Shown here: positions 1 through 64,000 of the stretch, piece by piece
Position numbering within the stretch: position 1 is the first letter of the stretch
How the letters are laid out: each line of letters starts with the position of its first letter
NCBI GenBank assembly: GCA_963713865.1
Contig: OY970208.1
Location: 651,957 to 715,956 of the forward strand
Direction of reading: 5' to 3'
Length of the DNA stretch: 64,000 bases
From: an uncultured candidate division Zixibacteria bacterium
Lineage (GTDB): Bacteria > Zixibacteria > MSB-5A5 > RBG-16-43-9
The notes under the pieces: generated by a model
What the model saw: the letters and a program-made list of their open reading frames with translations, nothing else
Told to the model about the DNA's origin: nothing
The model's database searches: none
Made by a program: the position numbers and the translations under genes

Positions 1-198
1 TATTGTTAGAAAGCGGTTTTAAGCCAAAAGTCTGACCAGAACAAAAAGCTGGTAGAAAAACCAGATTTAAGAAAAGAATTAAAAAAAACTTTTTTCTCAC
101 TCCTCCCTCCTTTAAGATACTGTAGAGGCGCATAGCTATGCGTCTCTATCTTTTATAAATAACCCTAAAGGGAGTGTTGAAAAACCGGAACTAATACA

Positions 199-330
199 GT
201 GTCATTCTGAGTCCGCCATAAGCGGACGAAGAATCTATTCATGGATCAAGGAGATTCTTCAGTCGTCCGCCTTTGGCGAGACTCCCTCAGAATGACAGGA
301 TGGACTTTTTCAACATACCTAAAGGTTCAC
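199..330. repeat. nested-palindrome repeat, H family, with terminal inverted flanks (cctaaaggga…ttgaaaaacc / tttttcaaca…cctaaagg)
   Basis: gtcattctgagtccgcc...gacgaagaatc...gattcttcagtcgtc...ctcagaatgac; copy of 29396-29515 and 59927-60054. Confidence 0.85.
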
Positions 331-344
331 ACTCCAAAATCCTT

Positions 345-1373
345 TCAACCTGACTCCTTTACATCCTCTAACAACTTCTGAATAATCTCAAATGTCCCTA
401 CCCCATCTGCCTCAGCATTAAAGCTGGTAACAATCCTGTGTCGCAAAACCGGCAGGGCAACAGCTCTTACATCCTCGCAGGAAGGGGTATATCGGCCATC
501 TAAAATAGCTTTAGTCTTTGCTCCCAAGACCATATATTGGGATGCCCTTGGACCTGCTCCCCAGGTAACCCAGTTTTTTATATATTCTAATGGCTTGTCT
601 ACCTCAGGCGGATCATTTAAAAGTGGGCGGGTATACCGGGCAAGTTTTACTGCATAATTTATCACATGGTCTGATACAGGTACTTTTCTGGCAAGTTTTT
701 GCAATCTAACGATCTCTTCAGCTCCCATAACCTTATCCAGGTTCCAGGAGTAAGCCGAGGTAGTAGACTTGACTATAAGATTTTCTTCGTCTGTTGATGG
801 ATAGTTTATATAGATATTGAACATAAACCGGTCTAACTGTGCTTCAGGTAAAGGATAGGTTCCCTCCTGTTCAATCGGATTCTGGGTGGCTAAGACAAAA
901 AAAGGTTCCGTGAGCTTGTAGGTTTGTCCACCAGCAGTTACCTCATGCTCCTGCATCGCCTGAAGCAAAGCTGACTGGGTCTTGGGAGGGGTCCTGTTGA
1001 TCTCGTCAGCCAGTATTATATTGGCAAAAATTGGCCCCTGGATGAATTTAAAAGCCCTTTCCCCAGTGGTTATATTCTCCTGAATTATTTCCGTCCCGGT
1101 AATATCTGAGGGCATCAAATCCGGAGTGAATTGGATTCTGCTGAATTTCAAATCTAAAATCCTTGAGATTGTGCTGATTAGAAGGGTTTTGGCTAACCCC
1201 GGAACTCCGATTAAAAGGCAGTGTCCATTGGATAATAAAGCAATCAATAACTCATCAATAACCTTATCCTGACCGATAATAACCTTCCTGATCTCCTTTT
1301 TTATCCTGTCCCTGGCATCTCTTAATTTCTCAACTGCTAAAAGGTCATCACCCACTGGCTTTTCATTAGACAT
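345..1373 (-). CDS. MoxR-like AAA+ ATPase
   Basis: 342 aa; Walker A-like LLIGVPGLAKT, typical MoxR length and motif order. Confidence 0.85.
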   Translation of the reverse strand: MSNEKPVGDDLLAVEKLRDARDRIKKEIRKVIIGQDKVIDELLIALLSNGHCLLIGVPGLAKTLLISTISRILDLKFSRIQFTPDLMPSDITGTEIIQENITTGERAFKFIQGPIFANIILADEINRTPPKTQSALLQAMQEHEVTAGGQTYKLTEPFFVLATQNPIEQEGTYPLPEAQLDRFMFNIYINYPSTDEENLIVKSTTSAYSWNLDKVMGAEEIVRLQKLARKVPVSDHVINYAVKLARYTRPLLNDPPEVDKPLEYIKNWVTWGAGPRASQYMVLGAKTKAILDGRYTPSCEDVRAVALPVLRHRIVTSFNAEADGVGTFEIIQKLLEDVKESG

Positions 1374-1392
1374 TAAACCTCCAGGTTTTTCG

Positions 1393-1612
1393 TTACCGTA
1401 ACGTCCTCACTCCTATTCTCCCCTCCCTTGACGACCGATTAAAGCTTTACGGTCCTACGGGCTACGCCCCCGCCTGTCGGCGGGAGGCTACGCTCCTCGT
1501 AGAGGAGGGGTTAAGGGGGAGGGTGACCCCTCTCCCTACCCTCTCCCACAGGGGGAGAGGGAATTATAATCGTTGTCACTGGAGTGGCAACGCTATCTTC
1601 TCCCTCGTTTTA
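1393..1612. repeat. composite GC-rich hairpin repeat, P family
   Basis: …gattaaagctttacgg…cgtagaggaggggttaagggggagggtga…ccctctcccacagggggagagggaat…. Confidence 0.8.
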
Positions 1613-1768
1613 TATTAATACGCAAAGAAGATAGAGTCAATTTAATTCTGGATGGAAAAAGAAAAATAGAAGATGAAAAATAACGCTCTTTGTGGGTGTC
1701 CTCACCAAAGACCAGCAGAAAGTTCGGAGTGCATCGTCCGTGACGACGCACTTCAAATCACCCAATAC

Positions 1769-2425
1769 TCACTCCACTACTATCTTTTTATCTCTTATAT
1801 AAACTTTCTTTGTTTCCCCTGGCTTCAAAATAAAAGTATCAGATTCAAGCTTCTCAGGTTTAACAAATAAGAGAATCTTTTTCCATTGGTAAATCTTGTT
1901 CCAGATCTCTGTTTGTCCCCCGGAAAGCGTATAAGCCTTCAAATCCTTTTGTAAGGTATCAGAAAATTCCTCTAACCGTGTTAGTTTATATCCATCTCTG
2001 AATCCAAAAAAGCTTAAGGAGTTATCCCAGTTTAAAACCTCTGCTTGGAGCTTGAGTTTTCTATTCCCTGATATCTCAAATGTTTCTTCATAGGTTTTTC
2101 TCTCTTTACCTGCAGAGTAAAGATATAAAGTCAAATAAGAATCACCAGCCGGTTCTGTTTTAATTTCTCCGACAAATTTTTCAGAAACCAAAGAATCATA
2201 AGGACGCAGATAATTCTGCATCTGAAAAAATAACCAGGCAAAAAAGATAAACAGGATTGAGAAAAAGAAAATTATAAATCTGATTAGAGCTCCATAACCT
2301 CTTTTCTCAGACTCGTCTTGAGCATAGCGAGCTCTGGCTAATATCCAGAAAAAGAGTATAAAAAGTAAAACCAAACCCAAGCCAAGAAAAATCCCCCCAA
2401 AAATTGCAATTTTTGTTTCAGGCAT
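1769..2425 (-). CDS. hypothetical membrane protein (downstream partner of MoxR ATPase)
   Basis: 218 aa; two hydrophobic helices at N-terminus; operon position after moxR. Confidence 0.5.
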   Translation of the reverse strand: MPETKIAIFGGIFLGLGLVLLFILFFWILARARYAQDESEKRGYGALIRFIIFFFSILFIFFAWLFFQMQNYLRPYDSLVSEKFVGEIKTEPAGDSYLTLYLYSAGKERKTYEETFEISGNRKLKLQAEVLNWDNSLSFFGFRDGYKLTRLEEFSDTLQKDLKAYTLSGGQTEIWNKIYQWKKILLFVKPEKLESDTFILKPGETKKVYIRDKKIVVE

Positions 2426-2529
2426 AATTCCCCCTCTCCGGGTTTTATGTCCTATAAACCGAAACTCAGATGATGATTTAAACCATTTATTTTACTCTTT
2501 AAGTTAACCCTAAAAAGAGTCAACATTTA

Positions 2530-2640
2530 ACAAAATGGATGTGGATAAATATCTTTTCGAACCCGCATTCTTTTATGATAACCCTTTATATTATAATAAT
2601 TTAACATGCTATCCACATATCCTCTTTTTTTATCCACATT
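2530..2640. promoter_or_regulatory. cluster of three DnaA-box-like sites ~23.6 kb from dnaA (TGTGGATAA 2540-2548; cTATCCACA 2609-2617; TTATCCACA 2630-2638) in an AT-rich intergenic region
   Basis: boxes read from the sequence. Confidence 0.5.
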
Positions 2641-2653
2641 TTGAAAAAAATTC

Positions 2654-3469
2654 CTAATTTATATATTCATCTGGAACCAAAGGTATATCATCTTTTCTTA
2701 TTTCATAATGCAAATGGGGAGTAGGTCTTCCGGTTCTCCCGGAAAGGGCAACTACCTCACCCCTTTTAACCCTGTCACCTTGTTTAACGAAGATTTCCGA
2801 ACAGCTGCAATAATAAGTTTTGTATCCATTTTCGTGATTTATGATAATCAGGTTTCCATATTTTCTATCCTTACCCACAAAATCTATCAAACCATCTGCA
2901 GTTGCTTTGATTTCAGTTCCAATCCTTGCAGAGATATCGATTCCCGAATGCTCTTTTTTTGTTCCGGAATTCAGAGAATAATTTTTAATTATTTTCCCCT
3001 GAAGGGGTAATCCGGATGGAATGGTGGAAAAGATCGGTATTTTCTGGGTTTTCAACTGAGAAACTGTATCCTTAATATTTAATAGAGAAAGCTTTTCCGT
3101 TCTAATATTCTTAATAGAATCCTTATCTACCGGGAATTTCACACCAGCTATCTGGGCTACCTGATGAGCAAATATACGATATTCCCTTAGCTCCTGTTCC
3201 AACTCTTTCACTTTAGAGTTGTACATCTTCAGCTGCTGGTTCTCCTTTGAAAGAGCTTGATTTAATACCAATTGAGAATTAAGTTTACCATAAGAAAAAA
3301 TTAGAAAAACGAAAAAAGCCAAAAGAAGAAAGAGTATACCCATTAAAAGAACAACAATATTAATAGATAATTTGAAATTTAATCCTTTTCCCTGGTCCGG
3401 CTCTACAGGTCCGTTCCCGGATGAAATTGAAAATTTTAGGTGATGGATTTTCTTAATATTTATCTTCAT
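2654..3469 (-). CDS. M23 family metallopeptidase (LytM-like)
   Basis: 271 aa; N-terminal TM/coiled coil; C-terminal HLHYEIR and GxTGxxTGPHLHYE-type M23 signature. Confidence 0.8.
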   Translation of the reverse strand: MKINIKKIHHLKFSISSGNGPVEPDQGKGLNFKLSINIVVLLMGILFLLLAFFVFLIFSYGKLNSQLVLNQALSKENQQLKMYNSKVKELEQELREYRIFAHQVAQIAGVKFPVDKDSIKNIRTEKLSLLNIKDTVSQLKTQKIPIFSTIPSGLPLQGKIIKNYSLNSGTKKEHSGIDISARIGTEIKATADGLIDFVGKDRKYGNLIIINHENGYKTYYCSCSEIFVKQGDRVKRGEVVALSGRTGRPTPHLHYEIRKDDIPLVPDEYIN

Positions 3470-3640
3470 CTTTCCCTTCCTTGATGGCCGATAAAAGCTT
3501 TACGGTGGCTACGCCCTTTGCTCCTCGTAGAGGAGGGATATAAGGGAGGGTGAAAGTATTTTTATTCCCCCTTCTCCCTAATCCTATCCCACGAGGGGAG
3601 AGGGAATAAACTTTCTTGGAACGGGCACCCTTGCCTGTCT
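3470..3640. repeat. composite GC-rich hairpin repeat, P family
   Basis: ttgatggccgataaaagctttacgg…cgtagaggagggatataagggagggtga…cccacgaggggagagggaat. Confidence 0.8.
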
Positions 3641-3663
3641 AATTGTTCCACTTATTAGAGTTC

Positions 3664-4536
3664 TTACAGAGTTATCTTAATCAACTCTAAGATTCTGTTC
3701 AAATCTTCATCCGAATAAAATTCAATTAAAATTTTTCCTCTCTTCCTACCTTTTACTATTTTAACTGAGGTCCCAAAATATTGTTTAAGTTTATCTTCGA
3801 TTAATTGCAGCTGAGGATAAACTCTTTTCAATCTTCTTGCTTTGAGTCTCTTTGTACCATAAATCCTTTCCTCAACTTCTCTAACTGATAACCCCTTCGC
3901 TATAATCTCTTTTGCGAATTCTATCCTTTGACTTTCAGAATCTAAACTTAGAAGAGCTCTGGCATGACCCTCTGAAAGTCTGCCTGAGACTATATGTCCC
4001 TGAATCTCAACCGACAAATTTAAAAGTCTCAAAATATTAGAAATAGTAGTCCGATCCTTCCCAACTTTTTTTGAAATATCCTCCTGGGAAACACCGAATT
4101 CTTCAATTAATTTTTTATAACCTCTACCCTGATCAATCGGATTTAAGTCTTCTCTCTGAATATTTTCAATAATTGATAGCTCTAACAAACCCTCTTTTGA
4201 CAGATTTTCTGTCAAAATGGCTGGAATTATTGACAAGCCAAGCTTTTTTACTGCAACAAGTCTTCTTTCTCCTGCAACTAATTCATATCCATCATCTATC
4301 TTTCTTACTATTATCGGCTGAATAACCCCCTTTTCTTTTATCGAATTTGCTAACTCATTTAACTTTTCAGGATCAAAACTACCTCTTGGTTGATATGGGT
4401 TAGGTTTGATCTCTTCAACTTCCAATTCTAGAACTCTTCTTTTCTCTTTTCCTATAGATTTTTCTTCAGACTTGATTTCCTGAGGTAGATCAGGAATCAA
4501 GGCTTTTATCCCTTTACCTAAAGCTACTCTGGTCAT
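3664..4536 (-). CDS. parB: chromosome partitioning protein ParB
   Basis: 290 aa; ParB box GERRLVAVKKLGL, HTH; overlaps parA as usual. Confidence 0.9.
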   Translation of the reverse strand: MTRVALGKGIKALIPDLPQEIKSEEKSIGKEKRRVLELEVEEIKPNPYQPRGSFDPEKLNELANSIKEKGVIQPIIVRKIDDGYELVAGERRLVAVKKLGLSIIPAILTENLSKEGLLELSIIENIQREDLNPIDQGRGYKKLIEEFGVSQEDISKKVGKDRTTISNILRLLNLSVEIQGHIVSGRLSEGHARALLSLDSESQRIEFAKEIIAKGLSVREVEERIYGTKRLKARRLKRVYPQLQLIEDKLKQYFGTSVKIVKGRKRGKILIEFYSDEDLNRILELIKITL

Positions 4537-5293
4537 GGTCTAAGATCTCCTTAGCTAAATTTATATAGTTCTCTGCCCCGGTGGAGGTGATATCATAAAG
4601 TATAATCGGTTTTCCAAAACTTGGCGATTCAGAAATTCTGACATTTCGGTGAATAACTGTATTATAAACTTTTAGACCGAAAAACTTTTTTGCCTCATCT
4701 GCCACCTGTTTAGACAGATTTAACCTTGTATCATACATAGTTAACAGAACCCCTTCGATCTCTAAGTTTGGATTCAGACTTTTCTGCACTAAATTTATAG
4801 TATTTAATAACTGGCCCAATCCTTCCAATCCGTAATATTCACATTGTATCGGTATAAGAACAGAATCAGATGCAGTCAGGGTATTGATAGTTAGAAGCCC
4901 TAAGGAAGGAGGTGTATCTATCAGGATAAAATTATATTCATCTTTGATGGGTATCAAAGCTGAAGTCAACTTTTTTTCTCTATTTTCTAAATTCACTAAC
5001 TCAATCTCAGACCCAACCAATCTCAAAGAGGATGGAGCAATCTCTAAAAAAGGGATTGTAGTCGGAAGGATTACCTCTTTAATCGGGACTCCATCAATCA
5101 AGACTTCGTAAATTGTTTTCTCTAATTTATTTTTATCAATCCCCATACCGGAAGTTGTATTTGCTTGAGGGTCTAAATCAATCAACAGAACTTTTTTTTC
5201 AGCCATAGCTAAGCAGGCAGAAAGATTTACTGCAGTTGTGGTTTTACCCACTCCCCCTTTTTGATTGGCAATTGCAATTACCTTCCCCATCAC
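4514..5293 (-). CDS. parA: chromosome partitioning ATPase ParA/Soj
   Basis: 259 aa; deviant Walker A KGGVGKTT. Confidence 0.9.
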   Translation of the reverse strand: MMGKVIAIANQKGGVGKTTTAVNLSACLAMAEKKVLLIDLDPQANTTSGMGIDKNKLEKTIYEVLIDGVPIKEVILPTTIPFLEIAPSSLRLVGSEIELVNLENREKKLTSALIPIKDEYNFILIDTPPSLGLLTINTLTASDSVLIPIQCEYYGLEGLGQLLNTINLVQKSLNPNLEIEGVLLTMYDTRLNLSKQVADEAKKFFGLKVYNTVIHRNVRISESPSFGKPIILYDITSTGAENYINLAKEILDHDQSSFR

Positions 5294-5438
5294 ATAAATC
5301 CTTTTTTCATAAAATCAACTCCTTATGATTTTTGTATTTATAAGAGAGAAAAGAGAAAAAATCAAGAGATTTTTTCAAAAAAAGAAGGCCCCGATAAATC
5401 GGAGCTCTTTTTTTATAGGAAATGAAGGAAAAGTAATA

Positions 5439-8349
5439 CTATTTCAGCAAGCTCATCTTGGCAGTCTTGGTAAAAGTTCCAGTCTGCATCCGGTAGAAAT
5501 ATATACCAGAGGCAACCTCTTCACCCCGATCGTTTGTGCCATCCCAGAAGATAGTATAATACGCAGGAGATTGAGTCTCATCCACTAAAACTCTGATTTT
5601 CTGACCCAGAAGATTATAGACCACTAACTTTACCTGGCTTTCCTCAGCCAGAGCATATTTTATGATTGTTCCGAAATTGAAAGGATTAGGATAATTCTGA
5701 AAAAGCTCAAATTTCTCTGGAACAACTGATGAGGCAGTTATCTTTCGTTGCTCAGGGTCTTCTGGAAAACAGTTATTTGTAGTTCCTGAGACTATACTCA
5801 CTGTATTGGAAGGATTACTCAAATCACTCGCATAATCAATAGCATAAACTTTAAAGTTGTAACTTTTTCCAAGCTCCGGCACGCAGAAAATCGTGCTTGT
5901 AGAGGTCGCTGGCACTGTCTGAGATTGAGTCCAACTTCCCCGGATTGCTGTAACCTTATACTGGGTCAAAGTGCCGGCTTTCTGATTTAAAGGTGGTTGC
6001 CAGGATAGAATAATTTCATTGGTATAGCAATAGGGACAGATTCCATTAATACTCATTCCTCCTACTGAACCAAAGCCAGGACAGCAAATCCTGTTCAACC
6101 TGGCAGTTAAATTACGCGGTGGATTAGGAAAATTTTTAACTGTAACCTCGTTGGAATATTCTGAGAAATATTGTTGGTCAAATGCCCGCACCCTGTAATT
6201 ATAAGTCTCACTTCCAACCAAGGTTGTATCAGAATAACTCGTTACATTGGAGTCAGTCGAGCCAATCTGAGACCAATTGGCTCCATCAGCTAATTTTCGC
6301 CACACTTCATAACCGGACTCATTTACATTAGGGTCAGACCAGGAGAGATTGATTCGTTGTGGAGAGCTCTGTCTACTGCCAGATAAATTGGAGGGGAGAA
6401 AGTTTGCCAGTCTGAAGAGCTTACCTTCTCCTGGGTTTAATATAGTATGAAAAATACCATATCCCGGAAAAGTATCAACCACCCCTCCTGTTAAGCAATC
6501 TATGAGATAGAAATAACGGCTTTTTTGTAAAGTAACCCTCTCACAGGGCATCTCGAGATACCCTACCCAGCGGTTCACTAACATCAGATAATCTTCTCCC
6601 AGACTATCATCTTTAAACATCCCCACCTGAACGTAATTTGAGTAGACTGGATATTTACAGGAAAAACCACAGTTAATACACGCTACGCCTGTAACTGATC
6701 CTACAAAACTCTCGGGAGCTGCCAAGACAGAATCACCCGGACCGGCCCATTTCCATTCAAGCTTTCTCAGGACAGGTCCTAAAACATCAAGTTTCTCATT
6801 TATTTGTTTGACTGCATCAAATAAATACTCATGCGTGCCGGCATAATATTGATTCTCAGGGTAAGGGTAAGTCTGAACTGGTATCCCGCTGGTATCTACT
6901 AAACCGCCATGGATAAGCGAATCATTTCGCCAGTAAGATGCATATCTGAAATACCCAACTCCTTTGGCACCATAGGCTAATGCCATATATACTGTGGCTT
7001 TTAACTCATTATTATGTGGATACCTGTAAATATCAGGATATAGAGCTTCCCAGTAAGCATCAGCACCATACCACCATTCTTTACCTTTGGTTTCTGCAGC
7101 ATTAGCTACTTTACTTACCCTCACAGCAAAAGAATCTAAGGTGGCTTGCCAGGCCTCGTTATTATTTTCAGGAGTCCTATCTCTTATTATTGGGTAATCG
7201 TCATAGAAAAGCTCATTGGGATAAGGATAAAGCTCATCCAAATATCTGTAAGTATTCCGAAATATAAAATCACCTGTAGCCTGAATGCCGGGTGCATAAT
7301 GTACTGAATCAAGGATTCGGTGAACTCTTTTACTACTGCGATATTGGTCATAATCTGGTTCATCCTGTAAACACCAGCGATATAAGGATGAATCACCAAA
7401 CTGCTCTTCGAGGGGCTTTATATTTGGGTCATTTATAAGTTTCCATTGATAGACAGTATAAGTTGTATCGGGAAGGTATTTGACGTTGAATAATGAATCG
7501 TAGATATGGTCATAAACTTCAACATAATCTATGTAAAGGTCTGTCTGCTTATACCAGTAAACCTTATAGTCAAATGAATCCCGTGAGTTATATGGTGGTC
7601 TTTCGAAAGTGAGTGTGAAAGGGTAGTATTGACCAGCAAAAGAATCATCATAGATTATAAGCCTTTCAACCAAAACCGAATCATTCCAGGTTTCCGCTAT
7701 CACATCCCAGTCATAAAGATGCACCTCTAAATTTGCCACTGTATCATTAGATGAATAGCCAGAAGGAACCTTTAATTTGAAGATGACATTGTAAACCAGA
7801 ACCACTATCCCTATCCTGCTCCCGGCTGTAATCGATACCATTAGGGTCATTCCAGAGACTATCCAAAACATACCCTCGATTATCATTTGGATTGTTCTTA
7901 GAGACAAACCAGGCATACACATAGGGAATTACTGTGCTATCTACGACTTGCTGACCATGACCAGCGTTATCATATTCCAGTTTAGTGCTCAGAAAACGGA
8001 TTTGGTTCTCAGGATCTGGAGGTTGAAAGTAATCCGGTGCATTATGTCGATCTGCCTGATACATACTGTATTGCCCCCAGGAATAGTATGCAGCATTTGC
8101 ATTTATCAGGTTCAAATGGTAGTTTTGAGCTGCAGTAAAATCATCTGTTTTAAAAGAAGTTCCGCTCTGAATCAGGGCGGTTAAACCAAGGGTATCTACT
8201 GCCTGGCAAAAGTACGGATAATAAGCGGAAGCAGTTGTACTATAAGGTGGCATATAGGCGATTCTGGGTAATTTATCCTCATAAGCAGAGACTATAATAA
8301 TTGAATTTATTATAATCATTAAACCAAATAAAAGAATTTTTTTAAGCAT
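5439..8349 (-). pseudogene. large secreted protein with FN3-like region and T9SS C-terminal sorting domain, split by a frameshift (ORFs 7747..8349 and 5439..7922 overlap in different frames)
   Basis: N-terminal ORF has a signal peptide (MLKKILLFGLMIIINSIIIVSA). The C-terminal ORF ends with a Por/T9SS CTD (NYPNPFNFGTII...GIYFYRM). The two ORFs overlap at 7747-7922, offset by one frame. Confidence 0.55.
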
Positions 8350-8365
8350 TTTTCACCCCAAAAAG

Positions 8366-9883
8366 TTACTTAATAAGTAAAAGTTTTTTACAATCTTTAA
8401 ACTCAACTGTCCCGAAGGGATCCGTACGGACACTTAACTGATAGAAATAAATCCCACTTGACACCTCCTTCCCTGAATTGTCCTTCCCGTCCCAAACAAC
8501 CTGGTAAGTTCCTGACTGTTTTTCTTCATCTACCAGAGTTTTCACTTTTTGCCCTAGTAAATTATAAATCATCAGGGTAGTGGGGATGGGTTTGCCAAAC
8601 TCCAAACTCCCAACTCTAAACTGTATTATTGTGGATGAATTAAAGGGATTAGGGTAGTTTTGGCTCAATTCAAAGTTGTGAGGAAGAGTAGTTTGTTCTT
8701 CTTCAATCGCAGTATAAGGATTTTTATAAACATAAACCCTGCCTGGAGGATAGGATGGATTATTATACCACCAGCCAGGATCGCCTACTATGGCCTCATC
8801 TACTCCATCACCATTGATGTCAGCAACACTTACTTGACTACCATAATCACCCACTTCAGAATCATAATAATGCCAATCTTGTATTGTATCCAAAGGGTTA
8901 GAACCTAAATAGGTCCAAGCTTCCCCGCCAGCTAACGTTGGAACCCCCGAGAGTAGATCCTCATATTTATCTTTATTAAAATTGCCAATTGCCCAGGATT
9001 GACCTCTGATACAAAGAGGCGCGTCTATTAGAGAGTCTATTGTATTGCCTCCAAAATATGTTCCTTCAACTGTTATTATATCCTTATATCCATCTCCGTT
9101 AACATCTCCTAAAATTACAAATCCACCTTTTAATTTTACTCTTGGTATGGTGTCTAACTGCAGTCCCCCGAAATAAATATAGGTAGAGTCATCAGGATAA
9201 TGCTCGCTGGTGGAAACTGCCAAATCTCCATAACCATCCCCATTCATATCCCCTATGGCTAACCCGTCAAAACCAAAATAATTCGGAGGTCCCTGTAAAA
9301 CATAAGCAGGTGAGGTTGACATATCTGCCCCACCCAAATATACGTACACCCAGGTAGGACTTCCATGGATAGCAACATCATCATAACCATCCTTGTTAAT
9401 ATCACCCGTAGCAATATTATCTTCAAAATAAGGGGTTGCCAGAATTTTGTCTGGAACTGTATCAAAAGGAGTACCCCCATAATAAATCCAAACCGCTGAA
9501 AATGAAAATGGAGCTACAAGCAAATCTTCAATACTATCCCCATTCACATCACCAGCAGATATGTATCTAGATGAAAAAAGAAACATAACATCAGGAATAG
9601 TATCAAAATTCTTGGAGCCAAAATAGATAAAGGTTTTCCCTACTTGCCCTACTCCTAAATCTTCAAATCCATCCTTATTTATGTCCCCTATTCCAGCTAA
9701 AACATAACCAAAATAAAGAGTATCCCTTGCCCCTTGCATTACAGCTATCTGTTGCATACCAAACTGAGCTAAAGCGGAGTTACTAAAAAGTAAACTTAAT
9801 AACAAAACGATTAGAAAACTTTTCTTCTCTGACATTTCAAATCCTTGACTTATAATCTCAGTTCCTATCAATAAATTAAGCAA
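8366..9883 (-). CDS. FG-GAP (integrin-alpha-like) repeat protein with T9SS C-terminal sorting domain
   Basis: 505 aa; signal peptide; repeated DxNxDGxxD motifs (DINKDGFEDL, DVNGDSIEDL, DMNGDGYGDL); CTD NYPNPFNSSTII...GIYFYQL. Confidence 0.8.
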   Translation of the reverse strand: MLNLLIGTEIISQGFEMSEKKSFLIVLLLSLLFSNSALAQFGMQQIAVMQGARDTLYFGYVLAGIGDINKDGFEDLGVGQVGKTFIYFGSKNFDTIPDVMFLFSSRYISAGDVNGDSIEDLLVAPFSFSAVWIYYGGTPFDTVPDKILATPYFEDNIATGDINKDGYDDVAIHGSPTWVYVYLGGADMSTSPAYVLQGPPNYFGFDGLAIGDMNGDGYGDLAVSTSEHYPDDSTYIYFGGLQLDTIPRVKLKGGFVILGDVNGDGYKDIITVEGTYFGGNTIDSLIDAPLCIRGQSWAIGNFNKDKYEDLLSGVPTLAGGEAWTYLGSNPLDTIQDWHYYDSEVGDYGSQVSVADINGDGVDEAIVGDPGWWYNNPSYPPGRVYVYKNPYTAIEEEQTTLPHNFELSQNYPNPFNSSTIIQFRVGSLEFGKPIPTTLMIYNLLGQKVKTLVDEEKQSGTYQVVWDGKDNSGKEVSSGIYFYQLSVRTDPFGTVEFKDCKKLLLIK

Positions 9884-9903
9884 AATATCTATTTAGTCAA
9901 CAG

Positions 9904-11394
9904 TTATTTGATTAACAAAAGTTTTTTACAATCTTTAAAACTGCCTGCCTTTAACTGATAGAAATATATTCCACTCGACACCTCCTTTCCTGAATTGTCC
10001 TTCCCATCCCAGATGATACTGTAACTACCTGGGGATTTATCTTCATCTACCAATGTCTTAACCAACTGCCCCTGAATATTATAAATCTTTAAGGTGATGT
10101 GGATGGGCCTCATAGCTCCAAGCTCCAAGCTACCAGCTTGGAAGGGTATGGTGGTGGAGAGGTTGAATGGATTGGGATAGTTTTGACCCAAAGCAAAAAT
10201 AGAGGGTAATTGCTGTGCTTCATCTTCAACCGCTGTATATGGATTCTTATAAATATAAACCCTGCCTGGTGGATAGGATGGGTTATTATACCACCAACCA
10301 GGGTCTCCTACAATTGCTTCATCCACTCCATCCCCATTAATATCTACCGCTCCTACCTGATCGCCGTATGCACCTACCTCATAATCACGATAGTGCCAAT
10401 CCTCTATTGTATCTAAGGGATTACCACCTAAATAAATTACTGCATCACCACCAACTATAGAGCCAGAGCCCCATAGATAATCCTCATATCCATCTTTATT
10501 AAAATTACCAATGACATTAGAGCGACCCCTTGTAAAAAGAGGTGAGTCCATTACTGAATCTATGGTAACTCCTCCAAAATAAGTTCCTTTATCTGTTATC
10601 AAATCCATATAACCATCTCCATTCATATCTCCTAATATAACATCCCCCCCCCTCAACTTCAATCCGGGAATTGTATCTAACTGCACTCCACCGAAATAAA
10701 TATAGGTAGAGTCATCAGGATAATGCTCGCTGGTGGAAACTGCCAAATCTCCATAACCATCCCCATTCATATCCCCTATGGCTAACCCGTCAAAACCAAA
10801 ATAATTCGGAGGTCCCTGTAAAACATAAGCAGGTGAGGTTGACATATCTGCCCCACCCAAATATACGTACACCCAGGTAGGACTTCCATGGATAGCAACA
10901 TCATCATAACCATCCTTGTTAATATCACCCGTAGCAATATTATCTTCAAAATAAGGGGTTGCCAGAATTTTGTCTGGAACTGTATCAAAAGGAGTACCCC
11001 CATAATAAATCCAAACCGCTGAAAATGAAAATGGAGCTACAAGCAAATCTTCAATACTATCCCCATTCACATCACCGGAAGATATATATACAGATGAAAA
11101 AGGAAACACTATATCCGGGATGGTATCAAAGTTTTTTGAACCAAAATATAGAAAGGTCCTACCCACTTGCCCAATACCTAAATCTTCGAATCCATCTTTA
11201 TTTATATCACCTATTCCAGCTAGAATATAACCAAAGTAAAGGTTGTCAGTCGCCCCCTGCATTGTAGCTATCAGTTGCATATCAAATTGGGCAAAAGCAG
11301 GGCTACAAAAAACTAAGCAAAAAAGCAAAAGAGTTAAAAATTCTTTTTTCTCTAACATTTCTACCATTTTCACTTTTTTAAAGATTGACCTCAT
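9904..11394 (-). CDS. FG-GAP repeat protein with T9SS C-terminal sorting domain (tandem paralog of 8366..9883)
   Basis: 496 aa; same architecture; central 385 bp identical to the neighbouring gene. Confidence 0.8.
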   Translation of the reverse strand: MRSIFKKVKMVEMLEKKEFLTLLLFCLVFCSPAFAQFDMQLIATMQGATDNLYFGYILAGIGDINKDGFEDLGIGQVGRTFLYFGSKNFDTIPDIVFPFSSVYISSGDVNGDSIEDLLVAPFSFSAVWIYYGGTPFDTVPDKILATPYFEDNIATGDINKDGYDDVAIHGSPTWVYVYLGGADMSTSPAYVLQGPPNYFGFDGLAIGDMNGDGYGDLAVSTSEHYPDDSTYIYFGGVQLDTIPGLKLRGGDVILGDMNGDGYMDLITDKGTYFGGVTIDSVMDSPLFTRGRSNVIGNFNKDGYEDYLWGSGSIVGGDAVIYLGGNPLDTIEDWHYRDYEVGAYGDQVGAVDINGDGVDEAIVGDPGWWYNNPSYPPGRVYIYKNPYTAVEDEAQQLPSIFALGQNYPNPFNLSTTIPFQAGSLELGAMRPIHITLKIYNIQGQLVKTLVDEDKSPGSYSIIWDGKDNSGKEVSSGIYFYQLKAGSFKDCKKLLLIK

Positions 11395-11422
11395 TCTTAC
11401 AATACATTATCCTCTTAAAAAA

Positions 11423-12115
11423 TCAAGAGATTTTTTCAATGAGGACAAAAATTCTTTTTAAACTAATTTCCGGTATTTCAAAAAATTTTACATCCTTAAT
11501 CTGCAATTTCAGGTTTTCAAATCCCTCCAGAAGCTCTATTATTTCAGTTTTATAGGAGCTCCCCTTATAAGCCACTAAAATCCCTCCTTGCTTTAGAAAA
11601 GGGTAAGAATTATTGATTGTGTCTTTCACTTTCCCGAAAGCTTTGGCAGTAACAAAATCAAAACTCTCTTTGAATCCCTGTAACTCCGGCAAATTTTCAA
11701 TCCTTTCTTGAAAAACGGTTATATCTTTCAAGCCCAAAAACTCGATCATCTTTTTCAGGAATAAAGTCTTTTTACGGATAGACTCAACCAGTGTAATATC
11801 TAAATCCTCTCTTAAGATTTTCATTGGAATTGCAGGAAATCCTGCGCCTGAGCCTAAATCCATGATTTTTGAGCTTTGCGGAATCTGGAGAGCTTTAAAG
11901 ATTAAAAGTGAATCAAAAAAATGTCTGTAGATATCCTCTGGCTTATCTTTTTTTCTGGAGATTAGGTTAATTTTTTTATTCCAGGAGGAAAGCTCATTCA
12001 GATACAGGTTAAATTTTTCTTGAGATTTTAAAGAAAGATTTATATCAAGGTAGGTTTTTAAAAGCTTTTTAAATTCTTCCATAGAAATATTATCAGTATG
12101 TTTCACGTGAAACAT
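11423..12115 (-). CDS. rsmG: 16S rRNA (guanine527-N7)-methyltransferase RsmG
   Basis: 230 aa; SAM motif DLGSGAGFPAIP; position downstream of mnmG. The true start is probably the internal Met at ~12082, because the first 6 codons are formed by an upstream palindrome. Confidence 0.85.
   Translation of the reverse strand: MFHVKHTDNISMEEFKKLLKTYLDINLSLKSQEKFNLYLNELSSWNKKINLISRKKDKPEDIYRHFFDSLLIFKALQIPQSSKIMDLGSGAGFPAIPMKILREDLDITLVESIRKKTLFLKKMIEFLGLKDITVFQERIENLPELQGFKESFDFVTAKAFGKVKDTINNSYPFLKQGGILVAYKGSSYKTEIIELLEGFENLKLQIKDVKFFEIPEISLKRIFVLIEKIS
12098..12115. promoter_or_regulatory. perfect palindrome aTGTTTCACGTGAAACAt upstream of rsmG (candidate operator)
   Basis: identical 16-bp core also at 14026-14041, upstream of mnmG. 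Confidence 0.45.
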
Positions 12116-12121
12116 TCCCCT

Positions 12122-14014
12122 TTAAGCAGGTGTATCTTTAGAAAATACACCGCTTTTGGAAATAAACTGTTTCAGATAGACCATAAGAACGGCAATATCT
12201 CCTGGAGATACTCCTGAGATCCTCGATGCCTGTCCGATAGATCTGGGTTTTATTCTCATTAATTTTTCTTTTGCCTCCCTTTTAAAACCTTTGAGATTGG
12301 TATAATCGAACTCATCCGGGATGACCATATTCTCTAACTTCTTGTATTTCTCTATCTCCTTTAGTTCCCTTTGAATATAACCGTCATATTTTATTTCTAT
12401 CTCCACTTTTTCTTTTACGATTTCCGGGAGTTCCTGAGGAACCTGGTCAATCTTAGCTAAATCTTCATAAGTTATCTCTGGCATTTTCAGAGCATAGGCT
12501 AAAGAGACCCTTTTCCCGTTTTTCTCTTCTTCTAAGAACTTGCCAAATGAGTTTAAAGGTACAAAAACCTGCTTCAATCTTTCCTTTTCCTCTTCAATTA
12601 TTTTCTTATTTTCTTTAAATTCCTTGTATGCCTCATCTGAAATCAGATTATATTTATGACCATAATTTATAAGTCTATCATCCGCATTATCTTCTCTTAA
12701 AATTAATCTGTGCTCCGCCCTGGAAGTGAACATTCTGTAAGGCTCAGAAGTTCCTTTGGTAACCAGATCATCAATCAAAACACCGATATACGCTTGACTC
12801 CGATCTAAGATAAATGGCTTCTCTTTTCTTAATTTAAGAACAGCATTTATCCCTGCAATAATCCCCTGTGCACCTGCTTCTTCATACCCTGAGGTTCCAT
12901 TTATCTGGCCGGCAAAGAAAAGGTTCTCAACTAATTTCGTCTCCAAATTTGGCTTGAGCTGAGTTGGAGAGAAGAAATCATACTCAATCGCATATCCGGG
13001 TCTGGTCATCTCCACCTTTTCCAAACCGTGGACTGTTCTTAAAGCTTTTAGCTGAACATCTTCAGGCAAAGATGTGGCAAATCCATTAACATAATACTCT
13101 GTAGTATTATCACCTTCCGGCTCTAAGAAAAGCTGATGCCTGACCTTTTCTTTAAATTTCACCACTTTATCTTCAATTGAAGGGCAATATCTGGGACCTA
13201 CCCCTTTTATTACACCGCTAAAAAGAGGTGAGCGGTCCAGGTTCTTTAAAATGAATTTATGCGTAAGTTCATTTGTATAAGTCAGATAACAGGGATAATC
13301 CTTATGCTCTAAGCTTTTTGTTCTCATGGAGAAAGGTTTGATATTATTATCCCCTAACTGAGGAATAGTTTTGGAGAAATCAACTGTTTTACCGTCAATT
13401 CTCGGAGGGGTTCCGGTCTTAAGTCTGCCAATCTCAAAGCCAATCTCCTTAAGTTTATCTGAAACTTTTAAAGAAGGGAATTCACCAGCCCTTCCGGCAG
13501 GGAAGTTTACTAACCCAATATGAATTAACCCATTAAGAAAAGTCCCTGCAGTTAATATGACCGCATCTCCAAAATAAATAGTCCCAACTGATGATAAAAC
13601 ACCCCTAACTTTATTATTCTCTATAATAATCTCCTCAATATTCCCCTGTTTTAAAACCAGATTCCTTTGATTTTCTAAGGAGTTCCTCATAGCCATCTTA
13701 TAAGCCACCCTATCACACTGAGCCCTTGAGGACCAGACCGCTGGACCTTTTTTCTTGTTCAGGGTCTTGAACTGGATATAGGTTTTGTCTGTTACATACC
13801 CCATTTCTCCGCCAAGGGCATCGATCTCCCGGACTAAATGCCCCTTTGCCTGCCCTCCAATAGCAGGATTACAGGACATCTGGGCAATAGTCTCTTTATT
13901 CATAGTCAAAAGCAAAGTCTTACACCCCATCCGGGCAGATGCTAAAGCGGCCTCACACCCCGCATGCCCTGCGCCGATGACTATAACTTCAAATCTTTCT
14001 TCGTATTCAATCAT
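12122..14014 (-). CDS. mnmG: tRNA uridine-5-carboxymethylaminomethyl modification enzyme MnmG (GidA)
   Basis: 630 aa; FAD motif VIVIGAGHAGCEAA; full-length MnmG similarity. Confidence 0.95.
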   Translation of the reverse strand: MIEYEERFEVIVIGAGHAGCEAALASARMGCKTLLLTMNKETIAQMSCNPAIGGQAKGHLVREIDALGGEMGYVTDKTYIQFKTLNKKKGPAVWSSRAQCDRVAYKMAMRNSLENQRNLVLKQGNIEEIIIENNKVRGVLSSVGTIYFGDAVILTAGTFLNGLIHIGLVNFPAGRAGEFPSLKVSDKLKEIGFEIGRLKTGTPPRIDGKTVDFSKTIPQLGDNNIKPFSMRTKSLEHKDYPCYLTYTNELTHKFILKNLDRSPLFSGVIKGVGPRYCPSIEDKVVKFKEKVRHQLFLEPEGDNTTEYYVNGFATSLPEDVQLKALRTVHGLEKVEMTRPGYAIEYDFFSPTQLKPNLETKLVENLFFAGQINGTSGYEEAGAQGIIAGINAVLKLRKEKPFILDRSQAYIGVLIDDLVTKGTSEPYRMFTSRAEHRLILREDNADDRLINYGHKYNLISDEAYKEFKENKKIIEEEKERLKQVFVPLNSFGKFLEEEKNGKRVSLAYALKMPEITYEDLAKIDQVPQELPEIVKEKVEIEIKYDGYIQRELKEIEKYKKLENMVIPDEFDYTNLKGFKREAKEKLMRIKPRSIGQASRISGVSPGDIAVLMVYLKQFISKSGVFSKDTPA

Positions 14015-14025
14015 GGTTACATAAA

Positions 14026-14041
14026 ATGTTTCACGTGAAAC
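14026..14041. promoter_or_regulatory. perfect palindrome TGTTTCACGTGAAAC 12 nt upstream of the mnmG start (candidate operator)
   Basis: same sequence as 12098-12115. Confidence 0.45.
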
Positions 14042-14425
14042 TTATTGTCAAGGGAATAATTACCTAACAAACAATTAAATAATCATACTTGTTGGGTAAC
14101 TTTGAATGAACAAGTCTTATAACTCATCCAGGCAGATGCAAAACCGCTTAGCGCCAGCGATACCCTGCTGGCAAATGAGGCGGCAATTGACAATCAGGTT
14201 TATCCTCTTGCTGGCGTCCGGCTGATGCGCTGGTTGGGCGCTTTGCAACTATCTATATGGTACTCTATTGATATGTTTATTTAGCGGACGCTAAATATTT
14301 CCCGGGTTCGTTATTTCCCATATCACTTCCACCCCCCCTTACTTTCAGAATATTCTCAAACTATATTTTTGTTTACTTTGGGCAGCTTCAATAACTCTTT
14401 ACGATTTATTCTCATCTTACTTTTT

Positions 14426-14800
14426 TTACCTGTCCTTAGTTCCGGCTGCAGGAATCTTCCTCAGCTTCATGATAAGGGATAAAATACCCAGTCCTATTAG
14501 CAGAGCGATGATGCCATAAACCCACCAGGGGATGTTCCGCCCAAAGAAGATCACATAGATAAAGGGCGCTACGGTAGCGCATAGAAAGATTGCGGTCCAG
14601 AGTATGACTTTTTTCCAGAGCTTTTTGGTGAGGGATTGAATGGTGCGAAATAATGAATAGTAGAATACCGGCGCACAAACCAGGTAAATAATCAGGAATA
14701 CAACCGGATTGACACCATAATCATCACGAGCCATCTGTAATAGTTCCTCTATCTTTGATATTACATAATCTAACATCCTCTGATATCTCCATTCATTCAA
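14426..14800 (-). CDS. hypothetical small membrane protein
   Basis: 124 aa; three predicted TM helices; inside the inserted region. Confidence 0.45.
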   Translation of the reverse strand: MNEWRYQRMLDYVISKIEELLQMARDDYGVNPVVFLIIYLVCAPVFYYSLFRTIQSLTKKLWKKVILWTAIFLCATVAPFIYVIFFGRNIPWWVYGIIALLIGLGILSLIMKLRKIPAAGTKDR

Positions 14801-14931
14801 TAATACAAGTGTTTAGCACCCAACTGACCCGCTTCACCTACCCGAAGGGTGGTCGGATGCAACCACTTGTTGGGCATCGGCAAGACATCACATCTATCCT
14901 GATTCGTCTCAAAGTCTAATCAGCCTAACTT

Positions 14932-15108
14932 CTCGACAATAAAAAGAAAGTCCACCCGATGCGCCCAGGGAAACCCGAGCGTAACGTTCGGGAATATTGA
15001 GATGACTTCACCCTCCAGGCCGTTCAGGAATTGCTCTAATTTGTTCTGGTCGCTTGTCATCCTGATATCGAACCGGTGCACCCTGTATTTCATCATCCTG
15101 ACTCCTTT
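14932..15108 (-). CDS. hypothetical 58-aa protein (Cse60-like small protein?) not in the ORF track
   Basis: ATG..TGA frame read manually from the sequence: MMKYRVHRFDIRMTSDQNKLEQFLNGLEGEVISIFPNV...; weak resemblance to the Cse60/DUF2758 small-protein family. Confidence 0.3.
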
Positions 15109-15144
15109 TTAAATAATTTACTATCTGTTTATACTACTACCAAG

Positions 15145-15675
15145 TTATGTACCTAACGAGATGCGCTGTATTGTTTTCACTGTATCATTTTCATAATTCG
15201 CCACGTCGAGTATCGCAATGCGTCCTGCTATCGCAAACTCCTCCTTGTTCCAACTTTCAGCCATTTCGATGCACTTTAGCGGGTCTTTTGAGTTCCCTAT
15301 TCCCATATGCGGAACAAAGTTGGCAAAGAGCGCACGATGTGGAAATAGCTTATCAGCGTATAGTTTGTCGTGGAGCTTTACGATTTTGCTGTACCCTTCA
15401 TCTGGCACCAGAAAAGTGTGATAATTATCGTTGAAGGAATCTTTATTGAGAACAGCACAGCGCAGGCAGAACTCAAATGGTCGAACTCCTTGCACTTGCT
15501 TCACGATTTCCGAGATAAAAGGTTTGGCTTCCCAACCTTTACGTATAGGAAATACAAGCGCAAAATGTGGCTCGACCACATGGTAATATAACTCGTCATT
15601 ACGTTTTCGGAATTCCTGTATCCGCTCATAATCGCTTTTTTTAATTTCTGGATACGCAAGCACTAATAGTGCCAT
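15145..15675 (-). CDS. hypothetical protein (weak 2H-phosphoesterase-like features)
   Basis: 176 aa; higher GC than its surroundings; no firm motif match. Confidence 0.45.
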   Translation of the reverse strand: MALLVLAYPEIKKSDYERIQEFRKRNDELYYHVVEPHFALVFPIRKGWEAKPFISEIVKQVQGVRPFEFCLRCAVLNKDSFNDNYHTFLVPDEGYSKIVKLHDKLYADKLFPHRALFANFVPHMGIGNSKDPLKCIEMAESWNKEEFAIAGRIAILDVANYENDTVKTIQRISLGT

Positions 15676-15984
15676 AGCTATTACTCCCCATTATGAAAGT
15701 TGATTTGAAAACTTTCTTGCATTTCGCTGCCTAACGCCATTGTTGGCCACTTTTCTTTTCACGGCTTTCTTGATAAATCGAGCCTCTTTTTCTCCCTCTT
15801 CATTCCGAATCTGGATCCTGTGGACCGGAAGGAGCCAGAGGTGCTCCTCCATCGTCTCAAACCAGTCTGGCATGTTTCGGTTCCTATATGGTCAACTATG
15901 CGGATGAACCGCTCCGGTGAGACCGTCCGCGCTTTATACGGGTCGGCCGAAACCGGTTGGTAGGTAAAAACCGTTAAATGGACA

Positions 15985-16323
15985 TCAATTTTCTGATTTG
16001 GAACGTCTCCCAAACCAATAACCCAATAAGGGACCAACTAAGCTCACCATTACTTCAGTATTGATGAAATTAAAAATGCGCAAGGAGACAATTCCGGCAA
16101 AAATTATTAAGGCAAATAAATATGCGGCCCATAAAGATTGAATACGATACGAATGATTCCTGGGTACGTTACTGGAATGAGCCTCTATAAAGGTCTTAAT
16201 AGAAGTTCGAATTTCCTTACTATTCAGAAGGTCAGCGATAGCTAACCAAGCTTCATCAGAAGGAGGAATTTCTTCATTAGGTTCTTTTTCAATTGGTTCT
16301 TGTTTCTCATCATCTTTGTTCAT
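15985..16323 (-). CDS. hypothetical protein with C-terminal TM helices; preceded by conserved leader module A1
   Basis: 112 aa; start overlapped by the upstream small ORF 16310..16411. Confidence 0.5.
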   Translation of the reverse strand: MNKDDEKQEPIEKEPNEEIPPSDEAWLAIADLLNSKEIRTSIKTFIEAHSSNVPRNHSYRIQSLWAAYLFALIIFAGIVSLRIFNFINTEVMVSLVGPLLGYWFGRRSKSEN

Positions 16324-16425
16324 ATCGAATCTCCTCCAAGTTTTTTTTATAGAGGCCTAACATGGGTTTATCTATACTAATTAAATTGCGATCGTTGGCT
16401 TTCTCAACCATATAAACCTCCTTTA
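16324..16425 (-). promoter_or_regulatory. conserved leader module A1 (SD plus 33-codon small ORF 16310..16411 overlapping the downstream start)
   Basis: aaggaggtttatATGgttgagaaagccaacgatcgcaatttaattagtatagataaacccatgtta…; homologous to the modules at 17873-17962 and 20295-20380. Confidence 0.7.
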
Positions 16426-16435
16426 TTTGTATCTT

Positions 16436-16500
16436 CTATTTCCCTATACAAGACTCCGAAAAAATCTTGTCCAGGATATCTTCAGTACAACTTTCCCTAA
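16436..16500 (-). other. duplicated fragment of the mnmE 3' end (last ~20 codons plus stop), ~5.3 kb from the intact mnmE
   Basis: The reverse complement encodes GKVVTEDILDKIFSESCIGK*, versus the intact MnmE C-terminus GKVVTEDILNKIFSEFCIGK* at 21745-21810. Nucleotide identity is roughly 88% over ~65 bp, by manual alignment. Confidence 0.75.
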
Positions 16501-16590
16501 ATCTGCAAGAGCCGAGCCGTTTTACGTTGTTATGTGATGAAACCGGTAGTTTTTCTTTATTCATAAAACCTATAAGCTCTAATGCAGAGG
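16500..16590. repeat. repeat module B1 (~93% identical to 17968-18060)
   Basis: aatctgcaagagccgagccgtttt.acg.tgttatgtgatgaaa.cggtagtttttct.cattcataaaacctataagctctaa in both copies. Confidence 0.8.
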
Positions 16591-16677
16591 TAAGCGGCGG
16601 GCGAGTTATAGTCTTCCAGAAAAATCAAACCATGTTCAACGCCCGTCCGCTTGACCGAATTGTTCGGCAATTTCCGT

Positions 16678-17121
16678 CTATCTCCATAGGTAGCCTGCCT
16701 CCTTTGCTTTGGCTACCAAGCTGGAATACGACTCAACCTCAATAAATGGCGCCCACTGACCATACTTCTTTTCTAATGAACCATCTTGGTGTTTAACGAT
16801 GTGCCAATAAGGTAACCAAACTGATGAAGAACCCTTATCAATTGACTCGACGATAACCAAGAATGGATAAAATTCGACCTTGCCACCATTTCCGTTCGAC
16901 CAACTTACGATCTGATCAGGGAGAAAGGCTGTCAAAACCCTACAGTGATGCTGACCAGCACCCAAACCAAAATTGAAAGTAAGTTCAATGCTCATGGGCA
17001 ACGCGCACGATTCGCATGCGTGCCCTTGGCCATTGGCATGATCATGGAGAGCAACAAATAGATTTGCTATCCAGGTTTTCTTATGACACGCCCCACAGAC
17101 ATAATATCTCTGCGTTGCCAT
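16678..17121 (-). CDS. hypothetical protein with N-terminal CxxC...CxxC zinc-ribbon-like motif
   Basis: 147 aa; CGAC...CESC cysteine pairs. Confidence 0.5.
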   Translation of the reverse strand: MATQRYYVCGACHKKTWIANLFVALHDHANGQGHACESCALPMSIELTFNFGLGAGQHHCRVLTAFLPDQIVSWSNGNGGKVEFYPFLVIVESIDKGSSSVWLPYWHIVKHQDGSLEKKYGQWAPFIEVESYSSLVAKAKEAGYLWR

Positions 17122-17224
17122 CTTGGATTCCTACTTGTGTGTGGCCCAACGCGGTGTTAATCTGCGAGGTGAACTTTTAGCCCAATTTGAAGTCCTCCAG
17201 TACAGAGTTAGCTTGAACACGTTG

Positions 17225-17872
17225 TTAGCCATTTTTTATTCTGTTAAGCAATTCTTTACAATATGAGGTTTTATATGATATTAAACCCAATTTTCCCCTT
17301 AATTTGTTTGCAGAAATATTTCGTTGTTTTGATAATATTTCTTTTGCCTGAATTTCATAATAACTCTCTTTTAATAATCCAAAATGCCATAAAAGCCTAA
17401 TAAGGGATAAAACATCATCCTTCGGGTCTATTTTTGGATCTTTGCCGATATATAGGATTAAGCCGTCAAGTACTTTAGATTCCAATAACTCGCCTTCAAT
17501 AACAGTTACATCTTTTGGAATTTTATTTTTAATTCGATCAGCAATATTAATTCCAAAAATTGTCTGAATAACTTTTTTGTCTTTCCAACGTTCTTTTGCC
17601 AATTTTCTTGATTCTTTAATTTGTTTTAAAATTCTATCTAGCGATTTATTATGAAATGTACTGTTAATATTGGATTTGCATTCACAAATATTAACCTTTT
17701 TCGGATCTTCCGGATCAATTGCGATTAAATCAAAATCAGTAGTAGCTGTAGATGGACTATATTTTGTTATTTTCTTTCGGTCATATCTAATGGGCAAATT
17801 TTCAATTACAAAAGCACCATTCAATCTTTCCATCCATAATCTACAAATTCGCTCAAACGGATGATAGGCCAT
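17225..17872 (-). CDS. hypothetical protein with PD-(D/E)xK nuclease-like motif
   Basis: 215 aa; DFDLIAID ... ICECK fits the hhhD-x(n)-ExK pattern; very AT-rich and Lys-rich; preceded by leader module A2. Confidence 0.55.
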   Translation of the reverse strand: MAYHPFERICRLWMERLNGAFVIENLPIRYDRKKITKYSPSTATTDFDLIAIDPEDPKKVNICECKSNINSTFHNKSLDRILKQIKESRKLAKERWKDKKVIQTIFGINIADRIKNKIPKDVTVIEGELLESKVLDGLILYIGKDPKIDPKDDVLSLIRLLWHFGLLKESYYEIQAKEILSKQRNISANKLRGKLGLISYKTSYCKELLNRIKNG

Positions 17873-17962
17873 TTTTAATATCCTCTTTTCATAGCCAACA
17901 TAGGTTTATCTGTTCTAATTAAATTGCGACCACTGTCTTTCTTGACCTTATAAGCCTCCCAC
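17873..17962 (-). promoter_or_regulatory. conserved leader module A2 (same element; the small-ORF start codon is mutated ATG->AAG)
   Basis: gggaggcttatAAGgtcaagaaagacagtggtcgcaatttaattagaacagataaacctatgttggct…. Confidence 0.65.
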
Positions 17963-17967
17963 AAACT

Positions 17968-18060
17968 TACTCACAATCTGCAAGAGCCGAGCCGTTTATA
18001 CGCTGTTATGTGATGAAATCGGTAGTTTTTCTTCATTCATAAAACCTATAAGCTCTAACG
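17968..18060. repeat. repeat module B2
   Basis: see B1; lies immediately upstream (in gene orientation) of leader module A2. Confidence 0.8.
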
Positions 18061-18184
18061 GGATTTTCACCGATCAAACCGCAAAGAGATACTTCCCTGA
18101 AAATTGTGATGGACCGAACTCTCAAAATTAGAAAAAGTAGTGCGCGGTTCGATCAGCGTGCAAAATTGGGTTATGGCTATTAAC

Positions 18185-19000
18185 CTACATATCTTTTTTC
18201 TCTATATTATTCCCATGATAATGAGTTATTGATAGAACTTGACGCAATACACTTAATGGTTCATTAGGAATAGGCATTGGTATTAGAATTTTATCAATAG
18301 GATACTGAAAAGGTGATAATATTTTACTAACCATAGTGAGAAGACCAATGATATCTGGTTCTACAGGGTGAAAGGGTATAGCTAATAATTTCCAATGATA
18401 CGTATCACGTTTTGCTCGAATGAACGCTGATCCATATGCATTAACAAAGGGTAATAATACAGTCATTAATTGTTTCTCAACAATTTTCTTACTTTTTATA
18501 GCTCCTTGAAGTGAATCAAATAGATCTATAAAGTTATCTACGGGAATCGATAATATGCCCAGTCTCTTACCCCGAAATTCATCGATATGAGAACGCCAAG
18601 GTATAAGTTGCTCTTGATACTGGGAACCTAGCTGCAAAGCTTCAATCATTGGATATATCATTTGTGCAGAATTAAATTTTTGGTTAAGAAATATAAATTC
18701 ATCAAATGATATTCCAGATAAGGAAAACATAACTGAACAATACGGTGATTCCGCAAGTCTATAAGCATGTCCAGCTATTTCAAAAGATTCTTGTGATCCT
18801 GTTAGGTCAGAGAGCAGTAGAGAGTGAGCAGCAGAACGCCTGAAATATGTGGCAGCAATAAATGCTAAAGAAATGCGATTTTGAATGGTTTCTTCTTTCT
18901 TGGCATGTGTAAAATAGGTATGTCCAATCTCACTATAAACATTACCAAGACGCATAACACGTTCCGAGTCAAGCTCAGCTAGAAATTCATATTTAATCAT
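18185..19000 (-). CDS. hypothetical protein (partner of 19020..19664)
   Basis: 271 aa; 19-nt spacing from the upstream gene suggests a two-gene operon. Confidence 0.5.
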   Translation of the reverse strand: MIKYEFLAELDSERVMRLGNVYSEIGHTYFTHAKKEETIQNRISLAFIAATYFRRSAAHSLLLSDLTGSQESFEIAGHAYRLAESPYCSVMFSLSGISFDEFIFLNQKFNSAQMIYPMIEALQLGSQYQEQLIPWRSHIDEFRGKRLGILSIPVDNFIDLFDSLQGAIKSKKIVEKQLMTVLLPFVNAYGSAFIRAKRDTYHWKLLAIPFHPVEPDIIGLLTMVSKILSPFQYPIDKILIPMPIPNEPLSVLRQVLSITHYHGNNIEKKDM

Positions 19001-19019
19001 TGATGTTTCCTCGTTGAAA

Positions 19020-19664
19020 TCATATAATCACATCACGGATATTAGATATTTCTTCTGGAGAAATGTACTTACGAGTGTTAAAAACTTCACTCGTTGGTCT
19101 AGGTATTTGCCTTGATCTGAACGAAGTAAGAGTAGAATTAATTTCATAATAACAGTATTTCTCGATTTGTGTTGGTGGTATATTTATCTTAGCTGTGACT
19201 TCACCTTCAGGTTGAAAAGGGCTGAAACCTGTGTATATATTTAACTCTCTAACTTCTTCAGAAAAAGGTCGGTGTGCTATGCTTTGTTTACCAAGAACGA
19301 ATAAATAACAATGAAACAAATATCCATCATGCGACCACCCGTCTGTAGCGAATTCAAGTGCAATGAGCCAAGCAGGATGCCGAATATTAATTCCTGCTGC
19401 TGGATTTCTCTCAATAGAACCTGCGGTTGTTGAAATGAATGGAGTATGTTTGTAGAAAGGTTCTCCACCTTCCTGTGGGTCGGGGTCCGTAAATCTGTTC
19501 TGATGCCAAAATAAATTACGATCTGTAAGACGTACATATACTTCTACTTCGGGCATATTATGTACTTTATTCCACCAGTTACATAGAATACCCACATTCA
19601 TTATATTATCAGCTTCATTTTTCGAAATGCCTCCAATCCCTCTTATTACTTTTTGAATAATCAT
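19020..19664 (-). CDS. hypothetical protein; possible R-S-E-type ADP-ribosyltransferase-like motifs (weak)
   Basis: 214 aa; ordered motifs YVRLTD (Arg), FISTTAG (S-T-T), QPEGEV (Q/E-x-E). Confidence 0.4.
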   Translation of the reverse strand: MIIQKVIRGIGGISKNEADNIMNVGILCNWWNKVHNMPEVEVYVRLTDRNLFWHQNRFTDPDPQEGGEPFYKHTPFISTTAGSIERNPAAGINIRHPAWLIALEFATDGWSHDGYLFHCYLFVLGKQSIAHRPFSEEVRELNIYTGFSPFQPEGEVTAKINIPPTQIEKYCYYEINSTLTSFRSRQIPRPTSEVFNTRKYISPEEISNIRDVII

Positions 19665-19757
19665 TTTTAATTTTCCCTTAATTATGCCATAACGTTACAC
19701 TCCACCGGCTCGTAGCCCACCGCGGGCTTCGCGTGCGGTGGGAGCGATAGTTGGACA

Positions 19758-20294
19758 TTAAAATAGTTCTTTCAAACTGTCTGCAAAGGCCTTGAGTTTC
19801 AACATTGTTTCAGGATTGTCTCTTACCTCTCGTGGGAGAAAGTCTTCTTTATGATCCCGCAGGTATTCCCACACGAAATCGCGGATATGAAACGGAAGGC
19901 TGAGGATATTCCCTGATCCTTGGGTGATAATTCCCTTGTTCAAGAGGGAATTAGCCGTTTGGTTGATTGCGGTTGCACTGAGTGTCTGGACATTGTGGAA
20001 CAAGCAGTAGGCGATCCATTTGTATTCCGACAGATCAAGAGTTCGCAGGCGTTTGATTATGACAGCCTTTTGCCTTGCTTTTCCTCGGATTTCAGAAAAC
20101 CAATTGGAGACACATATGGTGGCTGAGAAGATTAGTCCGAGCCAACAAAATCCGAGATAATCGAGCTTGATCTTTTCCAGTCCGAGTGACTTCGATGTGT
20201 CGGTCGGCAAAAGGATTACGAAAAGACAGACGAAGAATACTCCCCAAGCGTACTTCGCTACTGCCTCAAGTATTGTTGATATAGCTTCAATCAT
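19758..20294 (-). CDS. hypothetical 2-TM membrane protein with soluble C-terminal domain
   Basis: 178 aa; two N-terminal hydrophobic helices; start codon overlapped by the conserved upstream small ORF (module A3). Confidence 0.55.
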   Translation of the reverse strand: MIEAISTILEAVAKYAWGVFFVCLFVILLPTDTSKSLGLEKIKLDYLGFCWLGLIFSATICVSNWFSEIRGKARQKAVIIKRLRTLDLSEYKWIAYCLFHNVQTLSATAINQTANSLLNKGIITQGSGNILSLPFHIRDFVWEYLRDHKEDFLPREVRDNPETMLKLKAFADSLKELF

Positions 20295-20380
20295 ATCTTA
20301 CGTCCAACATAGTTTTATCTACACTAATTAAATTGCTTTCACTATCTTTCTTGACCATATAAACCCCCTCCAAACCTCCC
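20287..20380 (-). promoter_or_regulatory. conserved leader module A3 (SD GGAGGGGG plus 23-aa small ORF 20287..20358, MVKKDSESNLISVDKTMLDVRYD, whose stop overlaps the downstream ATG as ATGA)
   Basis: manual base-by-base translation verified against the sequence. Confidence 0.7.
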
Positions 20381-20618
20381 CACATTCTTAATGACAGACT
20401 GTACTTCTCGCCATAGGTCACGCTTGTGAACAAGAAGAAATTCGAGGCCATTTAGATGGGAATGTATTTTTCAAAAATATCAATCTCGTCATAATCAGGA
20501 TTAAAGTCCCTCATTAAAGTTTTTTTCCTATTATCTGCTAAATGTCGAGTAAAAAATATTTCAGGCTCCTGAATAAAACCTCTTTTGACAAAGGTTAAAA
20601 TCCATATTTTTTTCATTC

Positions 20619-21524
20619 TTACACTCCTTTCATTCTCTTAAACCAGCTATACACATCTCTATATTCCATAAAGTTGCAAATATCGGTCAATCCACTCGTC
20701 CTAAAGGTGGGACGACCGATCTGCCTTAGGAACATAGACCGCCTTGTATCATTTGAGACAATGTTGAATTTTAGTTTCAAATTAGGTTCAATAAGATGCA
20801 TATCATTAAATCTGAGTAACCCAGAATATATCGGCGTTGAATATTCAACTTCGAAAATTGCGGTTAGCTCACTAGAACCTCTCTGAATCCATATAACATC
20901 AACTTCCCTGATAATATTGTCAACCTTTTCATATCGCACTGGCAAATCACTTCTACAAGCGTATTCTTCTGCCAAGCTCCAATCCAATTTATTTCTATCA
21001 TTTAATGGTATCCAGATGTCATGACCTTTTATTGTCCCTATTGAGCCGATCAAAGTTTGAATTTGAGAATGACCGAGGTCCGGCATAACCACAATCTTAT
21101 TTTTATCGATCAGATTATCTAAAATATGCCATCCATAAAAACCCTCTATATTGAACCGACCAGCATTGGCAATATAAAGCTCGGTTTCCTCACCAGGATA
21201 AATCTGAACCTTGTATTGACCATCAGAAGCTGGCGTCAGAGAGTTGAATATTTCTTCAAAATCTGTAAAAGGTACAAAAACAGGCTCTGTTTGAGTATCC
21301 CATAAAAAGCAAATAACAGAATTAACTCCTTCCAATTGTTTTATATCATCTCGCCGTAATCCAAAAAATGTCTTGTCTCTATCGTGAACTTTTGAATATC
21401 TTATATATATTCGTGCTAAGCCATCGCCTATCTCAAATAAAGAGAGACTGTTCGGTAATCGTTTTGGTTTACCATATTTACTTCTTAATTGTTCTAGAAA
21501 AGCTTTCTTAAATGGATTTGCCAT
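20619..21524 (-). CDS. hypothetical protein (possible divergent PD-(D/E)xK/restriction-endonuclease-like)
   Basis: 301 aa; VDVIWI...IFEVEYS segment loosely nuclease-like; first cargo gene downstream of mnmE. Confidence 0.45.
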   Translation of the reverse strand: MANPFKKAFLEQLRSKYGKPKRLPNSLSLFEIGDGLARIYIRYSKVHDRDKTFFGLRRDDIKQLEGVNSVICFLWDTQTEPVFVPFTDFEEIFNSLTPASDGQYKVQIYPGEETELYIANAGRFNIEGFYGWHILDNLIDKNKIVVMPDLGHSQIQTLIGSIGTIKGHDIWIPLNDRNKLDWSLAEEYACRSDLPVRYEKVDNIIREVDVIWIQRGSSELTAIFEVEYSTPIYSGLLRFNDMHLIEPNLKLKFNIVSNDTRRSMFLRQIGRPTFRTSGLTDICNFMEYRDVYSWFKRMKGV

Positions 21525-21744
21525 AGGATTGTTATAACGTAATTTCAGTTTATCATCGCACCTGCCCCACGGTGATTGTGACGATTAGTTGCAATGACTC
21601 ATCCGGTATGGTCTTCAGTAGTTCTATACAATCACCGGGATAAACAACAATTTGCTCTGACAGTGCAAATTTCTGAACTATTTTTCTCTTGTCGAACATA
21701 ATACTATGATAATAAAATGTAGGTTTAGAGTCAACGGATTCATT

Positions 21745-23181
21745 TTATTTCCCTATACAAAACTCCGAAAAAATCTTATTCAGTATATCTTCAGTTACAA
21801 CCTTCCCTACAATCTCACCGATTGAATCTAAAGCAACTCTCAAATCTAAAGCCACAAATTCAAAGCTCATATTTTTCAAAAGGCTATCCTTAGCCAGAGA
21901 TAGAGATTGAACTGCTTTTGCTAATGCTTCTTTATGTCTTAAATTACTAATTAATCCGCCTAAGGCGGACTGGTCAAGTCCTTTTTTGGAAAAGAAGACC
22001 TCAGAGGCAATTTTATCTTTTAATTCCTCTATACCCCAGCCTTTCAAAGCTGAGATATTATGAATTTTTTTAGATATTTCTTTTTGCTCTAATCCTTCAG
22101 AGAGCTTCTTTTCTATTTCTTTGACTTTTTCATCTGAGACTAAATCCACCTTATTAATCGCAATTATATAACTAAAATCAGCTAATTCTTTTTCTAAGTC
22201 TTTATCCTCTTTTGTTATACCGGTCTCCGCATCAACAACAAAAACTATGAAGTCAGCTTTACTTATCTCAATCTTTGTCTTTTTAATCCCTTCGATCTCG
22301 ATCTTATCTTTAGAGACCCTGAACCCCGCTGTATCGGTCAACCTCACCGGCAAACCTTTGAAATTAGTATATTCGCTGATCACATCCCTGGTAGTCCCTG
22401 GAATTGGGGTAACAATAGCCCGCTCCTCTTTTAAGAATGCGTTTAAAAGGGAAGATTTGCCAACATTGGTCTTTCCCACAATCACAACCCTTAATCCTTC
22501 TCTCAAAATCTTCCCCTCTTCGTAGGTCTCGATCAAACTTTTTATCTGGGATTCAATCTTCTCTATCTTTTCTAAAACAAAAGACCTGTCCAGATCCTCA
22601 ATCTCTTCCTCTGGAAAATCTATCCTTGCTTCCAATTCAGCTAAAATAGAAATCAACTCTTCCTGGATGAGATTTAGTTTTTCAGATAATTCACCCTGAA
22701 GATGTTTCAGGCTGTGTTTCAGGCTCAAATCTGTCTTCGCCTTTATGATCTCAGCCACTGCTTCAGCCTGGGCTAAATCGATCCGTCCGTTTAAAAAAGC
22801 CCTGAGTGTAAATTCCCCAGGATTGGCAAGTCTTGCCCCACACTTTATTATCTCCTCAAGCACCCTGCAAAGAACAAGAGGGCTTCCATGACAGCTTATC
22901 TCGACCAGGTCTTCTTTGGTATAGCTTTTAGGTGCCCTGAAGACTGTAAGATAAACTTCGTCTATCACCTGCCTGGAATCCGGAGAAATTAGCTTTCCAT
23001 AATTTGCTTTATGGCTTTCTGCTTTGCTAAGTGATATTTCCCCTTTGAAGATTTTATCAGCAATAAAAATAGCTTTTTTGCCGCTAATTCTTACTATACC
23101 GATTCCGCTTTCTCCAAAGGGAGTAGAAATAGCTGTTATGGTATCTTCTGTGTCAGAGAGATACCCCAAAGATTTCTCCAT
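21745..23181 (-). CDS. mnmE: tRNA modification GTPase MnmE (TrmE)
   Basis: 478 aa; G-domain motifs GKTNVGKSSL, DTAG; C-terminal CIGK typical of MnmE. Confidence 0.95.
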   Translation of the reverse strand: MEKSLGYLSDTEDTITAISTPFGESGIGIVRISGKKAIFIADKIFKGEISLSKAESHKANYGKLISPDSRQVIDEVYLTVFRAPKSYTKEDLVEISCHGSPLVLCRVLEEIIKCGARLANPGEFTLRAFLNGRIDLAQAEAVAEIIKAKTDLSLKHSLKHLQGELSEKLNLIQEELISILAELEARIDFPEEEIEDLDRSFVLEKIEKIESQIKSLIETYEEGKILREGLRVVIVGKTNVGKSSLLNAFLKEERAIVTPIPGTTRDVISEYTNFKGLPVRLTDTAGFRVSKDKIEIEGIKKTKIEISKADFIVFVVDAETGITKEDKDLEKELADFSYIIAINKVDLVSDEKVKEIEKKLSEGLEQKEISKKIHNISALKGWGIEELKDKIASEVFFSKKGLDQSALGGLISNLRHKEALAKAVQSLSLAKDSLLKNMSFEFVALDLRVALDSIGEIVGKVVTEDILNKIFSEFCIGK

Positions 23182-23197
23182 ATTCTTGAACTCTTAT

Positions 23198-24853
23198 CTA
23201 AACAGTAGCCACTTTGGGCTTGGTCTTGGACTTAATATAATATTGTTCGATCAAAGAGAGGATATTGAAGAAGGTCCAGTAAAGTGTTAGCCCGGCGGGA
23301 AAACTCTTAAACAGGAAGAAAAATAAAATAGGCATCATATAAACCATAGCCATCTGCTTTGGGTCTTTTATAGTCATCTTTTGCTGCCAGAACATAGTAA
23401 CTGCCATTATTACAGGTAAAATGTAATATTTATCCATTTGAGATAAATCATTTAACCAAAAAATGAATTTAGCACCTCTTAATTCTATTGTGCTTCTGAA
23501 AACGACAAATAGACCATAAAACAAAGGCATCTGAAGTAAAAGCGGAAGACACCCTCCAAAAGGATTAACCTTTTCATCTTTATACAGCTTCATAATCTCT
23601 TGATTCATTCTCTGTGGGTCTTTTTTATATTTCTCTTTTAAAGCTGCCATTTTAGGCTGTAAATCTTGCATTTTGGCAGCAGAGGTAACGCTTTTATGAG
23701 TTAAAGGATGAAAAAGAATCTTTATTAAAATCGTAAAAACGATAATCACCAGCCCATAATTGGGAATAACCTTATGCAGATTAACGAATATCCATAAGAC
23801 TGCTAAAGAAAATGGTTTAATAATCTTCCAGCCTAAGTCAACTATATTCTCCAAACCGATTTTATAATTTTTTAAGATGTGGTGATCGATGGGTCCAACA
23901 TAAACCATAAAACTATCCTGAAAAGAATCACCCGATGCGGGAATCTTTATAGATACCCCGATCTTTTTCTCTTCTATTTTTTTATTCTGCAAATACTTTA
24001 CTGTCCGGATCCCTTCTGCTTTAAATCCTGCTCCTGGCTTGGAAATCGGGACCAGAGAGGCGATGAAATATTTACTTCGAGTGGCCACCCATTTGGTTTC
24101 ACCTGACCTATCCTCTTCTATCCTCCCGATATCTGAACCCTTGGGCTGCTGGAAGCTTTTGATTTTGATAACTTCTGTACCCATCAAGGAGTAGGCGCCA
24201 AAATAGGAGAAATCTTCAAATTTGTTAATCTCCGTAGGTTTGAGTCCACCATCCCAGGAAAGCACATAGTATCTTCCCAGTTTCTTGTCCTTTGAGGAGA
24301 TTTCAAACTGGAGTTGAAAATCGTACCTGTTTTCAAAAAAAAGAAATCTTTTTATAATATTTAATCCCTTTTCATCTGAAAAAGTAAAAGTTAAAGTATC
24401 AACCGGATGAGCCTTAGAGAGAAAAAGAGTGTCTTTATCCACGCTGAAATCGAGCTGGCTTAAATTCAGGGTTAAATCAGGAAAAGTTATATTTAAAGGG
24501 TAAATTGTATCTGAAGGGATAATCTCAATAGGTCCATCCTGGGAATACCTGTATTTTTTAAAAGTAAAACTTTTTAGAATAGCTCCTTTTGTGCTGAAAA
24601 CCCCTCGGTAAAGAGAATTTTCTACAAAAACTTCTTTCTCCGGCAGCGAGGCCGAAGCAGAAGAAATTACAGCCAGGCTTTCCTGGGGAGGCTTTTCCTC
24701 TTTTCCCTGCAGAGTTAGACTATCCGAAATCACTACCTCCTGTTTAGGTGGAGGAGTAATACCTTTGCCGCCGGTGATCAAATGAACATAATAAGGGTAT
24801 AATACTACGATAATACCCACGATGAGCAATCCGATTACAGTCCTTTTATCCAA
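23198..24853 (-). CDS. yidC: membrane protein insertase YidC
   Basis: 551 aa; N-terminal TM plus large periplasmic domain plus conserved 5-TM core; lies in the rnpA-yidD-yidC cluster. Confidence 0.9.
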   Translation of the reverse strand: MDKRTVIGLLIVGIIVVLYPYYVHLITGGKGITPPPKQEVVISDSLTLQGKEEKPPQESLAVISSASASLPEKEVFVENSLYRGVFSTKGAILKSFTFKKYRYSQDGPIEIIPSDTIYPLNITFPDLTLNLSQLDFSVDKDTLFLSKAHPVDTLTFTFSDEKGLNIIKRFLFFENRYDFQLQFEISSKDKKLGRYYVLSWDGGLKPTEINKFEDFSYFGAYSLMGTEVIKIKSFQQPKGSDIGRIEEDRSGETKWVATRSKYFIASLVPISKPGAGFKAEGIRTVKYLQNKKIEEKKIGVSIKIPASGDSFQDSFMVYVGPIDHHILKNYKIGLENIVDLGWKIIKPFSLAVLWIFVNLHKVIPNYGLVIIVFTILIKILFHPLTHKSVTSAAKMQDLQPKMAALKEKYKKDPQRMNQEIMKLYKDEKVNPFGGCLPLLLQMPLFYGLFVVFRSTIELRGAKFIFWLNDLSQMDKYYILPVIMAVTMFWQQKMTIKDPKQMAMVYMMPILFFFLFKSFPAGLTLYWTFFNILSLIEQYYIKSKTKPKVATV

Positions 24854-25103
24854 TTCTTTTCTCCTCAGGCAAATCTACCTTTTTTAGATTATATTTCAAG
24901 ACCGGGTCATATCCTCCAGTAGAAAAAGGATTACATCTTAAAATCCTTTTAAGGGAGAGCCAGCCTCCCTTTAATACCCCGAAGGATTGTAATGCCTGGA
25001 TAGAATATTCAGAGCAGGAAGGGTAGTATCTACAACTCGGAGGGAATATGATTCCCAGGGTGTTCTGATAGATTCTAATTAAAAAAATGAAAAATTTATT
25101 CAT
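24846..25103 (-). CDS. yidD: membrane protein insertion efficiency factor YidD
   Basis: 85 aa; conserved RYYPSCSEY motif. Confidence 0.9.
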   Translation of the reverse strand: MNKFFIFLIRIYQNTLGIIFPPSCRYYPSCSEYSIQALQSFGVLKGGWLSLKRILRCNPFSTGGYDPVLKYNLKKVDLPEEKRIG

Positions 25104-25449
25104 CCGATTTTTGTTTGAGTTTAACCAGGTCCAGAAATTCAGTTAAAATATCATTATACCTTAAATTTTTTCCCTTAGACCGGTAGATCAGGATTACTCT
25201 CTCGCCCGGAAAAAATTTCTCCTTGTTTTTTCTGATTACCTCTCTCAAGATCCTTTTTACTCTGTTCCTCTTGACTGCCCCCTTTAATCCGGAACTAACT
25301 CCGATCCCGAATTTTATATTTTCTTCTTTACTTTCCAAGCGCAAAAGAATTAGATCCTGACCAAAGGTCCTAACCCCTTTTCTCATTACCTCTTCCCATT
25401 CTTTTTTCTTTTTAATTCGAAGAGATTTAGGAAACCCCTCCTTTTTCAT
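25096..25449 (-). CDS. rnpA: ribonuclease P protein component RnpA
   Basis: 117 aa, basic; position after rpmH. Confidence 0.85.
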   Translation of the reverse strand: MKKEGFPKSLRIKKKKEWEEVMRKGVRTFGQDLILLRLESKEENIKFGIGVSSGLKGAVKRNRVKRILREVIRKNKEKFFPGERVILIYRSKGKNLRYNDILTEFLDLVKLKQKSDE

Positions 25450-25598
25450 TATTTGCCTTTAACCTTTACGGTCAGCCTTTTTCTTTTTTTCGTCCTTCTC
25501 CGCTTTAAAACCTTTATGCCACCTTTGGTCTTAATCCTTTTCCTGAAGCCATGACCCCTTAGCTTTTTTATCCTTGAAGGCTGATAAGTTCTTTTCAT
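25449..25598 (-). CDS. rpmH: 50S ribosomal protein L34 (not in ORF track, 49 aa)
   Basis: Manual translation gives [49 protein letters not shown]. Its TAA stop overlaps the rnpA ATG (TAATG). Confidence 0.9.
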
Positions 25599-26134
25599 TT
25601 CTCACGTCTCCTCTGAATTCATTCTGCTTTTCAAGTATTATATAATCCGCTTTGGACGGAGTCAAGCGAAAAGAAAGGCAGATTTACATCTTTTTTTCTT
25701 ATCATCTTTATCTGAATAAAGATAACCGTCTGTTTGATTTTAAAACATAAAAATATCACAACCGATTTTCAAAAATTGCTGAAAATATTTTAAATAAAAT
25801 CTTTTTAATCTATACTTCATTAACGGATTAAATTTTTTCAAAAGTTTTTTTCTAAAATCTCTTGACAAGTAATAAAAGAGTCCTATTATCAAGACAGAAA
25901 CTGATGGAGGGAATTTAAGAGTATAGATTTTAATTTGAAAGAGGAGATTTTATCCAAAAGATATATTCATAGAATTTGAAATTTATTGTTTATAATTAAG
26001 GGCTATTCTATAGATATAACCTTATAACCCTAAGCCCAGCAAAGGATATTTTTTTATACACATCTGTGGATAACCTTCCACATCTAAGGGAATAGGACTG
26101 TTTATTTATCAAGACTCAAAATCGAGAAATAGTT
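25599..26134. promoter_or_regulatory. AT-rich rpmH-dnaA intergenic region with DnaA boxes (perfect TGTGGATAA at 26066-26074; TTATCCAAA at ~25951); candidate oriC part / dnaA promoter
   Basis: DnaA box consensus TTATCCACA read directly from the sequence; AT-rich. Confidence 0.6.
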
Positions 26135-27502
26135 ATGCCTTTAAACAACGAAAAGGTCTGGGAAGAATGTCTTGACATTCTCAGCCAGAAAATAAAAAAA
26201 CAGAGTTTTCATACCTGGCTCAGACCCACCAAGGGGGTCTCCTGTGAGGAGAAGACGTTGAAGGTGGCAGTACCTAACAAATTTGTGGCAGAGTGGCTGG
26301 AAGAGCATTACCTGGAACAAATTCATGAGGCCATAGATAAAGTAACCCGGGAGAGTCTGCCTCTTTCCTTTTTGATCTCAACGGAGATGGGCGAGACCTT
26401 AACCAGAATAAACTTTGAGGAGACAGAAAGGGAGGGAGCCGTTCTTTTAAAAAAATCTTTATTAAGTCAGAAAAAAAATTGCCAGTTCAATCCCAGATAT
26501 ACCTTTGAGACCTTTGTGGTGGGAGAGAGTAATCAGTTTGCCCATGCAGCTGCTTTAGCTGTAGCGGAAGCACCGGGAAAAACCAAGTTTAACCCTTTCT
26601 TTATTTACGGGGGGGTGGGATTGGGGAAAACCCATCTGGCTCAGGCTATCGGGCATTATGTGAACGAAGAATATGTAGAGCTAAACGTGCTCTATGCCAC
26701 CAGCGAGAAGTTCACCAACGACTTCATAAATTCAATAACCAATAATACCTCTCAGGAGTTCGTGAACTTTTATCGAAATGTCGATCTTCTCCTTTTAGAC
26801 GATATTCAGTTTTTGGCTGGCAAGGAGAGCACGCAGGTTCAATTCTTCCATACCTTCAATGCCCTTTACCAGAGCGGCAAGCAGATAGTCTTAACTTCAG
26901 ACCGTCCGCCTAAGGAGATCAAAGGATTAGAGGAAAGGCTCTTATCCAGGATGCAATGGGGTCTGGTTACAGATATCCAGCCGCCGGATTTGGAAACCAG
27001 GATCGCCATCCTTCAGAAAAAAAGCGAATCGGATGGTATAACCATCCCCCAGGAAATAGCAGTATTCATTGCAGACAATGTAACTTCTAATATCCGGGAA
27101 TTGGAAGGTGCACTAATCCGTCTTTTAGCTTATTCCTCCTTAAATGGCAAGGAACTGAGCGTTGATTTATCCAAAGAGGTTTTAAAAGATGTTATTAAAA
27201 ACGGCTCTAAGGAGATAACCATAAGCGATATTCGAAAAAAAGTGGCAGAAAGTTTTAACCTTTCCGAGGAAAACCTTTGTTCCAAGAAAAAAACACAAGA
27301 GATTGCCATAGCCCGGCAGGTAGCAATGTATTTAGCCCGGAGCCTGACCAAAGCCTCCCTGAAAACCATCGGCTTGGAATTCGGGGGAAGAGATCATTCC
27401 ACAGTAATTCATGCCTATAATCTGATCGTGGAATATTTAAAAAAAGATCTGGATTTTAAATTAAAGGTCGATGGGATTATCAACTTTTTGTATTCATCCT
27501 AA
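26135..27502 (+). CDS. dnaA: chromosomal replication initiator DnaA
   Basis: 455 aa; AAA+ Walker A GGVGLGKTHL; C-terminal DnaA-box binding domain. Confidence 0.95.
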   Translation: MPLNNEKVWEECLDILSQKIKKQSFHTWLRPTKGVSCEEKTLKVAVPNKFVAEWLEEHYLEQIHEAIDKVTRESLPLSFLISTEMGETLTRINFEETEREGAVLLKKSLLSQKKNCQFNPRYTFETFVVGESNQFAHAAALAVAEAPGKTKFNPFFIYGGVGLGKTHLAQAIGHYVNEEYVELNVLYATSEKFTNDFINSITNNTSQEFVNFYRNVDLLLLDDIQFLAGKESTQVQFFHTFNALYQSGKQIVLTSDRPPKEIKGLEERLLSRMQWGLVTDIQPPDLETRIAILQKKSESDGITIPQEIAVFIADNVTSNIRELEGALIRLLAYSSLNGKELSVDLSKEVLKDVIKNGSKEITISDIRKKVAESFNLSEENLCSKKKTQEIAIARQVAMYLARSLTKASLKTIGLEFGGRDHSTVIHAYNLIVEYLKKDLDFKLKVDGIINFLYSS

Positions 27503-27748
27503 TTTGTCGAATTTGACCTTGAGGGATACTGTGGATAAACTGTGGATTAGATGGGAGGAAAAGATTTTTTAAATTTTATTGTTGAAATATCTCTAATTTA
27601 TTAATATCTTATCAACCAAAGAGATTTATATAATACATATTAAAATATATGCACTATAAAGAGTTAATGAAAAACAAAATGAAGTTATCCCTAAATCCAC
27701 AGTATTATTAATTATATATATTTATTAAAATAATTAAGGAGGAAGAAA
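27503..27748. promoter_or_regulatory. dnaA-dnaN intergenic region: DnaA boxes (TGTGGATAA 27530-27538, TGTGGATTA 27541-27549, TTATCCCTA 27685-27693, AATCCACAG 27695-27703) plus AT-rich DNA-unwinding-element-like stretch; candidate oriC
   Basis: boxes read from the sequence; AT-rich run ttaattatatatatttattaaaataattaa before the dnaN RBS. Confidence 0.6.
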
Positions 27749-28864
27749 ATGAAGTTCACAATTTTAAAAAGTAAGCTCCTTTCTGCTCTTCAGGATATTG
27801 TCAATGTAGTTCCCAGTAAAACTACTTTGCCGGTTTTATCTCACCTGCTCTTAGAAACGGATGATTCCAAATTAAAATTAGCCGCTACAGACTTAGATAT
27901 ATCAATTGTAACTACCATACCGGCAAATGTGATAAAAAAAGGCGGGATAACTATTCCGGCTAAAACCTTAACTGATATAATCAGGGAATCACCCGAGACC
28001 CAGATAGAGATAAATACCACTGAAAACCGGATGGAGCTAAAGATCGATCAAGGTGTATATAAATTACCAGGCTTGCCAGTGGATGAGTTCCCTAAATTAC
28101 CAACGGTAAATCTATCCAAAGAGATAAAAATATCCGGTACAGATTTATGCCGGATGATAAGAAAAACCATCTTTGCTATTTCTATGGATGAAACCAGACC
28201 TGCTTTAAATGGTGTTCTGTGGCACACCAAAGGTGAAAATATGCAGATGGTAGCCACAGATGGTCACCGCTTAACAAAATTTTCCAGAGTAAATAAAAAA
28301 TTAAAAGGGTTACACGAAGATGTGATCGTACCACCGAAGATCTTAAATCTTTTACTCAGGTTAATCGGAGATCAGGATAAAGAGATTGGGGTGATTTTCG
28401 AGGAAAAAAATCTAATCTTCGATTTAGGGGATACGATTTTATCCACCCGGTTAATAGAAGGACCTTACCCGAACTTCGAACAGGTTATACCCAAGGATAA
28501 CGATAAAAAATTAATCGTGGATAAGGAGCTTTTAGCTTCAACCGTGAGAAGGGTTTCAATACTTTCAAATATGCTCACCCATCAGGTGAAATTCTCAATA
28601 AAAAAAGATAGTCTAGAGCTTTCTTCTGCCAACTTCGACCTGGGTGGAGAGGCCAAGGAGAAAATCCCCTGCGAATACAAAAACGATGAGATGGATATCG
28701 GTTATAATGCCCTTTACATTCAGGACGTCTTAAAACAGACCGATGGGGATGAGGTGGTTTTTGAGTTCTCCAGCCCGGTCTCAGCCGGTGTGGTCTATTC
28801 AACCCAGAAAAAAGAAGATGAAGATTATCTCTGCCTGATAATGCCCCTGAGGTTGGTGGAATAG
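27749..28864 (+). CDS. dnaN: DNA polymerase III beta sliding clamp DnaN
   Basis: 371 aa; three-domain clamp similarity; strong RBS AAGGAGG. Confidence 0.95.
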   Translation: MKFTILKSKLLSALQDIVNVVPSKTTLPVLSHLLLETDDSKLKLAATDLDISIVTTIPANVIKKGGITIPAKTLTDIIRESPETQIEINTTENRMELKIDQGVYKLPGLPVDEFPKLPTVNLSKEIKISGTDLCRMIRKTIFAISMDETRPALNGVLWHTKGENMQMVATDGHRLTKFSRVNKKLKGLHEDVIVPPKILNLLLRLIGDQDKEIGVIFEEKNLIFDLGDTILSTRLIEGPYPNFEQVIPKDNDKKLIVDKELLASTVRRVSILSNMLTHQVKFSIKKDSLELSSANFDLGGEAKEKIPCEYKNDEMDIGYNALYIQDVLKQTDGDEVVFEFSSPVSAGVVYSTQKKEDEDYLCLIMPLRLVE

Positions 28865-28902
28865 TCCCATTTTTTTCGAAATTATATTTTTATAAATTCC
28901 AA

Positions 28903-28956
28903 GGGGAAAGAGTTTTATTTCGTATATAATTAAAAATCTTTCCCCTTATTTTTCTT
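28903..28956 (+). terminator. possible intrinsic terminator after dnaN
   Basis: stem ggggaaaga ... tctttcccc followed by a T-rich tract; long loop. Confidence 0.35.
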
Positions 28957-29021
28957 TCAAAAAAAATCGTAAGTCCAAGAAAAATAGTTGCTTATTAAAA
29001 TCGTAGATATTATATTAAAAT

Positions 29022-29324
29022 ATGAAGATAAGGGATAAAAAAGGACCAGAAAGCCTGGGAGGAGTTCTTCAGAACCTCTTAAGGAACTTGGGATTAGAGA
29101 AAAGAATAAAGGAACAAGAGCTGGTTTTCAACTGGGATAAAATCGTCGGTGAGAAAATAGCAGATAAAGCTAAGGCGTATAAGATAGAAGGGAATAAACT
29201 TTTTGTCAGGGTTGAAAGCTCTTGCTGGAGGAATGAGCTTTTTTATCTTAAAAAAAGTATCATTGAAAAATTAAATCAGTCAGTAAAAAAAGAGATAGTA
29301 AAGGATATAATCTTCCTCAATTAA
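29022..29324 (+). CDS. dciA: DUF721 / DciA-like protein (putative replicative helicase loader)
   Basis: 100 aa; matches the DUF721 pattern (LGxxLxxLLxxLGLEKKxKEQEL...W..IVGE.IA......G.LFV.V.SS.W..EL); dnaN-gyrB neighbourhood; no recF present. Confidence 0.65.
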   Translation: MKIRDKKGPESLGGVLQNLLRNLGLEKRIKEQELVFNWDKIVGEKIADKAKAYKIEGNKLFVRVESSCWRNELFYLKKSIIEKLNQSVKKEIVKDIIFLN

Positions 29325-29395
29325 ATTTTTGATTATTATCTATTTTTGATATGGCGACCCAAAAAGAAACTTTTGAAAAACCAGAATTATCAAAG

Positions 29396-29515
29396 TGTCA
29401 TTCTGAGTCCCCGTAGGGGGCGAAGAATCTCCATATGAATCAAAGAGATTCTTCGGTCGCTACCCTCCCTCAGAATGACAGGGTGGATTTTCTCAACACA
29501 CCCTAAAGGATCGCG
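29396..29515. repeat. nested-palindrome repeat, H family (gtcattctgag...gacgaagaatc...gattcttcg...ctcagaatgac) with conserved flank
   Basis: near-identical to copies at 199-330 and 59927-60054. Confidence 0.85.
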
Positions 29516-29543
29516 CTACGAAAAGACCGGAAGAAGTAGGTAG

Positions 29544-31514
<1,971 letters not shown>

Positions 31515-31568
31515 TTTGGTAGGGGCACGTTGCAACGTGCCATTACTACGTTTCGTTAAAGAAATATT

Positions 31569-32150
31569 ATGCAATACATTTTAATTCCATTAGTAACAAT
31601 TGCCATTATAATAGTAGTAGTTTCAGTTACATTTTGTTTATCCGTCTCGGAAATTGTTCAGCTTGTAGTAGCAGGTGCTACGCTTCTTTTAGCAATTGCA
31701 GCATTCAAAAGTAGTAAGGAAAGCGAAAGACAGTTTATGAGGAGTAAATCACCTGTACTGAAGATAGATTTGAAAAAATGGAATGGATTATCGTCATATC
31801 AAGATAAAGATGGAAAAGAATTTTTCTGTGATAACGCCTTACTTATTATTAAAAATGTGGGCTTTGCATCAACTTTTAATATAAAAATTGTTTGCAAAAG
31901 GGTAGATAAGATATATGAGGTGGATTTAGGAAATAAGCTGTCTTGTTTTGACTTGGAACAATCGGAGAATAAACAAATAAAATGCTCTTGTTCTGAGTTA
32001 ACTAGAGAACATTTGGAAAAACCAATTAATATAGAGACAGTATATATTGGTATTCTGGGAAATAAGTTGAGACAAAACTTTGAATTACCAATACAGCACG
32101 AAGGAGAATATGTAACAGCCTTGAAAACTTATTTGGATTTTGGTGTTTAG
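31569..32150 (+). CDS. hypothetical membrane-anchored protein inserted between gyrB and gyrA
   Basis: 193 aa; N-terminal TM helix; AT-rich and Lys-rich composition unlike its neighbours. Confidence 0.5.
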   Translation: MQYILIPLVTIAIIIVVVSVTFCLSVSEIVQLVVAGATLLLAIAAFKSSKESERQFMRSKSPVLKIDLKKWNGLSSYQDKDGKEFFCDNALLIIKNVGFASTFNIKIVCKRVDKIYEVDLGNKLSCFDLEQSENKQIKCSCSELTREHLEKPINIETVYIGILGNKLRQNFELPIQHEGEYVTALKTYLDFGV

Positions 32151-32156
32151 TACATA

Positions 32157-34664
32157 TTGATATGGTCAATGCACTCCATAAAATATAATATGCCCCTTGA
32201 AAGAGAAAAAGTAGTTCCGGTCCTTTTAGAAGAGGAGATGAAATCCTCCTATATCGACTATTCTATGTCGGTAATCACTGCCCGGGCTCTGCCGGATGTC
32301 AGGGATGGGCTGAAACCCTCTAATCGCCGGATCTTAGTAGCGATGAACGATCTGAATTTAGCCCCGGGCAGACCTCATCGTAAATGTGCCAAGATAGCAG
32401 GTGATACTTCAGGTAATTATCATCCTCACGGTGAGCAGGTGGTCTACCCCACTTTAGTCCGTATGGCTCAGGATTTCAATATGAGATATACTTTAGTCGA
32501 TGGACAGGGTAATTTTGGCTCCATCGACGGGGATGCACCAGCAGCGATGAGATATACAGAGGCGAGGTTTACCCCTTTTGCTATGGAGGTACTGGCTGAT
32601 TTAGAGAAAGATACTGTCAATTTCGTCCCTAACTATGATGGGACCAGAAATGAACCGGTAGTTTTACCTTCTAAATTCCCGAATCTAATCTGCAACGGCT
32701 CCTCCGGGATTGCAGTTGGAATGGCGACCAATATCCCCACTCATAATCTTTCAGAAGTAGTAGATGCTTTAGTATCTTTAATCGATGACCCGGAATTAGA
32801 AGATGAAAAGCTTTTAAAATATATCCAGGGACCTGATTTTCCCACCGGTGGTATCATTTACGGCAGGAGCGGGATAAAAGAATATTTTAGAACCGGAAGA
32901 GGTCGCCTGGTCTTAAGGGCAAGGGCAAATATTGAAAGGCAGAAATCCGGTAAAGAGAGTATCATTGTCACCGAGATTCCTTATCAGATAAATAAAGCCA
33001 ACCTCTTAGAGAAGATAGCGGATTTAGTCACAAATAAAGTCATAGAGGGGATCTCAGATTTAAGGGATGAGTCTGACCGGGAAGGGATGAGGATAGTAAT
33101 AGAGCTGAAAAAGGAAACCCCGGCTGAGATAACCTTGAACCAGCTCTTTAAGCTGACCCAGATGCAGTCAACCTTCGGGGTGATAATGTTAGCCTTAGTG
33201 GATGGGGTGCCTAAGGTTTTAAATCTAAAAGAGCTTCTCATTTTATTTATAGAACACCGGCATACAGTCATAATCCGCAGGACAAAATACGAGCTTGCTC
33301 AGGCAGAACACAGAGCGCATATACTTGAAGGTTTGAAGATTGCCCTGGAGAATATAGATGCGGTTATAAAACTGATCAAATCCTCAAAAGACCCGGCTGA
33401 GGCTAAAGATGGTTTAATGAAGAAGTTCAATATGACGGAGATTCAAGCCCAGGCTATACTGGATATGAGACTGCAGAGGCTTACCGGCCTGGAAAGAAAA
33501 AAAGTTGAAGAGGAATATTTAGAGTTAATTAAACTGATTGCTACCCTGAAAGGGATATTGGAAAGTAAAGCTAAGAGGATGAATATCATTAAAGAGGAGC
33601 TTTTGGCTTTAAAGAAAAACTTTGGGGATCTAAGGAGGACTGAGATCCGGGAAGAGGAGGAGGAGTTCACCATAGAAGACCTGATCGCCGAAGAAGATAT
33701 GGTGATCACTGTTACCCATTATGGATATATAAAGAGACTGGGCATTGATGCTTACAGGAGACAGGGTCGTGGTGGCAAGGGGGTTATCGGTATAGAGACC
33801 AGGGAAGAGGATTTTGTGGAGCATCTTTTTATCGCTTCAACTCATGATTATATCCTCTTCTTTACCAATATCGGGAAATGCCACTGGCTTAAAGTTCACG
33901 AGATCCCGGTTGGTGGAAAGGTTACCAAAGGTAAATCGATTACCAACCTTCTGGATTTAGCTGAAGGGGAGAGGATAAGAGCTTTTGCACCGGTTAAGGA
34001 GTTTGTTGAGAACCGCTATGTGGTGATGTCGACTAAAAAAGGGACCATCAAAAAAACCGAGCTTTCTGCCTTTTCAAACCCGCGAAGGGGTGGGATTAAT
34101 GCTATAAATATTGACGAAGGGGATGAGCTGATTGAGGCGACCATAACTGATGGAACCTGCGATATAGTTTTAGGGACAAAAGAAGGTTTGGCTATAAGAT
34201 TCCCTGAAGATAAGGTTAGAAGTATGGGTAGGACAGCTTATGGGGTTAAGGGAATCTCCCTGCGGGGGAAAGCCGATAAAAGCCTTACGGCTCGTAGAGA
34301 TGAGGTCGTAGGGATGGTGGTGATAAAGAGGGATGCAACATTACTGGTAGTAACTGAAAACGGTTTTGGCAAGAGGACTCCAATTTCCGATTACCGGGTA
34401 ACTAACAGGGGTGGTAAGGGGGTTATAAATGTTAAGACTTCTGAAAGAAACGGTAAAGTTGTGGCAATAAAAGAGGTTTTGGAAGATGACGAGCTGATGA
34501 TTATAACCGAGAAGGGGATTATAATAAGACAGCCAGTAAAACAGATTAAAGAGATTGGGAGAAATACCCAGGGGGTTAAGCTGATTAATCTGGATGAAGG
34601 GGATAGGGTGGTGGATGTGGCACGGGTAGTTAAGAGCGAAGAAGAAAGTTCAAACGTTCAATAA
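32157..34664 (+). CDS. gyrA: DNA gyrase subunit A
   Basis: 835 aa; active-site region AMRYTEARFT; C-terminal beta-pinwheel repeats; the true start is possibly the downstream Met (MPLERE...). Confidence 0.95.
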   Translation: MIWSMHSIKYNMPLEREKVVPVLLEEEMKSSYIDYSMSVITARALPDVRDGLKPSNRRILVAMNDLNLAPGRPHRKCAKIAGDTSGNYHPHGEQVVYPTLVRMAQDFNMRYTLVDGQGNFGSIDGDAPAAMRYTEARFTPFAMEVLADLEKDTVNFVPNYDGTRNEPVVLPSKFPNLICNGSSGIAVGMATNIPTHNLSEVVDALVSLIDDPELEDEKLLKYIQGPDFPTGGIIYGRSGIKEYFRTGRGRLVLRARANIERQKSGKESIIVTEIPYQINKANLLEKIADLVTNKVIEGISDLRDESDREGMRIVIELKKETPAEITLNQLFKLTQMQSTFGVIMLALVDGVPKVLNLKELLILFIEHRHTVIIRRTKYELAQAEHRAHILEGLKIALENIDAVIKLIKSSKDPAEAKDGLMKKFNMTEIQAQAILDMRLQRLTGLERKKVEEEYLELIKLIATLKGILESKAKRMNIIKEELLALKKNFGDLRRTEIREEEEEFTIEDLIAEEDMVITVTHYGYIKRLGIDAYRRQGRGGKGVIGIETREEDFVEHLFIASTHDYILFFTNIGKCHWLKVHEIPVGGKVTKGKSITNLLDLAEGERIRAFAPVKEFVENRYVVMSTKKGTIKKTELSAFSNPRRGGINAINIDEGDELIEATITDGTCDIVLGTKEGLAIRFPEDKVRSMGRTAYGVKGISLRGKADKSLTARRDEVVGMVVIKRDATLLVVTENGFGKRTPISDYRVTNRGGKGVINVKTSERNGKVVAIKEVLEDDELMIITEKGIIIRQPVKQIKEIGRNTQGVKLINLDEGDRVVDVARVVKSEEESSNVQ

Positions 34665-34729
34665 TTCAAAAGTTTAAAAGAATAAATTATTAATAGACTC
34701 GCCTTGCCCTCAAGGCGGGGGAAATGTAG

Positions 34730-34760
34730 AGTCCGGGTTTATCCCGGACGTTTTTTTTTC
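34730..34760 (+). terminator. intrinsic terminator after gyrA
   Basis: hairpin gtccgggtttatcccggac followed by T9. Confidence 0.7.
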
Positions 34761-34881
34761 GTAGAGCGACCCTTTTAGGGTCGCCTCTACGAAAAAACTC
34801 CAAACTGTATTTCAGAGGCGGAACTGGTTGAAAACTATTTTTGATTTGTCAAACAGTCCGCCCAAGGCGGACATGCTTAAC

Positions 34882-35381
34882 CTACGAGCTGCGGTCGTCA
34901 TAAATTTTTTGTAATAGATGAACATCCAAAAGTTTCCCAAATTTTCGACCAACTTCCCTCATAATTCCTATGTGCTCAAAATCCACCGATTCGTGAAGAT
35001 GAATACTTGCTTTTCCATCCTCAGCCACTCTAGCTATTACTGTATGGAGGCCTACTTTTTGACCTTCCTGCATAATTGCTTCCAAAAGCTTCTTCCCAAT
35101 TCCCTTGCCTTGAAATTCTTCCTTAACATAGAGTGAAATTTCAGCAGTATCAGAATATGCACATCTATCAGACCATTTGCTTAAAGACACCCAACCACAA
35201 GACCGTTCTCCTCTGCAACTAATATGGGATACTTAGTGCCATGATTTGAAAACCATGCACTCTGTTCCTTAAGAGTTTTAGGCTGGGTGTCGAAGGTGGC
35301 TACTGTTCTAACAATAGCTTCATTGTATATCTCTGTAATTCGATCCAGATCCTTTAGTTCCGCCTTCCTAATTCTCAGCAT
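34882..35381 (-). pseudogene. GNAT N-acetyltransferase (phosphinothricin/MnaT-like) split by a frameshift into 66-aa and 102-aa ORFs
   Basis: ORFs 35181..35381 and 34882..35190 overlap out of frame; together they cover a full GNAT (…PILVAEENGLVVGCL | SLSKWSDRCAYSDTAEISLYV…QGKGIGKKLL). Confidence 0.6.
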
Positions 35382-35739
35382 ATATACTCTTTAGATGATT
35401 TTAGTCCGCCAGAAGCGGAGATGGTTGACAACCATTTTTGATTGTCAAGCAGGCTAAGCCATACTTGATCTACAAGCTGTCTGTTCCTTTGTATTTGAAC
35501 TCAGATTGTCCGTTCGGCTGAGCTCACGATGAAGCCCTCTCCTAAAAGGAGAGAAGAAATTAAGTAGGGGTGGGGTCACCCCGCCCTTTGGCGGGTCGCC
35601 ACTACGAAAATATTGTAAGGACAGAACATTGTTCTGTCCCTACGCTGATTTGTCATTGCGTTCCCGTAGGGGGACTTCTTGCAATGACCAGATTTTCATA
35701 GGGGCGTATTGCAATACGCCCCTACCTTTTGTTCCATAA

Positions 35740-36735
35740 TTAAAAATGTCTATAACCGGTTTTCTTCAAATTTCTGATTTTACCATCCTGATTTAAAATC
35801 TTAACCCCTTCCTCTTTTCTCTTAATCTCTCCTATTAAGCTAACCTGAAATTTACCCTGAGTAATTTTTCTTAGCTTCTCTTGTTCCTCTGGGCTTAAGG
35901 TGAAAAGAAGCTCGTATTCCTCTCCTGAGCTTAAAGCTAAATTTAGAGGTGAAAGGTTTAAAAGCTTACAAGCCTCTCTCGTTTTCTGGCTAACAGGAAT
36001 TTTGTCAGCAGAGATTAAAGCTCCCTTATTGCTCTCCTCGCAGATATGATATAGATCAGAAGAAAGCCCGTCGCTAATATCGATCATCGAGGTTACCTTC
36101 AAGTTCTTCACTAAAAGCCTGCTTTCCTCTATCCTCGGATAAGGGGTAAGATGTTTTTTTATAATGGAGCTATTAAATGGGATTTTATTCTTTGAGGATT
36201 TTTTCAAAAATCTTAATCCAGCCTCAGCTTCCCCCAAATCACCTGTCACGCAGATTAAATCCCCGACTTTTGCACCTGACCTGGTCTTAAACAGATTTTT
36301 TTCAACCTCTCCTAAGAGTGATATGGTTATCACTAAAGACTTAGATGAGAAAATATCTCCTCCTACAACCGGGCACTTGAATCTTGAAGATAGGGTTTTC
36401 AGTCCGGAATAGAGCTTCAGAATATCTTCAACTTTTGTTCTTGATGAAACCCCCAAGGAAATTATCCCGGCTAAGGGAATCCCTCCCATAGCGGCAATAT
36501 CGGATAGATTTGCAGCTATACTTTTCCAGCCCACATCTCTGTAAGAACAATATTTTAAGTCGAAATGGACTTTCTCCATCAGGGTATCGGTGGTGAAAAC
36601 CAAGAGTTTATTTTTTGAGTATCTGAGGACCGCCGCATCATCCCCGATATTTAAAACAACTCTTTTGTCCCTGGTATAGATTTTCTTTCGGATTAAATCA
36701 ATCAGCCCGAACTCGCCTATATTTTTTAATTCCAT
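35740..36735 (-). CDS. thiL: thiamine-monophosphate kinase ThiL
   Basis: 331 aa; N-terminal GEFGLIDLI...IGDDAAVL signature of ThiL/AIR-synthase-related fold. Confidence 0.8.
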   Translation of the reverse strand: MELKNIGEFGLIDLIRKKIYTRDKRVVLNIGDDAAVLRYSKNKLLVFTTDTLMEKVHFDLKYCSYRDVGWKSIAANLSDIAAMGGIPLAGIISLGVSSRTKVEDILKLYSGLKTLSSRFKCPVVGGDIFSSKSLVITISLLGEVEKNLFKTRSGAKVGDLICVTGDLGEAEAGLRFLKKSSKNKIPFNSSIIKKHLTPYPRIEESRLLVKNLKVTSMIDISDGLSSDLYHICEESNKGALISADKIPVSQKTREACKLLNLSPLNLALSSGEEYELLFTLSPEEQEKLRKITQGKFQVSLIGEIKRKEEGVKILNQDGKIRNLKKTGYRHF

Positions 36736-36749
36736 TTTTCAGTTTCCCT

Positions 36750-36975
36750 CGTTGTCACAGGAGTAACAACGCTACCATCATTTCCTCCTGTAGCGTCCTC
36801 ACTCCTGTCCTCCGGATCCGCTCCTAAGGATGAAGACGACTGTATTTCTCCTCCTTTGATGGCCGATAAAAGCTTTACGGCTCGTAGAGGAGGGGATAAA
36901 GGGGAGGGTGATTCCAAAATACCTTTATATTTACCCCTCTCCTTAATCCTCTTCCACAAGGGAAGAGGAAAATAT
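36750..36975. repeat. composite GC-rich hairpin repeat, P family (…gataaaagctttacgg…cgtagaggagggg…ggggagggtga…ccctctcc…ggaagagg)
   Basis: shares modules with 1393-1612, 3470-3640 and 59150-59345; ORF 36726..36959 is an artefact of this repeat. Confidence 0.8.
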
Positions 36976-37017
36976 CTTCTGCTATGCTGTTAATCATACA
37001 ACGTTATAATCTTTTTA

Positions 37018-38505
37018 CTAATCTATCCTTAAAGGATTATTCCAGTAAAATCTGGTTGCACCTCTTTCAGTCCCAAACCAGATATAATCCCCATCTAAAA
37101 GCAGTGTTTGAATGTTGTTGTCCAGAAGCCCATCCTCTTTATAATACCCCTTCCAGATATTATTTTGCTTATCCAATCTCCATGCCCCCATAATCGTCCC
37201 TACCCAAAGATATTTATCATCGCAGACCAGTTTAGTAACCTCTATACCAGGATAATTAACTGGTGATTGGTAAATCTTCCTGTTCTTGTTAACAAGATCT
37301 ACACTTACGACTGCATCCCTGGTTCCAAACCACAGCTCATCTTTATATTTGTAAATGGACTTTACCTCCTGATTCAAAATCCCTTCAGGAATATTAAAGG
37401 GAATCACCTCTCCTGATTTCTTATTCAGCTGAAAAGCTCCCCTATCCGTTCCTATCCAGATAAAGTTTGAATCCTTCTCAATCGAATAGATGTAAGCACC
37501 TTTAATTAATTGATCTTTTATCCGGGCAACTGTGTCTCTTTTAGCTAAATATAAATTTAGCCCCGACCGTGTTCCAATCCAGAGTAATCCCTGGTCGGAC
37601 TTCAAAGCTGTAACATCATTATCCCAGAGCCCCTTGAAACTATCATAAGTTTTCCATCGATTTTTCTTCTTATCATAACGCAAAAGTCCCCTGTCAGTTC
37701 CAAACCAGACATATTGAGAATCTTTTTCCATACAGGTAATATTTCTGTTCGCCAGCTCTATTATAGAGGTAGAAACAAAATAATCCCAAACTCCCTCTTT
37801 ACGGTTATATCTGCTTATTCCGTTCTCTCTCTGGAGAAAACTTTCACCCCCGAAAAAAAGATTATCCCCATCTATGATCAGAGCCTTGACATCCTGATTA
37901 AAAAGCCCGGTTTTAAACACTTTAAGTTCTAAATAGCGGGGAGAGCCCAATCCCACATTCAACCCCCAGGTCCCTATCCACAGGTTTCCCCATTCATCAA
38001 AAAGGTAATCTGTGACTTTATACCTATTCAGATAAAGATCGGTGATGTAACCTTCCGGGTAAAAATAATAACCGAAATCCATAAAGAAGGATGGAAAAAC
38101 GAAATTGGAGGAATCTCTATGCACCAACTCGTAAGGGAAATCACTTTCAGTATAAAATTCCTGAAAAGCTGGAATATAACTGCAGACTCCGGAATAGGTT
38201 TTAAAATAAAGTTCATTTCTCTGGGGGTCATAAGCTATCTTTTCCACCCGGTTATCCAGGAGACCATCGCTTTCAGTTAAAGGCTCCACCCATTTGTCAG
38301 CAAAAAAATCATACATGGAGACTCCGCCCGTGGTTCCAAAGTAAATAAAGTTGAAATCTTTCTCGATGCAGTTCACATATCTTAAAACCGTATAGCTTTT
38401 CCAGTCTCCTGGACGATAAGGAGGCTTGGCATAGGAAGAAATAGAAAAGAGTAGGATTAATAAAATGGATAAAACAAATAAAGTTATGATTTTCTTGTTT
38501 TTCAT
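37018..38505 (-). CDS. secreted two-component-regulator-propeller (Reg_prop) repeat protein
   Basis: 495 aa; signal peptide; repeated WIGTxxGL / WFGTxxG beta-propeller motifs. Confidence 0.7.
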   Translation of the reverse strand: MKNKKIITLFVLSILLILLFSISSYAKPPYRPGDWKSYTVLRYVNCIEKDFNFIYFGTTGGVSMYDFFADKWVEPLTESDGLLDNRVEKIAYDPQRNELYFKTYSGVCSYIPAFQEFYTESDFPYELVHRDSSNFVFPSFFMDFGYYFYPEGYITDLYLNRYKVTDYLFDEWGNLWIGTWGLNVGLGSPRYLELKVFKTGLFNQDVKALIIDGDNLFFGGESFLQRENGISRYNRKEGVWDYFVSTSIIELANRNITCMEKDSQYVWFGTDRGLLRYDKKKNRWKTYDSFKGLWDNDVTALKSDQGLLWIGTRSGLNLYLAKRDTVARIKDQLIKGAYIYSIEKDSNFIWIGTDRGAFQLNKKSGEVIPFNIPEGILNQEVKSIYKYKDELWFGTRDAVVSVDLVNKNRKIYQSPVNYPGIEVTKLVCDDKYLWVGTIMGAWRLDKQNNIWKGYYKEDGLLDNNIQTLLLDGDYIWFGTERGATRFYWNNPLRID

Positions 38506-38594
38506 ATAGCTTGGCGGGCAAGGGTGCCCGTCTTACGAGTCATAAAAGGGGTAAAATCGTAGGCAGGGCTCCCAGCCCTGCAAATAAAAATATT

Positions 38595-39890
38595 TTAAAA
38601 ACCTCTCAAAAAATCAAAAACCACCTGAGCCAACAAGCTTGAACCTATATAAATTCCCTCCTCATCTACTTTCCATTTAGGATGGTGCCAGGGATAGACT
38701 GCCCCGATTTTTTCATTTCTGATTCCCAGTCTTATAAACGAACCTTGAACCTCTCTTAAATAATAGGCAAAATCCTCAGCCCCCATCATCGGCTCTTTGA
38801 TCTCGTGAATTGCCTCTTTGCCGAATAAGTCAGTAATTGAACCCCTGACCAGGTCTGTCATAACTATATCATTTATCAAAACCGGATAGCCATAATTATA
38901 TCTCAGTTCAAAATCAGCACCATAACCTTTGGCAACACCTGCGACGATCTCTTTTATCAGGGCTGGTATTTTTCTGGTAATGGATTTCTCTAAAGTTCTG
39001 GCAGTTCCTTTTAAAACCACCTTATCGCAGATTATATTTCTGGCAGTTCCGCCTTCGATTACCCCTACACTTACAACCACTGGTTTTAAGGGGCTAATTC
39101 TCCGGCTGGGAATAGTCTGCAATGCCTGAATAACCGCTGAGGCAACTACAATTGCATCCACTCCATCCTGGGGTTTGGCACCATGCCCTCCTTTGCCGAT
39201 TATGGTAATATCAAAATCATCTGCTTCTGCCATCATCGGACCATTTTTTACACCAATTTTCCCAACCGGGATATTGGAATCACAATGTAAGCCGAATATC
39301 CCATCAACTTCAGGATTTTTAAGCACCCCAGCTTTAATCATCGGATAGGCACCACCTGGAGTTGCCTCTTCACTCGGCTGAAAAATAAATTTTACCTTTC
39401 CCGGCAGTTCATCTTTTAAACTCGATAAAATTTTAGCAGCCCCTATAACACAAGACATATGCACATCATGTCCACAGGCATGCATCTTTCCAGAAATCTT
39501 AGATTTGTAAGGAAGACCAGTCAACTCCGTGACCGGCAGGGCATCAATATCCGCCCGCAGTGCAACAGTTTTACCCTTTTTATTTCTATTCAATAACCCA
39601 ACCACACCCGTCTTAGCCACACCCTTTTTAATATCCAGACCAATCTTTTGAAGCTCCCGAACGATAATCTCTGAAGTTTTAAATTCCGTATAGGCAACTT
39701 CAGGATACTGATGAAGCTCCCTTCTCAGTTTAACCAATGAGGGGAAAAACTCTTCAGATAGATTTTTTATTTTTTCTTCAATCTTCATTCTATAACTCCT
39801 CCAGAAAGAGTAATTGGAGTGTAAAGCTTTAGCTTTACCTTTTGGCAAACCTAAGGGTTCGCACTCCAAAATCTTTTTAACATACCTCAA
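38595..39890 (-). CDS. M20 family amidohydrolase (N-acyl-L-amino-acid amidohydrolase-like)
   Basis: 431 aa; HACGHDVH metal-binding motif. Confidence 0.8.
   Translation of the reverse strand: MRYVKKILECEPLGLPKGKAKALHSNYSFWRSYRMKIEEKIKNLSEEFFPSLVKLRRELHQYPEVAYTEFKTSEIIVRELQKIGLDIKKGVAKTGVVGLLNRNKKGKTVALRADIDALPVTELTGLPYKSKISGKMHACGHDVHMSCVIGAAKILSSLKDELPGKVKFIFQPSEEATPGGAYPMIKAGVLKNPEVDGIFGLHCDSNIPVGKIGVKNGPMMAEADDFDITIIGKGGHGAKPQDGVDAIVVASAVIQALQTIPSRRISPLKPVVVSVGVIEGGTARNIICDKVVLKGTARTLEKSITRKIPALIKEIVAGVAKGYGADFELRYNYGYPVLINDIVMTDLVRGSITDLFGKEAIHEIKEPMMGAEDFAYYLREVQGSFIRLGIRNEKIGAVYPWHHPKWKVDEEGIYIGSSLLAQVVFDFLRGF
39823..39888. repeat. hairpin repeat, T family (tggagtgtaaagc…gctttac…cgcactccaaaatc)
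   Basis: related copies at 300-345, 47070-47135, 51229-51300 and 63815-63950. Confidence 0.65.
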
Positions 39891-39909
39891 TCTCAGCCGA
39901 TTTGGTTTA

Positions 39910-41481
39910 TCACTCGACTAACTGTTTCAACACCTCTGGCAATTTCTCCATCATATCCCCGGCAATCATCCCCATCTCACCTTTTTCCTCCTTAGCTAAA
40001 TCTCCACATAGTCCATGAATGTAAACCCCGGCTAAAGCAGATTCAAGCATGCTCTTTTTAATATCCTGTTTCTTCAGCAGAATCATCTGAGCTAAAAGCC
40101 CGATTATAATCCCGGTCAAAACATCCCCAGAGCCTGCGGTTGCCATACCGGCATTGCCAGTAGGATTAACATAAATTTCTCCTTCTGGCTCACCGATAAT
40201 CGTAGGTGCTCCTTTAAAGACAAGCACACAATTAAATTTCTTGGCTGATTCGGAAGCATACCTTATCCTGTTTTTGGCAATCTCTTCTATGGGGACACTA
40301 GTCAATCTGGACAATTCGCCTATATGCGGAGTTAAAATCAGAGGAGCTTTTGACTGATTTAATATCGAAGAATCTTTGGCAATAGCATTCAATCCATCCG
40401 CATCTATGACCATAGGCAGCTCGATCTTAGTAATCAATCTTCTGACTAACTCCACAGTCTCGAAATGCTGACCCAGGCCCGGACCTAAAGCCACACAATC
40501 CGCCCATTTTAAAGCCTGCATTATCTCACCTAATCCCCGCAGGGCTAAAACTCCTTTTTTTCTCACATCCGGCAATGGTTTGGTCATAACCTCAGTAACT
40601 TTTATCTCCATTATCTCGTTCAGGCTTTTTGGAATCCCCAAAATTGCCATCCCGGCACCAGCTTTTAAACAGGATAAAGAAGCTAAAGTTGCTGCACCGG
40701 TCATCCCGGTTGAGCCAGCTATAAGAAAAGCCTTACCGCAGTTTCCCTTATGCGCATCTCCCAGACGTTGAGGAAGAGAACTCTTAACCTCTTGTTCGGT
40801 TATTAAATTCAGATTTATTTTCTGCTCCTCTATTACCCCTTGAGGTACACCTATATCTATAACATCTACTTTTCCGCAAAAACTTTTACCTGGAAAGAAA
40901 AATTGTCCTATCTTGGGCAATCCCATAGTTGGGGTAGAGTCTGCTTTCACACATACCCCTTCAACAGAGCCGGTATCAGCATCCAAACCTGAGGGGATAT
41001 CTATGGATAAAACTTTTATCGGGGTCGAATTCATCAGGAGTATCGCCTTTTCTTCCAAACCAGTTGCTTTACCTTTGAAGCCGGTGCCGAAGATCGCATC
41101 CACTATCAGATCAGCTTTAAACTCAAAGGGAAGCTCCTTTTCTTTTAAAATCTCTTTGACAGGTAAGTTTAAATCAATTGCCTTTTTTAAATTAACCAGA
41201 GCATCCCCTTTAACCTCTTCTTTTTTTCCTAAGAGGTAGAATTCTACTTCCGCTCCCCAGGAAGATAAATATCTTCCTACGACAAATCCATCTCCACCAT
41301 TGTTTCCTTTTCCGCAGAAGATAATCACTTTTTTATCCTCAACTTCTCCATTCAGAATCTTTTTTGCCACAAGAGATGAACCCAGTCCAGCTTTTTCCAT
41401 TAGCTCCAGGCCGGGAATACCTATCTCTTCGATAGTGGTCTTATCTATTTTTCTCATCTGCTCTGAGGTTACTAATTTCAT
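39910..41481 (-). CDS. nnr: bifunctional NAD(P)H-hydrate repair enzyme Nnr (epimerase + dehydratase)
   Basis: 523 aa; YjeF-N motif CGKGNNGGDG; C-terminal carbohydrate-kinase-like domain. Confidence 0.85.
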   Translation of the reverse strand: MKLVTSEQMRKIDKTTIEEIGIPGLELMEKAGLGSSLVAKKILNGEVEDKKVIIFCGKGNNGGDGFVVGRYLSSWGAEVEFYLLGKKEEVKGDALVNLKKAIDLNLPVKEILKEKELPFEFKADLIVDAIFGTGFKGKATGLEEKAILLMNSTPIKVLSIDIPSGLDADTGSVEGVCVKADSTPTMGLPKIGQFFFPGKSFCGKVDVIDIGVPQGVIEEQKINLNLITEQEVKSSLPQRLGDAHKGNCGKAFLIAGSTGMTGAATLASLSCLKAGAGMAILGIPKSLNEIMEIKVTEVMTKPLPDVRKKGVLALRGLGEIMQALKWADCVALGPGLGQHFETVELVRRLITKIELPMVIDADGLNAIAKDSSILNQSKAPLILTPHIGELSRLTSVPIEEIAKNRIRYASESAKKFNCVLVFKGAPTIIGEPEGEIYVNPTGNAGMATAGSGDVLTGIIIGLLAQMILLKKQDIKKSMLESALAGVYIHGLCGDLAKEEKGEMGMIAGDMMEKLPEVLKQLVE

Positions 41482-41483
41482 AT

Positions 41484-42299
41484 CTACCCCTTTTTTCTAT
41501 ATAGATTGAATGAATCTCTTAATCTCTTTGCCTCTTCTCTGGCAGATTGAGCAAAATCTTTTTCGGATGAAGCATAGATGACCCCTCTGGAGGAATTAAT
41601 TATGGCTAACTCCCCGTTCTTGTCAGTTCCATACTTAACAGTAAGCTCCGCATCCCCTTTCTGAGCTCCTACTCCCGGGATTAAGATAGGGAAATCTTGA
41701 GCTATTTCCCTTATCTCTTTCAACTGTTCAGGATAAGTAGCACCAACTACCAAACCGCAATTCCTTTTCTTATTCCAGCTTTTGACCTTTTCAGCCACGA
41801 TCTTGTATAATGGTTTCCCATCAATATTCTGAAGTTGAAAATCTTTAGCTCCAACATTAGAAGTTAAACAGAGGATAAAAGAGCATTTATCCTCATATTC
41901 CAGGAAGGGAGCTAAGCTATCCTCACCTAAATAGGGATTCAAAGTCACACCATCTGCTTTGAATTCATCAAAAATTGCTTTAGCATACATCTTGGATGTA
42001 TTTCCGATATCCCCTCTTTTAGCATCCAAGATAACCGGGATATTTTCAGGGATGTATTCGCAGGTTTTCTTCAAAGCCTCAAGCCCTTTTATCCCATAAG
42101 CCTCATAAAAGGCTAAGTTTGGCTTATAAGCACAAACCATATCCTTGGTCGAATCTATAATTTTTTGATTAAAACTAAAAATCGGGTCTTTTTCCTGAAG
42201 TAAATATTTAGGGATTTTCTCTAATTCAGTATCCAAGCCAACGCAGAGAAGAGAGTTGTTTTTGTGAGACACATTTTTTAGTTTTTCGATGAATTTCAT
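41484..42299 (-). CDS. pyrF: orotidine 5'-phosphate decarboxylase (type 2)
   Basis: 271 aa; LCVGLDT ... DAKRGDIGNT motifs. Confidence 0.85.
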   Translation of the reverse strand: MKFIEKLKNVSHKNNSLLCVGLDTELEKIPKYLLQEKDPIFSFNQKIIDSTKDMVCAYKPNLAFYEAYGIKGLEALKKTCEYIPENIPVILDAKRGDIGNTSKMYAKAIFDEFKADGVTLNPYLGEDSLAPFLEYEDKCSFILCLTSNVGAKDFQLQNIDGKPLYKIVAEKVKSWNKKRNCGLVVGATYPEQLKEIREIAQDFPILIPGVGAQKGDAELTVKYGTDKNGELAIINSSRGVIYASSEKDFAQSAREEAKRLRDSFNLYRKKG

Positions 42300-42384
42300 T
42301 TAATATCCTTTCGAAATTAACCTCACAGCTGATTATTAAGATTAAGCTGATGCTCTGCTGTAAAAATTTGTTTAATCCGCTCAA

Positions 42385-43305
42385 TCAGCTATGAACCTTC
42401 AACTTTCCTACCAAATCTCCAATCTTTTTTATCCTCTTTTCCTTAAAATATTTTCTTAATCCTTCAACAATTTTTACCGAGCATTCCGGGTCAACGAAAT
42501 TTCCAGTGCCTATTTGTATCATAGAGGCACCAGCTAAGATAAATTCTAAAGCATCCTGGTAATTCATAATCCCGCCTATCCCTATAATCGGGATTTTCAC
42601 CTGTTGGGCTACTTTCCAAACCATAGCCAAAGCCACGGGCTTAATCGCTGGACCGGAAAGGCCTCCAGTTATATTTTTAAGTTTCGGTTTTTTAGTCTCT
42701 AAATCTATTGCCATACCCACCAGGGTATTGATTAAAGAGATCGCATCTGCACCAGCATCCTTTACTGCTAAGGCAGTTTTCACGATATCGCTGACATTTG
42801 GGGAAAGCTTAGCTATAATCGGAAAAGAGGTACTCTCTTTTACAGCTTTTATGCATTTATAAGCAGATTCAGAATTGGAGCCGAAAGCAATCCCGCCTTC
42901 TTTGACATTAGGGCAGGAGATATTTATCTCTAAGAGGTCTATCCCCTTTTTACATTCTAATCTTTTCACCACCTCAACATATTCTTCTATTGAGCTCCCC
43001 GCTACATTGACAATCACTTTTGTCTTAAGGGTTCTTAAAAAAGGCAGCTTCTCTTTGATAAACCTTTCTACCCCCACATTAGCTAAGCCTATGGCATTCA
43101 GCATCCCGGCTGGGGTCTCGCAGGTTCTGGGTGGAGGATGACCTTCTCTGGGGTTTAAGGTGACCGACTTGGTGATTATCCCGCCTAATCTATTCAAATC
43201 GAAAATGGAACCATATTCTTCACCATATCCAAAAGTCCCTGAAGCCACCAGTACCAGGTTGGAGAATTTGACCTTTCCTATTCTAACTGAAAGATCCGGG
43301 TTCAA
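42385..43305 (-). CDS. pyrD: dihydroorotate dehydrogenase catalytic subunit (class 1B)
   Basis: 306 aa; NISCPN, GGI..GG motifs. Confidence 0.9.
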   Translation of the reverse strand: MNPDLSVRIGKVKFSNLVLVASGTFGYGEEYGSIFDLNRLGGIITKSVTLNPREGHPPPRTCETPAGMLNAIGLANVGVERFIKEKLPFLRTLKTKVIVNVAGSSIEEYVEVVKRLECKKGIDLLEINISCPNVKEGGIAFGSNSESAYKCIKAVKESTSFPIIAKLSPNVSDIVKTALAVKDAGADAISLINTLVGMAIDLETKKPKLKNITGGLSGPAIKPVALAMVWKVAQQVKIPIIGIGGIMNYQDALEFILAGASMIQIGTGNFVDPECSVKIVEGLRKYFKEKRIKKIGDLVGKLKVHS

Positions 43306-44129
43306 TCTAAGATCACCTCCCTGGCATCAAATACCGGTCCCTCTTTACACACCCTCTTATACCCTTTAACTGTATTTACCACACATCCTAAGCAGGCACC
43401 TATACCGCAGGGCATATGGTTTTCTAAAGAGACCTGGCAGTTAAGATTTAATCTTCTTGAAATAGAAGAGACCTCCTTGAGCATCGGATTTGGTCCACAG
43501 GCATAAAACTTCGTATTTTTTAAATTTATTCTTTTTTCTTTTAACTCCTGATAAAAAAGTGAAGTTATCATCCCCCTGTATCCGACGCTACCGTCCTCTG
43601 TAGCAATATGAAGTTTAATCACGGATGAGACAAGTTCCTCTATCAAGATAAGTTCCTCCTTTTTTTTAACACCGAAGAAAAGAGTGATCTTTTCTGGGCT
43701 ATATTTTTTCTTTAAAAGAAAATCTATAAGATAAAATAAAGGAGCTATCCCCATTCCTCCAGCTAAAAGAACTGTATATTCTCCTTTATCAGGAAAAGTA
43801 AAGGAGTTCCCCAGAGGAGCCAAAAGGTCAATTTTCTCTCCCGGATTTTTCCTGGATAAAATCTCTGTGCCGGGTCCTACAACTTTAATCAGAAGCTCAA
43901 AACTATTCTTCTCTTTTTCCATCTGATGAAGACTGAAAGCCCTTCTCAGAAGAGGAAAATAAGTTTGGTTTACTCTCAGATGGCAGAAGTTACCAGGCAA
44001 AGCTTTCTGTGCGATATTCGGTGAAAAAATCTTTAATCTGAATACCTTCTGGTTTAAACTCTCAATTGAAAAAATCGAGCCTTCTTCTTTATAAATCATC
44101 TTTTCTTTTACGCTCCATTTTTCGTTCAA
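43302..44129 (-). CDS. pyrK: dihydroorotate dehydrogenase electron-transfer subunit PyrK
   Basis: 275 aa; FAD/NAD binding; C-terminal CGIGACLGC 2Fe-2S motif; overlaps pyrD. Confidence 0.85.
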   Translation of the reverse strand: MNEKWSVKEKMIYKEEGSIFSIESLNQKVFRLKIFSPNIAQKALPGNFCHLRVNQTYFPLLRRAFSLHQMEKEKNSFELLIKVVGPGTEILSRKNPGEKIDLLAPLGNSFTFPDKGEYTVLLAGGMGIAPLFYLIDFLLKKKYSPEKITLFFGVKKKEELILIEELVSSVIKLHIATEDGSVGYRGMITSLFYQELKEKRINLKNTKFYACGPNPMLKEVSSISRRLNLNCQVSLENHMPCGIGACLGCVVNTVKGYKRVCKEGPVFDAREVILD

Positions 44130-44141
44130 AAAGTTATTCTT

Positions 44142-46154
44142 TTAATCAGTGCTTTGAGGAGGTGGATTGACATCTATCTCATATAAGAACCATTTCCCCA
44201 AATCCAATGGGTCAATAAGCTGAGGGTTAAAGGTAGTATTTAAAGCGGCATTTTTAGCCGCTTCGTCGATCTCCGCATTGTTCAGGGAATTTAAAATCAC
44301 CGCTTCAGTTACTTTCCCGGTGTAATCAATTATTATCTTCAAAACCACTTTGCCTTTTGTTCCCGTCTCTATCTGGGACTCAGGATAAATAAATGTACCT
44401 GTAGTCACTGGCTGAGGTGCCTTGGGTATTTCCGGGGGTTTGGGTACTTTGGTCGTATCGGAAGTATCTGCAGGGGTTGTGGTTTGAGTCTGCGGCTGGG
44501 TTGCTGGAGCAGGTGTCTTAGCTGCTTTCTGTCCTAATTTCTTTCTGGCGAAATCAGCATACTCTGTTCCCGGATATTTATCGATTAGAGATTTATAAGC
44601 TAAAGCTACACTGCTGTCCCCGGGATTATTGTAGTTCTCTAAAATCCAGGTAAGTGCGAACTCAGATTTAGAGGCATATTTGGATTGAGGATAATCATTA
44701 ACGATCTTTTTAAATATGGCTACAGCAGAATCAACCTTTTCAGCTTTAAAGAGGAGGCTTTCCGCTAATATATACTCCTTTTCCACCAAATTTATCCCAA
44801 GAGAGTCCTCAGATAGACCAAGGAATAAAAGCGATTTTTTAGCATAATCACAATTCGGATATTTATCTACTATCTCCTGATAGTAATCCTTTGCCTTTGT
44901 GCTATCCTGAAAGATATTCTCATAGATCCAGGCAATAGCATAAAGCGATTTCGGAACATATTCGGTTTCCGGATATTTATCTACAATGCCCTGGTATTCA
45001 GCTAAAGCTGATTCAGGCAGGTTCATCTTGATAAGATAGAACTCCGCCAGAAGGAAAAGGGGCTGGACCGCTTTTTCCGATTCCTCTTTGGTTACCTGCT
45101 CCTGGTAGCTGGATAATTTTGAGATATCCGCACTCTTCTCTAAGGCTAATTTGGCAGAAGGTGAGTCTGCTTTATCGGTTTTAGCCTTATCGAAATACTC
45201 CTGGGCTTTTTTAAAATCCTTTTTTTGTTCTAAATAGATCATCCCGATTCTATAGAAAGCCTCAGATGATTCGTTGGTTTTCGGATAGGCCAGGCTTATC
45301 TTTTCAAATTTCCCTAAGGCTAAATCCAGACTGTCCTGCAGTTTATATCCTTCTGCTATCTTCAGCTCTATCTGGGGAAGGTATTTAACATACTTTTTCT
45401 CCCTGGATAAGTCTGAAAAAATATTTAACCCCTCTTTATAGTTTTTTAAATTGTAAATCGCCTCTCCGGTCCAGAAAATCGATTTATAAACCAGCTCTCC
45501 CTGTTCCCCGTATTTTCTTACTGCGGAGAAGCTCTCTTTTGCCTGGGTAAAATCTTTTAGCTTAAAATAACCCTCTCCAATCCTGAACTGAGCTAAGGCG
45601 TTCAACTCATCTTTAGGATATTGAGAAAGCATCCTTTTGTAGAAGGTTATTGCTTCAGCATATTCGCCTTCCTCAAATTTTATCTCCCCTAATTTGAAAC
45701 AGACTTCAGACTTCCTTTTCTTCAGCTTGGGATTATCCAGAAGTGATTTTAAAGCTTCTGTAGCTTCAAATCTATTCCCCTGTTTATACTGACTTAAACC
45801 TAAGTAATAATAGGATTCCTCACTAAATTCGCTTTTAGGAAAATTAGTGATCAGCTCCTGAAACTTCCTTTCCGCCTTGGCATAATCCCCCATATTGAAA
45901 TAGGACTTTCCAATCAGAAAAAGGGCATCATCCACCCATTTGGATTTAGGATGAAAAGTCAGAACTTTGGAAGCTTTCTTTATAGCTTCATCATAATACT
46001 TAGCCTCACCCGAGGAAGCCACTTCCCTCCCTGCCTTTTTTTGAGCTTTCTCCGCCTTTTTATAACTTTCCTCTGCATGATAAAAGGTGTTATAATATAT
46101 ACAGGAGAAAATAAAGAGCAAGGAAATCCCCAGGATTAAAACACCTTTTCTCAT
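44142..46154 (-). CDS. TPR-repeat protein with Pro-rich linker and C-terminal TonB-like domain
   Basis: 670 aa; signal/TM; many TPR-like helices; PKPPEIPKAPQP linker; C-terminus resembles TonB_C. Confidence 0.65.
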   Translation of the reverse strand: MRKGVLILGISLLFIFSCIYYNTFYHAEESYKKAEKAQKKAGREVASSGEAKYYDEAIKKASKVLTFHPKSKWVDDALFLIGKSYFNMGDYAKAERKFQELITNFPKSEFSEESYYYLGLSQYKQGNRFEATEALKSLLDNPKLKKRKSEVCFKLGEIKFEEGEYAEAITFYKRMLSQYPKDELNALAQFRIGEGYFKLKDFTQAKESFSAVRKYGEQGELVYKSIFWTGEAIYNLKNYKEGLNIFSDLSREKKYVKYLPQIELKIAEGYKLQDSLDLALGKFEKISLAYPKTNESSEAFYRIGMIYLEQKKDFKKAQEYFDKAKTDKADSPSAKLALEKSADISKLSSYQEQVTKEESEKAVQPLFLLAEFYLIKMNLPESALAEYQGIVDKYPETEYVPKSLYAIAWIYENIFQDSTKAKDYYQEIVDKYPNCDYAKKSLLFLGLSEDSLGINLVEKEYILAESLLFKAEKVDSAVAIFKKIVNDYPQSKYASKSEFALTWILENYNNPGDSSVALAYKSLIDKYPGTEYADFARKKLGQKAAKTPAPATQPQTQTTTPADTSDTTKVPKPPEIPKAPQPVTTGTFIYPESQIETGTKGKVVLKIIIDYTGKVTEAVILNSLNNAEIDEAAKNAALNTTFNPQLIDPLDLGKWFLYEIDVNPPPQSTD

Positions 46155-47074
46155 TCTATAAACCCTTCCTTCTGCACCCAGCCACAGGATAAGCCACAGG
46201 AGTCAAAGTAGTTAAAAGCTAACTCATATTCCGATTTTTTTATCCTGCGATCCAGTGGAGGGAAATCTTTTGCCTGATAGGCAGGGAAATATTGCCCCAT
46301 CAGGCTGATCCAGACTTTAGCTGAAACCTCTTTTGCTAAAAATTCAAAGGATTCAAAACTCCCAGCTATATTTTCAGGCAGAACCAGATGCCGAACTATA
46401 ATTCCGGATACGGCCAGACCGGAACTATTCAATTTCAGATTCCCTGTCTGTCTAAACATCTCTTTTATATTTCTCCGATTTATCTTGACATACTCTTCAG
46501 CTCTTGAAAAGTTATATGCTTTATCATCTTCAGAATAACGCATATCCGGTAGGTAGACATCCACAACCCCATCTAAAAGAGACAAAGCTTCTTTTGATTC
46601 ATAACCTGAGGTATTATAAACTACAGGCAGAGAAAAACCTTTCCCCCAGGCAAAAAAAAGCGCCTCTAAGATCTGAGGGATAAAATGAGTTGGAGTTACC
46701 AGGTTGAGATTATGGGCACCCTTTTTCTCCAAATCAAGGAACTTCTCGGCTAACTCTATAGTGGAAACCTTTTTACCTTTTCCCATCTGGCTAATGGGAT
46801 AGTTCTGACAATAGACACAGCTCAGACTGCAGTTGGTAAAAAAGATTGTGCCTGAGCCCTTTTCTCCTGAAATGGGTGGCTCCTCACCAAAATGCAGATT
46901 GGCACTCGAAATAAATACCTCCTTGCCACTTCTACATCTTCCTTTTTCACCCTTAAGCCGATTAACACCACATTCAAACCCACAAAGATGGCAGGAGCTC
47001 AAGATTTTATAACCTTCCTCAACCCTACTCTCAATGTCGTTTACTCTCATACAAATTAATACGATACAAACCAA
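46151..47074 (-). CDS. radical SAM protein, PflX-like (COG1313)
   Basis: 307 aa; N-terminal CHLCGFEC...RCR; CSLSCVYC radical-SAM cysteine triad. Confidence 0.7.
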   Translation of the reverse strand: MVCIVLICMRVNDIESRVEEGYKILSSCHLCGFECGVNRLKGEKGRCRSGKEVFISSANLHFGEEPPISGEKGSGTIFFTNCSLSCVYCQNYPISQMGKGKKVSTIELAEKFLDLEKKGAHNLNLVTPTHFIPQILEALFFAWGKGFSLPVVYNTSGYESKEALSLLDGVVDVYLPDMRYSEDDKAYNFSRAEEYVKINRRNIKEMFRQTGNLKLNSSGLAVSGIIVRHLVLPENIAGSFESFEFLAKEVSAKVWISLMGQYFPAYQAKDFPPLDRRIKKSEYELAFNYFDSCGLSCGWVQKEGFIE

Positions 47075-47184
47075 CTGGAGTGTAATCCGCCTTTGGTGGA
47101 CAGCTTTACTTTATACCCTGGTCGATTCAAAAACAAAACGATTCATTTTGATAAACCTGAAGGTTTATAATCCAAAAACCTATC

Positions 47185-47970
47185 CTATGGATTTACTTCT
47201 CGCATAGAGTCTATTATCTCAGGCATAATTTCCCCAGCCTTCCCCAGGAAAACCTCATCCGCTAAACTGGAGAGTTCAGTCCTTTCTAAATTCACCTCAA
47301 TTAAATAAGCTCCTGCTCTTTTAGCTATCAATGGCAAGGAAGCTGCTGGATAGACTATGGCGGAAGTCCCGATGGAGAAAAAAAGGTCGCAGAAGGAGGA
47401 GAATTCAAAAGCTTTCTTTATCGCCTCTTCAGGAAGCATCTCCCCAAACCAGACTACATCCGGGCGTAGCATCCCACCGCATCTGCATTTGGGCGGAATC
47501 TCCTCAGATGAAAACTCCAGCTCTTCTAATTTTTGCCCGCAGTCTATACATTTATTTCTCTTGATATTCCCGTGAAGCTCGATAACCTCCTTTGACCCAG
47601 CTTTCTGATGCAAGCCATCCACATTCTGGGTTATCAGATGGAAATTTTCAAAATAGGATTGCATTTCCACTAAACTCCAGTGAGCAGGATTAGGCTTAAC
47701 CTCAGAGATAAGTTTTCTCCGGTATTCGTACCATTCCCAAACCAATTGCGGGTTGGAGATAAAAGCATCAAAAGTGGCTAATTCCTCCGGCTTGAACTTC
47801 TTCCAGAGCCCATCTTCTCCTCTAAAAGTAGGAACACCGCTTTCCGCAGAAATCCCAGCCCCGGTTAAAACCACCACCCTTTTATCTTTTTGAAGATAAG
47901 ATTTTAAAACATCTGAAAGTATATATCTATCCATTTGAATAATAATATATTTTTGATAAAAAAATATCAA
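47185..47970 (-). CDS. cobB: NAD-dependent protein deacylase (Sir2/CobB family)
   Basis: 261 aa; GAGISAESGVPTFRG; Zn ribbon CxxC...CxxC. Confidence 0.85.
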   Translation of the reverse strand: MIFFYQKYIIIQMDRYILSDVLKSYLQKDKRVVVLTGAGISAESGVPTFRGEDGLWKKFKPEELATFDAFISNPQLVWEWYEYRRKLISEVKPNPAHWSLVEMQSYFENFHLITQNVDGLHQKAGSKEVIELHGNIKRNKCIDCGQKLEELEFSSEEIPPKCRCGGMLRPDVVWFGEMLPEEAIKKAFEFSSFCDLFFSIGTSAIVYPAASLPLIAKRAGAYLIEVNLERTELSSLADEVFLGKAGEIMPEIIDSMREVNP

Positions 47971-47986
47971 GGATTTATTTTTAGTA

Positions 47987-49432
47987 TGTTATAGCAAGAT
48001 TAAAATGTCCTAATTTCTACAAAGTTAAAATGTCCTGTTTTCATGTTTTAGTTAATAGTAGCTTTTGTTCTTTTTGTTCATAAGGTCTATATTGTGAATT
48101 AACCTTAAACTTCCGCCAGGGATGATCCACTGGAGGTATATAAGCCGTTTTGAGTTTTAATATGGGTAGTTTTGGAGTTTCTTTTTCTCTCTTAGGCCTG
48201 ATGATAATCTCTTTAAACTTCAAGATGGTATCTTTATAGGTAATTAGCATAGAGCCATCTATCATATCTTCTACTATCACATTGTTAGTTCTTACATTAT
48301 CCTTTATCTGATAGAGCCTGTTATTATGCGCTACCGTGAAGTCGTTCCTTAAAGCCCTTTCGGTCTTAAAGCATAGTATTCGATCCAGGTTAAGAGCTAT
48401 GGGAACAGGTCTATGAAGATCAAGCTCTTCTGCCGCCCTAAAGCTGAATCGCTTATTATATATGGGCAGGTAGTATCTTAAGAGTCGATTGGCTTCTTCT
48501 ATGGTCTTAATACCTCTTAGCCTCATCTCCTTTATTAGGCGATCCTGGAAAGTCCTGAATTGTCTCTCTATCCTCCCCTTAGCCTGAGGAGAATGGGCAT
48601 AGATAATCTTAACTCCCAATTCCTTAAAAGCTCTGGCAACCTCACTCAACGGCTCTATTCCCTTAAGCTGGTCTTCTATAGAAGGCTTCTTAGTTGATTT
48701 ATATGTGGTATGCTTGTCTAAATATATGCTCAGCGGAATACCATATTTTTTGATATAACGTTTAAAACTGTCCATAGCTGGAATGGTGCCTTCATAAGGA
48801 TAAAATCTTGCAAAGACATTACCGGTAGCGTCATCCACATAACCCATAAGAACACATTCCGGACCCCTGCTCTCCAGCCAATCATGATGAGAACCGTCCA
48901 GCTGGATCATCTCGCCAAAATAACGCCTCCTCTGACGCCACTGACGATGAGCCTTTCTCTTTCGACCCCGGTACTCTATCCCTTTCTCCTTGAGCCAGTT
49001 CCTTAAGGTCTCTCGACTTAAACCTATCTTGTCTATCTCTAAAAGCTTCTCTGTCGCTAAGGTCGGACCAAATCCTGCATATCTCTCCTCATAAAGCTCA
49101 AGAACCCTTGTCTTTATCATATCCGGTGTCATATTATGCGATGGTTTTCCTCGAGATCTGTGGACTATACCTCGGTCGCCTTCTTCTATCACCCGCTTTA
49201 TTATTCTTCTGACCTGCCTATCGCTTAAACCTAATATCCCAGCTGCCTCTACTTGAGTTAAACCCTTGTCAATTGCCTGGTGAATCACATTTATCCTCTT
49301 TAGCTCCTCCTGGCTCATCTTTATTATGTCCTTCCCTGCCATAATATCCTCCTTTGGAAAAAGATACTATGGCAATCTCTAAATAGGACATTTCTGCTTT
49401 GCTAAAACAGGACATTATTATATTGCGATTAC
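47987..49432 (-). mobile_element. insertion sequence (IS481/ISNCY-like, rve-family DDE transposase) with imperfect terminal inverted repeats containing duplicated AATGTCCT motifs, flanked by a 17-bp direct repeat aggatttatttttagta (47970-47986 and 49433-49449)
   Basis: transposase ORF 48041..49342; ends aaaatgtcctaattt/aaaatgtcctgtttt at left and aaacaggacatt/taggacattt at right; direct repeat read from the sequence. Confidence 0.7.
48041..49342 (-). CDS. DDE transposase (integrase core domain, N-terminal HTH)
   Basis: 433 aa; HTH LTQVEAAGILGLSDRQVRR; rve-like core with D..D..E spacing. Confidence 0.8.
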   Translation of the reverse strand: MAGKDIIKMSQEELKRINVIHQAIDKGLTQVEAAGILGLSDRQVRRIIKRVIEEGDRGIVHRSRGKPSHNMTPDMIKTRVLELYEERYAGFGPTLATEKLLEIDKIGLSRETLRNWLKEKGIEYRGRKRKAHRQWRQRRRYFGEMIQLDGSHHDWLESRGPECVLMGYVDDATGNVFARFYPYEGTIPAMDSFKRYIKKYGIPLSIYLDKHTTYKSTKKPSIEDQLKGIEPLSEVARAFKELGVKIIYAHSPQAKGRIERQFRTFQDRLIKEMRLRGIKTIEEANRLLRYYLPIYNKRFSFRAAEELDLHRPVPIALNLDRILCFKTERALRNDFTVAHNNRLYQIKDNVRTNNVIVEDMIDGSMLITYKDTILKFKEIIIRPKREKETPKLPILKLKTAYIPPVDHPWRKFKVNSQYRPYEQKEQKLLLTKT

Positions 49433-49653
49433 AGGATTTATTTTTAGTAAGGCAAACCTCCAGCTTTGCTCAGGCAACTCAAAAAAATAGAGACGCATAG
49501 CAATGCATCTCTACAAATTCTTTTCCCCTCTCCTCCCAGGAGAGGGTGAGGCTACCATTTCGCAACCTCATCTTGCTCTAAAAGTGAAATCGTAGGGGCA
49601 ATGCATGTCCAATTGGATCCATCTCGAAATTGCCCCTACCAGAATATTTAATC

Positions 49654-50070
49654 CTACTTCATCTTCAAGAGAGTCTTAAACGAATCCAGATGCCCTTCTT
49701 CATCCCCCAGGATTTCTTCAAACAACCTGCGGGTGGTGACATCATCTTCTTTATTTGCCAATTTGATGATCCCCTTATAAAGCTTAATAGCATCCAGCTC
49801 TGCCGCGATGTTGTCCTTAATCATCTTCGGTAAGCTACCACCAACCATAATCGTGGTGGGCTTGGTCGTAGGGGTTCCACCCAGGAAGTTTAACCTCTCC
49901 GCAATAGCCTCAGCATGTTTCATCTCCGTAATTGCGGTTTTCTCAAAAATCCCACTCACCCCCGGGCTTTCCATCCCCTCGCCCATCACATGCTGCCACA
50001 TATACTGGATGGATACCGCGATCTCCCGGGCAATTGCCTGATTCAGCCTGTTATTTAGCTCCTTGCTCAT
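49654..50070 (-). CDS. ferritin-like protein (bacterioferritin family)
   Basis: 138 aa; four-helix-bundle di-iron ligand pattern E..E..H / E..E..H. Confidence 0.65.
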   Translation of the reverse strand: MSKELNNRLNQAIAREIAVSIQYMWQHVMGEGMESPGVSGIFEKTAITEMKHAEAIAERLNFLGGTPTTKPTTIMVGGSLPKMIKDNIAAELDAIKLYKGIIKLANKEDDVTTRRLFEEILGDEEGHLDSFKTLLKMK

Positions 50071-50253
50071 CCTATCCCTCCGTTTTTGATTATGGGTTAA
50101 CTTATTTATTCTATTTTAATAAAACTACTAATTATAAAGAAAGCAAGGAAATTTTTGAAGTATAAAAAGATATTTTTTGTTTTCTATCTTATCCTGTCAT
50201 TGCGAGAAGTCTCGCCGAAGGAGGGACTCGCAATGACGTCCTATTAATAGCCT

Positions 50254-51219
50254 TTATTTCTTCCTCAAAAAATCCAACAGATTTTTCATATCCTCTGGCA
50301 ATTCCGATTCAAATTCCATATATTTTTCAGTTCTCGGATGAACAAAACCGATTTTTTTTGCATGCAGGGCTTGTCGGTCTATTAATTTCAAGACCTGATT
50401 AGCTTGAGTCTGCAAACTTTCCTTTATCATTCCAAGATGCTTTTTCCTGCCACCATATTCCGGATCGCCCATAATCGGGTGGTTCAGAAACAAAAAATGG
50501 ACCCTGATCTGATGAGTCCTTCCGGTTTTTAACTTTATGCGGAGACGATCTCCGAGTGGAAATCTTTCCAGTACTTCATATTCGGTAATAGCCTCCCTAC
50601 CGTCTTTTCTTAACACAACCATTTTCTTCCGGTCCTTTACCGATCTACCGATCAGAGTCTCAATTATACCCCTTTCCTTGGTGATATTACCCCAGCAGAA
50701 TGCTGCATATTCTCTGGTTAGAGTTCTTTCTTTAAGTTGAGCGACCAAACCATTATGGGCATAATCGTTTTTAGCCACAACTAAAAGTCCGGAGGTATTC
50801 TTATCCAGGCGATGGACAATACCTGGACGCAAAACCCCGTTTATCCCAGATAAATCTTTGCAGTGAAATAAAAGGGCATTGACTAAAGTATCTTTATAAT
50901 TCCCGGCAGCAGGATGAATCACCATCCCGACAACTTTGTTCACCACCAAAAGGTCTTTATCCTCATAAACAATATCTAAGGGTATATCCTGTGGCTCCAA
51001 AGATAATTTCTCGAGTGGTGGAATCTGAATGGAGATTTTCTCTTCGCCTTTTATCTTGTAATGCGATTTAACCATTCTATCCTGAACTAAAATCTTCCCT
51101 TCTTTGATCAACTTCTGAATCCGGGAGCGGGAGAGACCAAGCTCTTTCTCAGACAAGAATATATCTAACCTTTTGCCTTTATCCTCTGGTGCGGTTATTA
51201 ATTTAAGAAGCTCATCCAT
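50254..51219 (-). CDS. rluD: 23S rRNA pseudouridine synthase, RluD/RluA family
   Basis: 321 aa; S4 domain; catalytic HRLDKNTSGLL. Confidence 0.85.
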   Translation of the reverse strand: MDELLKLITAPEDKGKRLDIFLSEKELGLSRSRIQKLIKEGKILVQDRMVKSHYKIKGEEKISIQIPPLEKLSLEPQDIPLDIVYEDKDLLVVNKVVGMVIHPAAGNYKDTLVNALLFHCKDLSGINGVLRPGIVHRLDKNTSGLLVVAKNDYAHNGLVAQLKERTLTREYAAFCWGNITKERGIIETLIGRSVKDRKKMVVLRKDGREAITEYEVLERFPLGDRLRIKLKTGRTHQIRVHFLFLNHPIMGDPEYGGRKKHLGMIKESLQTQANQVLKLIDRQALHAKKIGFVHPRTEKYMEFESELPEDMKNLLDFLRKK

Positions 51220-51375
51220 TTAATTTTCACTGGAGTGTAAAGCCATCAAGGTCTTGTCCACAGGATCCTGGTGAAGACTTTAGCTTTACAATTTTCTTAT
51301 TATCTTTTATAAACCTAAAAGTTTATACTCCACCCTCTGGTAGCGTCCTTTTTCTGTGGTGACGATATACGTTTT

Positions 51376-51466
51376 TCGTCGTTGCGAGGAGTCCCGCCTT
51401 TGGCGTGACGACGAAGCAATCCGTACCTCATTGCGTGAACAGATTGCTTCGCAATGACAACTCAAA
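51376..51466. repeat. nested-palindrome repeat, G family
   Basis: tcgtcgttgcgaggagtcccgcctttggcgtgacgacgaagcaatc…gattgcttcgcaatgac. Confidence 0.8.
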
Positions 51467-51484
51467 TCTGCTTCGTCTGCTCCA

Positions 51485-52009
51485 TCAATCAGGTGTGAAT
51501 GCTCCTTTCCGGGGTCTTATCACATACCACAAAATCAATAACATTCCTATCGTTACTGCGCCATCTGCAACATTAAAGACTGGCCAGCGGTCTAAATAAA
51601 TGCCTGAGAAGTTTATATATCCGAATTTAATCGGGGGTATTCGAATATCGAAAAAATCAAAATCCAAAAAATCCAATACCTCGCCATATCTGAAGCGGTC
51701 TATAAGATTTCCTAAAGCCCCTCCTAAGATCAGGGGAAAAGTAAAATGTAAAAATTTTTCCTCTTTCTTGCTTTTGAAATAAAACCAGACCGCTACGATT
51801 ATTGCTAAAACCGAGAGGATGGTATAGAAGATATTGCTGCCTAACTTAGTTCCAAAAGCCCCACCGGGATTTAAAACATAGGTTAACCTAAAAAAATTGC
51901 CCAAAACCGGGATGGACTCACCCATTTTCATAGATGAGGACACCACAGTCTTGGACAATTGATCCAAAACCAATACCAACAGGCTAAACCATAAAAATTT
52001 TTTTCCCAA
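51485..52009 (-). CDS. lspA: lipoprotein signal peptidase II
   Basis: 174 aa; NPGGAFG, FNVAD motifs. Confidence 0.85.
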   Translation of the reverse strand: MGKKFLWFSLLVLVLDQLSKTVVSSSMKMGESIPVLGNFFRLTYVLNPGGAFGTKLGSNIFYTILSVLAIIVAVWFYFKSKKEEKFLHFTFPLILGGALGNLIDRFRYGEVLDFLDFDFFDIRIPPIKFGYINFSGIYLDRWPVFNVADGAVTIGMLLILWYVIRPRKGAFTPD

Positions 52010-52028
52010 TTCCTAAAAGCTAAAAAGA

Positions 52029-52418
52029 CTATTCGCTCTCCACCAGTTTCTTCTTCTCTTCCTTAGCCTTGCAATTGATACAGAGCCGTGCATGAGGGAC
52101 TGCTTCTAATCTGGTCGTATTTATCTCCTGATCACATTCCTGACACTTGCCGTAAGTTTTGTCTTTTATGCGGCGCAGAGCCTCGTCGATGTGATAGAGC
52201 AGTCTTCCGTTCTTGGAGGCGAAAAGAAACGCCTTTTCCCTTTCCATGGCATCGGTTCCCTGATCAGCCATATGATAGGAATAAGAGGACAGGTCTCCGG
52301 TGGAGTCCTTAATAGTTGTATCCAGAGCCTCCTTCTTCAAAAAACCCATCTCCGCTATCAGCTCAGCCCTTTTAGCCAGAAGGAGCTTCTCGTATTTTTC
52401 CAGATCTTTTTTCTTCAT
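52029..52418 (-). CDS. DksA/TraR family C4-type zinc-finger protein
   Basis: 129 aa; CQECDQEI...CINC zinc finger; coiled coil. Confidence 0.75.
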   Translation of the reverse strand: MKKKDLEKYEKLLLAKRAELIAEMGFLKKEALDTTIKDSTGDLSSYSYHMADQGTDAMEREKAFLFASKNGRLLYHIDEALRRIKDKTYGKCQECDQEINTTRLEAVPHARLCINCKAKEEKKKLVESE

Positions 52419-52421
52419 AAT

Positions 52422-55400
52422 TTAGATCCTGGTTACAGAGATTTCTGCTTTTTCTCCATTTATATCCCATTCTAAGGTGAGTTCTCCTTTCTCTCCCTTG
52501 TGGGATATAACCTTGGCTAAAGTCTCCTTTTTTATATAATCCTCAAAAGATTTTATAGCCTTTTCTAATCTTTCGGTTCCAATTATATTAACTTTAATCC
52601 GATCCATAACCTGAAATCCGGCCTGTCTCCTCATATTCTGTATCTTGTTCACTAACTCCCGGGCAAAACCCTCATCTTTTAAAGCCTCATTGATATACGT
52701 ATCAATCCCTACTTTGTATCCATCTCCGGACTCAACTAAAAGACCTTCTTTCTCTTTTTCTTCCAATTCCAGATCCTCTAAGGAAAGCTCAATCTTTTCA
52801 CCTTCTGATTCTACCTGAATTTTTTCCTGAGCTTTCAGCTCCTTCAGCTTCTCAGAACTTAAAGACCGTATAAGCTCAACCACCTGATTTACTTTCTTCC
52901 CGAACTTCGGACCCAGGCACTGGAACTTAGGCTTGGCTTTATAATCGACCAGAAATAGTTCATCCTGAACCAGGTTTATATGTTTAATATTTATTTCCTC
53001 AGAAATCAAGAGTAAAATTGGCTCAAGCTCATCTTTTTTTGCCCGCGGAGGGATTAATACGAACATCTTCTCCAAAGGCTGTCTTATCTTTATTCCAGCC
53101 CTGTTCCTTCCGGCACGGGCTAAGGATGCGATGATCCTGGCCTTGTCCATCCTCTCCTCTAATTTGAGATCGATTAACTTCTCCTTATAATCGGGGTAAT
53201 CCTCTAAATGAACGCTTTCATGAGTGCTATCAAACCTTCCAGCTAATTCTTGAAAGAGCTCCTCTGAGATAAAGGGAACAAAAGGAGCAATCAATTTAGT
53301 CAAGCTTACCAGAACCTCCCAGAGAGTTTGATAAGCACAATATTTATTTGAATCCAATCCGGATTGCCAGAACCTTTTGCGGTTTCTTCTCACATACCAG
53401 TTAGATAAATCCTCGATCACGAACTCCTGTATCTTCCTGGATGTCCTGGTAATATCATAATTATCTAAATCTGCTATCACTTCTCTGGTCAAAGAATTAA
53501 GTTTGGAGATAATCCACCTGTCGATCTCCGGACGATTCTTTACCTCGATTTTTTCCTTTTCAGGCTCGAACTTATCAATGTTAGCATAAAGGGCAAAGAA
53601 GGAATAGGTATTCCTCAGGGTGCTCAAGAATTTCCTTTCGACTTCCGTTACCCCCTCCATATCAAAACGGGTAGGAAGCCAGGGCTGGCTTACCCAGACC
53701 AGATACCATCTTAAGGCATCTGCTCCTTGATTATTCAGCACGTCCCAGGGATCAACCACGTTCCCGATATGTTTGCTCATCTTCTGCCCTTCTTTATCCT
53801 GTATGAACTCGATAACGATAACGTTCTTATAAGCCGGCTGGTCAAAAAGGAAGGTAGATATGGCTAAAAGTGAATAAAACCATCCACGGGTCTGATCTAT
53901 GGCCTCGCTTATAAACTCAGCCGGGAACATCTCCTTAAAATATTCTTTATTCTCAAAGGGATAATGAAACTGGGCATAAGGCATAGAGCCGGAATCAAAC
54001 CAGCAGTCGATAACCTCAGGCGTCCTTTTCATTAAACCCTTACATTTCGGGCAGGTTAAAGTTATTCCGTCTATCATCGGCTTGTGCAAATCTAATCCTT
54101 CAGGAACCTCTTTGCTCAAATCCTTTAATTCCTGAATACTGGCAACAGATTTCTCCTCACCACATTTCTGGCAGATCCAGATATTCAGGGGGGTTCCCCA
54201 GAACCTTTCTCTGGAGAGTGCCCAGTCGACGTTATTCTCCAGCCACTCCCCAAACCTCCCTTCTTTGATCTCCTCCGGATACCAGTTTATCTTCTTATTA
54301 TTAGAAATCAATTTATCTTTATAAGCAGTGGTCTTGATGTACCAGGATTTACGCGCATAATAAATTAAAGGGGAATCACATCTCCAGCAGAAAGGATAGG
54401 TATGCAGGTATTTTCCAGAATAGTAAAGGATTCCTCTTTTTTTCAAATCCTCCAGGATCAAAGGGTCAGCATCTTTTACAAATTTACCTTTCCAGGGGGT
54501 CACTTCATCTGTAAAACTTCCGGTAGAATCCACTGGTTGGACTAAAGGCAGGTTGTAAACTATTGATAAGTTGTAATCATCCGCTCCAAAAGCTGGTGCA
54601 ATATGCACAATCCCGGTTCCATCTTCAGTGGTAACAAAATCAGCCAAACAGACATAGAACGCTTTTTTCCGGTCTAATTTCGCATATTCAAACAGTGGGA
54701 AATACCTTATCTTTTCTAAGTCTTTCCCCTTAAACTCTTCTAAGATTTTATATTCACCTCGAATGACTTTATCTAAAAGTGGTTTTGCCAGGATTAATTT
54801 ATCTCCTTTATGTTCGATTTTAACATAATCGACATCCGGATGAACTGCTAAGGCAACATTGGAAATCAAAGTCCAGGGTGTAGTAGTCCAGACCAAGAAA
54901 TAGGTGTCCTCAAACTCCTCCAATCTTATTTTCACAAAAACCGAAGGATCTTCTACTTCTTCATAACCCTGGGCAACCTCATGGCTGGAAAGGGTTGTGC
55001 CGCACCTGGGGCAGTAAGGAACGATCTTGTGTCCTTTATAGATTAACCCTTTCTTATAATACTCTGATAAAATCCACCAGACCGATTCTATATATTCATT
55101 GGTATAGGTGATATAGGCATCTTTTAAATCCAGCCAGTAACCGATCCTCTCGGTCAGCTCATCCCAGTCCTTTAAATACCTGAAAACGCTTTCCTTGCAT
55201 TTAGCGTTGAAATTCTCAATCCCGTATTTTTCAACATCCTCCTTGGTTTTTAAACCTAATTCCTTTTCAACTTCAATCTCCACTGGAAGGCCATGCGTAT
55301 CCCAGCCAGCTTTCCTATCCACCCTGTATCCCCGCATAGTCTTGTATCTACAGATCAAATCTTTTATGGTCCGGGAGATAACATGATGAACCCCTGGTTT

Positions 55401-55559
55401 TCCATTGGCAGTAGGCGGACCTTCATAGAACACGAATTTTGGAGAATCCTTCCTTTTCTGGATGCTCTTTTCAAAGATTTTATTCTCCTTCCAGAAGGAT
55501 AAAATCCTTTTCTCCATCTCCGGATAGTTAAAATCTTCCTTTATCTCTTTAAATGCCAC
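52422..55559 (-). CDS. ileS: isoleucine--tRNA ligase
   Basis: 1045 aa; class I motifs (HHV-type HIGH, KMSKH); editing domain; ileS-lspA linkage. Confidence 0.95.
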   Translation of the reverse strand: MAFKEIKEDFNYPEMEKRILSFWKENKIFEKSIQKRKDSPKFVFYEGPPTANGKPGVHHVISRTIKDLICRYKTMRGYRVDRKAGWDTHGLPVEIEVEKELGLKTKEDVEKYGIENFNAKCKESVFRYLKDWDELTERIGYWLDLKDAYITYTNEYIESVWWILSEYYKKGLIYKGHKIVPYCPRCGTTLSSHEVAQGYEEVEDPSVFVKIRLEEFEDTYFLVWTTTPWTLISNVALAVHPDVDYVKIEHKGDKLILAKPLLDKVIRGEYKILEEFKGKDLEKIRYFPLFEYAKLDRKKAFYVCLADFVTTEDGTGIVHIAPAFGADDYNLSIVYNLPLVQPVDSTGSFTDEVTPWKGKFVKDADPLILEDLKKRGILYYSGKYLHTYPFCWRCDSPLIYYARKSWYIKTTAYKDKLISNNKKINWYPEEIKEGRFGEWLENNVDWALSRERFWGTPLNIWICQKCGEEKSVASIQELKDLSKEVPEGLDLHKPMIDGITLTCPKCKGLMKRTPEVIDCWFDSGSMPYAQFHYPFENKEYFKEMFPAEFISEAIDQTRGWFYSLLAISTFLFDQPAYKNVIVIEFIQDKEGQKMSKHIGNVVDPWDVLNNQGADALRWYLVWVSQPWLPTRFDMEGVTEVERKFLSTLRNTYSFFALYANIDKFEPEKEKIEVKNRPEIDRWIISKLNSLTREVIADLDNYDITRTSRKIQEFVIEDLSNWYVRRNRKRFWQSGLDSNKYCAYQTLWEVLVSLTKLIAPFVPFISEELFQELAGRFDSTHESVHLEDYPDYKEKLIDLKLEERMDKARIIASLARAGRNRAGIKIRQPLEKMFVLIPPRAKKDELEPILLLISEEINIKHINLVQDELFLVDYKAKPKFQCLGPKFGKKVNQVVELIRSLSSEKLKELKAQEKIQVESEGEKIELSLEDLELEEKEKEGLLVESGDGYKVGIDTYINEALKDEGFARELVNKIQNMRRQAGFQVMDRIKVNIIGTERLEKAIKSFEDYIKKETLAKVISHKGEKGELTLEWDINGEKAEISVTRI

Positions 55560-55582
55560 TTTGTATCACCTCAAGTTTATTA

Positions 55583-55650
55583 TATACGCAAATTTCATTG
55601 TCCTAAGTTGCACAAGTGAAACTTATTACAGGGTAACCGCTCCCTGCATA
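55583..55650. repeat. direct repeat flanking the HNH endonuclease gene (copy A, upstream of ileS)
   Basis: atatacgcaaatttcattgtcctaagttgcacaagtgaaacttattacagggtaacc versus 57174-57240 catatacgcaattttcattctcctaagttgcatactggaaacttactacaggctaaac (~80% identity). Confidence 0.7.
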
Positions 55651-55738
55651 AAAGAAGTTCCGCCGAAAACGGAATTTGGGTGAAGGTGCGAAGCACAAAC
55701 ACCGTGTTAGCTGAAGTATTTTTAATTTTCACTTTTCT

Positions 55739-57070
55739 TTAATAAATTGTATCCAATTTGCCTAAATTACATTCTTTACAAAGTGTCTGTAGATTATCAA
55801 AAGTTGTTTCTCCTCCATTTGAATATGGTATTTTATGGTCAATCTGTAATTCAATTTCAGGTGGTTTTCTTCCACATATCACACACATAAATTTATCTCT
55901 CTGCAAAACTCTAAAACGTAATCGAGGAGATGGAATCCTGGGAGTTTTCATTTCAATAATTTGAGTTTCTCCAGTTTTTTTTGCTTCAGTTGTTCCCTTT
56001 TGGGTTATCAAAGGGGTTACTTCTTGCTTATCCTCTTCAATATTCGTTTTAAACTCTTTATTTTCTGTATGCTCCTCATAATCACCTTTACGGTCATCAA
56101 CAAATGAATAAATTGCTTTCGTCCAGCTTCCAAATTTCTTTGCAAAAACACTCCGTGAAATTTGGCTATATTGATTCATTTCCCTCCATGTTGGCTGTCT
56201 TCCAAGCTTTTCCCAAATTCTTTGTAACTCAGAAAAAAGTTCCTCTCGTGAGTATTTTACATGACCGTCTTTCATACCAATCTTTTTTACGGCATTTTCC
56301 CAGCTACCAAAATGATTTTGAAAAGTTCCAATAGAATATTTGCCTCCATATTTTTTATAAGCTGAAAACTTCAATACCTTTAATTTATTTTTTTCAGCTA
56401 TTGTCTTTAATTGGGATAATAATAATTCAGGTGTAGCTTGACCTACCAATCCTTTTATATCATAACCAAATTTTAAACAAAATACTTCTACTGATTTTTT
56501 CCATGTTCCAAATTTTCGCTCGTAAACCCTCATGCTTATATTACTATTATCTCTAAATTCATCATAGGAAGGGCGTCTGCCGAACTTACCCCATACTCTT
56601 GACATTTCTAAAAATAATTCTTCTTCTGTAAATCCCCTTGGCTTAGGTTTAATAATTTTAATAATCTTTGGCTGTTTTTTCAAAGATAAAACATTTTCTA
56701 ACAGGTTCTGCCAGGAATTATGCCCTAAACGCTTTTTTAATGTTTCTACGCTATATTTTCCACCATTCTTAACATAGAAAGTCTGAGTAAAATACTTTCC
56801 TTGATTTAAGTCCTTTATTTTATTTAAATCTTTTGTCAAATCTATCGAGTTAATTGGTCCTCTCTCATATGGAAACCCACCTTTTTTCATTGCCTCTGGC
56901 CAAGAACCAAAGCGCTTGATTATAGTACTCGTATGAACTCTTGAATACCTATTAAAATCCCCTGTCTTTGGGGCTTTATTCATAAAATATGTAGATACTA
57001 CTCTCTTAATTTCAGCGATTATTGCTTCATCGCTATAATTTGTTAAACGATTTGGTTCGAAATTATTCAT
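55739..57070 (-). CDS. free-standing HNH endonuclease with N-terminal FGSW-repeat domain
   Basis: 443 aa; C-terminal HNH motif IDHKIPYSNGGETTFDNLQTLCKECN; four repeats of FG(S/T)WxxA; AT-rich; flanked by ~65-bp direct repeats. Confidence 0.75.
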   Translation of the reverse strand: MNNFEPNRLTNYSDEAIIAEIKRVVSTYFMNKAPKTGDFNRYSRVHTSTIIKRFGSWPEAMKKGGFPYERGPINSIDLTKDLNKIKDLNQGKYFTQTFYVKNGGKYSVETLKKRLGHNSWQNLLENVLSLKKQPKIIKIIKPKPRGFTEEELFLEMSRVWGKFGRRPSYDEFRDNSNISMRVYERKFGTWKKSVEVFCLKFGYDIKGLVGQATPELLLSQLKTIAEKNKLKVLKFSAYKKYGGKYSIGTFQNHFGSWENAVKKIGMKDGHVKYSREELFSELQRIWEKLGRQPTWREMNQYSQISRSVFAKKFGSWTKAIYSFVDDRKGDYEEHTENKEFKTNIEEDKQEVTPLITQKGTTEAKKTGETQIIEMKTPRIPSPRLRFRVLQRDKFMCVICGRKPPEIELQIDHKIPYSNGGETTFDNLQTLCKECNLGKLDTIY

Positions 57071-57173
57071 TGCAATTTTTTCAATTTAAAAATATTTCCG
57101 CTAACTTGTTCATCTCTGCATTGCCGATAAAAGCCTTACGGTTCGTAGAGCGAATATTATCCCATTTTAGGGG

Positions 57174-57240
57174 CATATACGCAATTTTCATTCTCCTAAG
57201 TTGCATACTGGAAACTTACTACAGGCTAAACATTCCAACT
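57174..57240. repeat. direct repeat flanking the HNH endonuclease gene (copy B, overlaps the 3' end of the CDF transporter gene)
   Basis: see copy A. Confidence 0.7.
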
Positions 57241-58117
57241 GCAAAGTGGTATGGGTAATGCCAAACTTCTCCTGCAAAATTCTATTTGCCTCTTTTAACA
57301 TCTGGTCGCTTTTGCTCACCATCTGGTCCTCTATAACTAAATGCCCGGATAAAGCGTAGATCCCTGAAGATATAGTCCAGAGATGCAAATCATGCACATC
57401 CTTAACTCCTTTGATCTTCTTGATCTCCCCAGCGATAGTTTCCGCATTCAGATGTTTAGGAACCGCCTCCAAGAGTATATTACTTGACTCGGTAATCAAA
57501 CCTATAGCCCCTCTCAAGATTATTCCGCCGATCAAAATTGCAACAATCGGGTCAATTAAATAGAATTTAGTAAAAAATATAATTATCCCTGCTACTATTA
57601 CTCCGATCGAAGACAAGGCGTCCCCTAAGATATGCAAGAATGCTCCTCTGATATTCAGATTACCCCTGCTTGAGCCTTTTAATATTAAGATCCCAATTAT
57701 ATTTACCACAAGCCCTAAGGTTGCAACTCCTAACATCAAAGGTGCTTTTATCTGCGGAGGGGCAAGAAAGCGTCTATAAGCTTCATAGAATATGTATCCA
57801 GAAATAAAAATCAAGGTTACTCCATTCAAAAGGGCAACTAAGATTTCCGTTCTGTGAAATCCGTAGGTTCTCCTGGCATCTGCCGGTCTTCTGGATAATT
57901 TTAAAGCAAAAAAACTCAAAGCCAGGGCTAAAGTATCGGTGAGCATATGCCCGGCATCACCGATTAGGGACAAACTACCGGATAATATCCCACCCAGAAA
58001 CTCCACTAAGGTCATCAGTGCAGTTAATAATAGAGGAATTACTAAAACCTTTGGCTCAGGTTTGAAATTATTGTTGTGATTATGCTCAGACATATTGATC
58101 TTTCGTAGCGTCCTCAC
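57188..58117 (-). CDS. cation diffusion facilitator (CzcD-like) transporter
   Basis: 309 aa; 6 TM helices plus C-terminal cytoplasmic domain; HxxxD-type motifs. Confidence 0.85.
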   Translation of the reverse strand: MRTLRKINMSEHNHNNNFKPEPKVLVIPLLLTALMTLVEFLGGILSGSLSLIGDAGHMLTDTLALALSFFALKLSRRPADARRTYGFHRTEILVALLNGVTLIFISGYIFYEAYRRFLAPPQIKAPLMLGVATLGLVVNIIGILILKGSSRGNLNIRGAFLHILGDALSSIGVIVAGIIIFFTKFYLIDPIVAILIGGIILRGAIGLITESSNILLEAVPKHLNAETIAGEIKKIKGVKDVHDLHLWTISSGIYALSGHLVIEDQMVSKSDQMLKEANRILQEKFGITHTTLQLECLACSKFPVCNLGE

Positions 58118-58218
58118 TTTTTGTCATTGCGAGGAGTCCACAGGACGACGAAGCAATCCGTCCCTCACAGAGTAAACAGATTGCTTCGTCTCGCCTTTGT
58201 GGCGGACTCGCAATGACA
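58105..58218. repeat. nested-palindrome repeat, G family (gtcattgcgag...gacgaagcaatc...gattgcttcg...ctcgcaatgac)
   Basis: copies at 50195-50239, 51376-51466, 58105-58218, 35652-35688; covaries with the H family. Confidence 0.85.
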
Positions 58219-58283
58219 AGAGAAGATGATAGCCGCAACCTTTAGGTTGCGTAAATCCTGATTTCGCAGGCTTAAGCCTGCGG

Positions 58284-59111
58284 CTACCACTTCAACTCCT
58301 CAACCACCTTAACTATAATCTTCTTCAGATTTGGCTCAGCCTTATTGGCTGTAGCTATTATCTCCTCTAAATTTGTCGGCTTTAAAGCATCTGGTAGCCC
58401 CATATCCGTGACAATCGAAAAACCCAGAACCTTCATTCCCTGATGCCTTGCTACTATAACCTCAGGCACAGTTGACATCCCAACCACATCTGCTCCAGTT
58501 CCTCTTAAAAATCTATATTCAGCTGCAGTTTCCAAATTAGGTCCGGCTACTGATACATAAACCCCTTTTTGCAATTTTGTGCCTAATTTCAATGCACAAT
58601 TTTCTGCTAAAGCGATCAATTCTTTATCATAGCAGTTATACATATCCGGGAACCTTGGACCTAAAAACTCATCATTTGGACCAATCAGAGGATTACTCCC
58701 TAAAAGATTTATATGGTCAGAAATAACCATTATATCTCCAGCTTTATATTGAGGATTCAATCCTCCGCAGGCATTAGAGACAATCAAAAGCTCAATCCCA
58801 AGGGCTTTCATCACCCGTAAGGGGAAGGTTACCTGCTGCATTGTATAACCTTCATAATAATGGAACCTCCCCTGCATAGCTAAAACCTTTTTATCTGAGA
58901 TTTTGCCAAATAAAAGCCTTCCAAAGTGGCTTTCCACAGTTGAGACCGGGAAATGGGGAATGTCCTGGTAATCTATCTTATGTTCTACTTTAATCCCTTC
59001 AGCTAAGGAACCCAGCCCTGTGCCCAGGATAATCCCTATCCGGGGCTTGTAATCTGCTTTTTTTAGAATAAAATCTTTTGCCTGTTTGATTTTTTCTTTC
59101 AGGTTTTCCAT
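58284..59111 (-). CDS. punA: purine nucleoside phosphorylase (PNP family I)
   Basis: 275 aa; GRFHYYEGY and VGMSTVPE motifs. Confidence 0.8.
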   Translation of the reverse strand: MENLKEKIKQAKDFILKKADYKPRIGIILGTGLGSLAEGIKVEHKIDYQDIPHFPVSTVESHFGRLLFGKISDKKVLAMQGRFHYYEGYTMQQVTFPLRVMKALGIELLIVSNACGGLNPQYKAGDIMVISDHINLLGSNPLIGPNDEFLGPRFPDMYNCYDKELIALAENCALKLGTKLQKGVYVSVAGPNLETAAEYRFLRGTGADVVGMSTVPEVIVARHQGMKVLGFSIVTDMGLPDALKPTNLEEIIATANKAEPNLKKIIVKVVEELKW

Positions 59112-59149
59112 TATTTACATCCGTTTTTTAAGATTCAAATTTCTTTCTA

Positions 59150-59345
59150 AGGTAGCGTACCCACTCTCGTCCTGCGGATCCGTTAATAGGATGAGGACGA
59201 GCATATTTCCCCTCCCTTGATGGGAGGGGATGAAGGGGAGGGTGAGATTATTTTTATTCCCCTCTCCCTAACCCTCTCCCACAAGGGGAGAGGGAATCAT
59301 ATCTCCGCTACCAGAGCAAGCCCTTGTTGGGCACGAGTGGCATCG
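59150..59345. repeat. composite GC-rich hairpin repeat, P family (ccctctccc...gggagaggg)
   Basis: ccctctccctaaccctctcccacaaggggagagggaat; related to the copies at 1393-1612, 3470-3640 and 36750-36975. Confidence 0.8.
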
Positions 59346-59900
59346 CTACCGTCTATCTCCTCTAAAATTTTCCTTCTTTTCAAACTGGTCAATCACCTTT
59401 TCCATCTCCTCATCTGATAAATCTTTTCTCTTTTCAGACCGAGATCCATCAGAGGATTCCTCTAAGCCCTCTAAAAGACTTTTATGCAGATCAAGCATAG
59501 ATTTAACCTTCAGGAGATACCCATCCTTCAGGTTTTTTAACTCATAAATCCCCCTCTTAAGATCGGACAGCTTCAAATTCGATTCCTCTAATAACCTCTG
59601 GCTTTTAAGCTTTGCCTCCCGGATTAATAGTTCAGCTTCCTTTTCTGCGTTTTTCTTAAGCTCGTCTGCACTTTTCTGAGTGGTGAGGATGACATTCTGA
59701 AGAGTCTCTTCCATATTCCTGTATTCGGAAAGCTTGTTTTCAAAGGAGGAAAGCTTCTCCTTTAAAAGATTAATTTCTTTTGTCCCCTCCTCAATCTCTC
59801 CTGCTAATATCTCTAAGAAACCATCCACCTCTAAGGGGTCATACCCCTTAAATTTCTTTTTAAACTTCTGATTCTTTACTTCAAAAGCTGTTATCTTCAT
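59346..59900 (-). CDS. DivIVA domain protein
   Basis: 184 aa; N-terminal FKKKFKGYDPLEVDGFLE DivIVA signature; coiled coil. Confidence 0.8.
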   Translation of the reverse strand: MKITAFEVKNQKFKKKFKGYDPLEVDGFLEILAGEIEEGTKEINLLKEKLSSFENKLSEYRNMEETLQNVILTTQKSADELKKNAEKEAELLIREAKLKSQRLLEESNLKLSDLKRGIYELKNLKDGYLLKVKSMLDLHKSLLEGLEESSDGSRSEKRKDLSDEEMEKVIDQFEKKENFRGDRR

Positions 59901-59926
59901 CTTTCACCTCCGGGATTTACTTGGGC

Positions 59927-60054
59927 TGTCATTGCGAGTCCGCCAAAGGCGGGTCATTCTGAGTCCGCAGGACGAAGAATCTTCATTTGAATCAACGAGA
60001 TTCTTCGGTCGTCTCGCTAAAGGCGGACTCCCTCAGAATGACAGGTTTTATTTT
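59927..60054. repeat. nested-palindrome repeat, H family, preceded by a partial G-family arm
   Basis: gtcattgcgagtccgccaaaggcgg + gtcattctgagtccgcaggacgaagaatc…gattcttcggtcgtc…ctcagaatgac. Confidence 0.85.
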
Positions 60055-60736
60055 CTGGGACCAAAAATAGCTGTCCCAACTCTAATCATATTTGCTCCTT
60101 CCTCAATCGCCATTTCAAAATCCGAGCTCATCCCCATAGAAAGATATTTCATCTCTACATTTTCCTTTCTCAAATTCTTCATGGACTCAAATATATTCCT
60201 TAACTTTACAAAACAGGGTCTTGCTTTTTCTAATTCATCCGTGAATAGACCAACGGTCATCAAACCTTTTATCTTTATATTCTCCAACCTCGACACTTCT
60301 TCCACTAATCCCGAATCTCACCCGGTTTAACTCCATATTTAGATGGCTCATTTGAGGTATTCACCTCAATTAAAACATCTGCTAACTTTCCCTTTTCTTT
60401 TGCTCTTTTTGATATCTCCCGAGCTAAATGCAGGCTATCTACGGACTGTATCAGATCAAAAAGCTCCAGCGCCTTTTTAACTTTATTGGTCTGCAGATGC
60501 CCAACTAAATGTTTTTCGACATCTCTTTTAATAAACTTGAACTTCTCCTCAGCTTCCTGAATACGATTTTCTCCTATTATCTTTATCCCGGCATCAATTG
60601 CCTCATTTATACTCTCCGGCTCAACGTTTTTAGTTACCGCTACCAGGGTTATATCTTCCCTTTTGCGACCTGATTTTATAGCCGCTTTCTTAATCCTCTC
60701 CTCTAATCTTTTTAAATTCTCAACTAAAGAGTTCAT
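60048..60736 (-). pseudogene. yggS: PLP homeostasis protein YggS split by a frameshift into 143-aa and 85-aa ORFs
   Basis: ORFs 60305..60736 and 60048..60305 abut out of frame; together they form a complete YggS/alanine-racemase-N fold (…KYGVKPGE | LVEEVSRLENIKIKGLMTVG…). Confidence 0.6.
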
Positions 60737-61546
60737 CGAATTAAATTATTATAATATATATTTTTAATAAAAAAGCAACTGAAATTAATGTTTTTAGGGA
60801 TAGGACGGTGTCCTGTCCTCTAAGTATTCCCTCTCCTTTTTAAGGGGAGAGCAGGGCGAGGTTTATGTAGGGGAAACCTTAAGGTTTCCCCTAAAAACAA
60901 TGGAAGGTTGAAGCCTTCCGCTACAAACAAAAAACGCAGAGTCGGGATCAGGCGTTACAATTTTTTTCCTTTGAACCTTAATCCTTTTAACTATTGAACA
61001 TTTATTTTGGCAGCCATTGGATGCACTTCATAGTTTGAATAACTAATACCTTTTCACTGCTCTCTTCTTTTTAAGGAGAGGAGGAATGCATAGGGGTTAC
61101 CCCCTCCTTCGGCTCTGCTCAAGACGGTGCGCTTATCGAACCGTGTGGTCGCCCATTATCAGGGCAGGCACGGGGGCCTACCCCAATAATATATTTGACC
61201 TCTCCTCTCCTACGGATACCTATTGGGAAAGACCCGTTTTTCGGGAAAAGAGAGGGTAAAAAATTTTTGTAGCGTGTCCCTTTCAGATTCGTCTAAAAAA
61301 GAGACGTATTGCTATGCATCTCTACCTCTGATATTCGCAGAGGGGTGGGTAGTTTGAAGCCCACCCTTACTCCTCTTTCCCTGCGATATACCAATCATGC
61401 ATTGTCACGGACGGTGCACTCCGTATATTAAAAAACTGTTGACATTTTTTTTCAAAACATTACTTTGCCTTCAAAAGTTGGGGTGAACGAAGCGCAAGGA
61501 TTTAGTCTTCTCCCCTACGGGGAGGGAAAGGGAGGTGGGGTAAGGT

Positions 61547-61738
61547 ATGGAAAAAGATTTTCCAGAGTGCCTTAAGTGTAACAAAGGAATTCTTTTGCCT
61601 CTCTCCGATTATGGCAGAGAGGGTGCAAGCATAAGATATAAAGCCTGGGTTTGCTCTAACCCAGCCTGCGGATTTTCCATCCGCATAGACAACGGTGAGA
61701 TAAGCTTTGGCAAGACCATAGCTAATTCTAATAAGTAA
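61547..61738 (+). CDS. small zinc-ribbon protein
   Basis: 63 aa; CLKCNKG...CSNPACG. Confidence 0.5.
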   Translation: MEKDFPECLKCNKGILLPLSDYGREGASIRYKAWVCSNPACGFSIRIDNGEISFGKTIANSNK

Positions 61739-61845
61739 ATAATTTTTTTAGTCTTTTAAATGCGCTTCGTTCCTTCTCAACTTTATTAAGTTATTTCGGG
61801 AAACGGATCCTTCCAGTCTAGGATGGATCCAGAAGATAGGGAAAG

Positions 61846-62769
61846 ATGTGGGAGAAATTGTTGGATAATCTCTGGCTGAAATTTGGGGCGATCCTTTTAG
61901 CCTTCCTTTTGTGGTTTTATGCTTCAACTGATAAGCCTTATGAATATACTTTCAATTACGATTTGAAATTGATTAACCTTTCCCCGGAGCTAATCTTGGC
62001 TGAACCTCTGCCGGATATGGTTAAGGTGAAAATCTATGGCAAGGGGAAGGAGCTTTTAAAGCTATTTGTTTTAAAAGAAAGAAGCTTGAAAATCGACGTT
62101 CAGAAATATTCTGGTGGAGAGTTTGAGTACCAAATTAAAGCTGAGATGGCAACTATTCCAGAGGGATTAAATCTATCAGCCATTGAGGTCGTTTCACCTA
62201 AGATCCTGAAGATCAATTTACAAAAAGTTGAAGAGAGAAAAGTTCCAATAATCTCTCAGCTTTCTTTTTCATTAGAGGAAGGTTATTTTCAGAAAGGAGA
62301 GATAAGATTTACTCCAGAGAAGGTCTGGATTAAAGGTCCATCTGAGAATGTTAACAAAATCAAATATATTCTGACCCAGAAGAAGGAATTTCAGGACTTA
62401 AGTGAATCTTTTACCGGAAAGATAGATTTAATTTCTCCACCTTTTTTTAATCTCAAGATATCGCCTCCGAGGGTTGATTTCTCTGTAGAGGTTCAAAAGG
62501 GAGAGAAGAAAAGGTTAGAGAATTTACCAATCACAATCATAAATATCCCCAGGGGGAGAAAAATCCACCTGACACCCAAGACTATCAATCTGGAGCTTTT
62601 GGGAGAAAAAGAAATACTTGAAAAACTTACTTTAGAGAAAATAAAAGTAATTATAGACTGTCAAGGAATAAAAAGGGGAGAGACAAAAACTTCTCCTTTG
62701 ATTCAGCTTCCAGAAGATATACTACTTTTTAAGACAGAGCCAGATAGTTTTAACTTAATTGTAAATTAG
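61846..62769 (+). CDS. YbbR-like domain protein
   Basis: 307 aa; N-terminal TM; repeated YbbR-like beta modules. Confidence 0.6.
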   Translation: MWEKLLDNLWLKFGAILLAFLLWFYASTDKPYEYTFNYDLKLINLSPELILAEPLPDMVKVKIYGKGKELLKLFVLKERSLKIDVQKYSGGEFEYQIKAEMATIPEGLNLSAIEVVSPKILKINLQKVEERKVPIISQLSFSLEEGYFQKGEIRFTPEKVWIKGPSENVNKIKYILTQKKEFQDLSESFTGKIDLISPPFFNLKISPPRVDFSVEVQKGEKKRLENLPITIINIPRGRKIHLTPKTINLELLGEKEILEKLTLEKIKVIIDCQGIKRGETKTSPLIQLPEDILLFKTEPDSFNLIVN

Positions 62770-62770
62770 T

Positions 62771-63781
62771 ATGCTTGTCTTAGGAATTGAAACCTCCTGC
62801 GATGAAACCTCAGTAGCTGTAATTCAGGATGGGCGGAGGATACTTTCCAATGTGGTTTTCTCCCAATGGGTTCATAAAAGATACTGGGGCGTTGTCCCAG
62901 AGCTTGCCTCCAGAGAACATATAAAGACGATTTTGCCCATTTTAAAGACTGCTCTGGATGAAGCTAAAGTCACTCTAAAGGAGATCGAGGGTATCGCGGT
63001 TACCTGTGGTCCAGGTCTGGTTGGCTCTCTTTTAATCGGGCTTTCCTTAACTAAGGGATTAGCTTATGGTTTAAAGGTCCCGTTTATCGGGATAAATCAT
63101 CTTGAAGGGCATATCTTCGCCAATTTCTTAGAGTATCCTGACCTTTCACCTCCTTTGATCTGCCTTATAGTCTCTGGAGGGCACTCCACCTTAGTTTATA
63201 TTAAAGATAAGGGAGAGTATAAGGTTCTGGGACGAACGAGAGATGATGCTCCTGGGGAGGCATTTGATAAGGTGGCAAGGATTCTGGACTTAGAATATCC
63301 GGGGGGGCCTTCTATTGATAAATTAAGCCAGAGTTGCAAATCTTCTAAGATGAAATTTCCCAGAGCTTTTTTAGAAGAAGGGAGTTTTGATTTCTCTTTT
63401 AGCGGATTGAAAACTGCAGTAGCTATATATGTTTCTAAATTATCTGTAAAGGAGAAGGAGGAACAAAAGTCCTGTATAGCTAAAGGATTTCAAGAGGCAA
63501 TCGTGGATGTACTCGTAGAGAAATTTTTAAAAGCTGCCATGGAACTTAAAGTAAAGAAGATCGCTTTATCCGGAGGAGTGGCTAATAATAGTTACTTAAG
63601 GCAGAAATTGAGTCTGGAAGCTAGCAAAGAAGGGTTGGAGCTTTATGTCCCCTCACCTGTCTTGTGTACAGACAATGCAGCCATGATAGCTTCAGCTGGT
63701 GATTTTCATCTTCAAAGAAAAGAAAGCTCTTCTCTTAATCTAAACGCCTTTCCACATCTTCCTTTGGGTCAAAAAGTATAA
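62771..63781 (+). CDS. tsaD: tRNA N6-adenosine threonylcarbamoyltransferase TsaD
   Basis: 336 aa; GIETSCDETSVAV and metal-binding HxxxH-like motifs of the Kae1/TsaD family. Confidence 0.9.
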   Translation: MLVLGIETSCDETSVAVIQDGRRILSNVVFSQWVHKRYWGVVPELASREHIKTILPILKTALDEAKVTLKEIEGIAVTCGPGLVGSLLIGLSLTKGLAYGLKVPFIGINHLEGHIFANFLEYPDLSPPLICLIVSGGHSTLVYIKDKGEYKVLGRTRDDAPGEAFDKVARILDLEYPGGPSIDKLSQSCKSSKMKFPRAFLEEGSFDFSFSGLKTAVAIYVSKLSVKEKEEQKSCIAKGFQEAIVDVLVEKFLKAAMELKVKKIALSGGVANNSYLRQKLSLEASKEGLELYVPSPVLCTDNAAMIASAGDFHLQRKESSSLNLNAFPHLPLGQKV

Positions 63782-64000
63782 ACTAAAATTTATTTTAAAA
63801 GATGTTTTAGGAATTCTGGAGTGTAAATCTTCAGGTTTACTAAAATTAACTTCACAGCTCTTTTTCACGGATTTTTCAATCCACCTTCAGCAGAAAGGTA
63901 AAGCTATCCCGCTGATGGCGGGATACACTCCAGTTTTTTATAAAGCATGACGATAAAGTATATATAAAATTCTTTAATTGTCCAAAAGGGGGCAGAAAAG

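Follow-up and report, generated by a model that had tools for sequence, protein, structure and literature searches.

Zixibacterial intergenic repeats as probable inverted hairpin doublets of the CGTC-REP/SRM class

The window analysed here, a 64-kb stretch of DNA from an uncultured Zixibacteria bacterium, carries intergenic repeats of two variants, H and G. On sequence grounds, the H and G elements are assigned to the inverted doublets of the CGTC/TGTC-tagged REP class, whose small intergenic hairpin repeats also go by the name of Ssn-related motifs (SRMs); this class is already described and occurs bacteria-wide. The H/G element falls within it and is not new. We consider it likely that the repeats are CGTC-REP/SRM hairpin doublets that are linked to an Ssn gene in other genomes and are present here as gene-less copies between housekeeping genes. 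This reading builds on the observed anatomy of the unit, its covariation, its spread across phyla, its linkage to a GIY-YIG gene and its patchiness among relatives.

Copies in the window and anatomy of the unit

The motif GTCATTSYGAG, with at most one mismatch, is found 14 times in the window. The background was obtained from 100 dinucleotide shuffles, which gave a mean of 2.4 matches and a maximum of 10. The matches are arranged as inverted pairs at all seven sites named in an earlier, sequence-only reading of this DNA: 201/286, 29397/29469, 35652/35678 (degenerate), 50196/50227, 51378/51448 (one mismatch per match), 58123/58207 and 59953/60032, the last accompanied by an additional G half-unit (59928-59952). 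Each of the seven is located between ORFs, and the existence and intergenic position of the repeats are confirmed. That reading had also described nested inverted repeats in every copy. Outer and inner inverted repeats occur together at only five of the seven sites (three H and two G). At the other two, 50196-50237 and 35652-35688, the element is a short form in which the outer arms enclose a single hairpin. The core H elements (201-296, 29397-29479 and 59953-60042) are shorter than the spans given in that reading.

The basic unit is a hairpin of 25-45 nt and not a nested palindrome. It consists, in this order, of a YGTC tag, a 5-mer, GAG, a variable GC-rich distal hairpin, CGA(A), the complementary 5-mer and C. 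What was taken for a nested palindrome is two self-contained hairpin units, inverted relative to each other. H and G differ by a single 2-nt change in a 5-mer that is present four times (ATTCT/AGAAT versus ATTGC/GCAAT), and the paired substitutions are compensated as the sequence-only reading had claimed. However, its pairing of outer arm with outer arm and inner arm with inner arm was misassigned. The covarying 5-mer of the outer arm pairs with the inner arm of the same half (ATTCT...AGAAT, ATTGC...GCAAT), and therefore each half is a self-contained hairpin unit. Furthermore, 12 of 42 doublets in other genomes mix unit types, for example ATTCT with ACCCT. In these heterotypic doublets the outer-to-outer pairing is broken and the pairing within each unit is kept; thus the conserved pairing is within the unit.

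At least nine 5-mer variants retain their complementary partner, and the distal hairpin varies freely in sequence while its hairpin form is retained. This agrees with the original proposal that selection acts on the hairpin and not on the sequence. Head-tail complementarity was counted in loci picked only by protein or synteny. A perfectly complementary tail was found for 127 of 190 ATTGC heads, 18 of 21 ATTCT heads and 8 of 15 ATCCT heads, and for the rarer heads ATTAC (4/5), ATTCA (3/7), ACCCT (2/5) and ACTGC (2/4). The stem begins with A(T/C) in all 5-mer variants, including ATTCT/AGAAT and ATTGC/GCAAT, and DNA folding gives one topology for the window units (8/8). Over all loci, 515 of 594 units have C or T in the position preceding GTC; in the window units this position is T in six, C in one and G in one. 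Adjacent unit pairs are inverted with their tags outward in 42 of 58 cases. The distal hairpin is 3-45 nt long. The tail of the window units is C followed by variable bases, and CCAG is found only in alphaproteobacterial copies. We infer that GAG and CGA are joined by tandem sheared G.A pairs and one G-C pair, so that the helix would run on without a break.

Individual elements and their counterparts in relatives

H doublet 1 (201..296) is formed by a left unit at 201-235 (+; GTCATTCTGAG-TCCGCCATAAGCGGA-CGAAGAATC), a spacer at 236-252 and a right unit of long-loop type at 253-296 (-; GAG-GGAG...CGAC-TGAAGAATC). Folded as DNA, both units show the same topology, in which a GAG/CGA internal loop joins a 5-bp stem to a distal hairpin. 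The left unit reaches -9.3 kcal/mol (z = -4.8), the right unit only -6.6 kcal/mol (z = -0.73) and the whole doublet -29.8 kcal/mol (z = -8.2). The doublet lies in an extended H1 element (174..313), whose flanks, TTGAAAAACCGGAACTAATACAGT on the left and AGGATGGACTTTTTCAAC on the right, are common only to H doublet 2; CCTAAAGG is found just outside it on both sides. Exact matches to the pattern TTGAAAAACCRGAAYTA are confined to 177 and 29373, and the 209 loci searched gave none. In H doublet 2 (29397..29479), the left unit (+) spans 29397-29429 and the right unit (-) 29447-29479; the right unit has a decayed distal hairpin. The extended flanks of this doublet are at 29373-29396 and 29480-29497. 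The longer terminal flanks once ascribed to the H copies in general (TTGAAAAACC, TTTTTCAA and CCTAAAGG) are thus a property of two of the three and are missing from the third; the left CCTAAAGGG is found in one copy only.

H doublet 3 (59953..60042; units 59953-59981 (+) and 59999-60042 (-)) ends 5 nt past the 3' end (60048) of the distal yggS ORF, which is on the - strand. An orthologous H doublet is found in the relative L205, and it is absent from L201 and L203. The adjoining G half-unit (59928..59952, +) consists of the head GTCATTGCGAG and the hairpin TCCGCCAAAGGCGG, with the tail absent. Its position suggests a nested or adjacent insertion, and the same remnant adjoins the H doublet in L205.

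Among the G elements, the doublet 58123..58217 combines a long-loop unit (58123-58158, +) with a short-loop unit (58179-58217, -) and folds as DNA into a four-way structure (-32.6 kcal/mol, z = -7.9). Its orthologue in L203 has identical heads and tails and a different distal hairpin. The G doublet 51378..51458 is degenerate, with a long-loop unit starting GTCgTTGCGAG (51378-51421, +) and a minimal unit, GTCATTGCGAAGCAATC, in which the distal hairpin is absent (51442-51458, -). This doublet is absent from the lspA-rluD spacer in all four relatives examined. The short G element 50196..50237 (GTCATTGCGAG, one hairpin, CTCGCAATGAC) follows the rluD stop codon at a distance of 16 nt. At this site a full G doublet is found in L207 and L201, a further decayed orthologous copy in L208 and L209, and none in L203. 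The second short form, 35652..35688, is a degenerate G-type element with outer arms GTCATTGCGtt and cTTGCAATGAC and one hairpin between them, the inner arms being absent (DNA fold -9.6 kcal/mol, z = -4.4). Taken over the Zixibacterial relatives, element sites are filled, empty or differently filled. In orthologous copies the heads and tails are identical, and the hairpins and spacers have diverged.

Spread across bacteria, a linked GIY-YIG gene and known systems

A scan of a genome collection gave at least 120 stretches carrying units, from many phyla. Among the matches listed are Nitrospirae, Alpha-, Delta- and Gammaproteobacteria, Chloroflexi, Patescibacteria, Bacteroidota, Acidobacteria, Cyanobacteria, Zixibacteria, Ignavibacteria and Omnitrophota. 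One specific neighbour alone recurs among these matches, an ORF of about 95 aa encoding a GIY-YIG protein and located between two inverted units. In the reverse test, 71 loci were picked by the GIY-YIG protein alone and a strict unit was sought within 150 nt. Such a unit was found in 41 loci (58%), and on both sides of the gene in 26 (37%); most of the remaining loci have variant units. The stop codon of the gene often abuts the 3' unit. The proteins are 93-109 aa long with PF01541 as their only domain, and the protein clades follow the unit type. The homologues in L160 and L191 (51-57% identical) have canonical NTS-type hairpins on their flanks, and these fit the published SRM pattern; a match to that pattern is also found in the flank of the L172 gene. 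Based on the 51-57% identity to the L160 and L191 proteins with their NTS-type flanks, the GIY-YIG proteins are taken as probable members of the Ssn family. As a separate observation, similar canonical-looking hairpins were seen by eye in L188. A search of the 64-kb window and of about 180 kb of DNA from related Zixibacteria found no ssn or GIY-YIG gene.

Ssn is a GIY-YIG, ssDNA-specific, hairpin-directed nuclease (Chenal et al., Nat Commun 2025, PMC11893778). It binds and cuts its hairpin only as ssDNA and is inactive on RNA or dsDNA; it recognizes one hairpin orientation and nicks a few nucleotides upstream of the tag (PMC11893778). In Neisseria, its repeat is the Neisseria Transformation Sequence (NTS), formerly part of dRS3 (PMC11893778). 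Our units resemble SRM/NTS in being oriented hairpin repeats whose stem starts with AT and whose 5' side carries an unpaired (C/T)GTC, and in the repeat-ssn-repeat arrangement around a single-domain GIY-YIG gene of about 94 aa (cd10448 in the published Ssn case), here seen in other genomes. The association frequencies given above also resemble the published ones, in which ssnA homologues have an SRM nearby in 71% and on both sides in 42% (PMC11893778). In the published cases hundreds of intergenic copies exist per genome, and the window copies are intergenic as well. In contrast to SRM/NTS, the stem is broken after 5 bp by the conserved GAG/CGA(A), followed by a distal hairpin of varying length and sequence. 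The published SRM pattern HGTCWYN(0-2)YYVSBRHN(0-5)WNVSBRGN(0-2)RNCYNB has no match in the window and none among 203 units of this interrupted-stem subtype, whereas it matches canonical NTS test sequences and the units in L160, L172 and L191. The host also differs from the published cases, being Zixibacterial and without an ssn gene in the 64-kb window.

The CGTC-tagged REPs of Di Nocera et al. (2013) are inverted dimers without a known transposase, and Neisseria dRS3 as well as Rickettsia RPE-4 and RPE-6 belong to their super-family (PMC3733652). They share with the window units the unpaired terminal CGTC or TGTC tag, for which CCTC is a further published form, and the complementary A-T at stem positions 1 and 2. 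Both are mostly inverted dimers, often of two unlike units, are extragenic and downstream of ORFs, occur as several families in one genome and have no transposase association. In addition, the CGTC dimers of H. neapolitanus are enclosed by a palindrome, GAAAaACC...GGTaTTTC, reminiscent of the TTGAAAAACC...TTTTTCAA flanks found in two window copies. However, the stem of the published CGTC REPs is continuous over 8-9 bp and closes on a 4-5-nt loop, with a short unpaired CCA tail. In the window units the stem pairs over 5 bp and leads through an internal loop into a distal hairpin, and of the tail only the C is present. The five phyla listed for CGTC REPs do not include Zixibacteria (PMC3733652).

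Alternative explanations and proposed role

The strongest alternative is a role at the RNA level, in which the elements are transcribed with the upstream gene and act as mRNA 3'-end stabilisers, terminators or RNase targets, the covariation reflecting selection on an RNA hairpin. The genes flanking the spacers are co-directional at all copies, several copies lie 5-27 nt past the end of the upstream ORF, the doublets form very stable hairpins, and many REPs are plausibly transcribed (Di Nocera et al., PMC3733652). We regard this explanation as unlikely all the same. Between 49000 and 61000, no T-run follows any of the four doublets or short forms, and none of them has a terminator-like call. 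No Rfam family was matched in the window at the gathering threshold, the sub-threshold hits being generic miRNA-hairpin models, and 20 related loci gave only a 6S RNA and a tRNA, both away from the elements. Among single-mismatch stems read on the tagged strand there are 4 G:T (G:U) and 9 A:C mismatches; this counts against RNA structure because RNA structure would predict an excess of G:T. Finally, the gene linked to the units codes for a nuclease, and those of its relatives that have been characterised are active on ssDNA but not on RNA (PMC11893778). The choice between RNA and cruciform DNA offered by the sequence-only reading is therefore best resolved as ssDNA. A secondary effect of the elements on mRNA may exist.

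Less probable still is that the repeats are classical MITEs or REPINs, deletion derivatives of insertion sequences mobilised in trans by a DDE or HUH (RAYT/IS200-IS605) transposase. The inverted-repeat architecture, the intergenic location, the spacers shared between copies and the patchy distribution among relatives would fit, and so would the layout of the doublet. In REPINs (Bertels and Rainey 2011, PMC3116915), too, what is copied is a pair of short palindromic units in inverted orientation with a spacer between them, the copies are intergenic, and one associated nuclease or transposase gene is flanked by units. REPINs have a GTAG tag and an HUH tyrosine transposase as partner, where the present units have YGTC and a GIY-YIG nuclease; REPIN-RAYT systems are lineage-specific and vertically inherited, whereas the units here are nearly identical across phyla. 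Moreover, no transposase family recurs beside the units among the 120 loci listed. Nor did Di Nocera et al. link a transposase to CGTC REPs (PMC3733652). Around 26 complete unit-gene-unit elements no target-site duplication was detected, the mean longest shared string (5.5 nt, 4.9 nt in controls) being not above background. Of the term MITE-like, what stands is a non-autonomous inverted doublet with a patchy distribution among relatives. Chance similarity or a low-complexity intergenic by-product, which has only the short length of the motif in its favour, is ruled out by the shuffles (14 matches against 2.4 expected, reached in 0/100), and the paired arrangement of the matches and the same motif in more than 100 unrelated genomes also speak against it.

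We return to the preferred reading, CGTC-REP/SRM hairpin doublets with an Ssn partner. The window copies have spacer sequence in common, and copying of whole doublets within the genome is therefore proposed. Heads and tails would be constrained as a recognition structure for the nuclease. When the DNA becomes single-stranded, during replication, uptake or repair, the doublets would be putative sites of Ssn binding and cleavage, and some copies would decay to short forms. The interrupted-stem subtype would probably be cut by its own Ssn, and this Zixibacterial genome presumably encodes a cognate Ssn. The route of doublet copying and a benefit for the host are likewise presumed. A wider proposal is put forward only tentatively. 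The GAG/CGA(A) units could represent a distinct, bacteria-wide subclass of Ssn hairpins outside the SRM definition, with the covarying 5-mer (ATTCT, ATTGC, ATCCT, ACCCT and others) as a specificity code co-evolving with Ssn clades; a genome with both H and G would then have hosted two Ssn specificities, and copying would be Ssn-dependent, via ssDNA and without target duplication. The novelty is modest and lies in the Zixibacterial host, in an interrupted-stem subtype missed by the SRM pattern and in the presence/absence differences among relatives.

Unit structure and compensatory pairing

The 5-mer in the outer arm that distinguishes the two variants of the intergenic repeat (ATTCT in H, ATTGC in G) has its reverse complement in the inner arm of its own half (AGAAT and GCAAT, respectively), and each half is thus a self-contained unit. 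The unit reads GTC, the 5-mer, GAG, a variable GC-rich hairpin, CGA(A), the reverse-complement 5-mer and C, with the tagged 5' arm as head and the complementary 3' arm as tail. The "nested palindrome" of the sequence-only reading is two inverted units with their tags pointing outward (a doublet). Its inverted symmetry is present, but the covarying 5-mers pair inside each half, not outer to outer. Every window doublet consists of one short-loop and one long-loop unit (the latter GAG-GAG...CGAC-GAAG), so that perfect symmetry between the arms does not occur. As single-stranded DNA, the eight complete units of the window all fold into one shape, in which a 5-bp stem is followed by a GAG/CGA internal loop and then a distal hairpin. 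The GAG/CGA presumably forms tandem sheared G·A pairs closed by a G-C pair. Whole doublets fold as ssDNA into long hairpins or four-way structures (-22 to -33 kcal/mol, z-scores -5 to -8).

When one genome per species was scanned for GTCATTSYGAG-N(5-35)-GAAG-N(0-1)-AATC, at least 120 stretches matched. The matches listed include Nitrospirae, Alpha-, Delta- and Gammaproteobacteria, Chloroflexi, Patescibacteria, Bacteroidota, Acidobacteria, Cyanobacteria, Zixibacteria, Ignavibacteria, Omnitrophota and others. In these loci and the window, at least 203 strict units of at least nine 5-mer variants are found, with a complementary tail in each variant. Among 58 adjacent unit pairs in the same set, 42 are inverted with tags outward, and 12 of these 42 doublets are made of unlike variants, such as ATTCT with ACCCT or ATCCT. 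Outer-to-outer pairing is lost in the mixed doublets while pairing within each unit is intact, thus the conserved structure is the unit hairpin.

Since the seed pattern imposed complementarity on ATTSY units, we recounted on loci picked solely by protein or synteny. There, perfectly complementary tails accompany 127 of 190 ATTGC, 18 of 21 ATTCT, 8 of 15 ATCCT, 4 of 5 ATTAC, 3 of 7 ATTCA, 2 of 5 ACCCT and 2 of 4 ACTGC heads. Overall, 255 stems are perfect and 25 carry a single mismatch. The compensatory covariation proposed between H and G is genuine.

The hairpin could also act at the RNA level, as a terminator or stabiliser, and a secondary effect on mRNA is possible. This role is not supported: the elements between 49000 and 61000 have no T-run and no terminator call, the window and 20 loci give no relevant Rfam match at gathering or permissive thresholds, and the mismatched stems show no G:U signature (4 G:T against 9 A:C, no G:T excess, numbers too few to decide between RNA and DNA). 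Of the hairpin once described as "RNA or cruciform DNA", the conserved hairpin stands and the RNA reading finds no such signal. A hammerhead or other ribozyme (GUC...CUGAG...CGAAG) was rejected on inspection, as CU in CUGAG changes in step with the tail and is GC in the G type.

Linkage to a GIY-YIG gene and class membership

When the ORFs lying no more than 400 nt from a unit in the 120 listed loci are clustered, one specific recurrent neighbour emerges, a putative Ssn protein of ~95 aa with a GIY-YIG domain alone. Among solved structures, the UPF0213 proteins BH0048 and EF2693 are closest to it. The ORF sits between two inverted units in three loci (L011, L074 and L112). For a reverse test, 80 metagenome loci were fetched purely by protein similarity, 71 of them with full flanks. 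A strict unit in the expected orientation is found within 150 nt in 41 of the 71 and on both sides in 26, and the GIY-YIG stop codon often immediately adjoins the 3' unit. By-eye inspection finds variant units in most of the remaining loci. Canonical continuous-stem hairpins that match the published SRM pattern, e.g. TGTCATTCCCGCGAAAGCGGGAATCCGG, are present in L160 and L191, and similar canonical-looking hairpins in L188. Protein clades track the type of 5-mer in the units that flank the gene. In L112 (4900-5650), a unit-ssn-unit element lies at the 5' end of a pheT-like gene with ~110 nt of the gene start duplicated on either side, a single case that could be an assembly artefact.

Mobilisation as classical MITEs or through RAYT, for which an association with a transposase family had been considered, is not supported. 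No transposase recurs near units among the listed loci, and no target-site duplication above background is detected around the 26 complete unit-gene-unit elements.

Two published repeat classes overlap with these units. CGTC-tagged REPs, defined by Di Nocera et al. (2013), have a CGTC or TGTC tag, an A-T stem start and a CCA tail; they are extragenic, lie downstream of ORFs in five phyla, mostly form inverted dimers, often of unlike units, and "apparently lack a dedicated transposase" (PMC3733652). Chenal et al. (2025, PMC11893778) showed that the dRS3 repeats of Neisseria belong to an oriented hairpin, NTS (CGTCATTCCCGCGMAVGCGGGAATCYRG). The gene for the 94-aa single-domain GIY-YIG protein SsnA has related hairpins (SRMs) beside it in 71% of homologues, with 42% having them on both sides. 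Binding and cutting by Ssn proteins require the hairpin to be ssDNA; the cut falls upstream of the motif, the reverse strand is left uncut, and neither dsDNA nor RNA is acted on. This activity restricts transformation of N. meningitidis by NTS-containing DNA, and the authors remark that NTS-ssnA-NTS resembles an insertion sequence (PMC11893778). Our data reproduce the association figures and architecture of Chenal et al. for another unit subtype.

The window units resemble these classes in tag, A-T stem start, organisation as dimers and location, and linkage to putative ssn genes is seen in other genomes. They do not have the continuous 8-9 bp stem. The published SRM pattern matches no window unit and 0 of 203 units of the interrupted-stem subtype, and it does match canonical units adjoining homologous proteins. 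We therefore class the window units as a structural variant inside the CGTC-REP/SRM class, not as canonical NTS. The class is already described and has a known partner enzyme; the repeat family is a new member of it, with an interrupted-stem variation. Searching the literature with sequence strings returned primer and vector matches only, and the supplementary files of PMC3733652 and PMC11893778 contain no unit sequences. No ssn gene is present in the window or in ~180 kb of sequence from Zixibacterial relatives. The possibility that the H spacers consist of the two ends, 5' and 3', of an ssn ORF joined together was rejected, as ATGAATCAA and ATGAAATCAATG of L011 match over only 9-10 nt.

Copies in the window and in relatives

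Chance similarity among the copies is excluded: both strands of the window contain 14 matches to GTCATTSYGAG with at most one mismatch, against a mean of 2.4 in dinucleotide-preserving shuffles, 0 of 100 of which reach 14. The repeat family is thus real and forms seven clusters, all between ORFs. Direct reading confirms the motifs at all seven sites named by the sequence-only reading, but both nested repeats at only five: H doublets at 201-296, 29397-29479 and 59953-60042, and G doublets at 51378-51458 and 58123-58217. The short forms at 50196-50237 and 35652-35688 consist of outer arms around a single hairpin, and a G half-unit (59928-59952) adjoins the third H copy. A looser head/tail scan finds these seven clusters again and adds no convincing site; two weak candidates, 21572-21598 and 15056, were dropped on inspection. 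The long terminal flanks ascribed to the H copies (TTGAAAAACC / TTTTTCAA) occur in two (174-200 with 297-313, and 29373-29396 with 29480-29497) but not in the third, and were rejected as a general feature, being absent around units of all other loci examined. They resemble the GAAAaACC...GGTaTTTC palindrome around all H. neapolitanus CGTC-1 dimers (PMC3733652).

The adjoining genes are housekeeping genes (MoxR ATPase, dciA, AIR-synthase-like, ferritin/Dps, rluD, lspA, cation-efflux, purine-nucleoside phosphorylase, divIVA and yggS). An integron attC was rejected on inspection, given these neighbours and the lack of R''/R' core sequences. A mechanical 132-aa ORF (59932-60330, + strand) runs through the third H doublet, an example of a repeat-made spurious ORF. 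The yggS gene (Ala_racemase_N; 60048-60736, - strand) is split into abutting ORFs of 143 and 85 aa with a one-base overlap at 60305, and is one 229-aa gene in relatives; the split reflects a frameshift (pseudogene) or else a sequencing error.

The window's RluD has no exact match in the sequence collection; homologues with 80-93% identity carry the annotation candidate division Zixibacteria. Syntenic contigs of relatives differ in how each spacer is filled. In the yggS-divIVA spacer, the H doublet of the window is also present in L205, and L201 and L203 have unrelated hairpins. The G doublet of the PNP-CDF spacer is found in L203, as a short G in L205 and not in L201. In the lspA-rluD spacer, the window has a G doublet and the four relatives examined have none. 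Downstream of rluD, the short G of the window corresponds to decayed short G forms in L208 and L209, full G doublets in L207 and L201, and none in L203. Orthologous copies have identical heads and tails and divergent distal hairpins and spacers. Within the window, three H copies have a common spacer sequence and two G copies have another, which argues that whole doublets were copied. These patterns fit elements that are mobile or at least turning over quickly, with constrained recognition parts. An empty-site comparison for ends and footprints yielded one-sided flank alignment only, at the PNP-CDF spacer, the relatives being too divergent.

Other repeats are also present. A second composite intergenic family (1421-1568, 3474-3611, 36849-36976, 57110-57150 and 59215-59301) has the order CCCTCC...GCCGATAAAAGCTTTACGGC-TCGTAGAG-GAGGGG, then GGGGAGGGTGA..., then CCCTCTCCC-ACAA-GGGGAGAGGG. 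The GTAG that adjoins its hairpin suggests a GTAG-type REP. It also occurs at other, non-orthologous spacers in L201, L205 and L207. The hairpin AGAGGCGCATAGCTATGCGTCTCT lies at 114-154 and, inverted, at 49482-49522; this second copy resembles a terminator and has a T-run on the - strand. L208 has a similar hairpin. A 26-nt inverted pair, CGGAGTGCATCGTCCGTGACGACGCA, is located at 1725-1750 and 61398-61423, with a similar hairpin in the lspA-rluD spacer of L203. The small hairpin (T)AAACCTnnAGGTTTA with adjoining ACTCCA / GGAGTG is found at 314-356, 39846-39888, 47152-47194, ~51300-51335 and 63814-63849, and one copy is kept upstream of rluD in L201, L203 and L205. Two tandem paralogous genes (8366-9883 and 9904-11394, - strand) share ~77-80% DNA identity and an internal repeat of ~150 nt (families D1-D5).

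Implications

For general biology the advance is incremental. In annotation, the units create spurious ORFs and flag fast-turnover intergenic regions. The published motif definition misses the very common interrupted-stem subtype, so that surveys are likely to underestimate both SRM abundance and the possible Ssn specificities, which are of interest for ssDNA tools. Two subtypes coexist on one Zixibacterial chromosome, and a puzzling set of intergenic palindromes from this uncultured phylum is now placed in a class whose partner, the Ssn ssDNA nuclease, is biochemically defined.

Follow-up and report, generated by a model that had tools for sequence, protein, structure and literature searches.

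Repeats of the RPE-1 type measure about 100-150 bp, and the SDR of heterocyst-forming cyanobacteria, reportedly described by Elhai and co-workers in 2008, are said to be palindromic units of about 21-27 nt nested in one another, in other repeats and in genes. The BoxC/PIT/TM_ECO elements of E. coli (Holder et al. 2015, PMC4666352, where earlier BoxC/TM_ECO work by Hoyne/Maher is cited) have a three-block design of C block, loop, G block, short loop and mirrored G block, and occur as intergenic, multi-copy elements and inverted pairs without an adjoining transposase; Holder et al. report no mobility gene near E. coli BoxC. The GTAG REPs, BIMEs and REPtrons (Di Nocera et al. 2013, PMC3733652) have an unpaired GTAG as their head and a short stem-loop after it; they are arranged as dimers, either head-to-head or tail-to-tail, and cluster with other motifs between unidirectional genes. 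These BoxC and GTAG REP traits recur in the window, the whole 64-kb stretch of a Candidatus Zixiibacteriota chromosome analysed here. Each of its four long repeat copies is a mosaic, BIME-like in build, of miniature palindromic repeats of three kinds: an X-Y core pair, GTAG-tagged REP hairpins, and a 27-nt hairpin mini-element (INS) with further small REPs.

Composition of the repeat copies

Four long GC-rich composites had been predicted at positions 1393-1612, 3470-3640, 36750-36975 and 59150-59345, and BLAST and MAFFT matched all four to one another. Their GC content was 47-58%, compared with 39.5% for the window. The recurring modules exceeded dinucleotide-shuffle expectation: GATAAAAGCTTTACGG had 7 matches against 1.0 expected (0/100 shuffles reached 7), GTAGCGTCCTCACT 7 against 2.2, and the hairpin CCCTCTCCC..GGGGAGAGGG 6 against 0.0. 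The placement originally given as mostly between convergent or tandem genes was narrowed to the tandem case, all four copies lying between tandem minus-strand genes, and a 77-aa ORF (36726..36959) overlies copy 3 as predicted. The units are listed in Table 1.

Table 1. Repeat units in the window, with position, strand and structural remarks.
Feature	Position	Strand	Remarks
Copy 1 module A, truncated GTAG-type REP head	1398..1412	+	GTAACGTCCTCACTC
Copy 1 unit X	1420..1526	+	C block 1420-1429, G1 1504-1510, G2+TGA 1513-1526
Copy 1 X loop, INS-like hairpin	1434-1452		tail 1496-1503
Copy 1 further GTAG REP inside INS-like hairpin	1453-1495	-	three levels of nesting
Copy 1 unit Y, BoxC/TM-type	1527..1561	-	minus strand: CCCTCTCCC CCTGT GGGAGAGGG TA GGGAGAGGG; second loop 2 nt vs 3
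Copy 1 REP F	1572..1597	-	minus-strand reading GATAGCGTTGCCACTCCAGTGACAAC
Copy 2 unit X, 7-nt block variant	3474..3553	+	loop with INS 3487-3505, tail 3524-3531
Copy 2 X loop, extra 18-nt unit	3506-3523		GGCTACGCC
Copy 2 unit Y, degenerate	3567..3604	-	
Copy 3 REP F	36751..36776	-	head-to-head with REP A, 13 nt apart
Copy 3 REP A/B, expanded loop	36790..36842	+	GTAGCGTCCTCAC ... GATGAAGACGA
Copy 3 unit X	36847..36911	+	27-nt INS at 36862-36888 in loop 1
Copy 3 unit Y, degenerate	36934..36969	-	hairpin TCCTCTTCC ACAA GGGAAGAGGA
Copy 4 REP A/B	59151..59202	+	GGTAGCGTACCCACTC + hairpin CTCGTCCT..AGGACGAG
Copy 4 unit X, canonical, without insert	59209..59245	+	CCCCTCCC TTGAT GGGAGGGG ATGAA GGGGAGGG TGA
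Copy 4 unit Y	59260..59294	-	exact fit to published TM_ECO/BoxC pattern (1 match, 0 expected; PMC4666352)
Copy 4 REP F, expanded loop	59305..59350	-	GAGTGGCATCGCTACC end pairs with REP A; its TAG doubles as divIVA stop codon
Solo 27-nt INS, in-frame in gyrA	34272..34298	+	GCCGATAAAAGCCTTACGGCTCGTAGA, encodes ADKSLTARR
Degenerate triplex-type hairpin	35534..35564	+	in repeat cluster at other synteny breakpoint
Partial triplex-type hairpin	49526..49555	+	CCCTCTCC..GGAGAGGG TGAGG; adjoins GTAGAGACGCAT-type hairpin
Solo 27-nt INS, intergenic	57123..57149	+	
Further mosaic	58105..58290	+	REP A head, TGTCATTGCGAG-type long hairpin, two small hairpins
Degenerate triplex-type unit	60826..60861	+	oriented opposite to the Y units of copies 1-4; at synteny breakpoint

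Module order was constant in all complete copies (REP-A/B, X, spacer, Y, REP-F). The differing order that had been predicted was not found: all copies are collinear, and what sets them apart is whether discrete inserts are present or absent in hairpin loops. Only the F hairpin departs from this order: in copies 1 and 4 it lies on the 3' side of Y, but in copy 3 on the 5' side of A, as an inverted REP dimerised head-to-head with A. INS and the small REPs are nested in single-stranded loops of other units, with as many as three levels of nesting. The fold of copy 4 has an energy of -102 kcal/mol (z = -6.7 on the plus strand, -7.2 on the minus strand) with the closing stem GGTAGCG..CCACTC / GAGTGG..CGCTACC, and stable multi-hairpin folds were predicted for the other copies too. 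The C block of X in copy 2 supplies a ribosome-binding-like sequence, GGAAGGGAAAG, directly upstream of position 3469, where the M23 peptidase starts.

The predicted partial copies proved real but heterogeneous: 57110-57160 holds a solo mini-element, whereas 49495-49560, 60790-60900, 61060-61110 and 61500-61545 contain degenerate triplex-type hairpins and other REP-like hairpins. Three sites, at 34272-34298 (inside gyrA), 58105-58290 and 35534-35564, came in addition to those predicted.

Kinship and distribution of the X-Y core

The core is made up of X and Y, two units paired in inverted orientation. In each of them a C-rich/G-rich hairpin precedes a third G block, which is a mirror of the second block. 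The layout is that of a purine-motif intrastrand triplex, and the units are predicted to be triplex-capable; judged by sequence, the X-Y core is an element of the BoxC/PIT/TM_ECO kind described in E. coli. The published TM_ECO/BoxC pattern matched 52 of 171 fetched loci, E. coli control included, and the E. coli hrpB-mrcB BoxC pair aligned collinearly with X-Y of the window, of a Nitrospirae MAG and of a Dehalococcoidia MAG, with loop sequences conserved from E. coli to Dehalococcoidia. Blocks of the GGGAGAGGG / GGGTGAGGG type are also shared and the loops are alike, whereas unit X of the window has the blocks CCCCTCCC / GGGAGGGG / GGGGAGGG and a second loop of 5 nt, and here mini-elements are nested in the loops and GTAG REPs bound the pair. 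The hosts are uncultured anaerobes of many phyla, unlike the Proteobacteria of the published TM_ECO search, and the orientation bias of the Zixibacteria composites relative to transcription is unreported for E. coli. The original "P family" label has no counterpart, the known names being BoxC/PIT/TM_ECO and REP/BIME.

A perfect 8/8 mirrored third block was found in 196 of 430 pyrimidine/purine hairpins with 8-bp stems, with a bimodal score distribution, statistics that are weakened by the shared ancestry of the copies and by symmetric motifs; the mirror rule was kept in several sequence-distinct asymmetric families. The family is dispersed: its X core was detected in 120 or more genome contigs, which carry 13 or more phylum-level labels, and in no viral contig.

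Resembling REPINs (Bertels and Rainey 2011, PMC3116915), the replicating unit is apparently an inverted doublet (X-Y; A...F) folding into a long hairpin, not a single hairpin, but X and Y, unlike near-identical copies, differ from each other, triplex-type third blocks are part of the doublet, and the RAYT link is indirect. The composites also recall MITEs (e.g. Correia/NEMIS, ERIC) in being non-coding, about 200 bp long, intergenic and capable of a long folded structure, copy 4 having 16-nt imperfect terminal inverted repeats; these "terminal repeats", however, are REP heads, and no target-site duplication, clean ends or parent IS were found for the composites.

REPs, INS and turnover in relatives

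The core is flanked by REP A/B (plus strand) and REP F (minus strand), both with their heads pointing outwards. As with the described GTAG REPs and BIMEs, small units also lie inside genes, one of them a replication gene, whereas the loops here are often enlarged by further inserts. Y1_Tnp genes were found in two contigs (L158 and L124), and GTAGCGTCCGAC..GTCGGACG REPs (GTAACG in L158) flank the RAYT genes of L158, L172 and L174, contigs that come from related metagenomes and not from the source genome. These REPs have a head and tail in common with the GTAGCGTCCTCAC..GTGAGGACG REPs of the window, and same-head REPs flanking RAYT genes are the arrangement of REPtrons; the window itself, unlike a REPtron, has no RAYT, and no transposase was found in its 64 kb. 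There was likewise no RAYT near the X core among 120 loci. Because of this, and of the lack of a mobility gene near E. coli BoxC, the BoxC core may spread by another route.

INS is sited in X loops. In 44 metagenome loci it occurred in the loops of X, Y, TGTCATTCTGAG and other hairpins, and 19 of 35 distinct contexts were hairpin loops, compared with 10% at random positions. The gyrA INS is a precise 27-nt gain restricted to the clade at 98% or above and missing from 113 other homologs, and INS was also in-frame in two further genes (a TadA-like gene and one for a membrane protein). Its GTAG lies 3' of the hairpin, a polarity opposite to that of canonical GTAG REPs. In-frame insertion, by which a protein gains a short peptide and is otherwise left intact, is shared with the Rickettsia palindromic elements (RPE), as discussed in PMC3733652, but INS is only 27 nt long, belongs to another phylum and lies mostly in hairpin loops of other repeats. 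It resembles SDR in being very small, palindromic and nested in other repeats and genes, whereas its sequence and host are unrelated.

The comparison of insertion sites between strains, proposed earlier as a check for mobility, revealed sites that were empty in some close relatives. The copy 3 site was empty in L167 (GyrA 97% identical) and filled in L169, whose ortholog lacks the 27-nt INS present in the window and alone has a 21-nt unit in the loop of hairpin B. At the copy 4 site L170 has only 7 nt of spacer, whereas L127 has a filled site whose 5' modules are different; between the window and L127 all three blocks show a coordinated C:G.G -> T:A.A change. The same composite was found elsewhere in L137, at the lspA-rluD locus. 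Comparison of filled with empty sites showed no clean ends or target duplications for whole composites, the entire spacer being different. An inversion of at least 25 kb relative to L170 has both breakpoints in repeat clusters with triplex-type hairpins.

Origin of the mosaics

The composites are likely BIME-like mosaics of non-autonomous, structure-defined selfish mobile repeats. An assembly artefact or chimeric join is extremely improbable: many X-core matches do lie near contig ends, as expected if repeats break assemblies, but composites recur in independent assemblies (L127, L169 and L137), with the same flanking genes in other samples (L127, L169, L141 and L147), and elements lie inside long contigs, one a complete Dehalococcoidia chromosome. 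Recombination shuffling a pool of modules between copies, the origin first proposed, is very doubtful. The position of F in copy 3 would fit it, as would REP A following Y in tandem arrays (L133, L134 and L170), and gene conversion could be the reason why INS is in copy 3 of the window but not in L169; however, module order is kept in all complete copies, inverted REP dimers and tandem arrays account for the seeming permutation, and the copies differ by clean indels, each of a whole hairpin unit at a loop position, a precise gain and loss that argues for nested insertion rather than recombination between repeats.

That the composites are primarily functional RNA, spreading only secondarily, is unlikely. 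As intercistronic mRNA structures or small RNAs they might stabilise the upstream cistron, set processing sites or tune downstream translation, a reading consistent with the location of all four copies between co-directional genes, their very stable folds, the repeat arms that give neighbouring genes SD-like sequences or a stop codon, and the absence of a terminator inside copy 4, which makes read-through plausible; Di Nocera et al. 2013 (PMC3733652) argued that many REPs act as RNA. In Zixibacteria-related loci the composite opposed the direction of transcription at 12 independent sites and followed it at 2, and copy 3 keeps to the transcription direction even though its segment is inverted compared with a relative, but the cross-phylum sample had no such bias (23 vs 19). 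There was also no Rfam match, the flanking genes are unrelated in function, close relatives have the same junction without the element (spacers of 7 or about 25 nt), SD-plus-start use was not enriched (10/123 vs 14% in the control), and according to the literature the purine-motif triplex design cannot form in RNA. Only slightly less unlikely is that X and Y are host-useful DNA structural signals kept by selection, whose triplex might cause replication to pause, serve as binding site for a protein of the nucleoid or topoisomerase type, or favour rearrangement. Retention of the mirrored third block across several families, the coordinated three-block change in L127, the conserved loops, the inversion breakpoints, and the triplex formation in vitro, polymerase arrest and rearrangement link reported for E. 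coli TM_ECO (PMC4666352) all point that way. Against it, presence varies among close relatives, so that no positional role is evident for X/Y, many of the copies in the window are degenerate, E. coli strains carry anywhere from 1 to 29 copies, and earlier in vivo tests gave no effect on replication, transcription or conjugation (PMC4666352).

The orientation bias of the Zixibacteria-related composites is not predicted for a purely DNA-level selfish element.

As selfish mobile repeats, the elements would reach new intergenic spacers and hairpin loops by being copied via single-stranded DNA intermediates. A Y1 (HUH) transposase of the RAYT type, with its gene at another place in the genome, would be the likely agent for the REP and INS parts, and we infer that such an enzyme probably moves the composites. 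REP-A, X-Y and REP-F appear to reproduce the REPtron geometry (REP, RAYT gene, inverted REP), a BoxC pair standing in the place of the gene, and could therefore move as one piece. Mosaics between co-transcribed genes are probably read through and would form, at most secondarily, very stable intercistronic mRNA structures. The composites are a known kind of bacterial repeat, here in new phyla.

Order and anatomy of the composite repeats

The four long composite repeats (copies 1 to 4) were found by BLAST and MAFFT to be similar to one another and to lie where the original prediction had placed them, and the recurrence of its modules was borne out against dinucleotide-preserving shuffles (GATAAAAGCTTTACGG, 7 sites vs 1.0 expected; GTAGCGTCCTCACT, 7 vs 2.2; the hairpin CCCTCTCCC..GGGGAGAGGG, 6 vs 0). 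The copies were GC-rich, as had been proposed (47-58% G+C, vs 39.5% for the window), the neighbouring genes were tandem at all four copies, always on the minus strand, and the suspected spurious ORF of 77 aa proved to be a mechanical ORF overlying copy 3. The module order, on the other hand, which had been described as differing between copies, was collinear in the MAFFT alignment, the variation consisting of whole inserts present or absent; the sole exception was a hairpin F located 5' of A in copy 3. The composites are real and dispersed, and form a collinear mosaic. They lie in the origin region of a Candidatus Zixiibacteriota chromosome, with dnaN, dciA, gyrB, gyrA, parB and rnpA in the window; nearly all the named homologs of the window GyrA were labelled Zixibacteria, and one protein, encoded on a 2.72-Mb contig, was 100% identical.

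Copy 4 best shows the layout of a complete copy, with five parts in plus-strand order: a REP (A/B), unit X, a spacer, unit Y and a second REP (F). In copy 4, REP A/B reads GGTAGCG, a few bases and a hairpin, and X reads CCCCTCCC TTGAT GGGAGGGG ATGAA GGGGAGGG TGA; an AT-rich spacer of 10-30 nt separates X from Y, which reads CCCCTCTCCC TAA CCCTCTCCC ACAA GGGGAGAGGG on the plus strand, and REP F terminates in CGCTACC on the same strand. The reverse complement of Y shares the layout of X (a hairpin, a short loop and a third G-rich block), so that X and Y represent an inverted pair of related units. Copy 4 folded into a multi-hairpin structure with the closing stem GGTAGCG..CCACTC / GAGTGG..CGCTACC (-102 kcal/mol, z = -6.7 for the plus strand; -104 kcal/mol, z = -7.2 for the minus strand), and copies 1-3 likewise folded into strings of hairpins.

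Two copies reach into gene ends. The divIVA stop codon is the TAG within the GTAG tag of REP F in copy 4, and the final DivIVA residues differ among the window and two comparison loci (L127 and L170), indicating that the inserted repeat remodelled the end of the gene. In copy 2, the C block of X sits immediately upstream of the start codon of the M23 peptidase and reads GGAAGGGAAAG on the minus strand, which is likely its ribosome-binding site.

At least four further intergenic hairpin-repeat families were observed in the window: TGTCATTCTGAG...CTCAGAATGACA long hairpins, TGTCATTGCGAG...CTCGCAATGACA, GTAGAGACGCATAGC... and GTAGGGG-headed palindromes. A series of minus-strand ORFs, including a SieB-like and a 2'-5' RNA ligase-like protein and accompanied by 85-nt and 63-nt repeats, is possibly a defence or prophage-remnant island. 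Two tandem paralogous genes displayed an internal periodicity of about 150 nt (repeat families D1-D3 and D5).

Positions of the repeats, genes and related features (window coordinates, unless a comparison locus is named)
Feature	Position	Strand	Description
Copy 1	1393-1612		Between MoxR and DUF4131-like genes, minus strand
Copy 2	3470-3640		Between M23 peptidase and ParB genes, minus strand
Copy 3	36750-36975		Between AIR-synthase-related and Reg_prop genes, minus strand
Copy 4	59150-59345		Between PNP and DivIVA genes, minus strand
Mechanical ORF	36726..36959		Overlies copy 3
C block of X, copy 2	3469-3482		Upstream of M23 peptidase start codon
Exact TM_ECO pattern	59260-59294	minus	Y of copy 4
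divIVA stop codon	59346-59348		Within REP F
INS, in gyrA	34272		In-frame
INS, solo	57123		Intergenic
Further families, site group 1	224-308, 29396-29480, 59953-60042
Further families, site group 2	35650-35690, 50196-50237, 58120-58215
Further families, site group 3	114-154, 49482-49522, 61295-61325
Further families, site group 4	35699-35724, 49590-49641, 60866-60895
ORF series	14426-21524	minus	Majority without Pfam match
2'-5' RNA ligase-like protein	15145-15675
SieB-like protein	19758-20294
85-nt repeats	16357, 17895, 20304
63-nt repeat	16520, 17996
Tandem paralogous genes	8366-11394		505 and 496 aa, 76-80% DNA identity
Segment inverted relative to L170	~35.2-60.8 kb
Inversion breakpoints	34757-35672, 60784-61846
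yggS	60051-60736	minus	PLP-binding, Ala_racemase_N
yggS frameshift	near 60308-60314
RAYT-like Y1_Tnp gene	L124 7981-8685	minus	Interrupted in-frame
REP hairpin pair	L124 8320-8385		GTAGGGG-type
Tandem X-spacer-Y units	L065 4000-4560		Dehalococcoidia MAG
gyrA insert RGLEPSGSG	L169 ~2100-2200		In-frame, 27 nt

REP flanks and a triplex-type core

GTAG REPs are palindromes with a stem of 5-13 bp, a loop of 2-20 nt and an unpaired terminal GTAG tag, and occur as head-to-head or tail-to-tail dimers, in clusters and occasionally as intragenic units (Di Nocera et al. 2013, PMC3733652, Table 1 for the dimensions). Modules A and F each consist of such a tag and a short palindrome. The simple form of A was found in locus L133 (GTAGCG TCCTCAC TCCT GTGAGGA CG) and a closely related one in L127 (GTAGC GTCCTCA TTTCTA TGAGGAC GA), the loops of A/B being expanded in the window; F reads GTAGC GTTGCCACT CC AGTGACAAC on the minus strand. 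The dimers and motif clusters described for these REPs (PMC3733652) were also seen: F and A lie head-to-head in copy 3, 13 nt apart, A and F bracket X-Y tail-to-tail with heads outward in copies 1 and 4, and arrays are present in L133 and L134. The 64-kb window, out of a 2.72-Mb contig, held four A heads, three F hairpins and 12 GTAGGGG heads. By tag, palindrome and arrangement, the flanking modules A and F can be assigned to the GTAG REPs.

The BoxC/PIT elements of E. coli were already known in the 1990s, and to our knowledge they have no accepted origin, mobiliser or function. Under the name TM_ECO, these elements were defined by the pattern 5'-CCCTCNCCC N3-6 GGGNGAGGG N3 GGGNGAGGG (Holder et al. 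2015, PMC4666352), with 23 copies in E. coli K-12, all intergenic and five of them occurring in inverted pairs of two sub-types, and with 3610 occurrences in 262 proteobacterial genomes; the E. coli element formed a purine-motif intrastrand triplex in vitro, and was associated with rearranged loci, with no linkage to a transposase (PMC4666352). The window contained one exact match to the pattern, the Y of copy 4 (0 expected), and matches were also found in 52 of the 171 fetched loci, the E. coli control among them. The Y of copy 1 departed only in a 2-nt second loop, and those of copies 2 and 3 were degenerate. The E. coli BoxC A+B pair at hrpB-mrcB was collinear with X-Y in the window, in one Nitrospirae copy and in one Dehalococcoidia copy, the loops aligning in part. 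X and Y are likewise intergenic, multi-copy and arranged as inverted pairs of two sub-types; X differs from TM_ECO in its blocks and follows the same rule of a mirrored third block. On these sequence features, the core of the composites is classified as an element of the BoxC/TM_ECO kind.

In X and Y the third block is a mirror image of the purine block and would allow G.G:C, A.A:T and T.A:T triads (G.G:C and A.A:T in X), and all eight positions were triad-compatible in the window X and Y (X as an oligonucleotide sequence, CCCCTCCCTTGATGGGAGGGGATTAAGGGGAGGG). Among 430 pyrimidine/purine hairpins with 8-bp stems from the window and the loci, 196 had a perfect 8/8 mirrored third block and the mirror-score distribution was bimodal. 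The mirror was retained in several asymmetric, sequence-distinct hairpin families (GGGGGAGG then GGTGGGGG; GGGGAGGA then AGGTGGGG; AAGGGGGG then GGGGGGAT), and at the orthologous copy 4 sites all three blocks differed in concert between the window and L127, with C:G.G replaced by T:A.A. The controls were clean only in part, since symmetric motifs are frequent and the copies share ancestry: the mirror rule was weakly separated from a direct rule once symmetric GGGAGAGGG motifs were counted, and the permutation result (102 observed, mean 52) is inflated by family structure. Regarding which strand folds, G.T stem mismatches numbered 121 and A.C mismatches 82 by a method that is itself biased. X and Y appear to be built to a purine-motif intrastrand triplex design.

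The X core GGAGGGGWTNARGGGGAGGGTGA was detected in at least 120 genome contigs, and the depositors' labels among the matches listed comprised Nitrospirota / Thermodesulfovibrionia, Desulfobacterota, Dehalococcoidia (including one complete chromosome), Ratteibacteria, FCPU426, Stahlbacteria, WOR-3, Zixibacteria, Aminicenantes, Aerophobetes, Firestonebacteria, Nitrospinota, Verrucomicrobia and Actinomycetota. The short X seen in copy 4 was the prevailing form, with Y after or before it; a Nitrospirae copy and copy 4 shared 92% identity over a 92-nt stretch that takes in the spacer, and in a Dehalococcoidia MAG (L065) the X-spacer-Y unit was repeated in tandem at least four times, about every 115 nt. 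In the cross-phylum sample 104 of 123 X cores lay outside long ORFs.

The 27-nt unit INS and turnover among relatives

The module 'gataaaagctttacgg' of the original prediction turned out to be a portion of a 27-nt hairpin unit, GCCGATAAAAGCYTTACGGCTCGTAGA, named INS, with the layout GCCG(A)TAAA AGC TTTACGGC TC GTAG A. INS is not a canonical GTAG REP, because on the strand reading GTAG its tag lies 3' of the hairpin, whereas in GTAG REPs the tag is 5' of the stem-loop. In the window, INS occupies loop 1 of X in copies 1-3, stands alone between genes at one site and lies in-frame within gyrA; copy 1 has an additional level, a GTAG REP nested within INS within X.

The nine-residue insert in GyrA (ADKSLTARR) was present only in the window and its seven closest proteins (at least 98% identity) among 120 GyrA homologs, and was absent from the 96-97% identical proteins and from all the other homologs of that set. 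The empty site in the DNA of L167 reads CTGCGGGGGAAA|GATGAGG. INS was recently inserted into gyrA, a clean event in an essential gene, within a clade otherwise 96-98% identical. In L169, whose gyrA lacks INS, a different 27-nt in-frame insert (RGLEPSGSG) was observed in the same loop of the GyrA C-terminal beta-pinwheel, three codons further upstream.

A metagenome scan recovered 44 INS loci. The sites included loops of X, of Y/TM units and of TGTCATTCTGAG-type, TGTCATTGCGAG-type and other hairpins, as well as plain spacers and in-frame positions in two further genes (a TadA-like N-terminus and a membrane protein), with the same reading frame every time. Among 35 distinct contexts, INS lay within a hairpin loop in 19, vs 10% at random positions, and the base following it was invariably G.

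The sites of the composites themselves were filled or empty among close relatives. At the copy 3 site, L167 (GyrA 97% identical) had just ~25 nt between the two genes, and in L169 (95%) the composite was present but lacked INS, and its hairpin B loop held a GGCTACGCC-type unit of 21 nt. At the copy 4 site, the DivIVA-PNP spacer of L170 (89%) was 7 nt, and L127 kept X, Y and F with different 5' modules; L137 carried the same composite in its lspA-rluD spacer, where the window has other repeats. Relative to L170, a window segment of at least 25 kb was inverted, the L170 order being gyrA, directly followed by yggS, divIVA, PNP, a cation-efflux gene and ileS on one strand, and both breakpoints and the L170 junction were clusters of REP and triplex-type hairpins. 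Within the window, yggS was split by a frameshift (the 229-aa L170 protein aligned by tblastn in two frames, -1 for residues 1-143 and -3 for residues 142-229), which reflects either a pseudogene or a sequencing error.

Mobility, transcription and what the repeats mean

Several accounts of how these elements spread were weighed. No transposase was found in the window, either by Pfam on 29 ORFs or by jackhmmer with E. coli RayT on all ORFs of at least 80 aa; an iterative search with E. coli RayT recovered Pfam-confirmed Y1_Tnp genes in 2 of the 44 INS loci. In L158, L172 and L174 the RAYT gene adjoins acetyl-CoA carboxylase genes, with synteny between L158 and L172, and on its flanks lie GTAGCGTCCGAC..GTCGGACG REPs, with GTAACG in L158, and an inverted partner terminating in CTAC. 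These REPs have the head GTAGCGTCC and the tail GGACG in common with module A; L172 and L170, a Zixibacteria relative of the window, come from one metagenome. The geometry REP, RAYT, inverted REP is that of REP-A, X-Y, REP-F. We infer that the elements move through single-stranded intermediates, probably by a RAYT-type enzyme in trans, and that A, X-Y and F could be moved as one REPtron-like unit. In L124, a RAYT-like Y1_Tnp gene was observed to be interrupted by a pair of REP hairpins, with an X(INS)-Y composite 740 nt away. Copy 4 has imperfect inverted ends of 16 nt, but a MITE would also have a target-site duplication and clean boundaries, and the comparison of filled and empty sites revealed neither, the whole spacer being different. 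The idea that X is the end of a larger IS was rejected, the short conserved sequence following X at about 10 loci being ~30-nt hairpins with no downstream transposase, and phage carriage was rejected on the 0 matches of the X core in IMG/VR viral contigs.

A role in RNA was weighed against purely selfish DNA. BoxC elements would be expected to lack a strand bias relative to genes. Of the independent sites in Zixibacteria-related loci, 12 had X antisense to the co-directional flanking genes and two had it sense (two-sided binomial probability ~0.013); in the cross-phylum sample orientation was 23 vs 19, with no bias. No terminator-like site was found in copy 4, so transcription could plausibly continue through this very stable intercistronic structure. 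The orientation bias is the main observation that a selfish-DNA reading does not predict, and it leaves room for a component at the RNA level or one coupled to transcription. A known RNA family was discarded: no Rfam 15 model matched anywhere in the window at gathering scores, and copy 3, searched at an E-value threshold, gave only chance-level hits (at most 19 bits). The X tail TAAGGGGAGGGTGA resembles a perfect SD, and in a few loci a genuine gene start follows directly; as a mobile Shine-Dalgarno in general it was rejected, since only 10 of 123 tails precede a gene start, vs 14% at random positions.

In a more novel reading, which we consider improbable as a whole, X/Y would be a single pan-bacterial mobile class, and INS a target of the same or of a RAYT-type system. 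X/Y may be a horizontally spreading class that takes in E. coli BoxC as well as elements of Zixibacteria, Nitrospirota, Desulfobacterota and Dehalococcoidia; a single strand, folded so as to contain an intramolecular triplex, would be the form that is recognised or transposes, and some enzyme would handle it. INS may be an autonomous-looking target of the X/Y or a RAYT-type system and would home to single-stranded hairpin loops beside a G. In a variant of the idea, the mRNA copy of X in the favoured orientation would form a pyrimidine-motif RNA triple helix shielding the upstream cistron. If the reading were true, INS would rank with the smallest known mobile elements, and with its 27-nt length its insertion would never frameshift.

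The composites belong to known kinds of bacterial repeat, their unusual traits being a phylum-wide range, nesting to three levels and an element of 27 nt that inserts in-frame. Such mosaics generate spurious Pro/Gly-rich ORFs, break metagenome assemblies, mark rearrangement breakpoints and remodel gene ends, and INS could serve as a strain marker and assay substrate. The BoxC design, with nearly unchanged sequence, now extends to many phyla of uncultured anaerobes, and the packaging of its core with GTAG REPs in a REPtron-like geometry, together with filled and empty sites, makes BoxC mobility testable in a defined set of genomes.

Follow-up and report, generated by a model that had tools for sequence, protein, structure and literature searches.

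Defence hotspots flanked by core genes represent a concept comparable to the slot described here, and integron cassette arrays, including integrase-less CALIN, share several of its features: small cassettes, co-oriented and mostly without promoters, follow a fixed site, alternate with a repeated array-specific sequence, and are oldest farthest from the entry point. Unlike integrons and CALIN, the present locus has no intI, its junction unit has no attC hairpin fold and carries direct rather than inverted ends, and a part of this junction is a copy of the 3′ end of the target gene. SGI1-type elements, in turn, are tens of kb long.

Tyrosine integrases targeting the 3′ end of trmE (= mnmE) are well known (PMC6531882, PMC8409611). 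In SGI1 / MGIVchHai6-type elements of Gammaproteobacteria, which depend on IncA/C plasmids (PMC6531882, PMC8409611, PMC7449626), the target is, as here, the conserved trmE 3′ end, a recognised hotspot because its terminal codons are highly conserved; also as here, the gene retains a complete end, and the accessory DNA is bounded on its distal side by a direct repeat of that end. However, these elements encode their own tyrosine integrase, as well as excision and mobilisation functions, and use an 18-nt att, whereas the present locus has no integrase or transfer gene, features repeats of 27-245 nt with 0.7-2.3-kb cassettes stacked in tandem, and belongs to a different phylum.

R-M systems that inserted without an integrase and left target duplications longer than 30 bp, mainly in naturally competent species, were described under the term "insertion with long target duplication" (Furuta, Abe and Kobayashi, 2010; PMC2853133, which also cites earlier H. 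pylori work). These small units with R-M or other genes resemble the present ones in the lack of a mobility gene, in direct repeats over 30 bp, and in allelic substitution by other R-M types at the same locus (PMC2853133); their repeats are single-copy in uninserted genomes, some overlapping the 3′ end of a gene. They occupy isolated, scattered sites rather than one stacked slot, and are not accompanied by a reusable junction unit (D2D5-O-D1, see below) that travels with unrelated cargo. Minimal mobile elements of Neisseria (PMC3787668, PMC1797815) also present one interval with different cassettes per strain, no mobility genes, frequent R-M cargo, and exchange ascribed to homologous recombination in the flanks. 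Unlike here, each site normally has one occupant, which is replaced, with no partial duplication of a flanking gene or internal junction repeats. For Neisseria, competence is documented.

Our analysis of a 64-kb window (the whole stretch of DNA analysed, from a ~2.7-Mb Zixibacteria genome) and of its relatives suggests, with a probability of roughly 0.6, that one Zixibacteria-like clade has a lineage-specific cassette slot (hotspot) immediately after the 3′ end of mnmE, within the gene cluster near the origin. Small defence or toxin cassettes are stacked after the essential mnmE, separated by a reusable junction containing a copy of the mnmE end, and would be exchanged between related lineages.

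Layout of the mnmE-mnmG interval

The conserved genes framing the interval are:

25449-25096, minus strand: rnpA, then yidD
24853-23198, minus strand: yidC
21745-23181 (-): mnmE, 478 aa, intact; its last ~70 nt (21814-21745, "O") are the sequence duplicated downstream
12122-14014 (-): mnmG, 630 aa; right-hand conserved flank, also a recombination mosaic
12115-11423, minus strand: rsmG

The gap between mnmE and mnmG (21744-14015) measures 7,730 bp, in agreement with the 7.7 kb of the first-pass annotation, and the reported compositional heterogeneity is reproduced by the GC profile, with 29.3% in a 215-aa gene, ~43-45% at 14500-16250, and 45.3% in a 147-aa gene (interval 38.9%, window 39.5%). 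The premise that mnmE and mnmG are normally adjacent does not hold in this lineage: cargo follows mnmE in 12/12 genomes (the window, L001, L002, L081-L084, L168/L173, L169, L170, L174 and L175; a sample of about a dozen metagenomic contigs), with gaps of 4.1-7.7 kb and no empty site, and in an outgroup Zixibacteria (62%) the two genes are separated by an M1 peptidase and a TrkA-domain gene. As judged from these sequences, adjacency is not ancestral in the phylum.

The mnmG-proximal part of the interval comprises:

14015-15890 (-): lineage-shared block, outside the insertion
15873-15691 (-): 60-aa N-terminal remnant of a 250-aa SAM methyltransferase
15675-15145 (-): 2H phosphoesterase, 176 aa (PF13563, 4e-10)
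15096-14920 (-): 58-aa ORF
14800-14426 (-): 124-aa membrane protein
14025-14047: palindrome TGTTTCACGTGAAACA in the mnmG upstream region

The entire 7.7 kb had been viewed as one insertion, a view that would be contradicted by the same genes occurring in relatives at core-gene-like divergence. This is what was found for the block 14015-15890, which is common to L001, L081, L083 and L168 at 84-96% protein identity, like core genes (80-96% for its proteins in L001, L081 and L083; 88-94% vs. L001 by BLASTN), and therefore speaks against this part of the proposal. Variability stops at about 15891, and the DNA between the displaced mnmE copy and intact mnmE, together with 15891-16436, is indeed foreign to the closest relatives.

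Stacked cassettes and their junction unit

Instead of the single ~5.3-kb element proposed initially, three conflict-gene cassettes occupy the stretch from the intact mnmE gene to the displaced end of mnmE; they follow one another head to tail, run in the same direction as mnmE, and are separated by junction repeats:

20389-21744 (-): cassette 1, carcass of a BglII-type R-M cassette (92% to L081, 89% to L174)
21734-21706: promoter-like site, cassette 1 (promoter scan)
21699-21577 (-): methylase codons 1-41, cassette 1
21598-21536 (-): methylase codons ~235-255, cassette 1
21524-20619 (-): inserted 301-aa REase-like gene, cassette 1 (PADLOC REase_II, 3e-7)
20616-20452 (-): 54-aa ORF, cassette 1
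20464-20381 (-): BglII endonuclease codons 7-34, cassette 1
20304-20388 (-): junction copy 3, O-deleted remnant + D1, D2D5 lost
19758-20294 (-): cassette 2 gene 1, 178-aa two-TM SieB-like (superinfection exclusion B) protein
19020-19664 (-): cassette 2 gene 2, 214-aa protein, R-S-E ADP-ribosyltransferase (ART) fold (R45, S78-T79-T80, E153-G-E155)
18185-19000 (-): cassette 2 gene 3, 271-aa all-alpha helical-repeat partner of the ART protein
17895-18059 (-): junction copy 2, D2D5 (18059-17964) + GATTGT + 12 nt + D1 (17958-17895), O cleanly deleted
17225-17872 (-): cassette 3 gene 1, 215-aa PD-(D/E)xK-like protein (D...E-C-K motif read by eye, 29% GC)
16678-17121 (-): cassette 3 gene 2, 147-aa four-Cys Zn-ribbon protein (45% GC)
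16357-16591 (-): junction copy 1, full length, D2D5 (16591-16501), O' (about 16503-16436), D1 (16435-16357)
16438-16436 (-): TAG stop of the displaced mnmE end O'
15985-16323 (-): 112-aa membrane protein, resident cargo behind the original mnmE end

The truncated DNA methylase directly 3′ of mnmE had been overlooked; cassette 1 is a decayed R-M cassette, present in intact form in L081 and L174, that was invaded by the 301-aa nuclease-like gene. The description of all cargo as hypothetical remains valid for most (but not all) proteins, the exceptions being three with family matches: the 178-aa protein (SieB, PF14163, 2.2e-11, 44 bits at a cut-off of 26), the 2H phosphoesterase, and the REase_II match. 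The 271-aa partner is found directly downstream of the ART gene (19-20 nt gap) in every locus examined. The 215-aa protein is a near-orphan (4 representatives in 1.84 billion proteins) with no Pfam, PADLOC or PDB match, the 147-aa protein has no family or PDB match, and the 112-aa protein is unique to the window genome. Overall, the cargo serves mainly defence or toxin functions (remnants of R-M, SieB-like, ART-fold toxin with its helical partner, nuclease-like), in line with the conflict-type character assigned earlier.

The ~65-bp copy of the mnmE 3′ end, reported in the same orientation, is confirmed at 16436-16503 (same strand; identity 58/64; a 1-nt deletion distinguishes gttgtactgaag from gttgtaactgaag) and is not a chance match: BLAST aligns 16499-16437 to the mnmE end (90.6% over 64 nt, E = 6.5e-15), and a repeat search (D3) pairs 16434-16486 with 21743-21795 (91%), the outer limits of similarity (about 16503-16436) being set by eye. 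Its identification as a displaced mnmE 3′ end is supported; the translation quoted for it, GKVVTEDIL..., is not, as the deletion makes the in-frame reading ...RESCTEDILDKIFSESCIGK followed by a stop. This duplicate sits within a larger repeated unit, which had escaped notice, with the portable order D2D5, then O (the mnmE tail, sometimes deleted), then D1. The window contains D1 three times (16357-16441, 17895-17979, 20304-20388) and D2+D5 twice (16489-16591, 17964-18059). Since D1 directly follows the mnmE stop in six genomes (L002, L082, L083, L169, L170, L175), it represents the native flank.

The D2D5-O-D1 unit with the identical D5-O fusion point also occurs in L081, L170, L174 and L175, and this fusion falls on one fixed point in every junction copy. 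The O deletion of junction copy 2 is identical in L081 (L081_a) and L174 (L174_j), making it a shared junction type, and each of the two types separates unrelated cargo in different genomes. In 8-9 independent cassettes, the boundary between cargo and junction occupies an identical nucleotide position (D1 side, ...ATGTT(R)(G); D2 side, (G/A)TT, then the edge, then AGAGC...), and each cargo lies between copies of a short direct GTTAG-like motif and between the arms of an 8-nt inverted repeat (AAACCTAT / ATAGGTTT), a feature noticed post hoc. A search of the junction unit for structured RNA or attC found neither, and the junction blocks are absent from IMG/VR contigs.

Cargo turnover and probable routes of exchange

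Across the 12 genomes, mnmE is followed by ten unrelated sets of genes, most of them for R-M, nucleases or toxins, and genomes whose MnmE proteins are 83-95% identical carry different cargo. The BglII R-M cassette of L081 and L174, of which the window has the carcass, is 90.0% (M) and 91.3% (R) identical between them (third positions 79-81%), while their mnmE genes are 74-79% identical (third positions 52%) and identity drops to 74% at D2D5, which shows that this cassette was transferred horizontally into the same slot. Junction-block identity is uncoupled from host identity (D2D5 of window copy 2 vs. L175, 98.8%, while mnmE, 78.6%; D1 of L082 vs. L002, 71%, while mnmE, 96.7%), the junction units having a separate phylogeny. 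Both flanking genes are recombination mosaics: mnmE of L001 and L081 is 100% identical over about 720 nt and 90-93% over the last 300 nt, and blocks of 100% and 77% stand side by side in mnmG. The displaced 245-nt copy of L001 is a different allele from its own intact mnmE end, and its Fic insertion has no D2D5; L001 and L175 additionally have a duplicate of the mnmG 5′ end.

The reported lack of a recombinase in the inserted DNA was borne out: interval proteins of the window have no recombinase family match in Pfam, PADLOC, PHROGs or NCBIfam, the interval contains none in any of 12 loci, and no integrase was seen among translated ORFs of at least 170 aa across the window, where the only mobility gene is an IS-type transposase (48041-49342). 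Together with duplications of variable length (27, 65-71, 245 nt), mnmG 5′ duplicates and mosaic flanks, this does not support the classic site-specific integration favoured by the first-pass annotation and fits better with homology-driven exchange combined with "insertion with long target duplication", most likely the mechanism here. Both the enzymes at work (RecA-type or a dedicated recombinase) and the way in which DNA enters are inferred, the most likely route being host homologous recombination on DNA from related lineages. Cassettes would enter, leave and be replaced via recombination in conserved scaffold blocks (the near-invariant terminal ~45-70 nt of mnmE, D1, D2D5, and conserved downstream genes); a double crossover would swap cargo, a single crossover or long target duplication would add a cassette and duplicate O-D1, giving a stacked array and a displaced mnmE end, and later deletions would erode older cassettes and junctions.

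The first entry of each novel cargo between D1 and D2 is not accounted for by homologous recombination alone, and the fixed cargo edges, fixed D5-O point and edge motifs are what a site-specific system would produce. It is possible, though less likely, that a tyrosine or other recombinase encoded elsewhere or by a helper element inserted circular cassettes successively at an att in the mnmE tail or junction unit, by analogy with CIME/ICE accretion or SGI1-type trmE targeting. The direct orientation of the displaced mnmE end, the recurrence of the fusion point, sharp edges and edge motifs in many independent cassettes, the R-M cassette at exactly the same position in hosts ~25% diverged, and the known targeting of the terminal 18 nt of trmE by integrases (PMC6531882) are consistent with such accretion; the recombinase-free intervals with only a distant IS transposase in the window, the varying duplications, the L001 Fic insertion, the mnmG duplicates, the mosaic flanks, the absence of junction blocks from IMG/VR, and cargo-side sequences that lack the complementary half-sites a hybrid att site should have argue against it.

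Compared with homology-driven exchange, an old, stable and vertically inherited expansion, with the 65-nt match as a local duplication relic playing no role in gene flow, is very improbable: it would agree with the shared mnmG-proximal 1.9 kb and with an overall interval GC equal to the window average, but is contradicted for 15891-21744 by the cargo differences, the separate junction phylogeny and an R-M cassette far more similar than its hosts. Finally, chimeric or mis-joined metagenomic assembly at the 65-230 nt repeats, conceivable for metagenome-derived sequences with short repeats within 5 kb, can practically be dismissed, as the cassettes between repeats are unique, the window proteins lie on a 2.72-Mb contig, and the mnmE-cargo-junction-cargo order turns up again in assemblies made independently by different projects (L001, L081, L170, L174, L175).

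The mnmE-mnmG interval and its counterparts in relatives

On the minus strand of the window, rnpA, yidD, yidC and mnmE are followed by 7,730 bp and then by mnmG and rsmG, in a cluster whose surroundings (parAB beyond rsmG and dnaA-dnaN-gyrBA on the opposite side) identify it as the origin region. All genes of the interval are co-oriented with mnmE and are arranged, in the direction of transcription, as follows.

Order of features from mnmE to mnmG
23181-21745, minus strand: mnmE (its intact end at 21814-21745, minus strand)
cassette 1: methylase fragment, 301-aa gene, 54-aa ORF
20304-20388, mnmE strand: junction 3
next cargo block: SieB-like 178-aa gene, then the 214-aa and 271-aa genes (two-gene module, 19664-18185)
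17895-18059, mnmE strand: junction 2
next cargo block: 215-aa gene, 147-aa gene
16357-16591, mnmE strand: junction 1, with the displaced copy of the mnmE 3' end (about 16503-16436, same strand as mnmE)
112-aa gene
14015-15890: block shared with relatives (methyltransferase remnant, 2H phosphoesterase, 58-aa ORF, membrane protein)
14014-12122, minus strand: mnmG

The displaced mnmE end, reported in the first-pass annotation in the same orientation as the gene, was confirmed by a repeat search (91% identity to the intact end over 53 nt) and by BLAST (90.6% over 64 nt, E=6.5e-15). Owing to a 1-nt deletion in this copy, its earlier translation ("GKVV...") joins two reading frames. The composition of the interval is indeed heterogeneous, with GC content ranging from 29% (215-aa gene) to 45% (147-aa gene), while its overall value (38.9%) equals that of the window (39.5%).

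MnmE-based scans placed the organism as Zixibacteria-like and, combined with MnmE homologue look-ups, yielded 11 loci from the same lineage (L001, L002, L081-L084, L168/L173, L169, L170, L174 and L175; 77-95% MnmE identity), in all of which mnmE and mnmG are separated by 4.1-7.7 kb. The empty sites that had been proposed as a check were not found, neither an empty site nor an empty scaffold being present in any of 178 loci. In a 62% outgroup, an M1 peptidase gene and a TrkA-domain gene lie between mnmE and mnmG, and genomes of other phyla have the pair either unlinked or separated by 10-300 nt. The block at 14015-15890 is common to the relatives (88-94% nucleotide and 80-96% amino acid identity) and is, therefore, not part of any insertion, contrary to the view of the entire 7.7 kb as inserted DNA. 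The observation underlying the first-pass annotation stands, and its interpretation is partly supported. Within the shared block, a 60-aa ORF (MPDWFETMEE..., window 15873-15691; 15132-15323 in the related locus L001) is an N-terminal remnant of a 250-aa SAM-dependent methyltransferase, which is intact in L082, L083 and L168, its decay being common to the window and L001. The cargo directly after mnmE is variable, with ten different gene sets in 12 genomes (the window included).

Cargo of the related loci
L081, L174: BglII-type restriction-modification (R-M) system
L083: BsuBI/PstI R-M system
L168/L173: PLD nuclease and Eco57I-type methylase
L084: NgoFVII/DrmC-like PLD nuclease
L001: Fic, then DUF6236-like and DUF6680 proteins
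L170: three small genes, then a DACNG/DACNH protein
L082: TPR protein
L175: hypothetical 472-aa protein
L002: DUF5343 protein

A junction unit repeated between cargo blocks

The displaced mnmE fragment sits inside a larger repeat, overlooked in the first pass, whose elements D1 (~65-85 nt) and D2+D5 (~95 nt) occur in the window three times (16357-16441, 17895-17979 and 20304-20388) and two times (16501-16591 and 17964-18059), respectively, with no further copies of D1 or D2 in the whole 64 kb. Alignment of all junctions yields a single unit, in which D2-D5 is joined at a fixed point (...TTGCAG to ATTGT...) to the last ~69 nt of mnmE (termed O), followed by D1. This unit is full-length in junction 1 of the window and in L170; in L175, an OMP gene takes the place of D1 after D2D5-O; one of the L081 junctions (L081_b) is decayed; and O is cleanly removed by an identical deletion from junction 2 of the window, from the other L081 junction (L081_a) and from that of L174. 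The junction types divide wholly different cargo in different genomes.

The position of D1 directly after the mnmE stop codon in six relatives (L002, L082, L083, L169, L170 and L175) identifies this element as native flank. That D5 is a remnant of the mnmG 5' coding region is doubtful: the similarity is only about 50-62% across 32 nt, and D2 precedes O and, on its own, also the start of a methyltransferase gene (L084) and, in L001, an in-frame but degenerate copy of the mnmG 5' end. In L001 (18500-18648, fused in frame to D2) and in L175 (4244-4317), such degenerate duplicates immediately precede the real mnmG, and the right-hand flanking gene is thus also partly duplicated in some genomes.

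A structured RNA or riboswitch in the junction was rejected (nothing in Rfam at E<=1, no covariation, and no significant fold, with z-scores of -0.28 for RNA and +0.54 for DNA); consensus pairing is absent from D1 and weak, without covariation, in D2D5. A conserved leader peptide encoded by D1 was likewise rejected, as L082, L083 and junction 2 of the window have lost the start codon, and frame and length vary between copies. A scan for promoters and terminators revealed no enrichment and nothing at the junctions, and no junction blocks were found in IMG/VR viral contigs.

Exchange of cassettes and its possible mechanisms

The locus works like a hotspot flanked by core genes (a minimal mobile element) combined with insertion with long target duplication. 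As in minimal mobile elements, one site holds different genes in relatives (ten sets in 12 genomes), and the flanks are recombined, with 100% identical blocks beside 77-93% blocks in mnmE and mnmG and with a cassette more similar than its flanks. The second process has been described for R-M units that lack an integrase and is recognized by direct repeats of >30 bp that are single-copy without the insert, an insert of <20 kb without mobility genes, and the presence of both R and M (PMC2853133). Here, the window has a repeat of 65 nt and L001 one of 245 nt, a single copy of the mnmE end is present in L082, L083, L169 and L168, and the 5.3-kb window insert contains neither transposase nor integrase; the window holds a methylase plus endonuclease carcass and an orphan REase-like gene, and intact M and R genes are present in L081 and L174.

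Exchange by homologous recombination within conserved scaffold blocks is favoured by five lines of sequence evidence taken together. (i) The mnmE genes of L081 and L174 are 74-79% identical (52% at third positions), compared with 90.0% for their methylases and 91.3% for their endonucleases (79-81% at third positions); the high-identity tract begins within the final ~45 nt of mnmE, a stretch with 98% identity even in this pair of hosts, and identity drops back to 74% at D2D5. These values show that the R-M cassette moved horizontally into the same slot. (ii) Similarity of junction blocks is uncoupled from host relatedness. (iii) Both the mnmE and mnmG flanks are recombination mosaics: mnmG has adjoining blocks of 100% and 77% identity, and mnmE of L001 and L081 is 100% identical over about 720 nt, with ~10% divergence on either side and 90-93% identity over the last 300 nt. 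This ~720-nt tract testifies directly to a very recent homologous exchange inside an essential gene of this population. (iv) The intact mnmE end and the displaced 245-nt copy of L001 are different alleles. (v) The duplicated mnmE segment, which includes the terminal 18 nt, varies in length (65-71 nt in the window, L170 and L175; 245 nt in L001; about 27 nt detectable in L081), and duplication can also affect the mnmG 5' end. Single-crossover or long-target-duplication events would occasionally add a cassette instead of replacing one.

A site-specific recombinase acting on the slot in trans, which we consider somewhat unlikely, stays a serious rival, given that 8-9 independent cassettes have their cargo edges at the same nucleotide, with a GTTAG-like direct motif and an 8-nt inverted repeat around these edges (noticed post hoc), that the D5/O fusion point is fixed, and that integrases directed at the terminal 18 nt of trmE (mnmE) are well known (PMC6531882, PMC8409611). 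The searches for recombinases covered the window and the intervals of the relatives: in agreement with the first-pass annotation, no interval protein matches a recombinase or integrase family (Pfam, PADLOC, PHROGs, NCBIfam); no integrase was seen among translated window ORFs of at least 170 aa or in the mnmE-mnmG intervals of the 11 relatives; and a regex search for recombinase motifs returned only false matches in MnmE itself. The sole mobility gene seen in the 64 kb encodes a 433-aa IS-type transposase (48041-49342, 26 kb away) with HTH domains and a weak rve_3 integrase-core match. A more elaborate and rather improbable version would make the junction unit the recombination site of a novel integron-like cassette platform on the mnmE 3' end, where an unlinked recombinase using a split core (AAACCTAT-GTTAGAGCTT-ATAGGTTT, D1 tail plus D2 head) inserts and excises promoter-poor defence cassettes; the array would then represent a "cassette library" of an uncultivated phylum, transcribed by read-through of an essential operon near the origin.

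Integron attC sites are imperfect palindromes (RYYYAAC ... GTTRRRY) that fold as hairpins, with an adjacent IntI that is not required for CALIN. The window array resembles integrons or CALIN in its layout of small co-oriented cassettes with a repeated sequence between them (three junction copies), but the junction has no hairpin, both of its ends are GTTAG-like and direct rather than inverted, and no IntI is present beside the array among interval protein families or translated window ORFs, which rules out an attC/integron assignment. The target is shared with SGI1-type islands, the accessory DNA of the window lying at the mnmE 3' end with direct repeats of that end. However, the traits defining the SGI1 family, a tyrosine integrase/excisionase encoded by the element at its att site and mobilisation/transfer genes, are absent (no cargo protein has a family match to oriT, relaxase-like or T4SS components), and membership was rejected on these two grounds. 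The duplicated segment contains the 18-nt SGI1 att core but reaches 65-71 or 245 nt (about 27 nt detectable in L081).

Overall, the locus illustrates how defence and toxin genes can be collected, stacked and traded at one fixed slot, in an interval without integrase, transposase or phage genes and in a phylum known from metagenomes only. The last codons of mnmE are almost invariant and seem to provide a universal anchor, by homology or as an att site, in hosts differing by 25% in this gene, a property that unrelated integrases in Gammaproteobacteria also use. A literature search on mnmE-adjacent defence hotspots found only SGI1/MGI-type and Vibrio MGE papers, and, as far as we could find, a stacked array with a reusable junction unit holding a copy of the target-gene end has not been described. 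This unit provides a simple sequence handle for finding further arrays and their cargo.

Cargo proteins and other features of the window

Defence and conflict genes are enriched both in the window (REase_II-like, methylase remnant, SieB, ART-fold toxin; ART, ADP-ribosyltransferase) and in the relatives (BglII and BsuBI/PstI R-M systems, PLD nuclease with Eco57I-type methyltransferase, NgoFVII/DrmC-like PLD nuclease, Fic, DACNG/DACNH). Cassette 1 is the carcass of a BglII-type R-M cassette that is intact (M+R) in L081 and L174: it keeps a promoter-like site, methylase codons 1-41 and about 235-255, endonuclease codons 7-34 and an O-deleted junction, and the 301-aa REase-like gene (PADLOC REase_II, 3e-7) and the 54-aa ORF are inserted into it. 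The remaining cargo includes the SieB-like 178-aa protein, a near-orphan 215-aa PD-(D/E)xK-like protein (4 representatives in 1.84 billion proteins), a 147-aa Zn-ribbon protein and a 112-aa membrane protein. No cargo protein matched PHROGs, and a PDB sequence search with the 301-, 215-, 214- and 147-aa proteins gave nothing.

A by-product of analyzing this slot is a widespread, unannotated family comprising an ART-fold protein and an obligate helical partner. The 214-aa ART-fold protein (conserved R45, S78-T-T80 and E153-G-E155) belongs to a family of 253 cluster representatives from many phyla, spanning Verrucomicrobia, Gammaproteobacteria, Cyanobacteria, Acidobacteria and Bacteroidota, and its 271-aa all-alpha partner is encoded 19-20 nt downstream at every locus examined (including L161-L163, L176 and L177). 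Neither Pfam nor PADLOC contains a model for the module, and IMG/VR viral contigs yielded no member of the ART family. The pair may represent a toxin with its immunity protein or regulator, and the module is a candidate new toxin-immunity or abortive-infection system.

Several features elsewhere in the window were also recorded. The palindrome TGTTTCACGTGAAACA occurs upstream of mnmG (14025-14047) and at the rsmG start (12094-12116, codons MFHVKH), both copies being conserved in L001, L082 and L083, and may serve both genes as a common operator or promoter element. Tandem paralogous FG-GAP-repeat proteins with T9SS-type C-terminal tails (8366-9883 and 9904-11394) have long blocks of 76-80% identical DNA and partly identical protein, a pattern that suggests recent duplication or gene conversion. 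REP-like intergenic hairpin repeats, all unrelated to the junction units, form several families (3540-3607, 36905-36972 and 59230-59297; 224-308 and 59970-60054; 167-214 and 29363-29410; 51407-51451 and 58144-58188). A 443-aa protein encoded beside ileS (55739-57070) has internal ~70-aa repeats and, by eye, a C-terminal HNH-like Cys/His motif.

Follow-up and report, generated by a model that had tools for sequence, protein, structure and literature searches.

A leader repeat downstream of mnmE as the probable attI-like junction of an integron-style cassette array

Why does one short element, carrying a Shine-Dalgarno (SD) sequence and a small ORF, stand directly upstream of three unrelated genes at a single chromosomal locus? 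We addressed this question in a window of 64,000 nucleotides, meaning the whole stretch of DNA that was analysed. The element, of 66-85 nt, had been noticed in an initial annotation, and the repeat finder recovered it as a single three-copy family (D4) at 16441-16357, 17979-17895 and 20388-20304, on the minus strand like all other features of the island, with copies of 85 nt showing 71-80% identity to the reference copy. Its core, GCAATTTAATTAGNNNAGATAAA, occurs exactly three times in the window, against 0.06 occurrences expected from shuffles. The SD lies 5 nt ahead of the start position, as GGAGG in copies 1 and 2 and as GGAGGGGG in copy 3. The small ORF of copy 1 runs from an ATG at 16411-16409 to 16310, overlapping the start of a 112-aa gene (16323) by 14 nt; in copy 2 the start is replaced by AAG at 17949-17947, as the annotation had stated, and the frame stops 4 nt before a 215-aa gene (17872); in copy 3 the ATG is at 20358-20356 and the stop (20289-20287) overlaps the start of a SieB-like gene (20294). 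The peptide alignment quoted for the three copies is likewise correct as read from the sequence.

The repeats lie in the oriC-proximal interval between mnmE and mnmG of an uncultivated bacterium that is probably Zixibacteria-like. mnmE (21745..23181, minus strand; identified by Pfam; C-terminus TEDILNKIFSEFCIGK followed by the stop), encoding the tRNA modification GTPase, serves as a conserved anchor on the left of the locus, and yidC, rnpA and the divergent dnaA-dnaN-gyrB genes of the oriC region are found upstream of it. mnmG (gidA; 12122..14014, minus strand; Pfam), likewise conserved, anchors the variable region on the right, and the same frame is present in L144 and L149, two of the related metagenomic genomes, which are given here by L numbers. 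In L143/L144, L149-L151, L152 and L156, whose MnmE proteins are 81-84% identical to that of the window, the leader element sits ~10-50 nt past the true mnmE stop, and in L149, L152 and L156 that stop is followed by the same spacer and leader as in window copy 1. In the window itself, a non-cassette insert in four parts (20452..21744, minus strand) separates the mnmE stop from copy 3: a promoter-like site (21734-21706), the truncated start of an N6/N4 methylase gene (21699-~21553), a 301-aa REase-like ORF (21524-20619) and a 54-aa ORF (20616-20452). The mnmE flank of L158 carries an intact Mtase+BglII pair at the equivalent place. Since these restriction-modification genes lie between mnmE and the repeated segment without a leader, a second insertion route exists at this locus.

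One answer to the question would be that the small ORF encodes a conserved leader peptide or an attenuator that is translationally coupled to the next gene and governs its translation. SD and ATG are correctly spaced in copies 1 and 3, L144 and L146, with a stop that overlaps or abuts the next start; the SieB-like gene, not itself preceded by a good SD, overlaps the leader stop of copy 3; even the diverged copy of L156 retains a loosely similar peptide, R-G-F-M-S-x-D-K-L; and there is a precedent in ORF-11/ORF-18 of attI1, which boost translation where a cassette has no translation initiation region (PMC8876359). The relatives, however, contradict a peptide as the primary function. The start codon is absent in L149 and L158 (ATA in both) as in window copy 2, the frame is shifted by a 4-nt deletion in L152 and a 1-nt insertion in L158, and the L142 leader lacks the SD-ATG half. 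The ORF, with 17 codons ahead of the crossover point, has decayed in roughly half of the copies, and the SD plus ATG layout is not conserved across them. The annotation had itself named frameshifts in further copies as evidence against a peptide. It had also taken synonymous differences as a hint of coding selection, and these turned out to be the minority: in six indel-free copies the variable columns number 5, 7 and 8 over codon positions 1, 2 and 3, with no third-position bias, versus 2, 0 and 9 in the neighbouring codons of mnmE in these genomes, and the nearest leader pairs are separated by 4-5 nonsynonymous changes and no synonymous one. Conversely, a 13-nt DNA core, GCAATTTAATTAG, is invariant in eight leader copies, including three third-codon positions that never vary. 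Most downstream genes have their own SD, no alternative RNA hairpins were found, and protein database matches comprised nothing beyond the 33-aa ORF of the window itself and a single orthologue. We consider a peptide-based explanation quite improbable; the leader appears to be conserved as a DNA recombination site and not as a new peptide.

Conservation of nucleotides could also be claimed by a duplicated cis-acting RNA or promoter element, such as an mnmE 3' UTR or sRNA, a riboswitch-like leader or a repeated promoter. The strong conservation of the AT-rich 13-nt core and the fixed place after mnmE would suit such an element, as would the partial complementarity, seen by eye in some copies, between the SD region (AGGTTTAT) and ATAAACCT near the 3' end. 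But this SD/ATAAACC pairing does not hold in copy 3, L144 or L149, where compensatory changes are absent, RNAalifold returned 0 conserved pairs for eight copies, no Rfam match was obtained at the gathering threshold or at E<=1, and no sigma-70-like promoter match falls within the element. An RNA or promoter would also leave the attC-bounded cassettes joined at G/TT (the slash marking the joint) unaccounted for, and we regard this explanation as very remote.

The anatomy of the leader's 3' end points instead to a recombination junction. This end follows the pattern AGATAAAC CYAT G/TTRRRY, and similarity among the copies stops exactly at ATG/TT. Copy 3 (20308..20371, minus strand), attI-like, comprises the SD GGAGGGGG (20371-20364), the core AGCAATTTAATTAG and an L-box-like GATAAAA, with the putative crossover between 20308 (G) and 20307 (T); the R'' box of the SieB cassette is the exact complement of this G plus TTGGAC. 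Copy 2 shares the interval 17899..17974 (minus strand) with a pseudo-mnmE remnant, GTGAG, which has a 63-nt deletion whose junction is identical in L158; the copy has the SD GGGAGG (17960-17955), the AAG, the core (17927-17905) and a crossover at 17899/17898. Copy 1, preceded by the spacer AAGATACAAATAA (16361..16435 in all, minus strand), has its SD GGAGG at 16421-16417, its core at 16389-16367, an L-box-like GATAAAC and a crossover at 16361/16360, followed by TTAGGCC. In the relatives, too, similarity ends at ATG/TT whatever gene follows, and the genes that follow differ: in the window they are the SieB-like, 215-aa and 112-aa genes, L144 has a gene of 477 aa, L149 one of 251 aa, L152 one of 139+ aa, L156 one of 141 aa and L146 a GGDEF gene, with still others in L158 and L142.

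Each leader copy is then followed by integron-type cassettes, having a short 5' UTR, one or more co-oriented ORFs and an attC hairpin right after the stop, all on the minus strand, so that the cassette-type organisation proposed in the initial annotation, in which variable payloads share a 5' junction, is upheld by attC-bearing cassettes joined at G/TT. The attC sites of the window were curated by hand. Cassette 1 (19693..20307) starts TTGGAC and carries, after a 13-nt 5' UTR, the SieB-like ORF (20294-19758; Pfam SieB, 2e-11); its attC_A (19756-19686) runs from R'' GTCCAAC to R' G/TTATGGC, with complementarity to its own 5' end at seven of seven positions. Cassette 2 (18059..19692) starts TTATGGC and encodes proteins of 214 aa (19664-19020) and 271 aa (19000-18185), and attC_B (18176-18052; R'' CCATAAC, R' G/TTAGAGC) is complementary at seven of seven positions, or eight of eight with the flanking base. 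Cassette 3 (17150..17898) starts TTGGCT and holds the 215-aa ORF (17872-17225), the stop TAA of which lies inside R'' GGCTAAC of attC_C (17230-17143; L'' GTTCAAGC, R' G/TTGGGCC); here six of seven positions match if the alternative box AGCTAAC is used, and five of seven plus two G.T pairs with GGCTAAC. By eye, the 215-aa protein has a D...ExK nuclease-like motif. Cassette 4 (16583..17149; start TTGGGCC; 147-aa ORF 17121-16678) ends in attC_D (16668-16576), GCCGAAC AATTC GGTCAAGC ... GCTTACC TCTGC A/TTAGAGC, matching at six of seven; it reads GCCGAACAATTCGGTCAAGC where the aadA1 attC, as checked in the reference sequence, reads GCCTAACAATTCGTTCAAGC, an identity at 18 of the first 20 nt. A probable cassette 5 (15890..16360), with the 112-aa membrane ORF (16323-15985), closes with the weakest site, a degenerate attC-like hairpin (15981-15890) ending AG/TTGACC and matching at only five of seven; 3' of it come the native flank CATATAGGAA and a truncated methyltransferase gene. 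The flank to its right has homologous DNA in L149 and L154, and the pair of leader and 112-aa gene is conserved in L146-L148. Except for SieB, the cassette proteins gave no Pfam, NCBIfam or PADLOC match. On its minus strand, the island lacks terminator-like sites and is not enriched in promoter-like ones.

The hairpins share an imperfect layout of RYYYAAC, ~5 nt, a stem with bulged bases, a loop, the stem, ~5 nt and GTTRRRY or ATTRRRY, with several R' boxes that depart from the GTTRRRY consensus (GTTATGG, GTTAGAG, ATTAGAG), and the stop codon often falls within R'', as in the 215-aa gene of the window, the 251-aa gene of L149 and the GGDEF gene of L146. In ten cassettes R'' is complementary to the first bases of its own cassette and not of its neighbour, at 7, 7, 6, 6, 5, 7, 7, 6, 6 and 5 of 7 positions. 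Complementarity is thus full in four of the ten; for a random GTTNNNN against the same intergenic regions, the chance of seven of seven is 0.008 and that of at least six is 0.16. Swapping in the own 5' end closes three hairpins, from -14.7 to -19.2 (attC_A), -12.8 to -16.4 (attC_B) and -12.3 to -16.3 kcal/mol. Two attC scanners of our own making failed to discriminate: they gave six window matches versus 1-12 in shuffles and missed the hand-curated sites.

Copies 1 and 2 are part of a longer repeat, in which an 84-nt conserved non-coding block (D17) and a pseudo-mnmE 3' end precede the leader. D17 copy 2 (17975..18058, minus strand; nhmmer 9e-29) begins at the attC_B crossover (G/TTAGAGC) and ends in CTTGCAGATT at the pseudo-mnmE remnant; D17 copy 1 (16500..16582, minus strand; nhmmer 1e-26) is 94% identical to it, and the block recurs in L144, L146, L156 and L158. 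Neither a fold nor a conserved ORF is present in the block, and it is not significantly similar to the leader. Just 5' of leader copy 1 stands a pseudo-copy of the final ~70 nt of mnmE (16436..16505, minus strand; GKVV-TEDILDKIFSESCIGK and stop), with a 1-nt frameshift; its orthologue in L146, also just 5' of the leader, is in frame (QIVGEVETEDILEKIFSEFCIGK and stop). SGI1-family islands integrate in the 3' end of trmE (=mnmE), a known island integration site, and the repeats could have arisen likewise, by serial integration of small islands through a non-integron site-specific recombinase, each island carrying D17 at one of its ends and, at the opposite end, the leader together with a replacement 3' end for mnmE. 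Inserted DNA is indeed followed by pseudo-mnmE 3' ends at two places in the window and in L144, L146, L156 and L158, a longer one (~210 nt) lies behind a Fic gene in L159, and D17 always meets pseudo-mnmE at CAG/ATTGTRGG, beside a 10-nt mnmE match (GAGATTGTAGG). But no unit carries an integrase, and the same D17-pseudo-mnmE junction in five genomes argues for one ancestral event followed by unequal crossing-over. Serial integration further leaves unexplained why the attC of each unit gene has an R'' matching its own 5' end and why variability begins exactly at the leader G/TT, and L149 and L152 have leader and cassettes without D17 or pseudo-mnmE. We therefore hold it to be unlikely, while D17 and the origin of its junction with pseudo-mnmE lie outside what a simple integron model explains.

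Taken together, we think it probable that the leader repeats are the attI-like entry junction of an integron-style cassette array just past mnmE. The ~65-nt site after the mnmE stop would act as the fixed left junction, or receptor, of the array in this clade, and circular cassettes with attC hairpins would join it at the G/TT of its 3' end, each cargo gene being a cassette in which one ORF, or two in the same orientation, stand between a short 5' UTR and an attC. The platform (the last ~70 nt of mnmE, the spacer and the attI-like site) would have been duplicated in tandem, by a route that we infer, yielding three mini-arrays: copy 3 with the SieB-like, 214-aa and 271-aa genes, copy 2 with the 215-aa and 147-aa genes, and copy 1 with the 112-aa gene. 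The SD and small ORF would span the crossover, taking their stop from whichever cassette sits there, and would be at most a facultative aid to ribosome loading or coupling for a first cassette without an SD, which could be relevant to the SieB-like cassette behind copy 3. Neither the 64-kb window nor any related contig contains an integron integrase or another tyrosine recombinase; presumably an integron integrase encoded elsewhere, or since lost, made the joints. Integrase binding and recombination at the leader are suggested by junction anatomy, and the invariant core is a candidate protein-binding site. A conserved junction at an orthologous site with different first cassettes in several relatives implies continued insertion, and not a stranded fragment.

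How does this locus compare with known systems? With SGI1-family islands it shares the target gene end and the duplicated mnmE 3' fragments bordering inserted DNA, but the window has no island-borne integrase, its repeats are longer and its internal units are attC cassettes. The closest parallel to the leader is attI1 of class 1 integrons, a ~60-nt receptor site heading a cassette array, with joints at G/TT. Cassette crossover takes place between bases 1 and 2 of GTTRRRY (PMC8876359), and both sites place an RYYYAAC-like box and a 3-4 nt spacer before it (CCCTAAAAC AAA G/TTA at the attI1 3' end, as checked in the reference sequence, versus AGATAAAC CYAT G/TTR). ORF-11/ORF-18 span attI1 and receive their stop from the cassette (Hanau-Bercot et al. 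2002, reviewed in PMC8876359); similarly, an internal SD and ATG open a short ORF across the leader crossover that the inserted cassette ends, and the peptide sequence, unimportant in attI1, is not conserved in the leader. Unlike attI1, the leader has no adjacent intI and has the housekeeping gene mnmE as left neighbour, its ORF is longer, it shows no sequence similarity beyond the box pattern, and it occurs in three tandem copies at one locus, its attI role being read from sequence. Since the window lacks an integrase, the array is CALIN-type and by definition not a complete integron; like CALINs (PMC4889954) it has at least 4-5 attC sites within 5 kb, no intI, ORFan cassettes and mutually dissimilar attC sites, although CALINs are defined without any attI, whereas here a conserved attI-like junction occupies an orthologous chromosomal position. 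Delta-attI-type cassettes and duplicated attI sites (Gonzales Machuca et al. 2026, PMC12901181) also give more than one attI-type site per array, with cassettes between attI-type and attC sites, but there the sites are fragments of attI1/attI2, the integrons are clinical mobile ones and IntI1 is present, and the duplicated unit of the window adds a piece of a housekeeping gene and the 84-nt D17. Finally, attG insertions and SALINs, in which an integrase inserts cassettes at non-canonical sites of the genome (Loot et al., bioRxiv 10.1101/2022.09.11.507474), likewise place cassettes in the chromosome far from an integrase, with resident promoters driving expression, and the D17-pseudo-mnmE junction of the window, at G/AT, fits the published GWT consensus; attG sites, however, are described as greatly unlike att sites in sequence and structure and as occurring at very many genomic locations, whereas in the leader many genomes reuse one specific and conserved att-like site.

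The three leader repeats lie beside the replication origin, placed by Pfam matches to dnaA, dnaN, a DciA-family gene and gyrB on the plus strand (from 26135) and to rnpA, yidC and mnmE on the minus strand (mnmE, 23181-21745). The ~7.7 kb after mnmE hold mostly unannotatable ORFs, followed by mnmG (14014-12122) and rsmG. The only Pfam matches between mnmE and mnmG are SieB (20294-19758) and a 2'-5' RNA ligase (15675-15145); PADLOC and NCBIfam searches of the island proteins gave nothing beyond a weak REase_II match, and an exact look-up of the SieB-like protein returned the same genome only. A repeat finder recovered the leaders as a three-copy family (16441-16357, 17979-17895 and 20388-20304) with 71-80% identity over 85 nt, and their core, GCAATTTAATTAGNNNAGATAAA, occurs 3 times against 0.06 expected. 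Read on the minus strand, every copy carries an SD and, after a spacer of 5 nt, a start position, with AAG in copy 2 in place of the ATG of copies 1 and 3, and the frames stop at or just inside the next gene, encoding a 112-aa protein (16323), a 215-aa protein (17872) and the SieB-like protein (20294), respectively.

The initial annotation had described three SD-plus-small-ORF repeats ahead of unrelated genes, which is accurate, and had proposed a conserved leader peptide under selection, which is refuted by the related metagenomic loci (L142-L159) that we used for comparison. Frameshifts in further copies, named beforehand as refuting a peptide, were found as a 4-nt deletion in L152 and a 1-nt insertion in L158. 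The start position is ATA in L149 and L158, L142 lacks the SD/ATG half, and in a second copy from L146 the core is shortened by 9 nt. In the six indel-free copies the variable columns fall 5/7/8 at codon positions 1/2/3, against 2/0/9 in a control made of the 17 final codons of the true mnmE from the same genomes, and the nearest leader pairs differ by 4-5 nonsynonymous versus 0 synonymous changes. Further, GCAATTTAATTAG is identical in 8 copies, three third-codon positions included, and about half of the synonymous sites are variable in neighbouring mnmE codons. Taken together, the lost starts, the shifted frames, the distribution of variable columns relative to mnmE and the invariant GCAATTTAATTAG show that the element is constrained as DNA. 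A regulatory leader peptide or attenuator was also rejected, because the frame is not maintained across homologues and no conserved RNA structure was detected: RNAalifold on 8 leader copies gave 0 conserved pairs, and Rfam gave no match to the leader either at the gathering threshold or at E<=1.

As a pattern for searching genome collections, the 18-base core proved too AT-rich: 141 of 141 matches, mostly in Prochlorococcus and Bacilli, were due to chance, none exceeding 38/65 identity to the consensus, and in viral contigs it also gave chance matches only. A longer element pattern, which had no match in viral contigs, matched three metagenome contigs. The element lies ~50 nt past the true mnmE stop in L143 and L144, and is reduced to its 3' 45 nt in L142. 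A concatenated peptide query of the protein collection retrieved only the window's own 33-aa ORF and one orthologue; the contigs of the latter (L146-L148) carry, behind differing upstream genes, an 84-nt non-coding repeat block (D17), a duplicated mnmE 3' end (pseudo-mnmE), the leader and the 112-aa gene. Further loci were found via MnmE homologues of 77-95% identity, and a profile search located the element directly 3' of mnmE in L149-L151, L152 and L156, and behind an R-M module in L154/L155 and L158. The best named MnmE homologues come from Zixibacteria MAGs, at ~60% identity, and in Zixibacteria whose MnmE is ~62% identical, mnmE is followed by neither the leader nor D17 nor cassettes.

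Similarity between leaders ends at ATG|TT in every copy. The bases after ATG are TTAGGC, TTGGAC, TTGGCT, TTAGGT, TTCGAT, TTAACC or TTATGA, most of them GTTRRRY-like, and at least 8 different first cassettes are joined to this one element in the window and 7 related loci. The cassette-type organisation suggested in the initial annotation, with a shared 5' junction and variable genes behind it, holds more literally than supposed there; the shared unit is not a conserved peptide. Each downstream gene or gene pair closes with a long imperfect hairpin (RYYYAAC-type box ... [G/A]TTRRRY), whose RYYYAAC-type box is located at the stop codon or just past it, the stop being inside R'' or <=12 nt away. 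Four clear attC sites, attC_A to attC_D, close cassettes 1-4 of the window on the minus strand (19756-19686, 18176-18052, 17230-17143 and 16668-16576), with the box layout R''(RYYYAAC)-L''...L'-R'(GTTRRRY), unpaired spacers and bulges; relatives contain five more, and several R' boxes are off the consensus GTTRRRY. attC_D reads GCCGAAC AATTC GGTCAAGC ... GCTTACC TCTGC ATTAGAGC, and is identical at 18/20 positions to the first 20 nt of the aadA1 attC, GCCTAACAATTCGTTCAAGC, a reference that matches R100 and many other plasmids of the plasmid collection at 100% over its positions 3-60.

Because the integrase makes its crossover between G and TT (PMC8876359), the pairing partner of a cassette's R'' must be the first bases of that cassette itself, 0.5-1.6 kb upstream, and not the adjacent R'. 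The SieB-like cassette begins with G+TTGGAC and has GTCCAAC as R''; the corresponding pairs are GTTATGGC and GCCATAAC in the 214+271 aa cassette of the window, GTTAGGCC and GGCCTAAC in the 251 aa cassette of L149, and GTTAGGCG and CGCCTAAC in the TPR-gene cassette of the same locus. Over ten cassettes, R'' is complementary to the own 5' end at 7, 7, 6, 6, 5, 7, 7, 6, 6 and 5 of 7 positions, the expectation for random GTTNNNN being P(7/7)=0.008 and P(>=6)=0.16, and the hairpins close once the cassette's own 5' end is restored. Two home-made pattern-plus-fold attC scanners did not tell the sites apart from background. All cassette ORFs are on the minus strand, with 5' UTRs of 13-36 nt, and on that strand of the island we found no terminator-like sites and no excess of promoter-like ones.

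Judged from its sequence, the leader forms the constant left boundary of an integron-type array and, as such, fits the operational definition of an attI site. The neighbours of the array are mnmE/yidC/rnpA and mnmG/rsmG, not intI. There are 4-5 attC sites in 5 kb and no intI among the ORFs scanned across 64 kb: Phage_integrase (Pfam) had no match in ORFs of >=90 aa at 11.4-31.5 kb or in 250-500-aa ORFs elsewhere in the window, and the related contigs showed no tyrosine recombinase. A CALIN is defined as >=2 clustered attC sites with no intI nearby (PMC4889954); given that no tyrosine recombinase appears among the scanned ORFs, the array falls under this definition and not under that of a complete integron (PMC4889954).

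The repeated unit combines the final ~70 nt of mnmE with a spacer, the leader, cassettes and D17. Just upstream of copy 1, the sequence translates as ..TEDILDKIFSESCIGK*, which duplicates the mnmE C-terminus, ..TEDILNKIFSEFCIGK*, with a frameshift. An alignment of the flanks placed D17 at 16582-16500 and 18058-17975 (minus strand, 94% identical), ahead of leader copies 1 and 2, and in relatives it is found in L144 (2700-2782), L146 (2030-2113), L156 (5344-5425) and L158 (5605-5681). Its start always coincides with the crossover of the attC before it (G|TTAGAGC, G|TTATAGC, G|TCAGAGC), and its end always with the same junction to pseudo-mnmE (CAG|ATTGTRGG), both boundaries holding in the window (twice) and in these four relatives. 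A secondary 63-nt deletion is common to window copy 2 and L158, and in L149 and L152 there is just one platform and D17 is absent. The shared D17/pseudo-mnmE junction points to an origin of the three copies by one ancestral duplication that would have been followed by unequal crossing-over. Candidates for the formation of the first junction are microhomology at AGATTGT and an integrase event at G|AT, which fits the GWT consensus of attG sites (bioRxiv 10.1101/2022.09.11.507474). The first model considered was an SGI1-like serial integration at the mnmE/trmE 3' end. Its pseudo-mnmE repeats are present, but integrase is in no unit, and we demoted it for this reason and because the attC and G|TT logic explains the gene boundaries. 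D17 contains no conserved ORF, and it was rejected as an attC or structured RNA (no significant fold, z 1.2 to -1.3) and as a diverged leader (the similarity, reached by 80/1000 shuffles, is not significant).

Directly after the mnmE stop, the region 21734-21553 (minus strand) contains a promoter-like TTGACT-17-TATCAT and an N6/N4 DNA methylase truncated to its first ~45 codons, behind which lies the 301-aa ORF (21524-20619, minus strand) with the weak PADLOC REase_II match. L158 has the same mnmE flank with an intact Mtase+BglII pair, and L154/L155 carry a PLD + Eco57I-like module at the corresponding place. In the window, L154/L155 and L158, R-M modules separate the platform from the mnmE stop, which indicates a second insertion point, a hotspot at the mnmE stop codon. 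In L159 (1794-3525) mnmE is followed by an inserted Fic gene and then by a pseudo-mnmE 3' end of ~210 nt, the leader being absent, and in L156 (5553-6908) a DACNG/DACNH-domain gene is located behind a second, decayed platform. Towards mnmG, a 124-aa membrane ORF (14800-14426) is preceded by a further attC-like site (~14875-14812, minus strand; GCCCAAC ... GTTGGGT). Between this site and the main array there are native genes, namely a truncated SAM-methyltransferase (15873-15691), the 2'-5' RNA ligase (15675-15145) and a 58-aa ORF (15096-14920). The zone with cassettes may reach as far as mnmG.

Other repeats were observed in the window. GC-rich intergenic families in this AT-rich genome (D6-D10, e.g. 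GCCGATAAAAGCCTTACGGCTCGTAGAG ... CCCTCTCCCACAAGGGGAGAGGGAAT; 1421-1568, 3474-3611, 34272-34299, 36849-36976, 57110-57150 and 59215-59301) may be REP- or MITE-like elements, and the attC_A loop (about 19735-19705) shares CTACGAGCCG with one GC-rich intergenic repeat. A three-copy family, D11/D12/D16 (224-319, 29418-29502 and 59970-60065), combines a hairpin (GAAGAATCT..AGATTCTTC) with CTCCCTCAGAATGACAGG, one copy being placed between the DciA-family gene and gyrB. On the minus strand we also noted tandem paralogues encoding FG-GAP repeat proteins (9883-8366 and 11394-9904; about 77-80% nucleotide identity over long stretches), the second of which, the one scanned with Pfam, also has a T9SS C-terminal sorting domain; an HNH endonuclease with homing-endonuclease-associated repeats (57070-55739), flanked by a 62-nt direct repeat, D19 (55582-55643 and 57175-57236); and an HTH + rve_3 (DDE transposase-like) ORF (49342-48041).

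The locus is a tandemly multiplied attI-like platform that is anchored to mnmE, carries attC cassettes and lacks an integrase, and it belongs to a Zixibacteria-like lineage. This recasts what appeared to be a new leader-peptide family within the known framework of integron-type cassette capture, for a candidate phylum that has hardly been studied. We consider it possible, if somewhat doubtful, that a Zixibacteria-like clade keeps an integrase-less, chromosomally fixed attI-type 'landing pad' on the 3' flank of mnmE, an essential-pathway gene by oriC, served in trans and amplified into a multi-entry platform. An integron integrase encoded elsewhere, or arriving transiently, would act on the landing pad in trans, allowing cassette turnover there in genomes without a linked intI, and amplification of the pad in tandem with a piece of mnmE would create several 'first positions' in one locus. 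The cassettes apparently include many defence-type ORFans, and, if this reading is true, those encoding SieB-like, nuclease-like and other proteins are flagged as candidate defence genes. As far as we could find, an orphan, multi-entry platform of this kind has no description in the integron literature. If the site were only a decayed integron remnant, the locus would be an ordinary CALIN; if the attI-like site does function with no integrase linked to it, what is known of CALINs and attG sites is extended, with cassette arrays persisting and turning over at a dedicated, conserved chromosomal site that is supplied in trans.

The closest parallel to the leader is attI1. Its 3' end, AGATAAAC CYAT G|TTRRRY, has a box pattern like that of the attI1 3' end, CCCTAAAAC AAA G|TTA, whose sequence we checked against sequence data; the parallel between GATAAAC-CYAT-GTTRRRY and CCCTAAAAC-AAA-GTTA is a pattern resemblance only, and so is that between the ATTAG included in the invariant core and R' variants. 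In copies 1 and 3, L144 and L146, a small ORF with SD and ATG begins inside the site, crosses the crossover and takes its stop from the cassette, as ORF-11/ORF-18 do in attI1 (PMC8876359); this layout is lost in copy 2, L149, L152 and L158. Only the SieB-like cassette (copy 3) and that of L158 are first cassettes without an obvious SD, and in L158 the leader ORF is broken; the other first cassettes have an SD of their own, so any coupling role would be facultative. In attI1, translation of ORF-11/ORF-18, not their peptide sequence, boosts the expression of cassettes without SD (PMC8876359), and with this precedent translational coupling is a plausible accessory role for the leader. In the amplified platform, each first position would be transcribed by read-through and have its own ORF-11-like ribosome-loading ORF. 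If the site does function in the absence of a linked integrase, it would be a second, independent case of a small ORF embedded in an attI site, and would support ribosome loading as a general design feature of attI.
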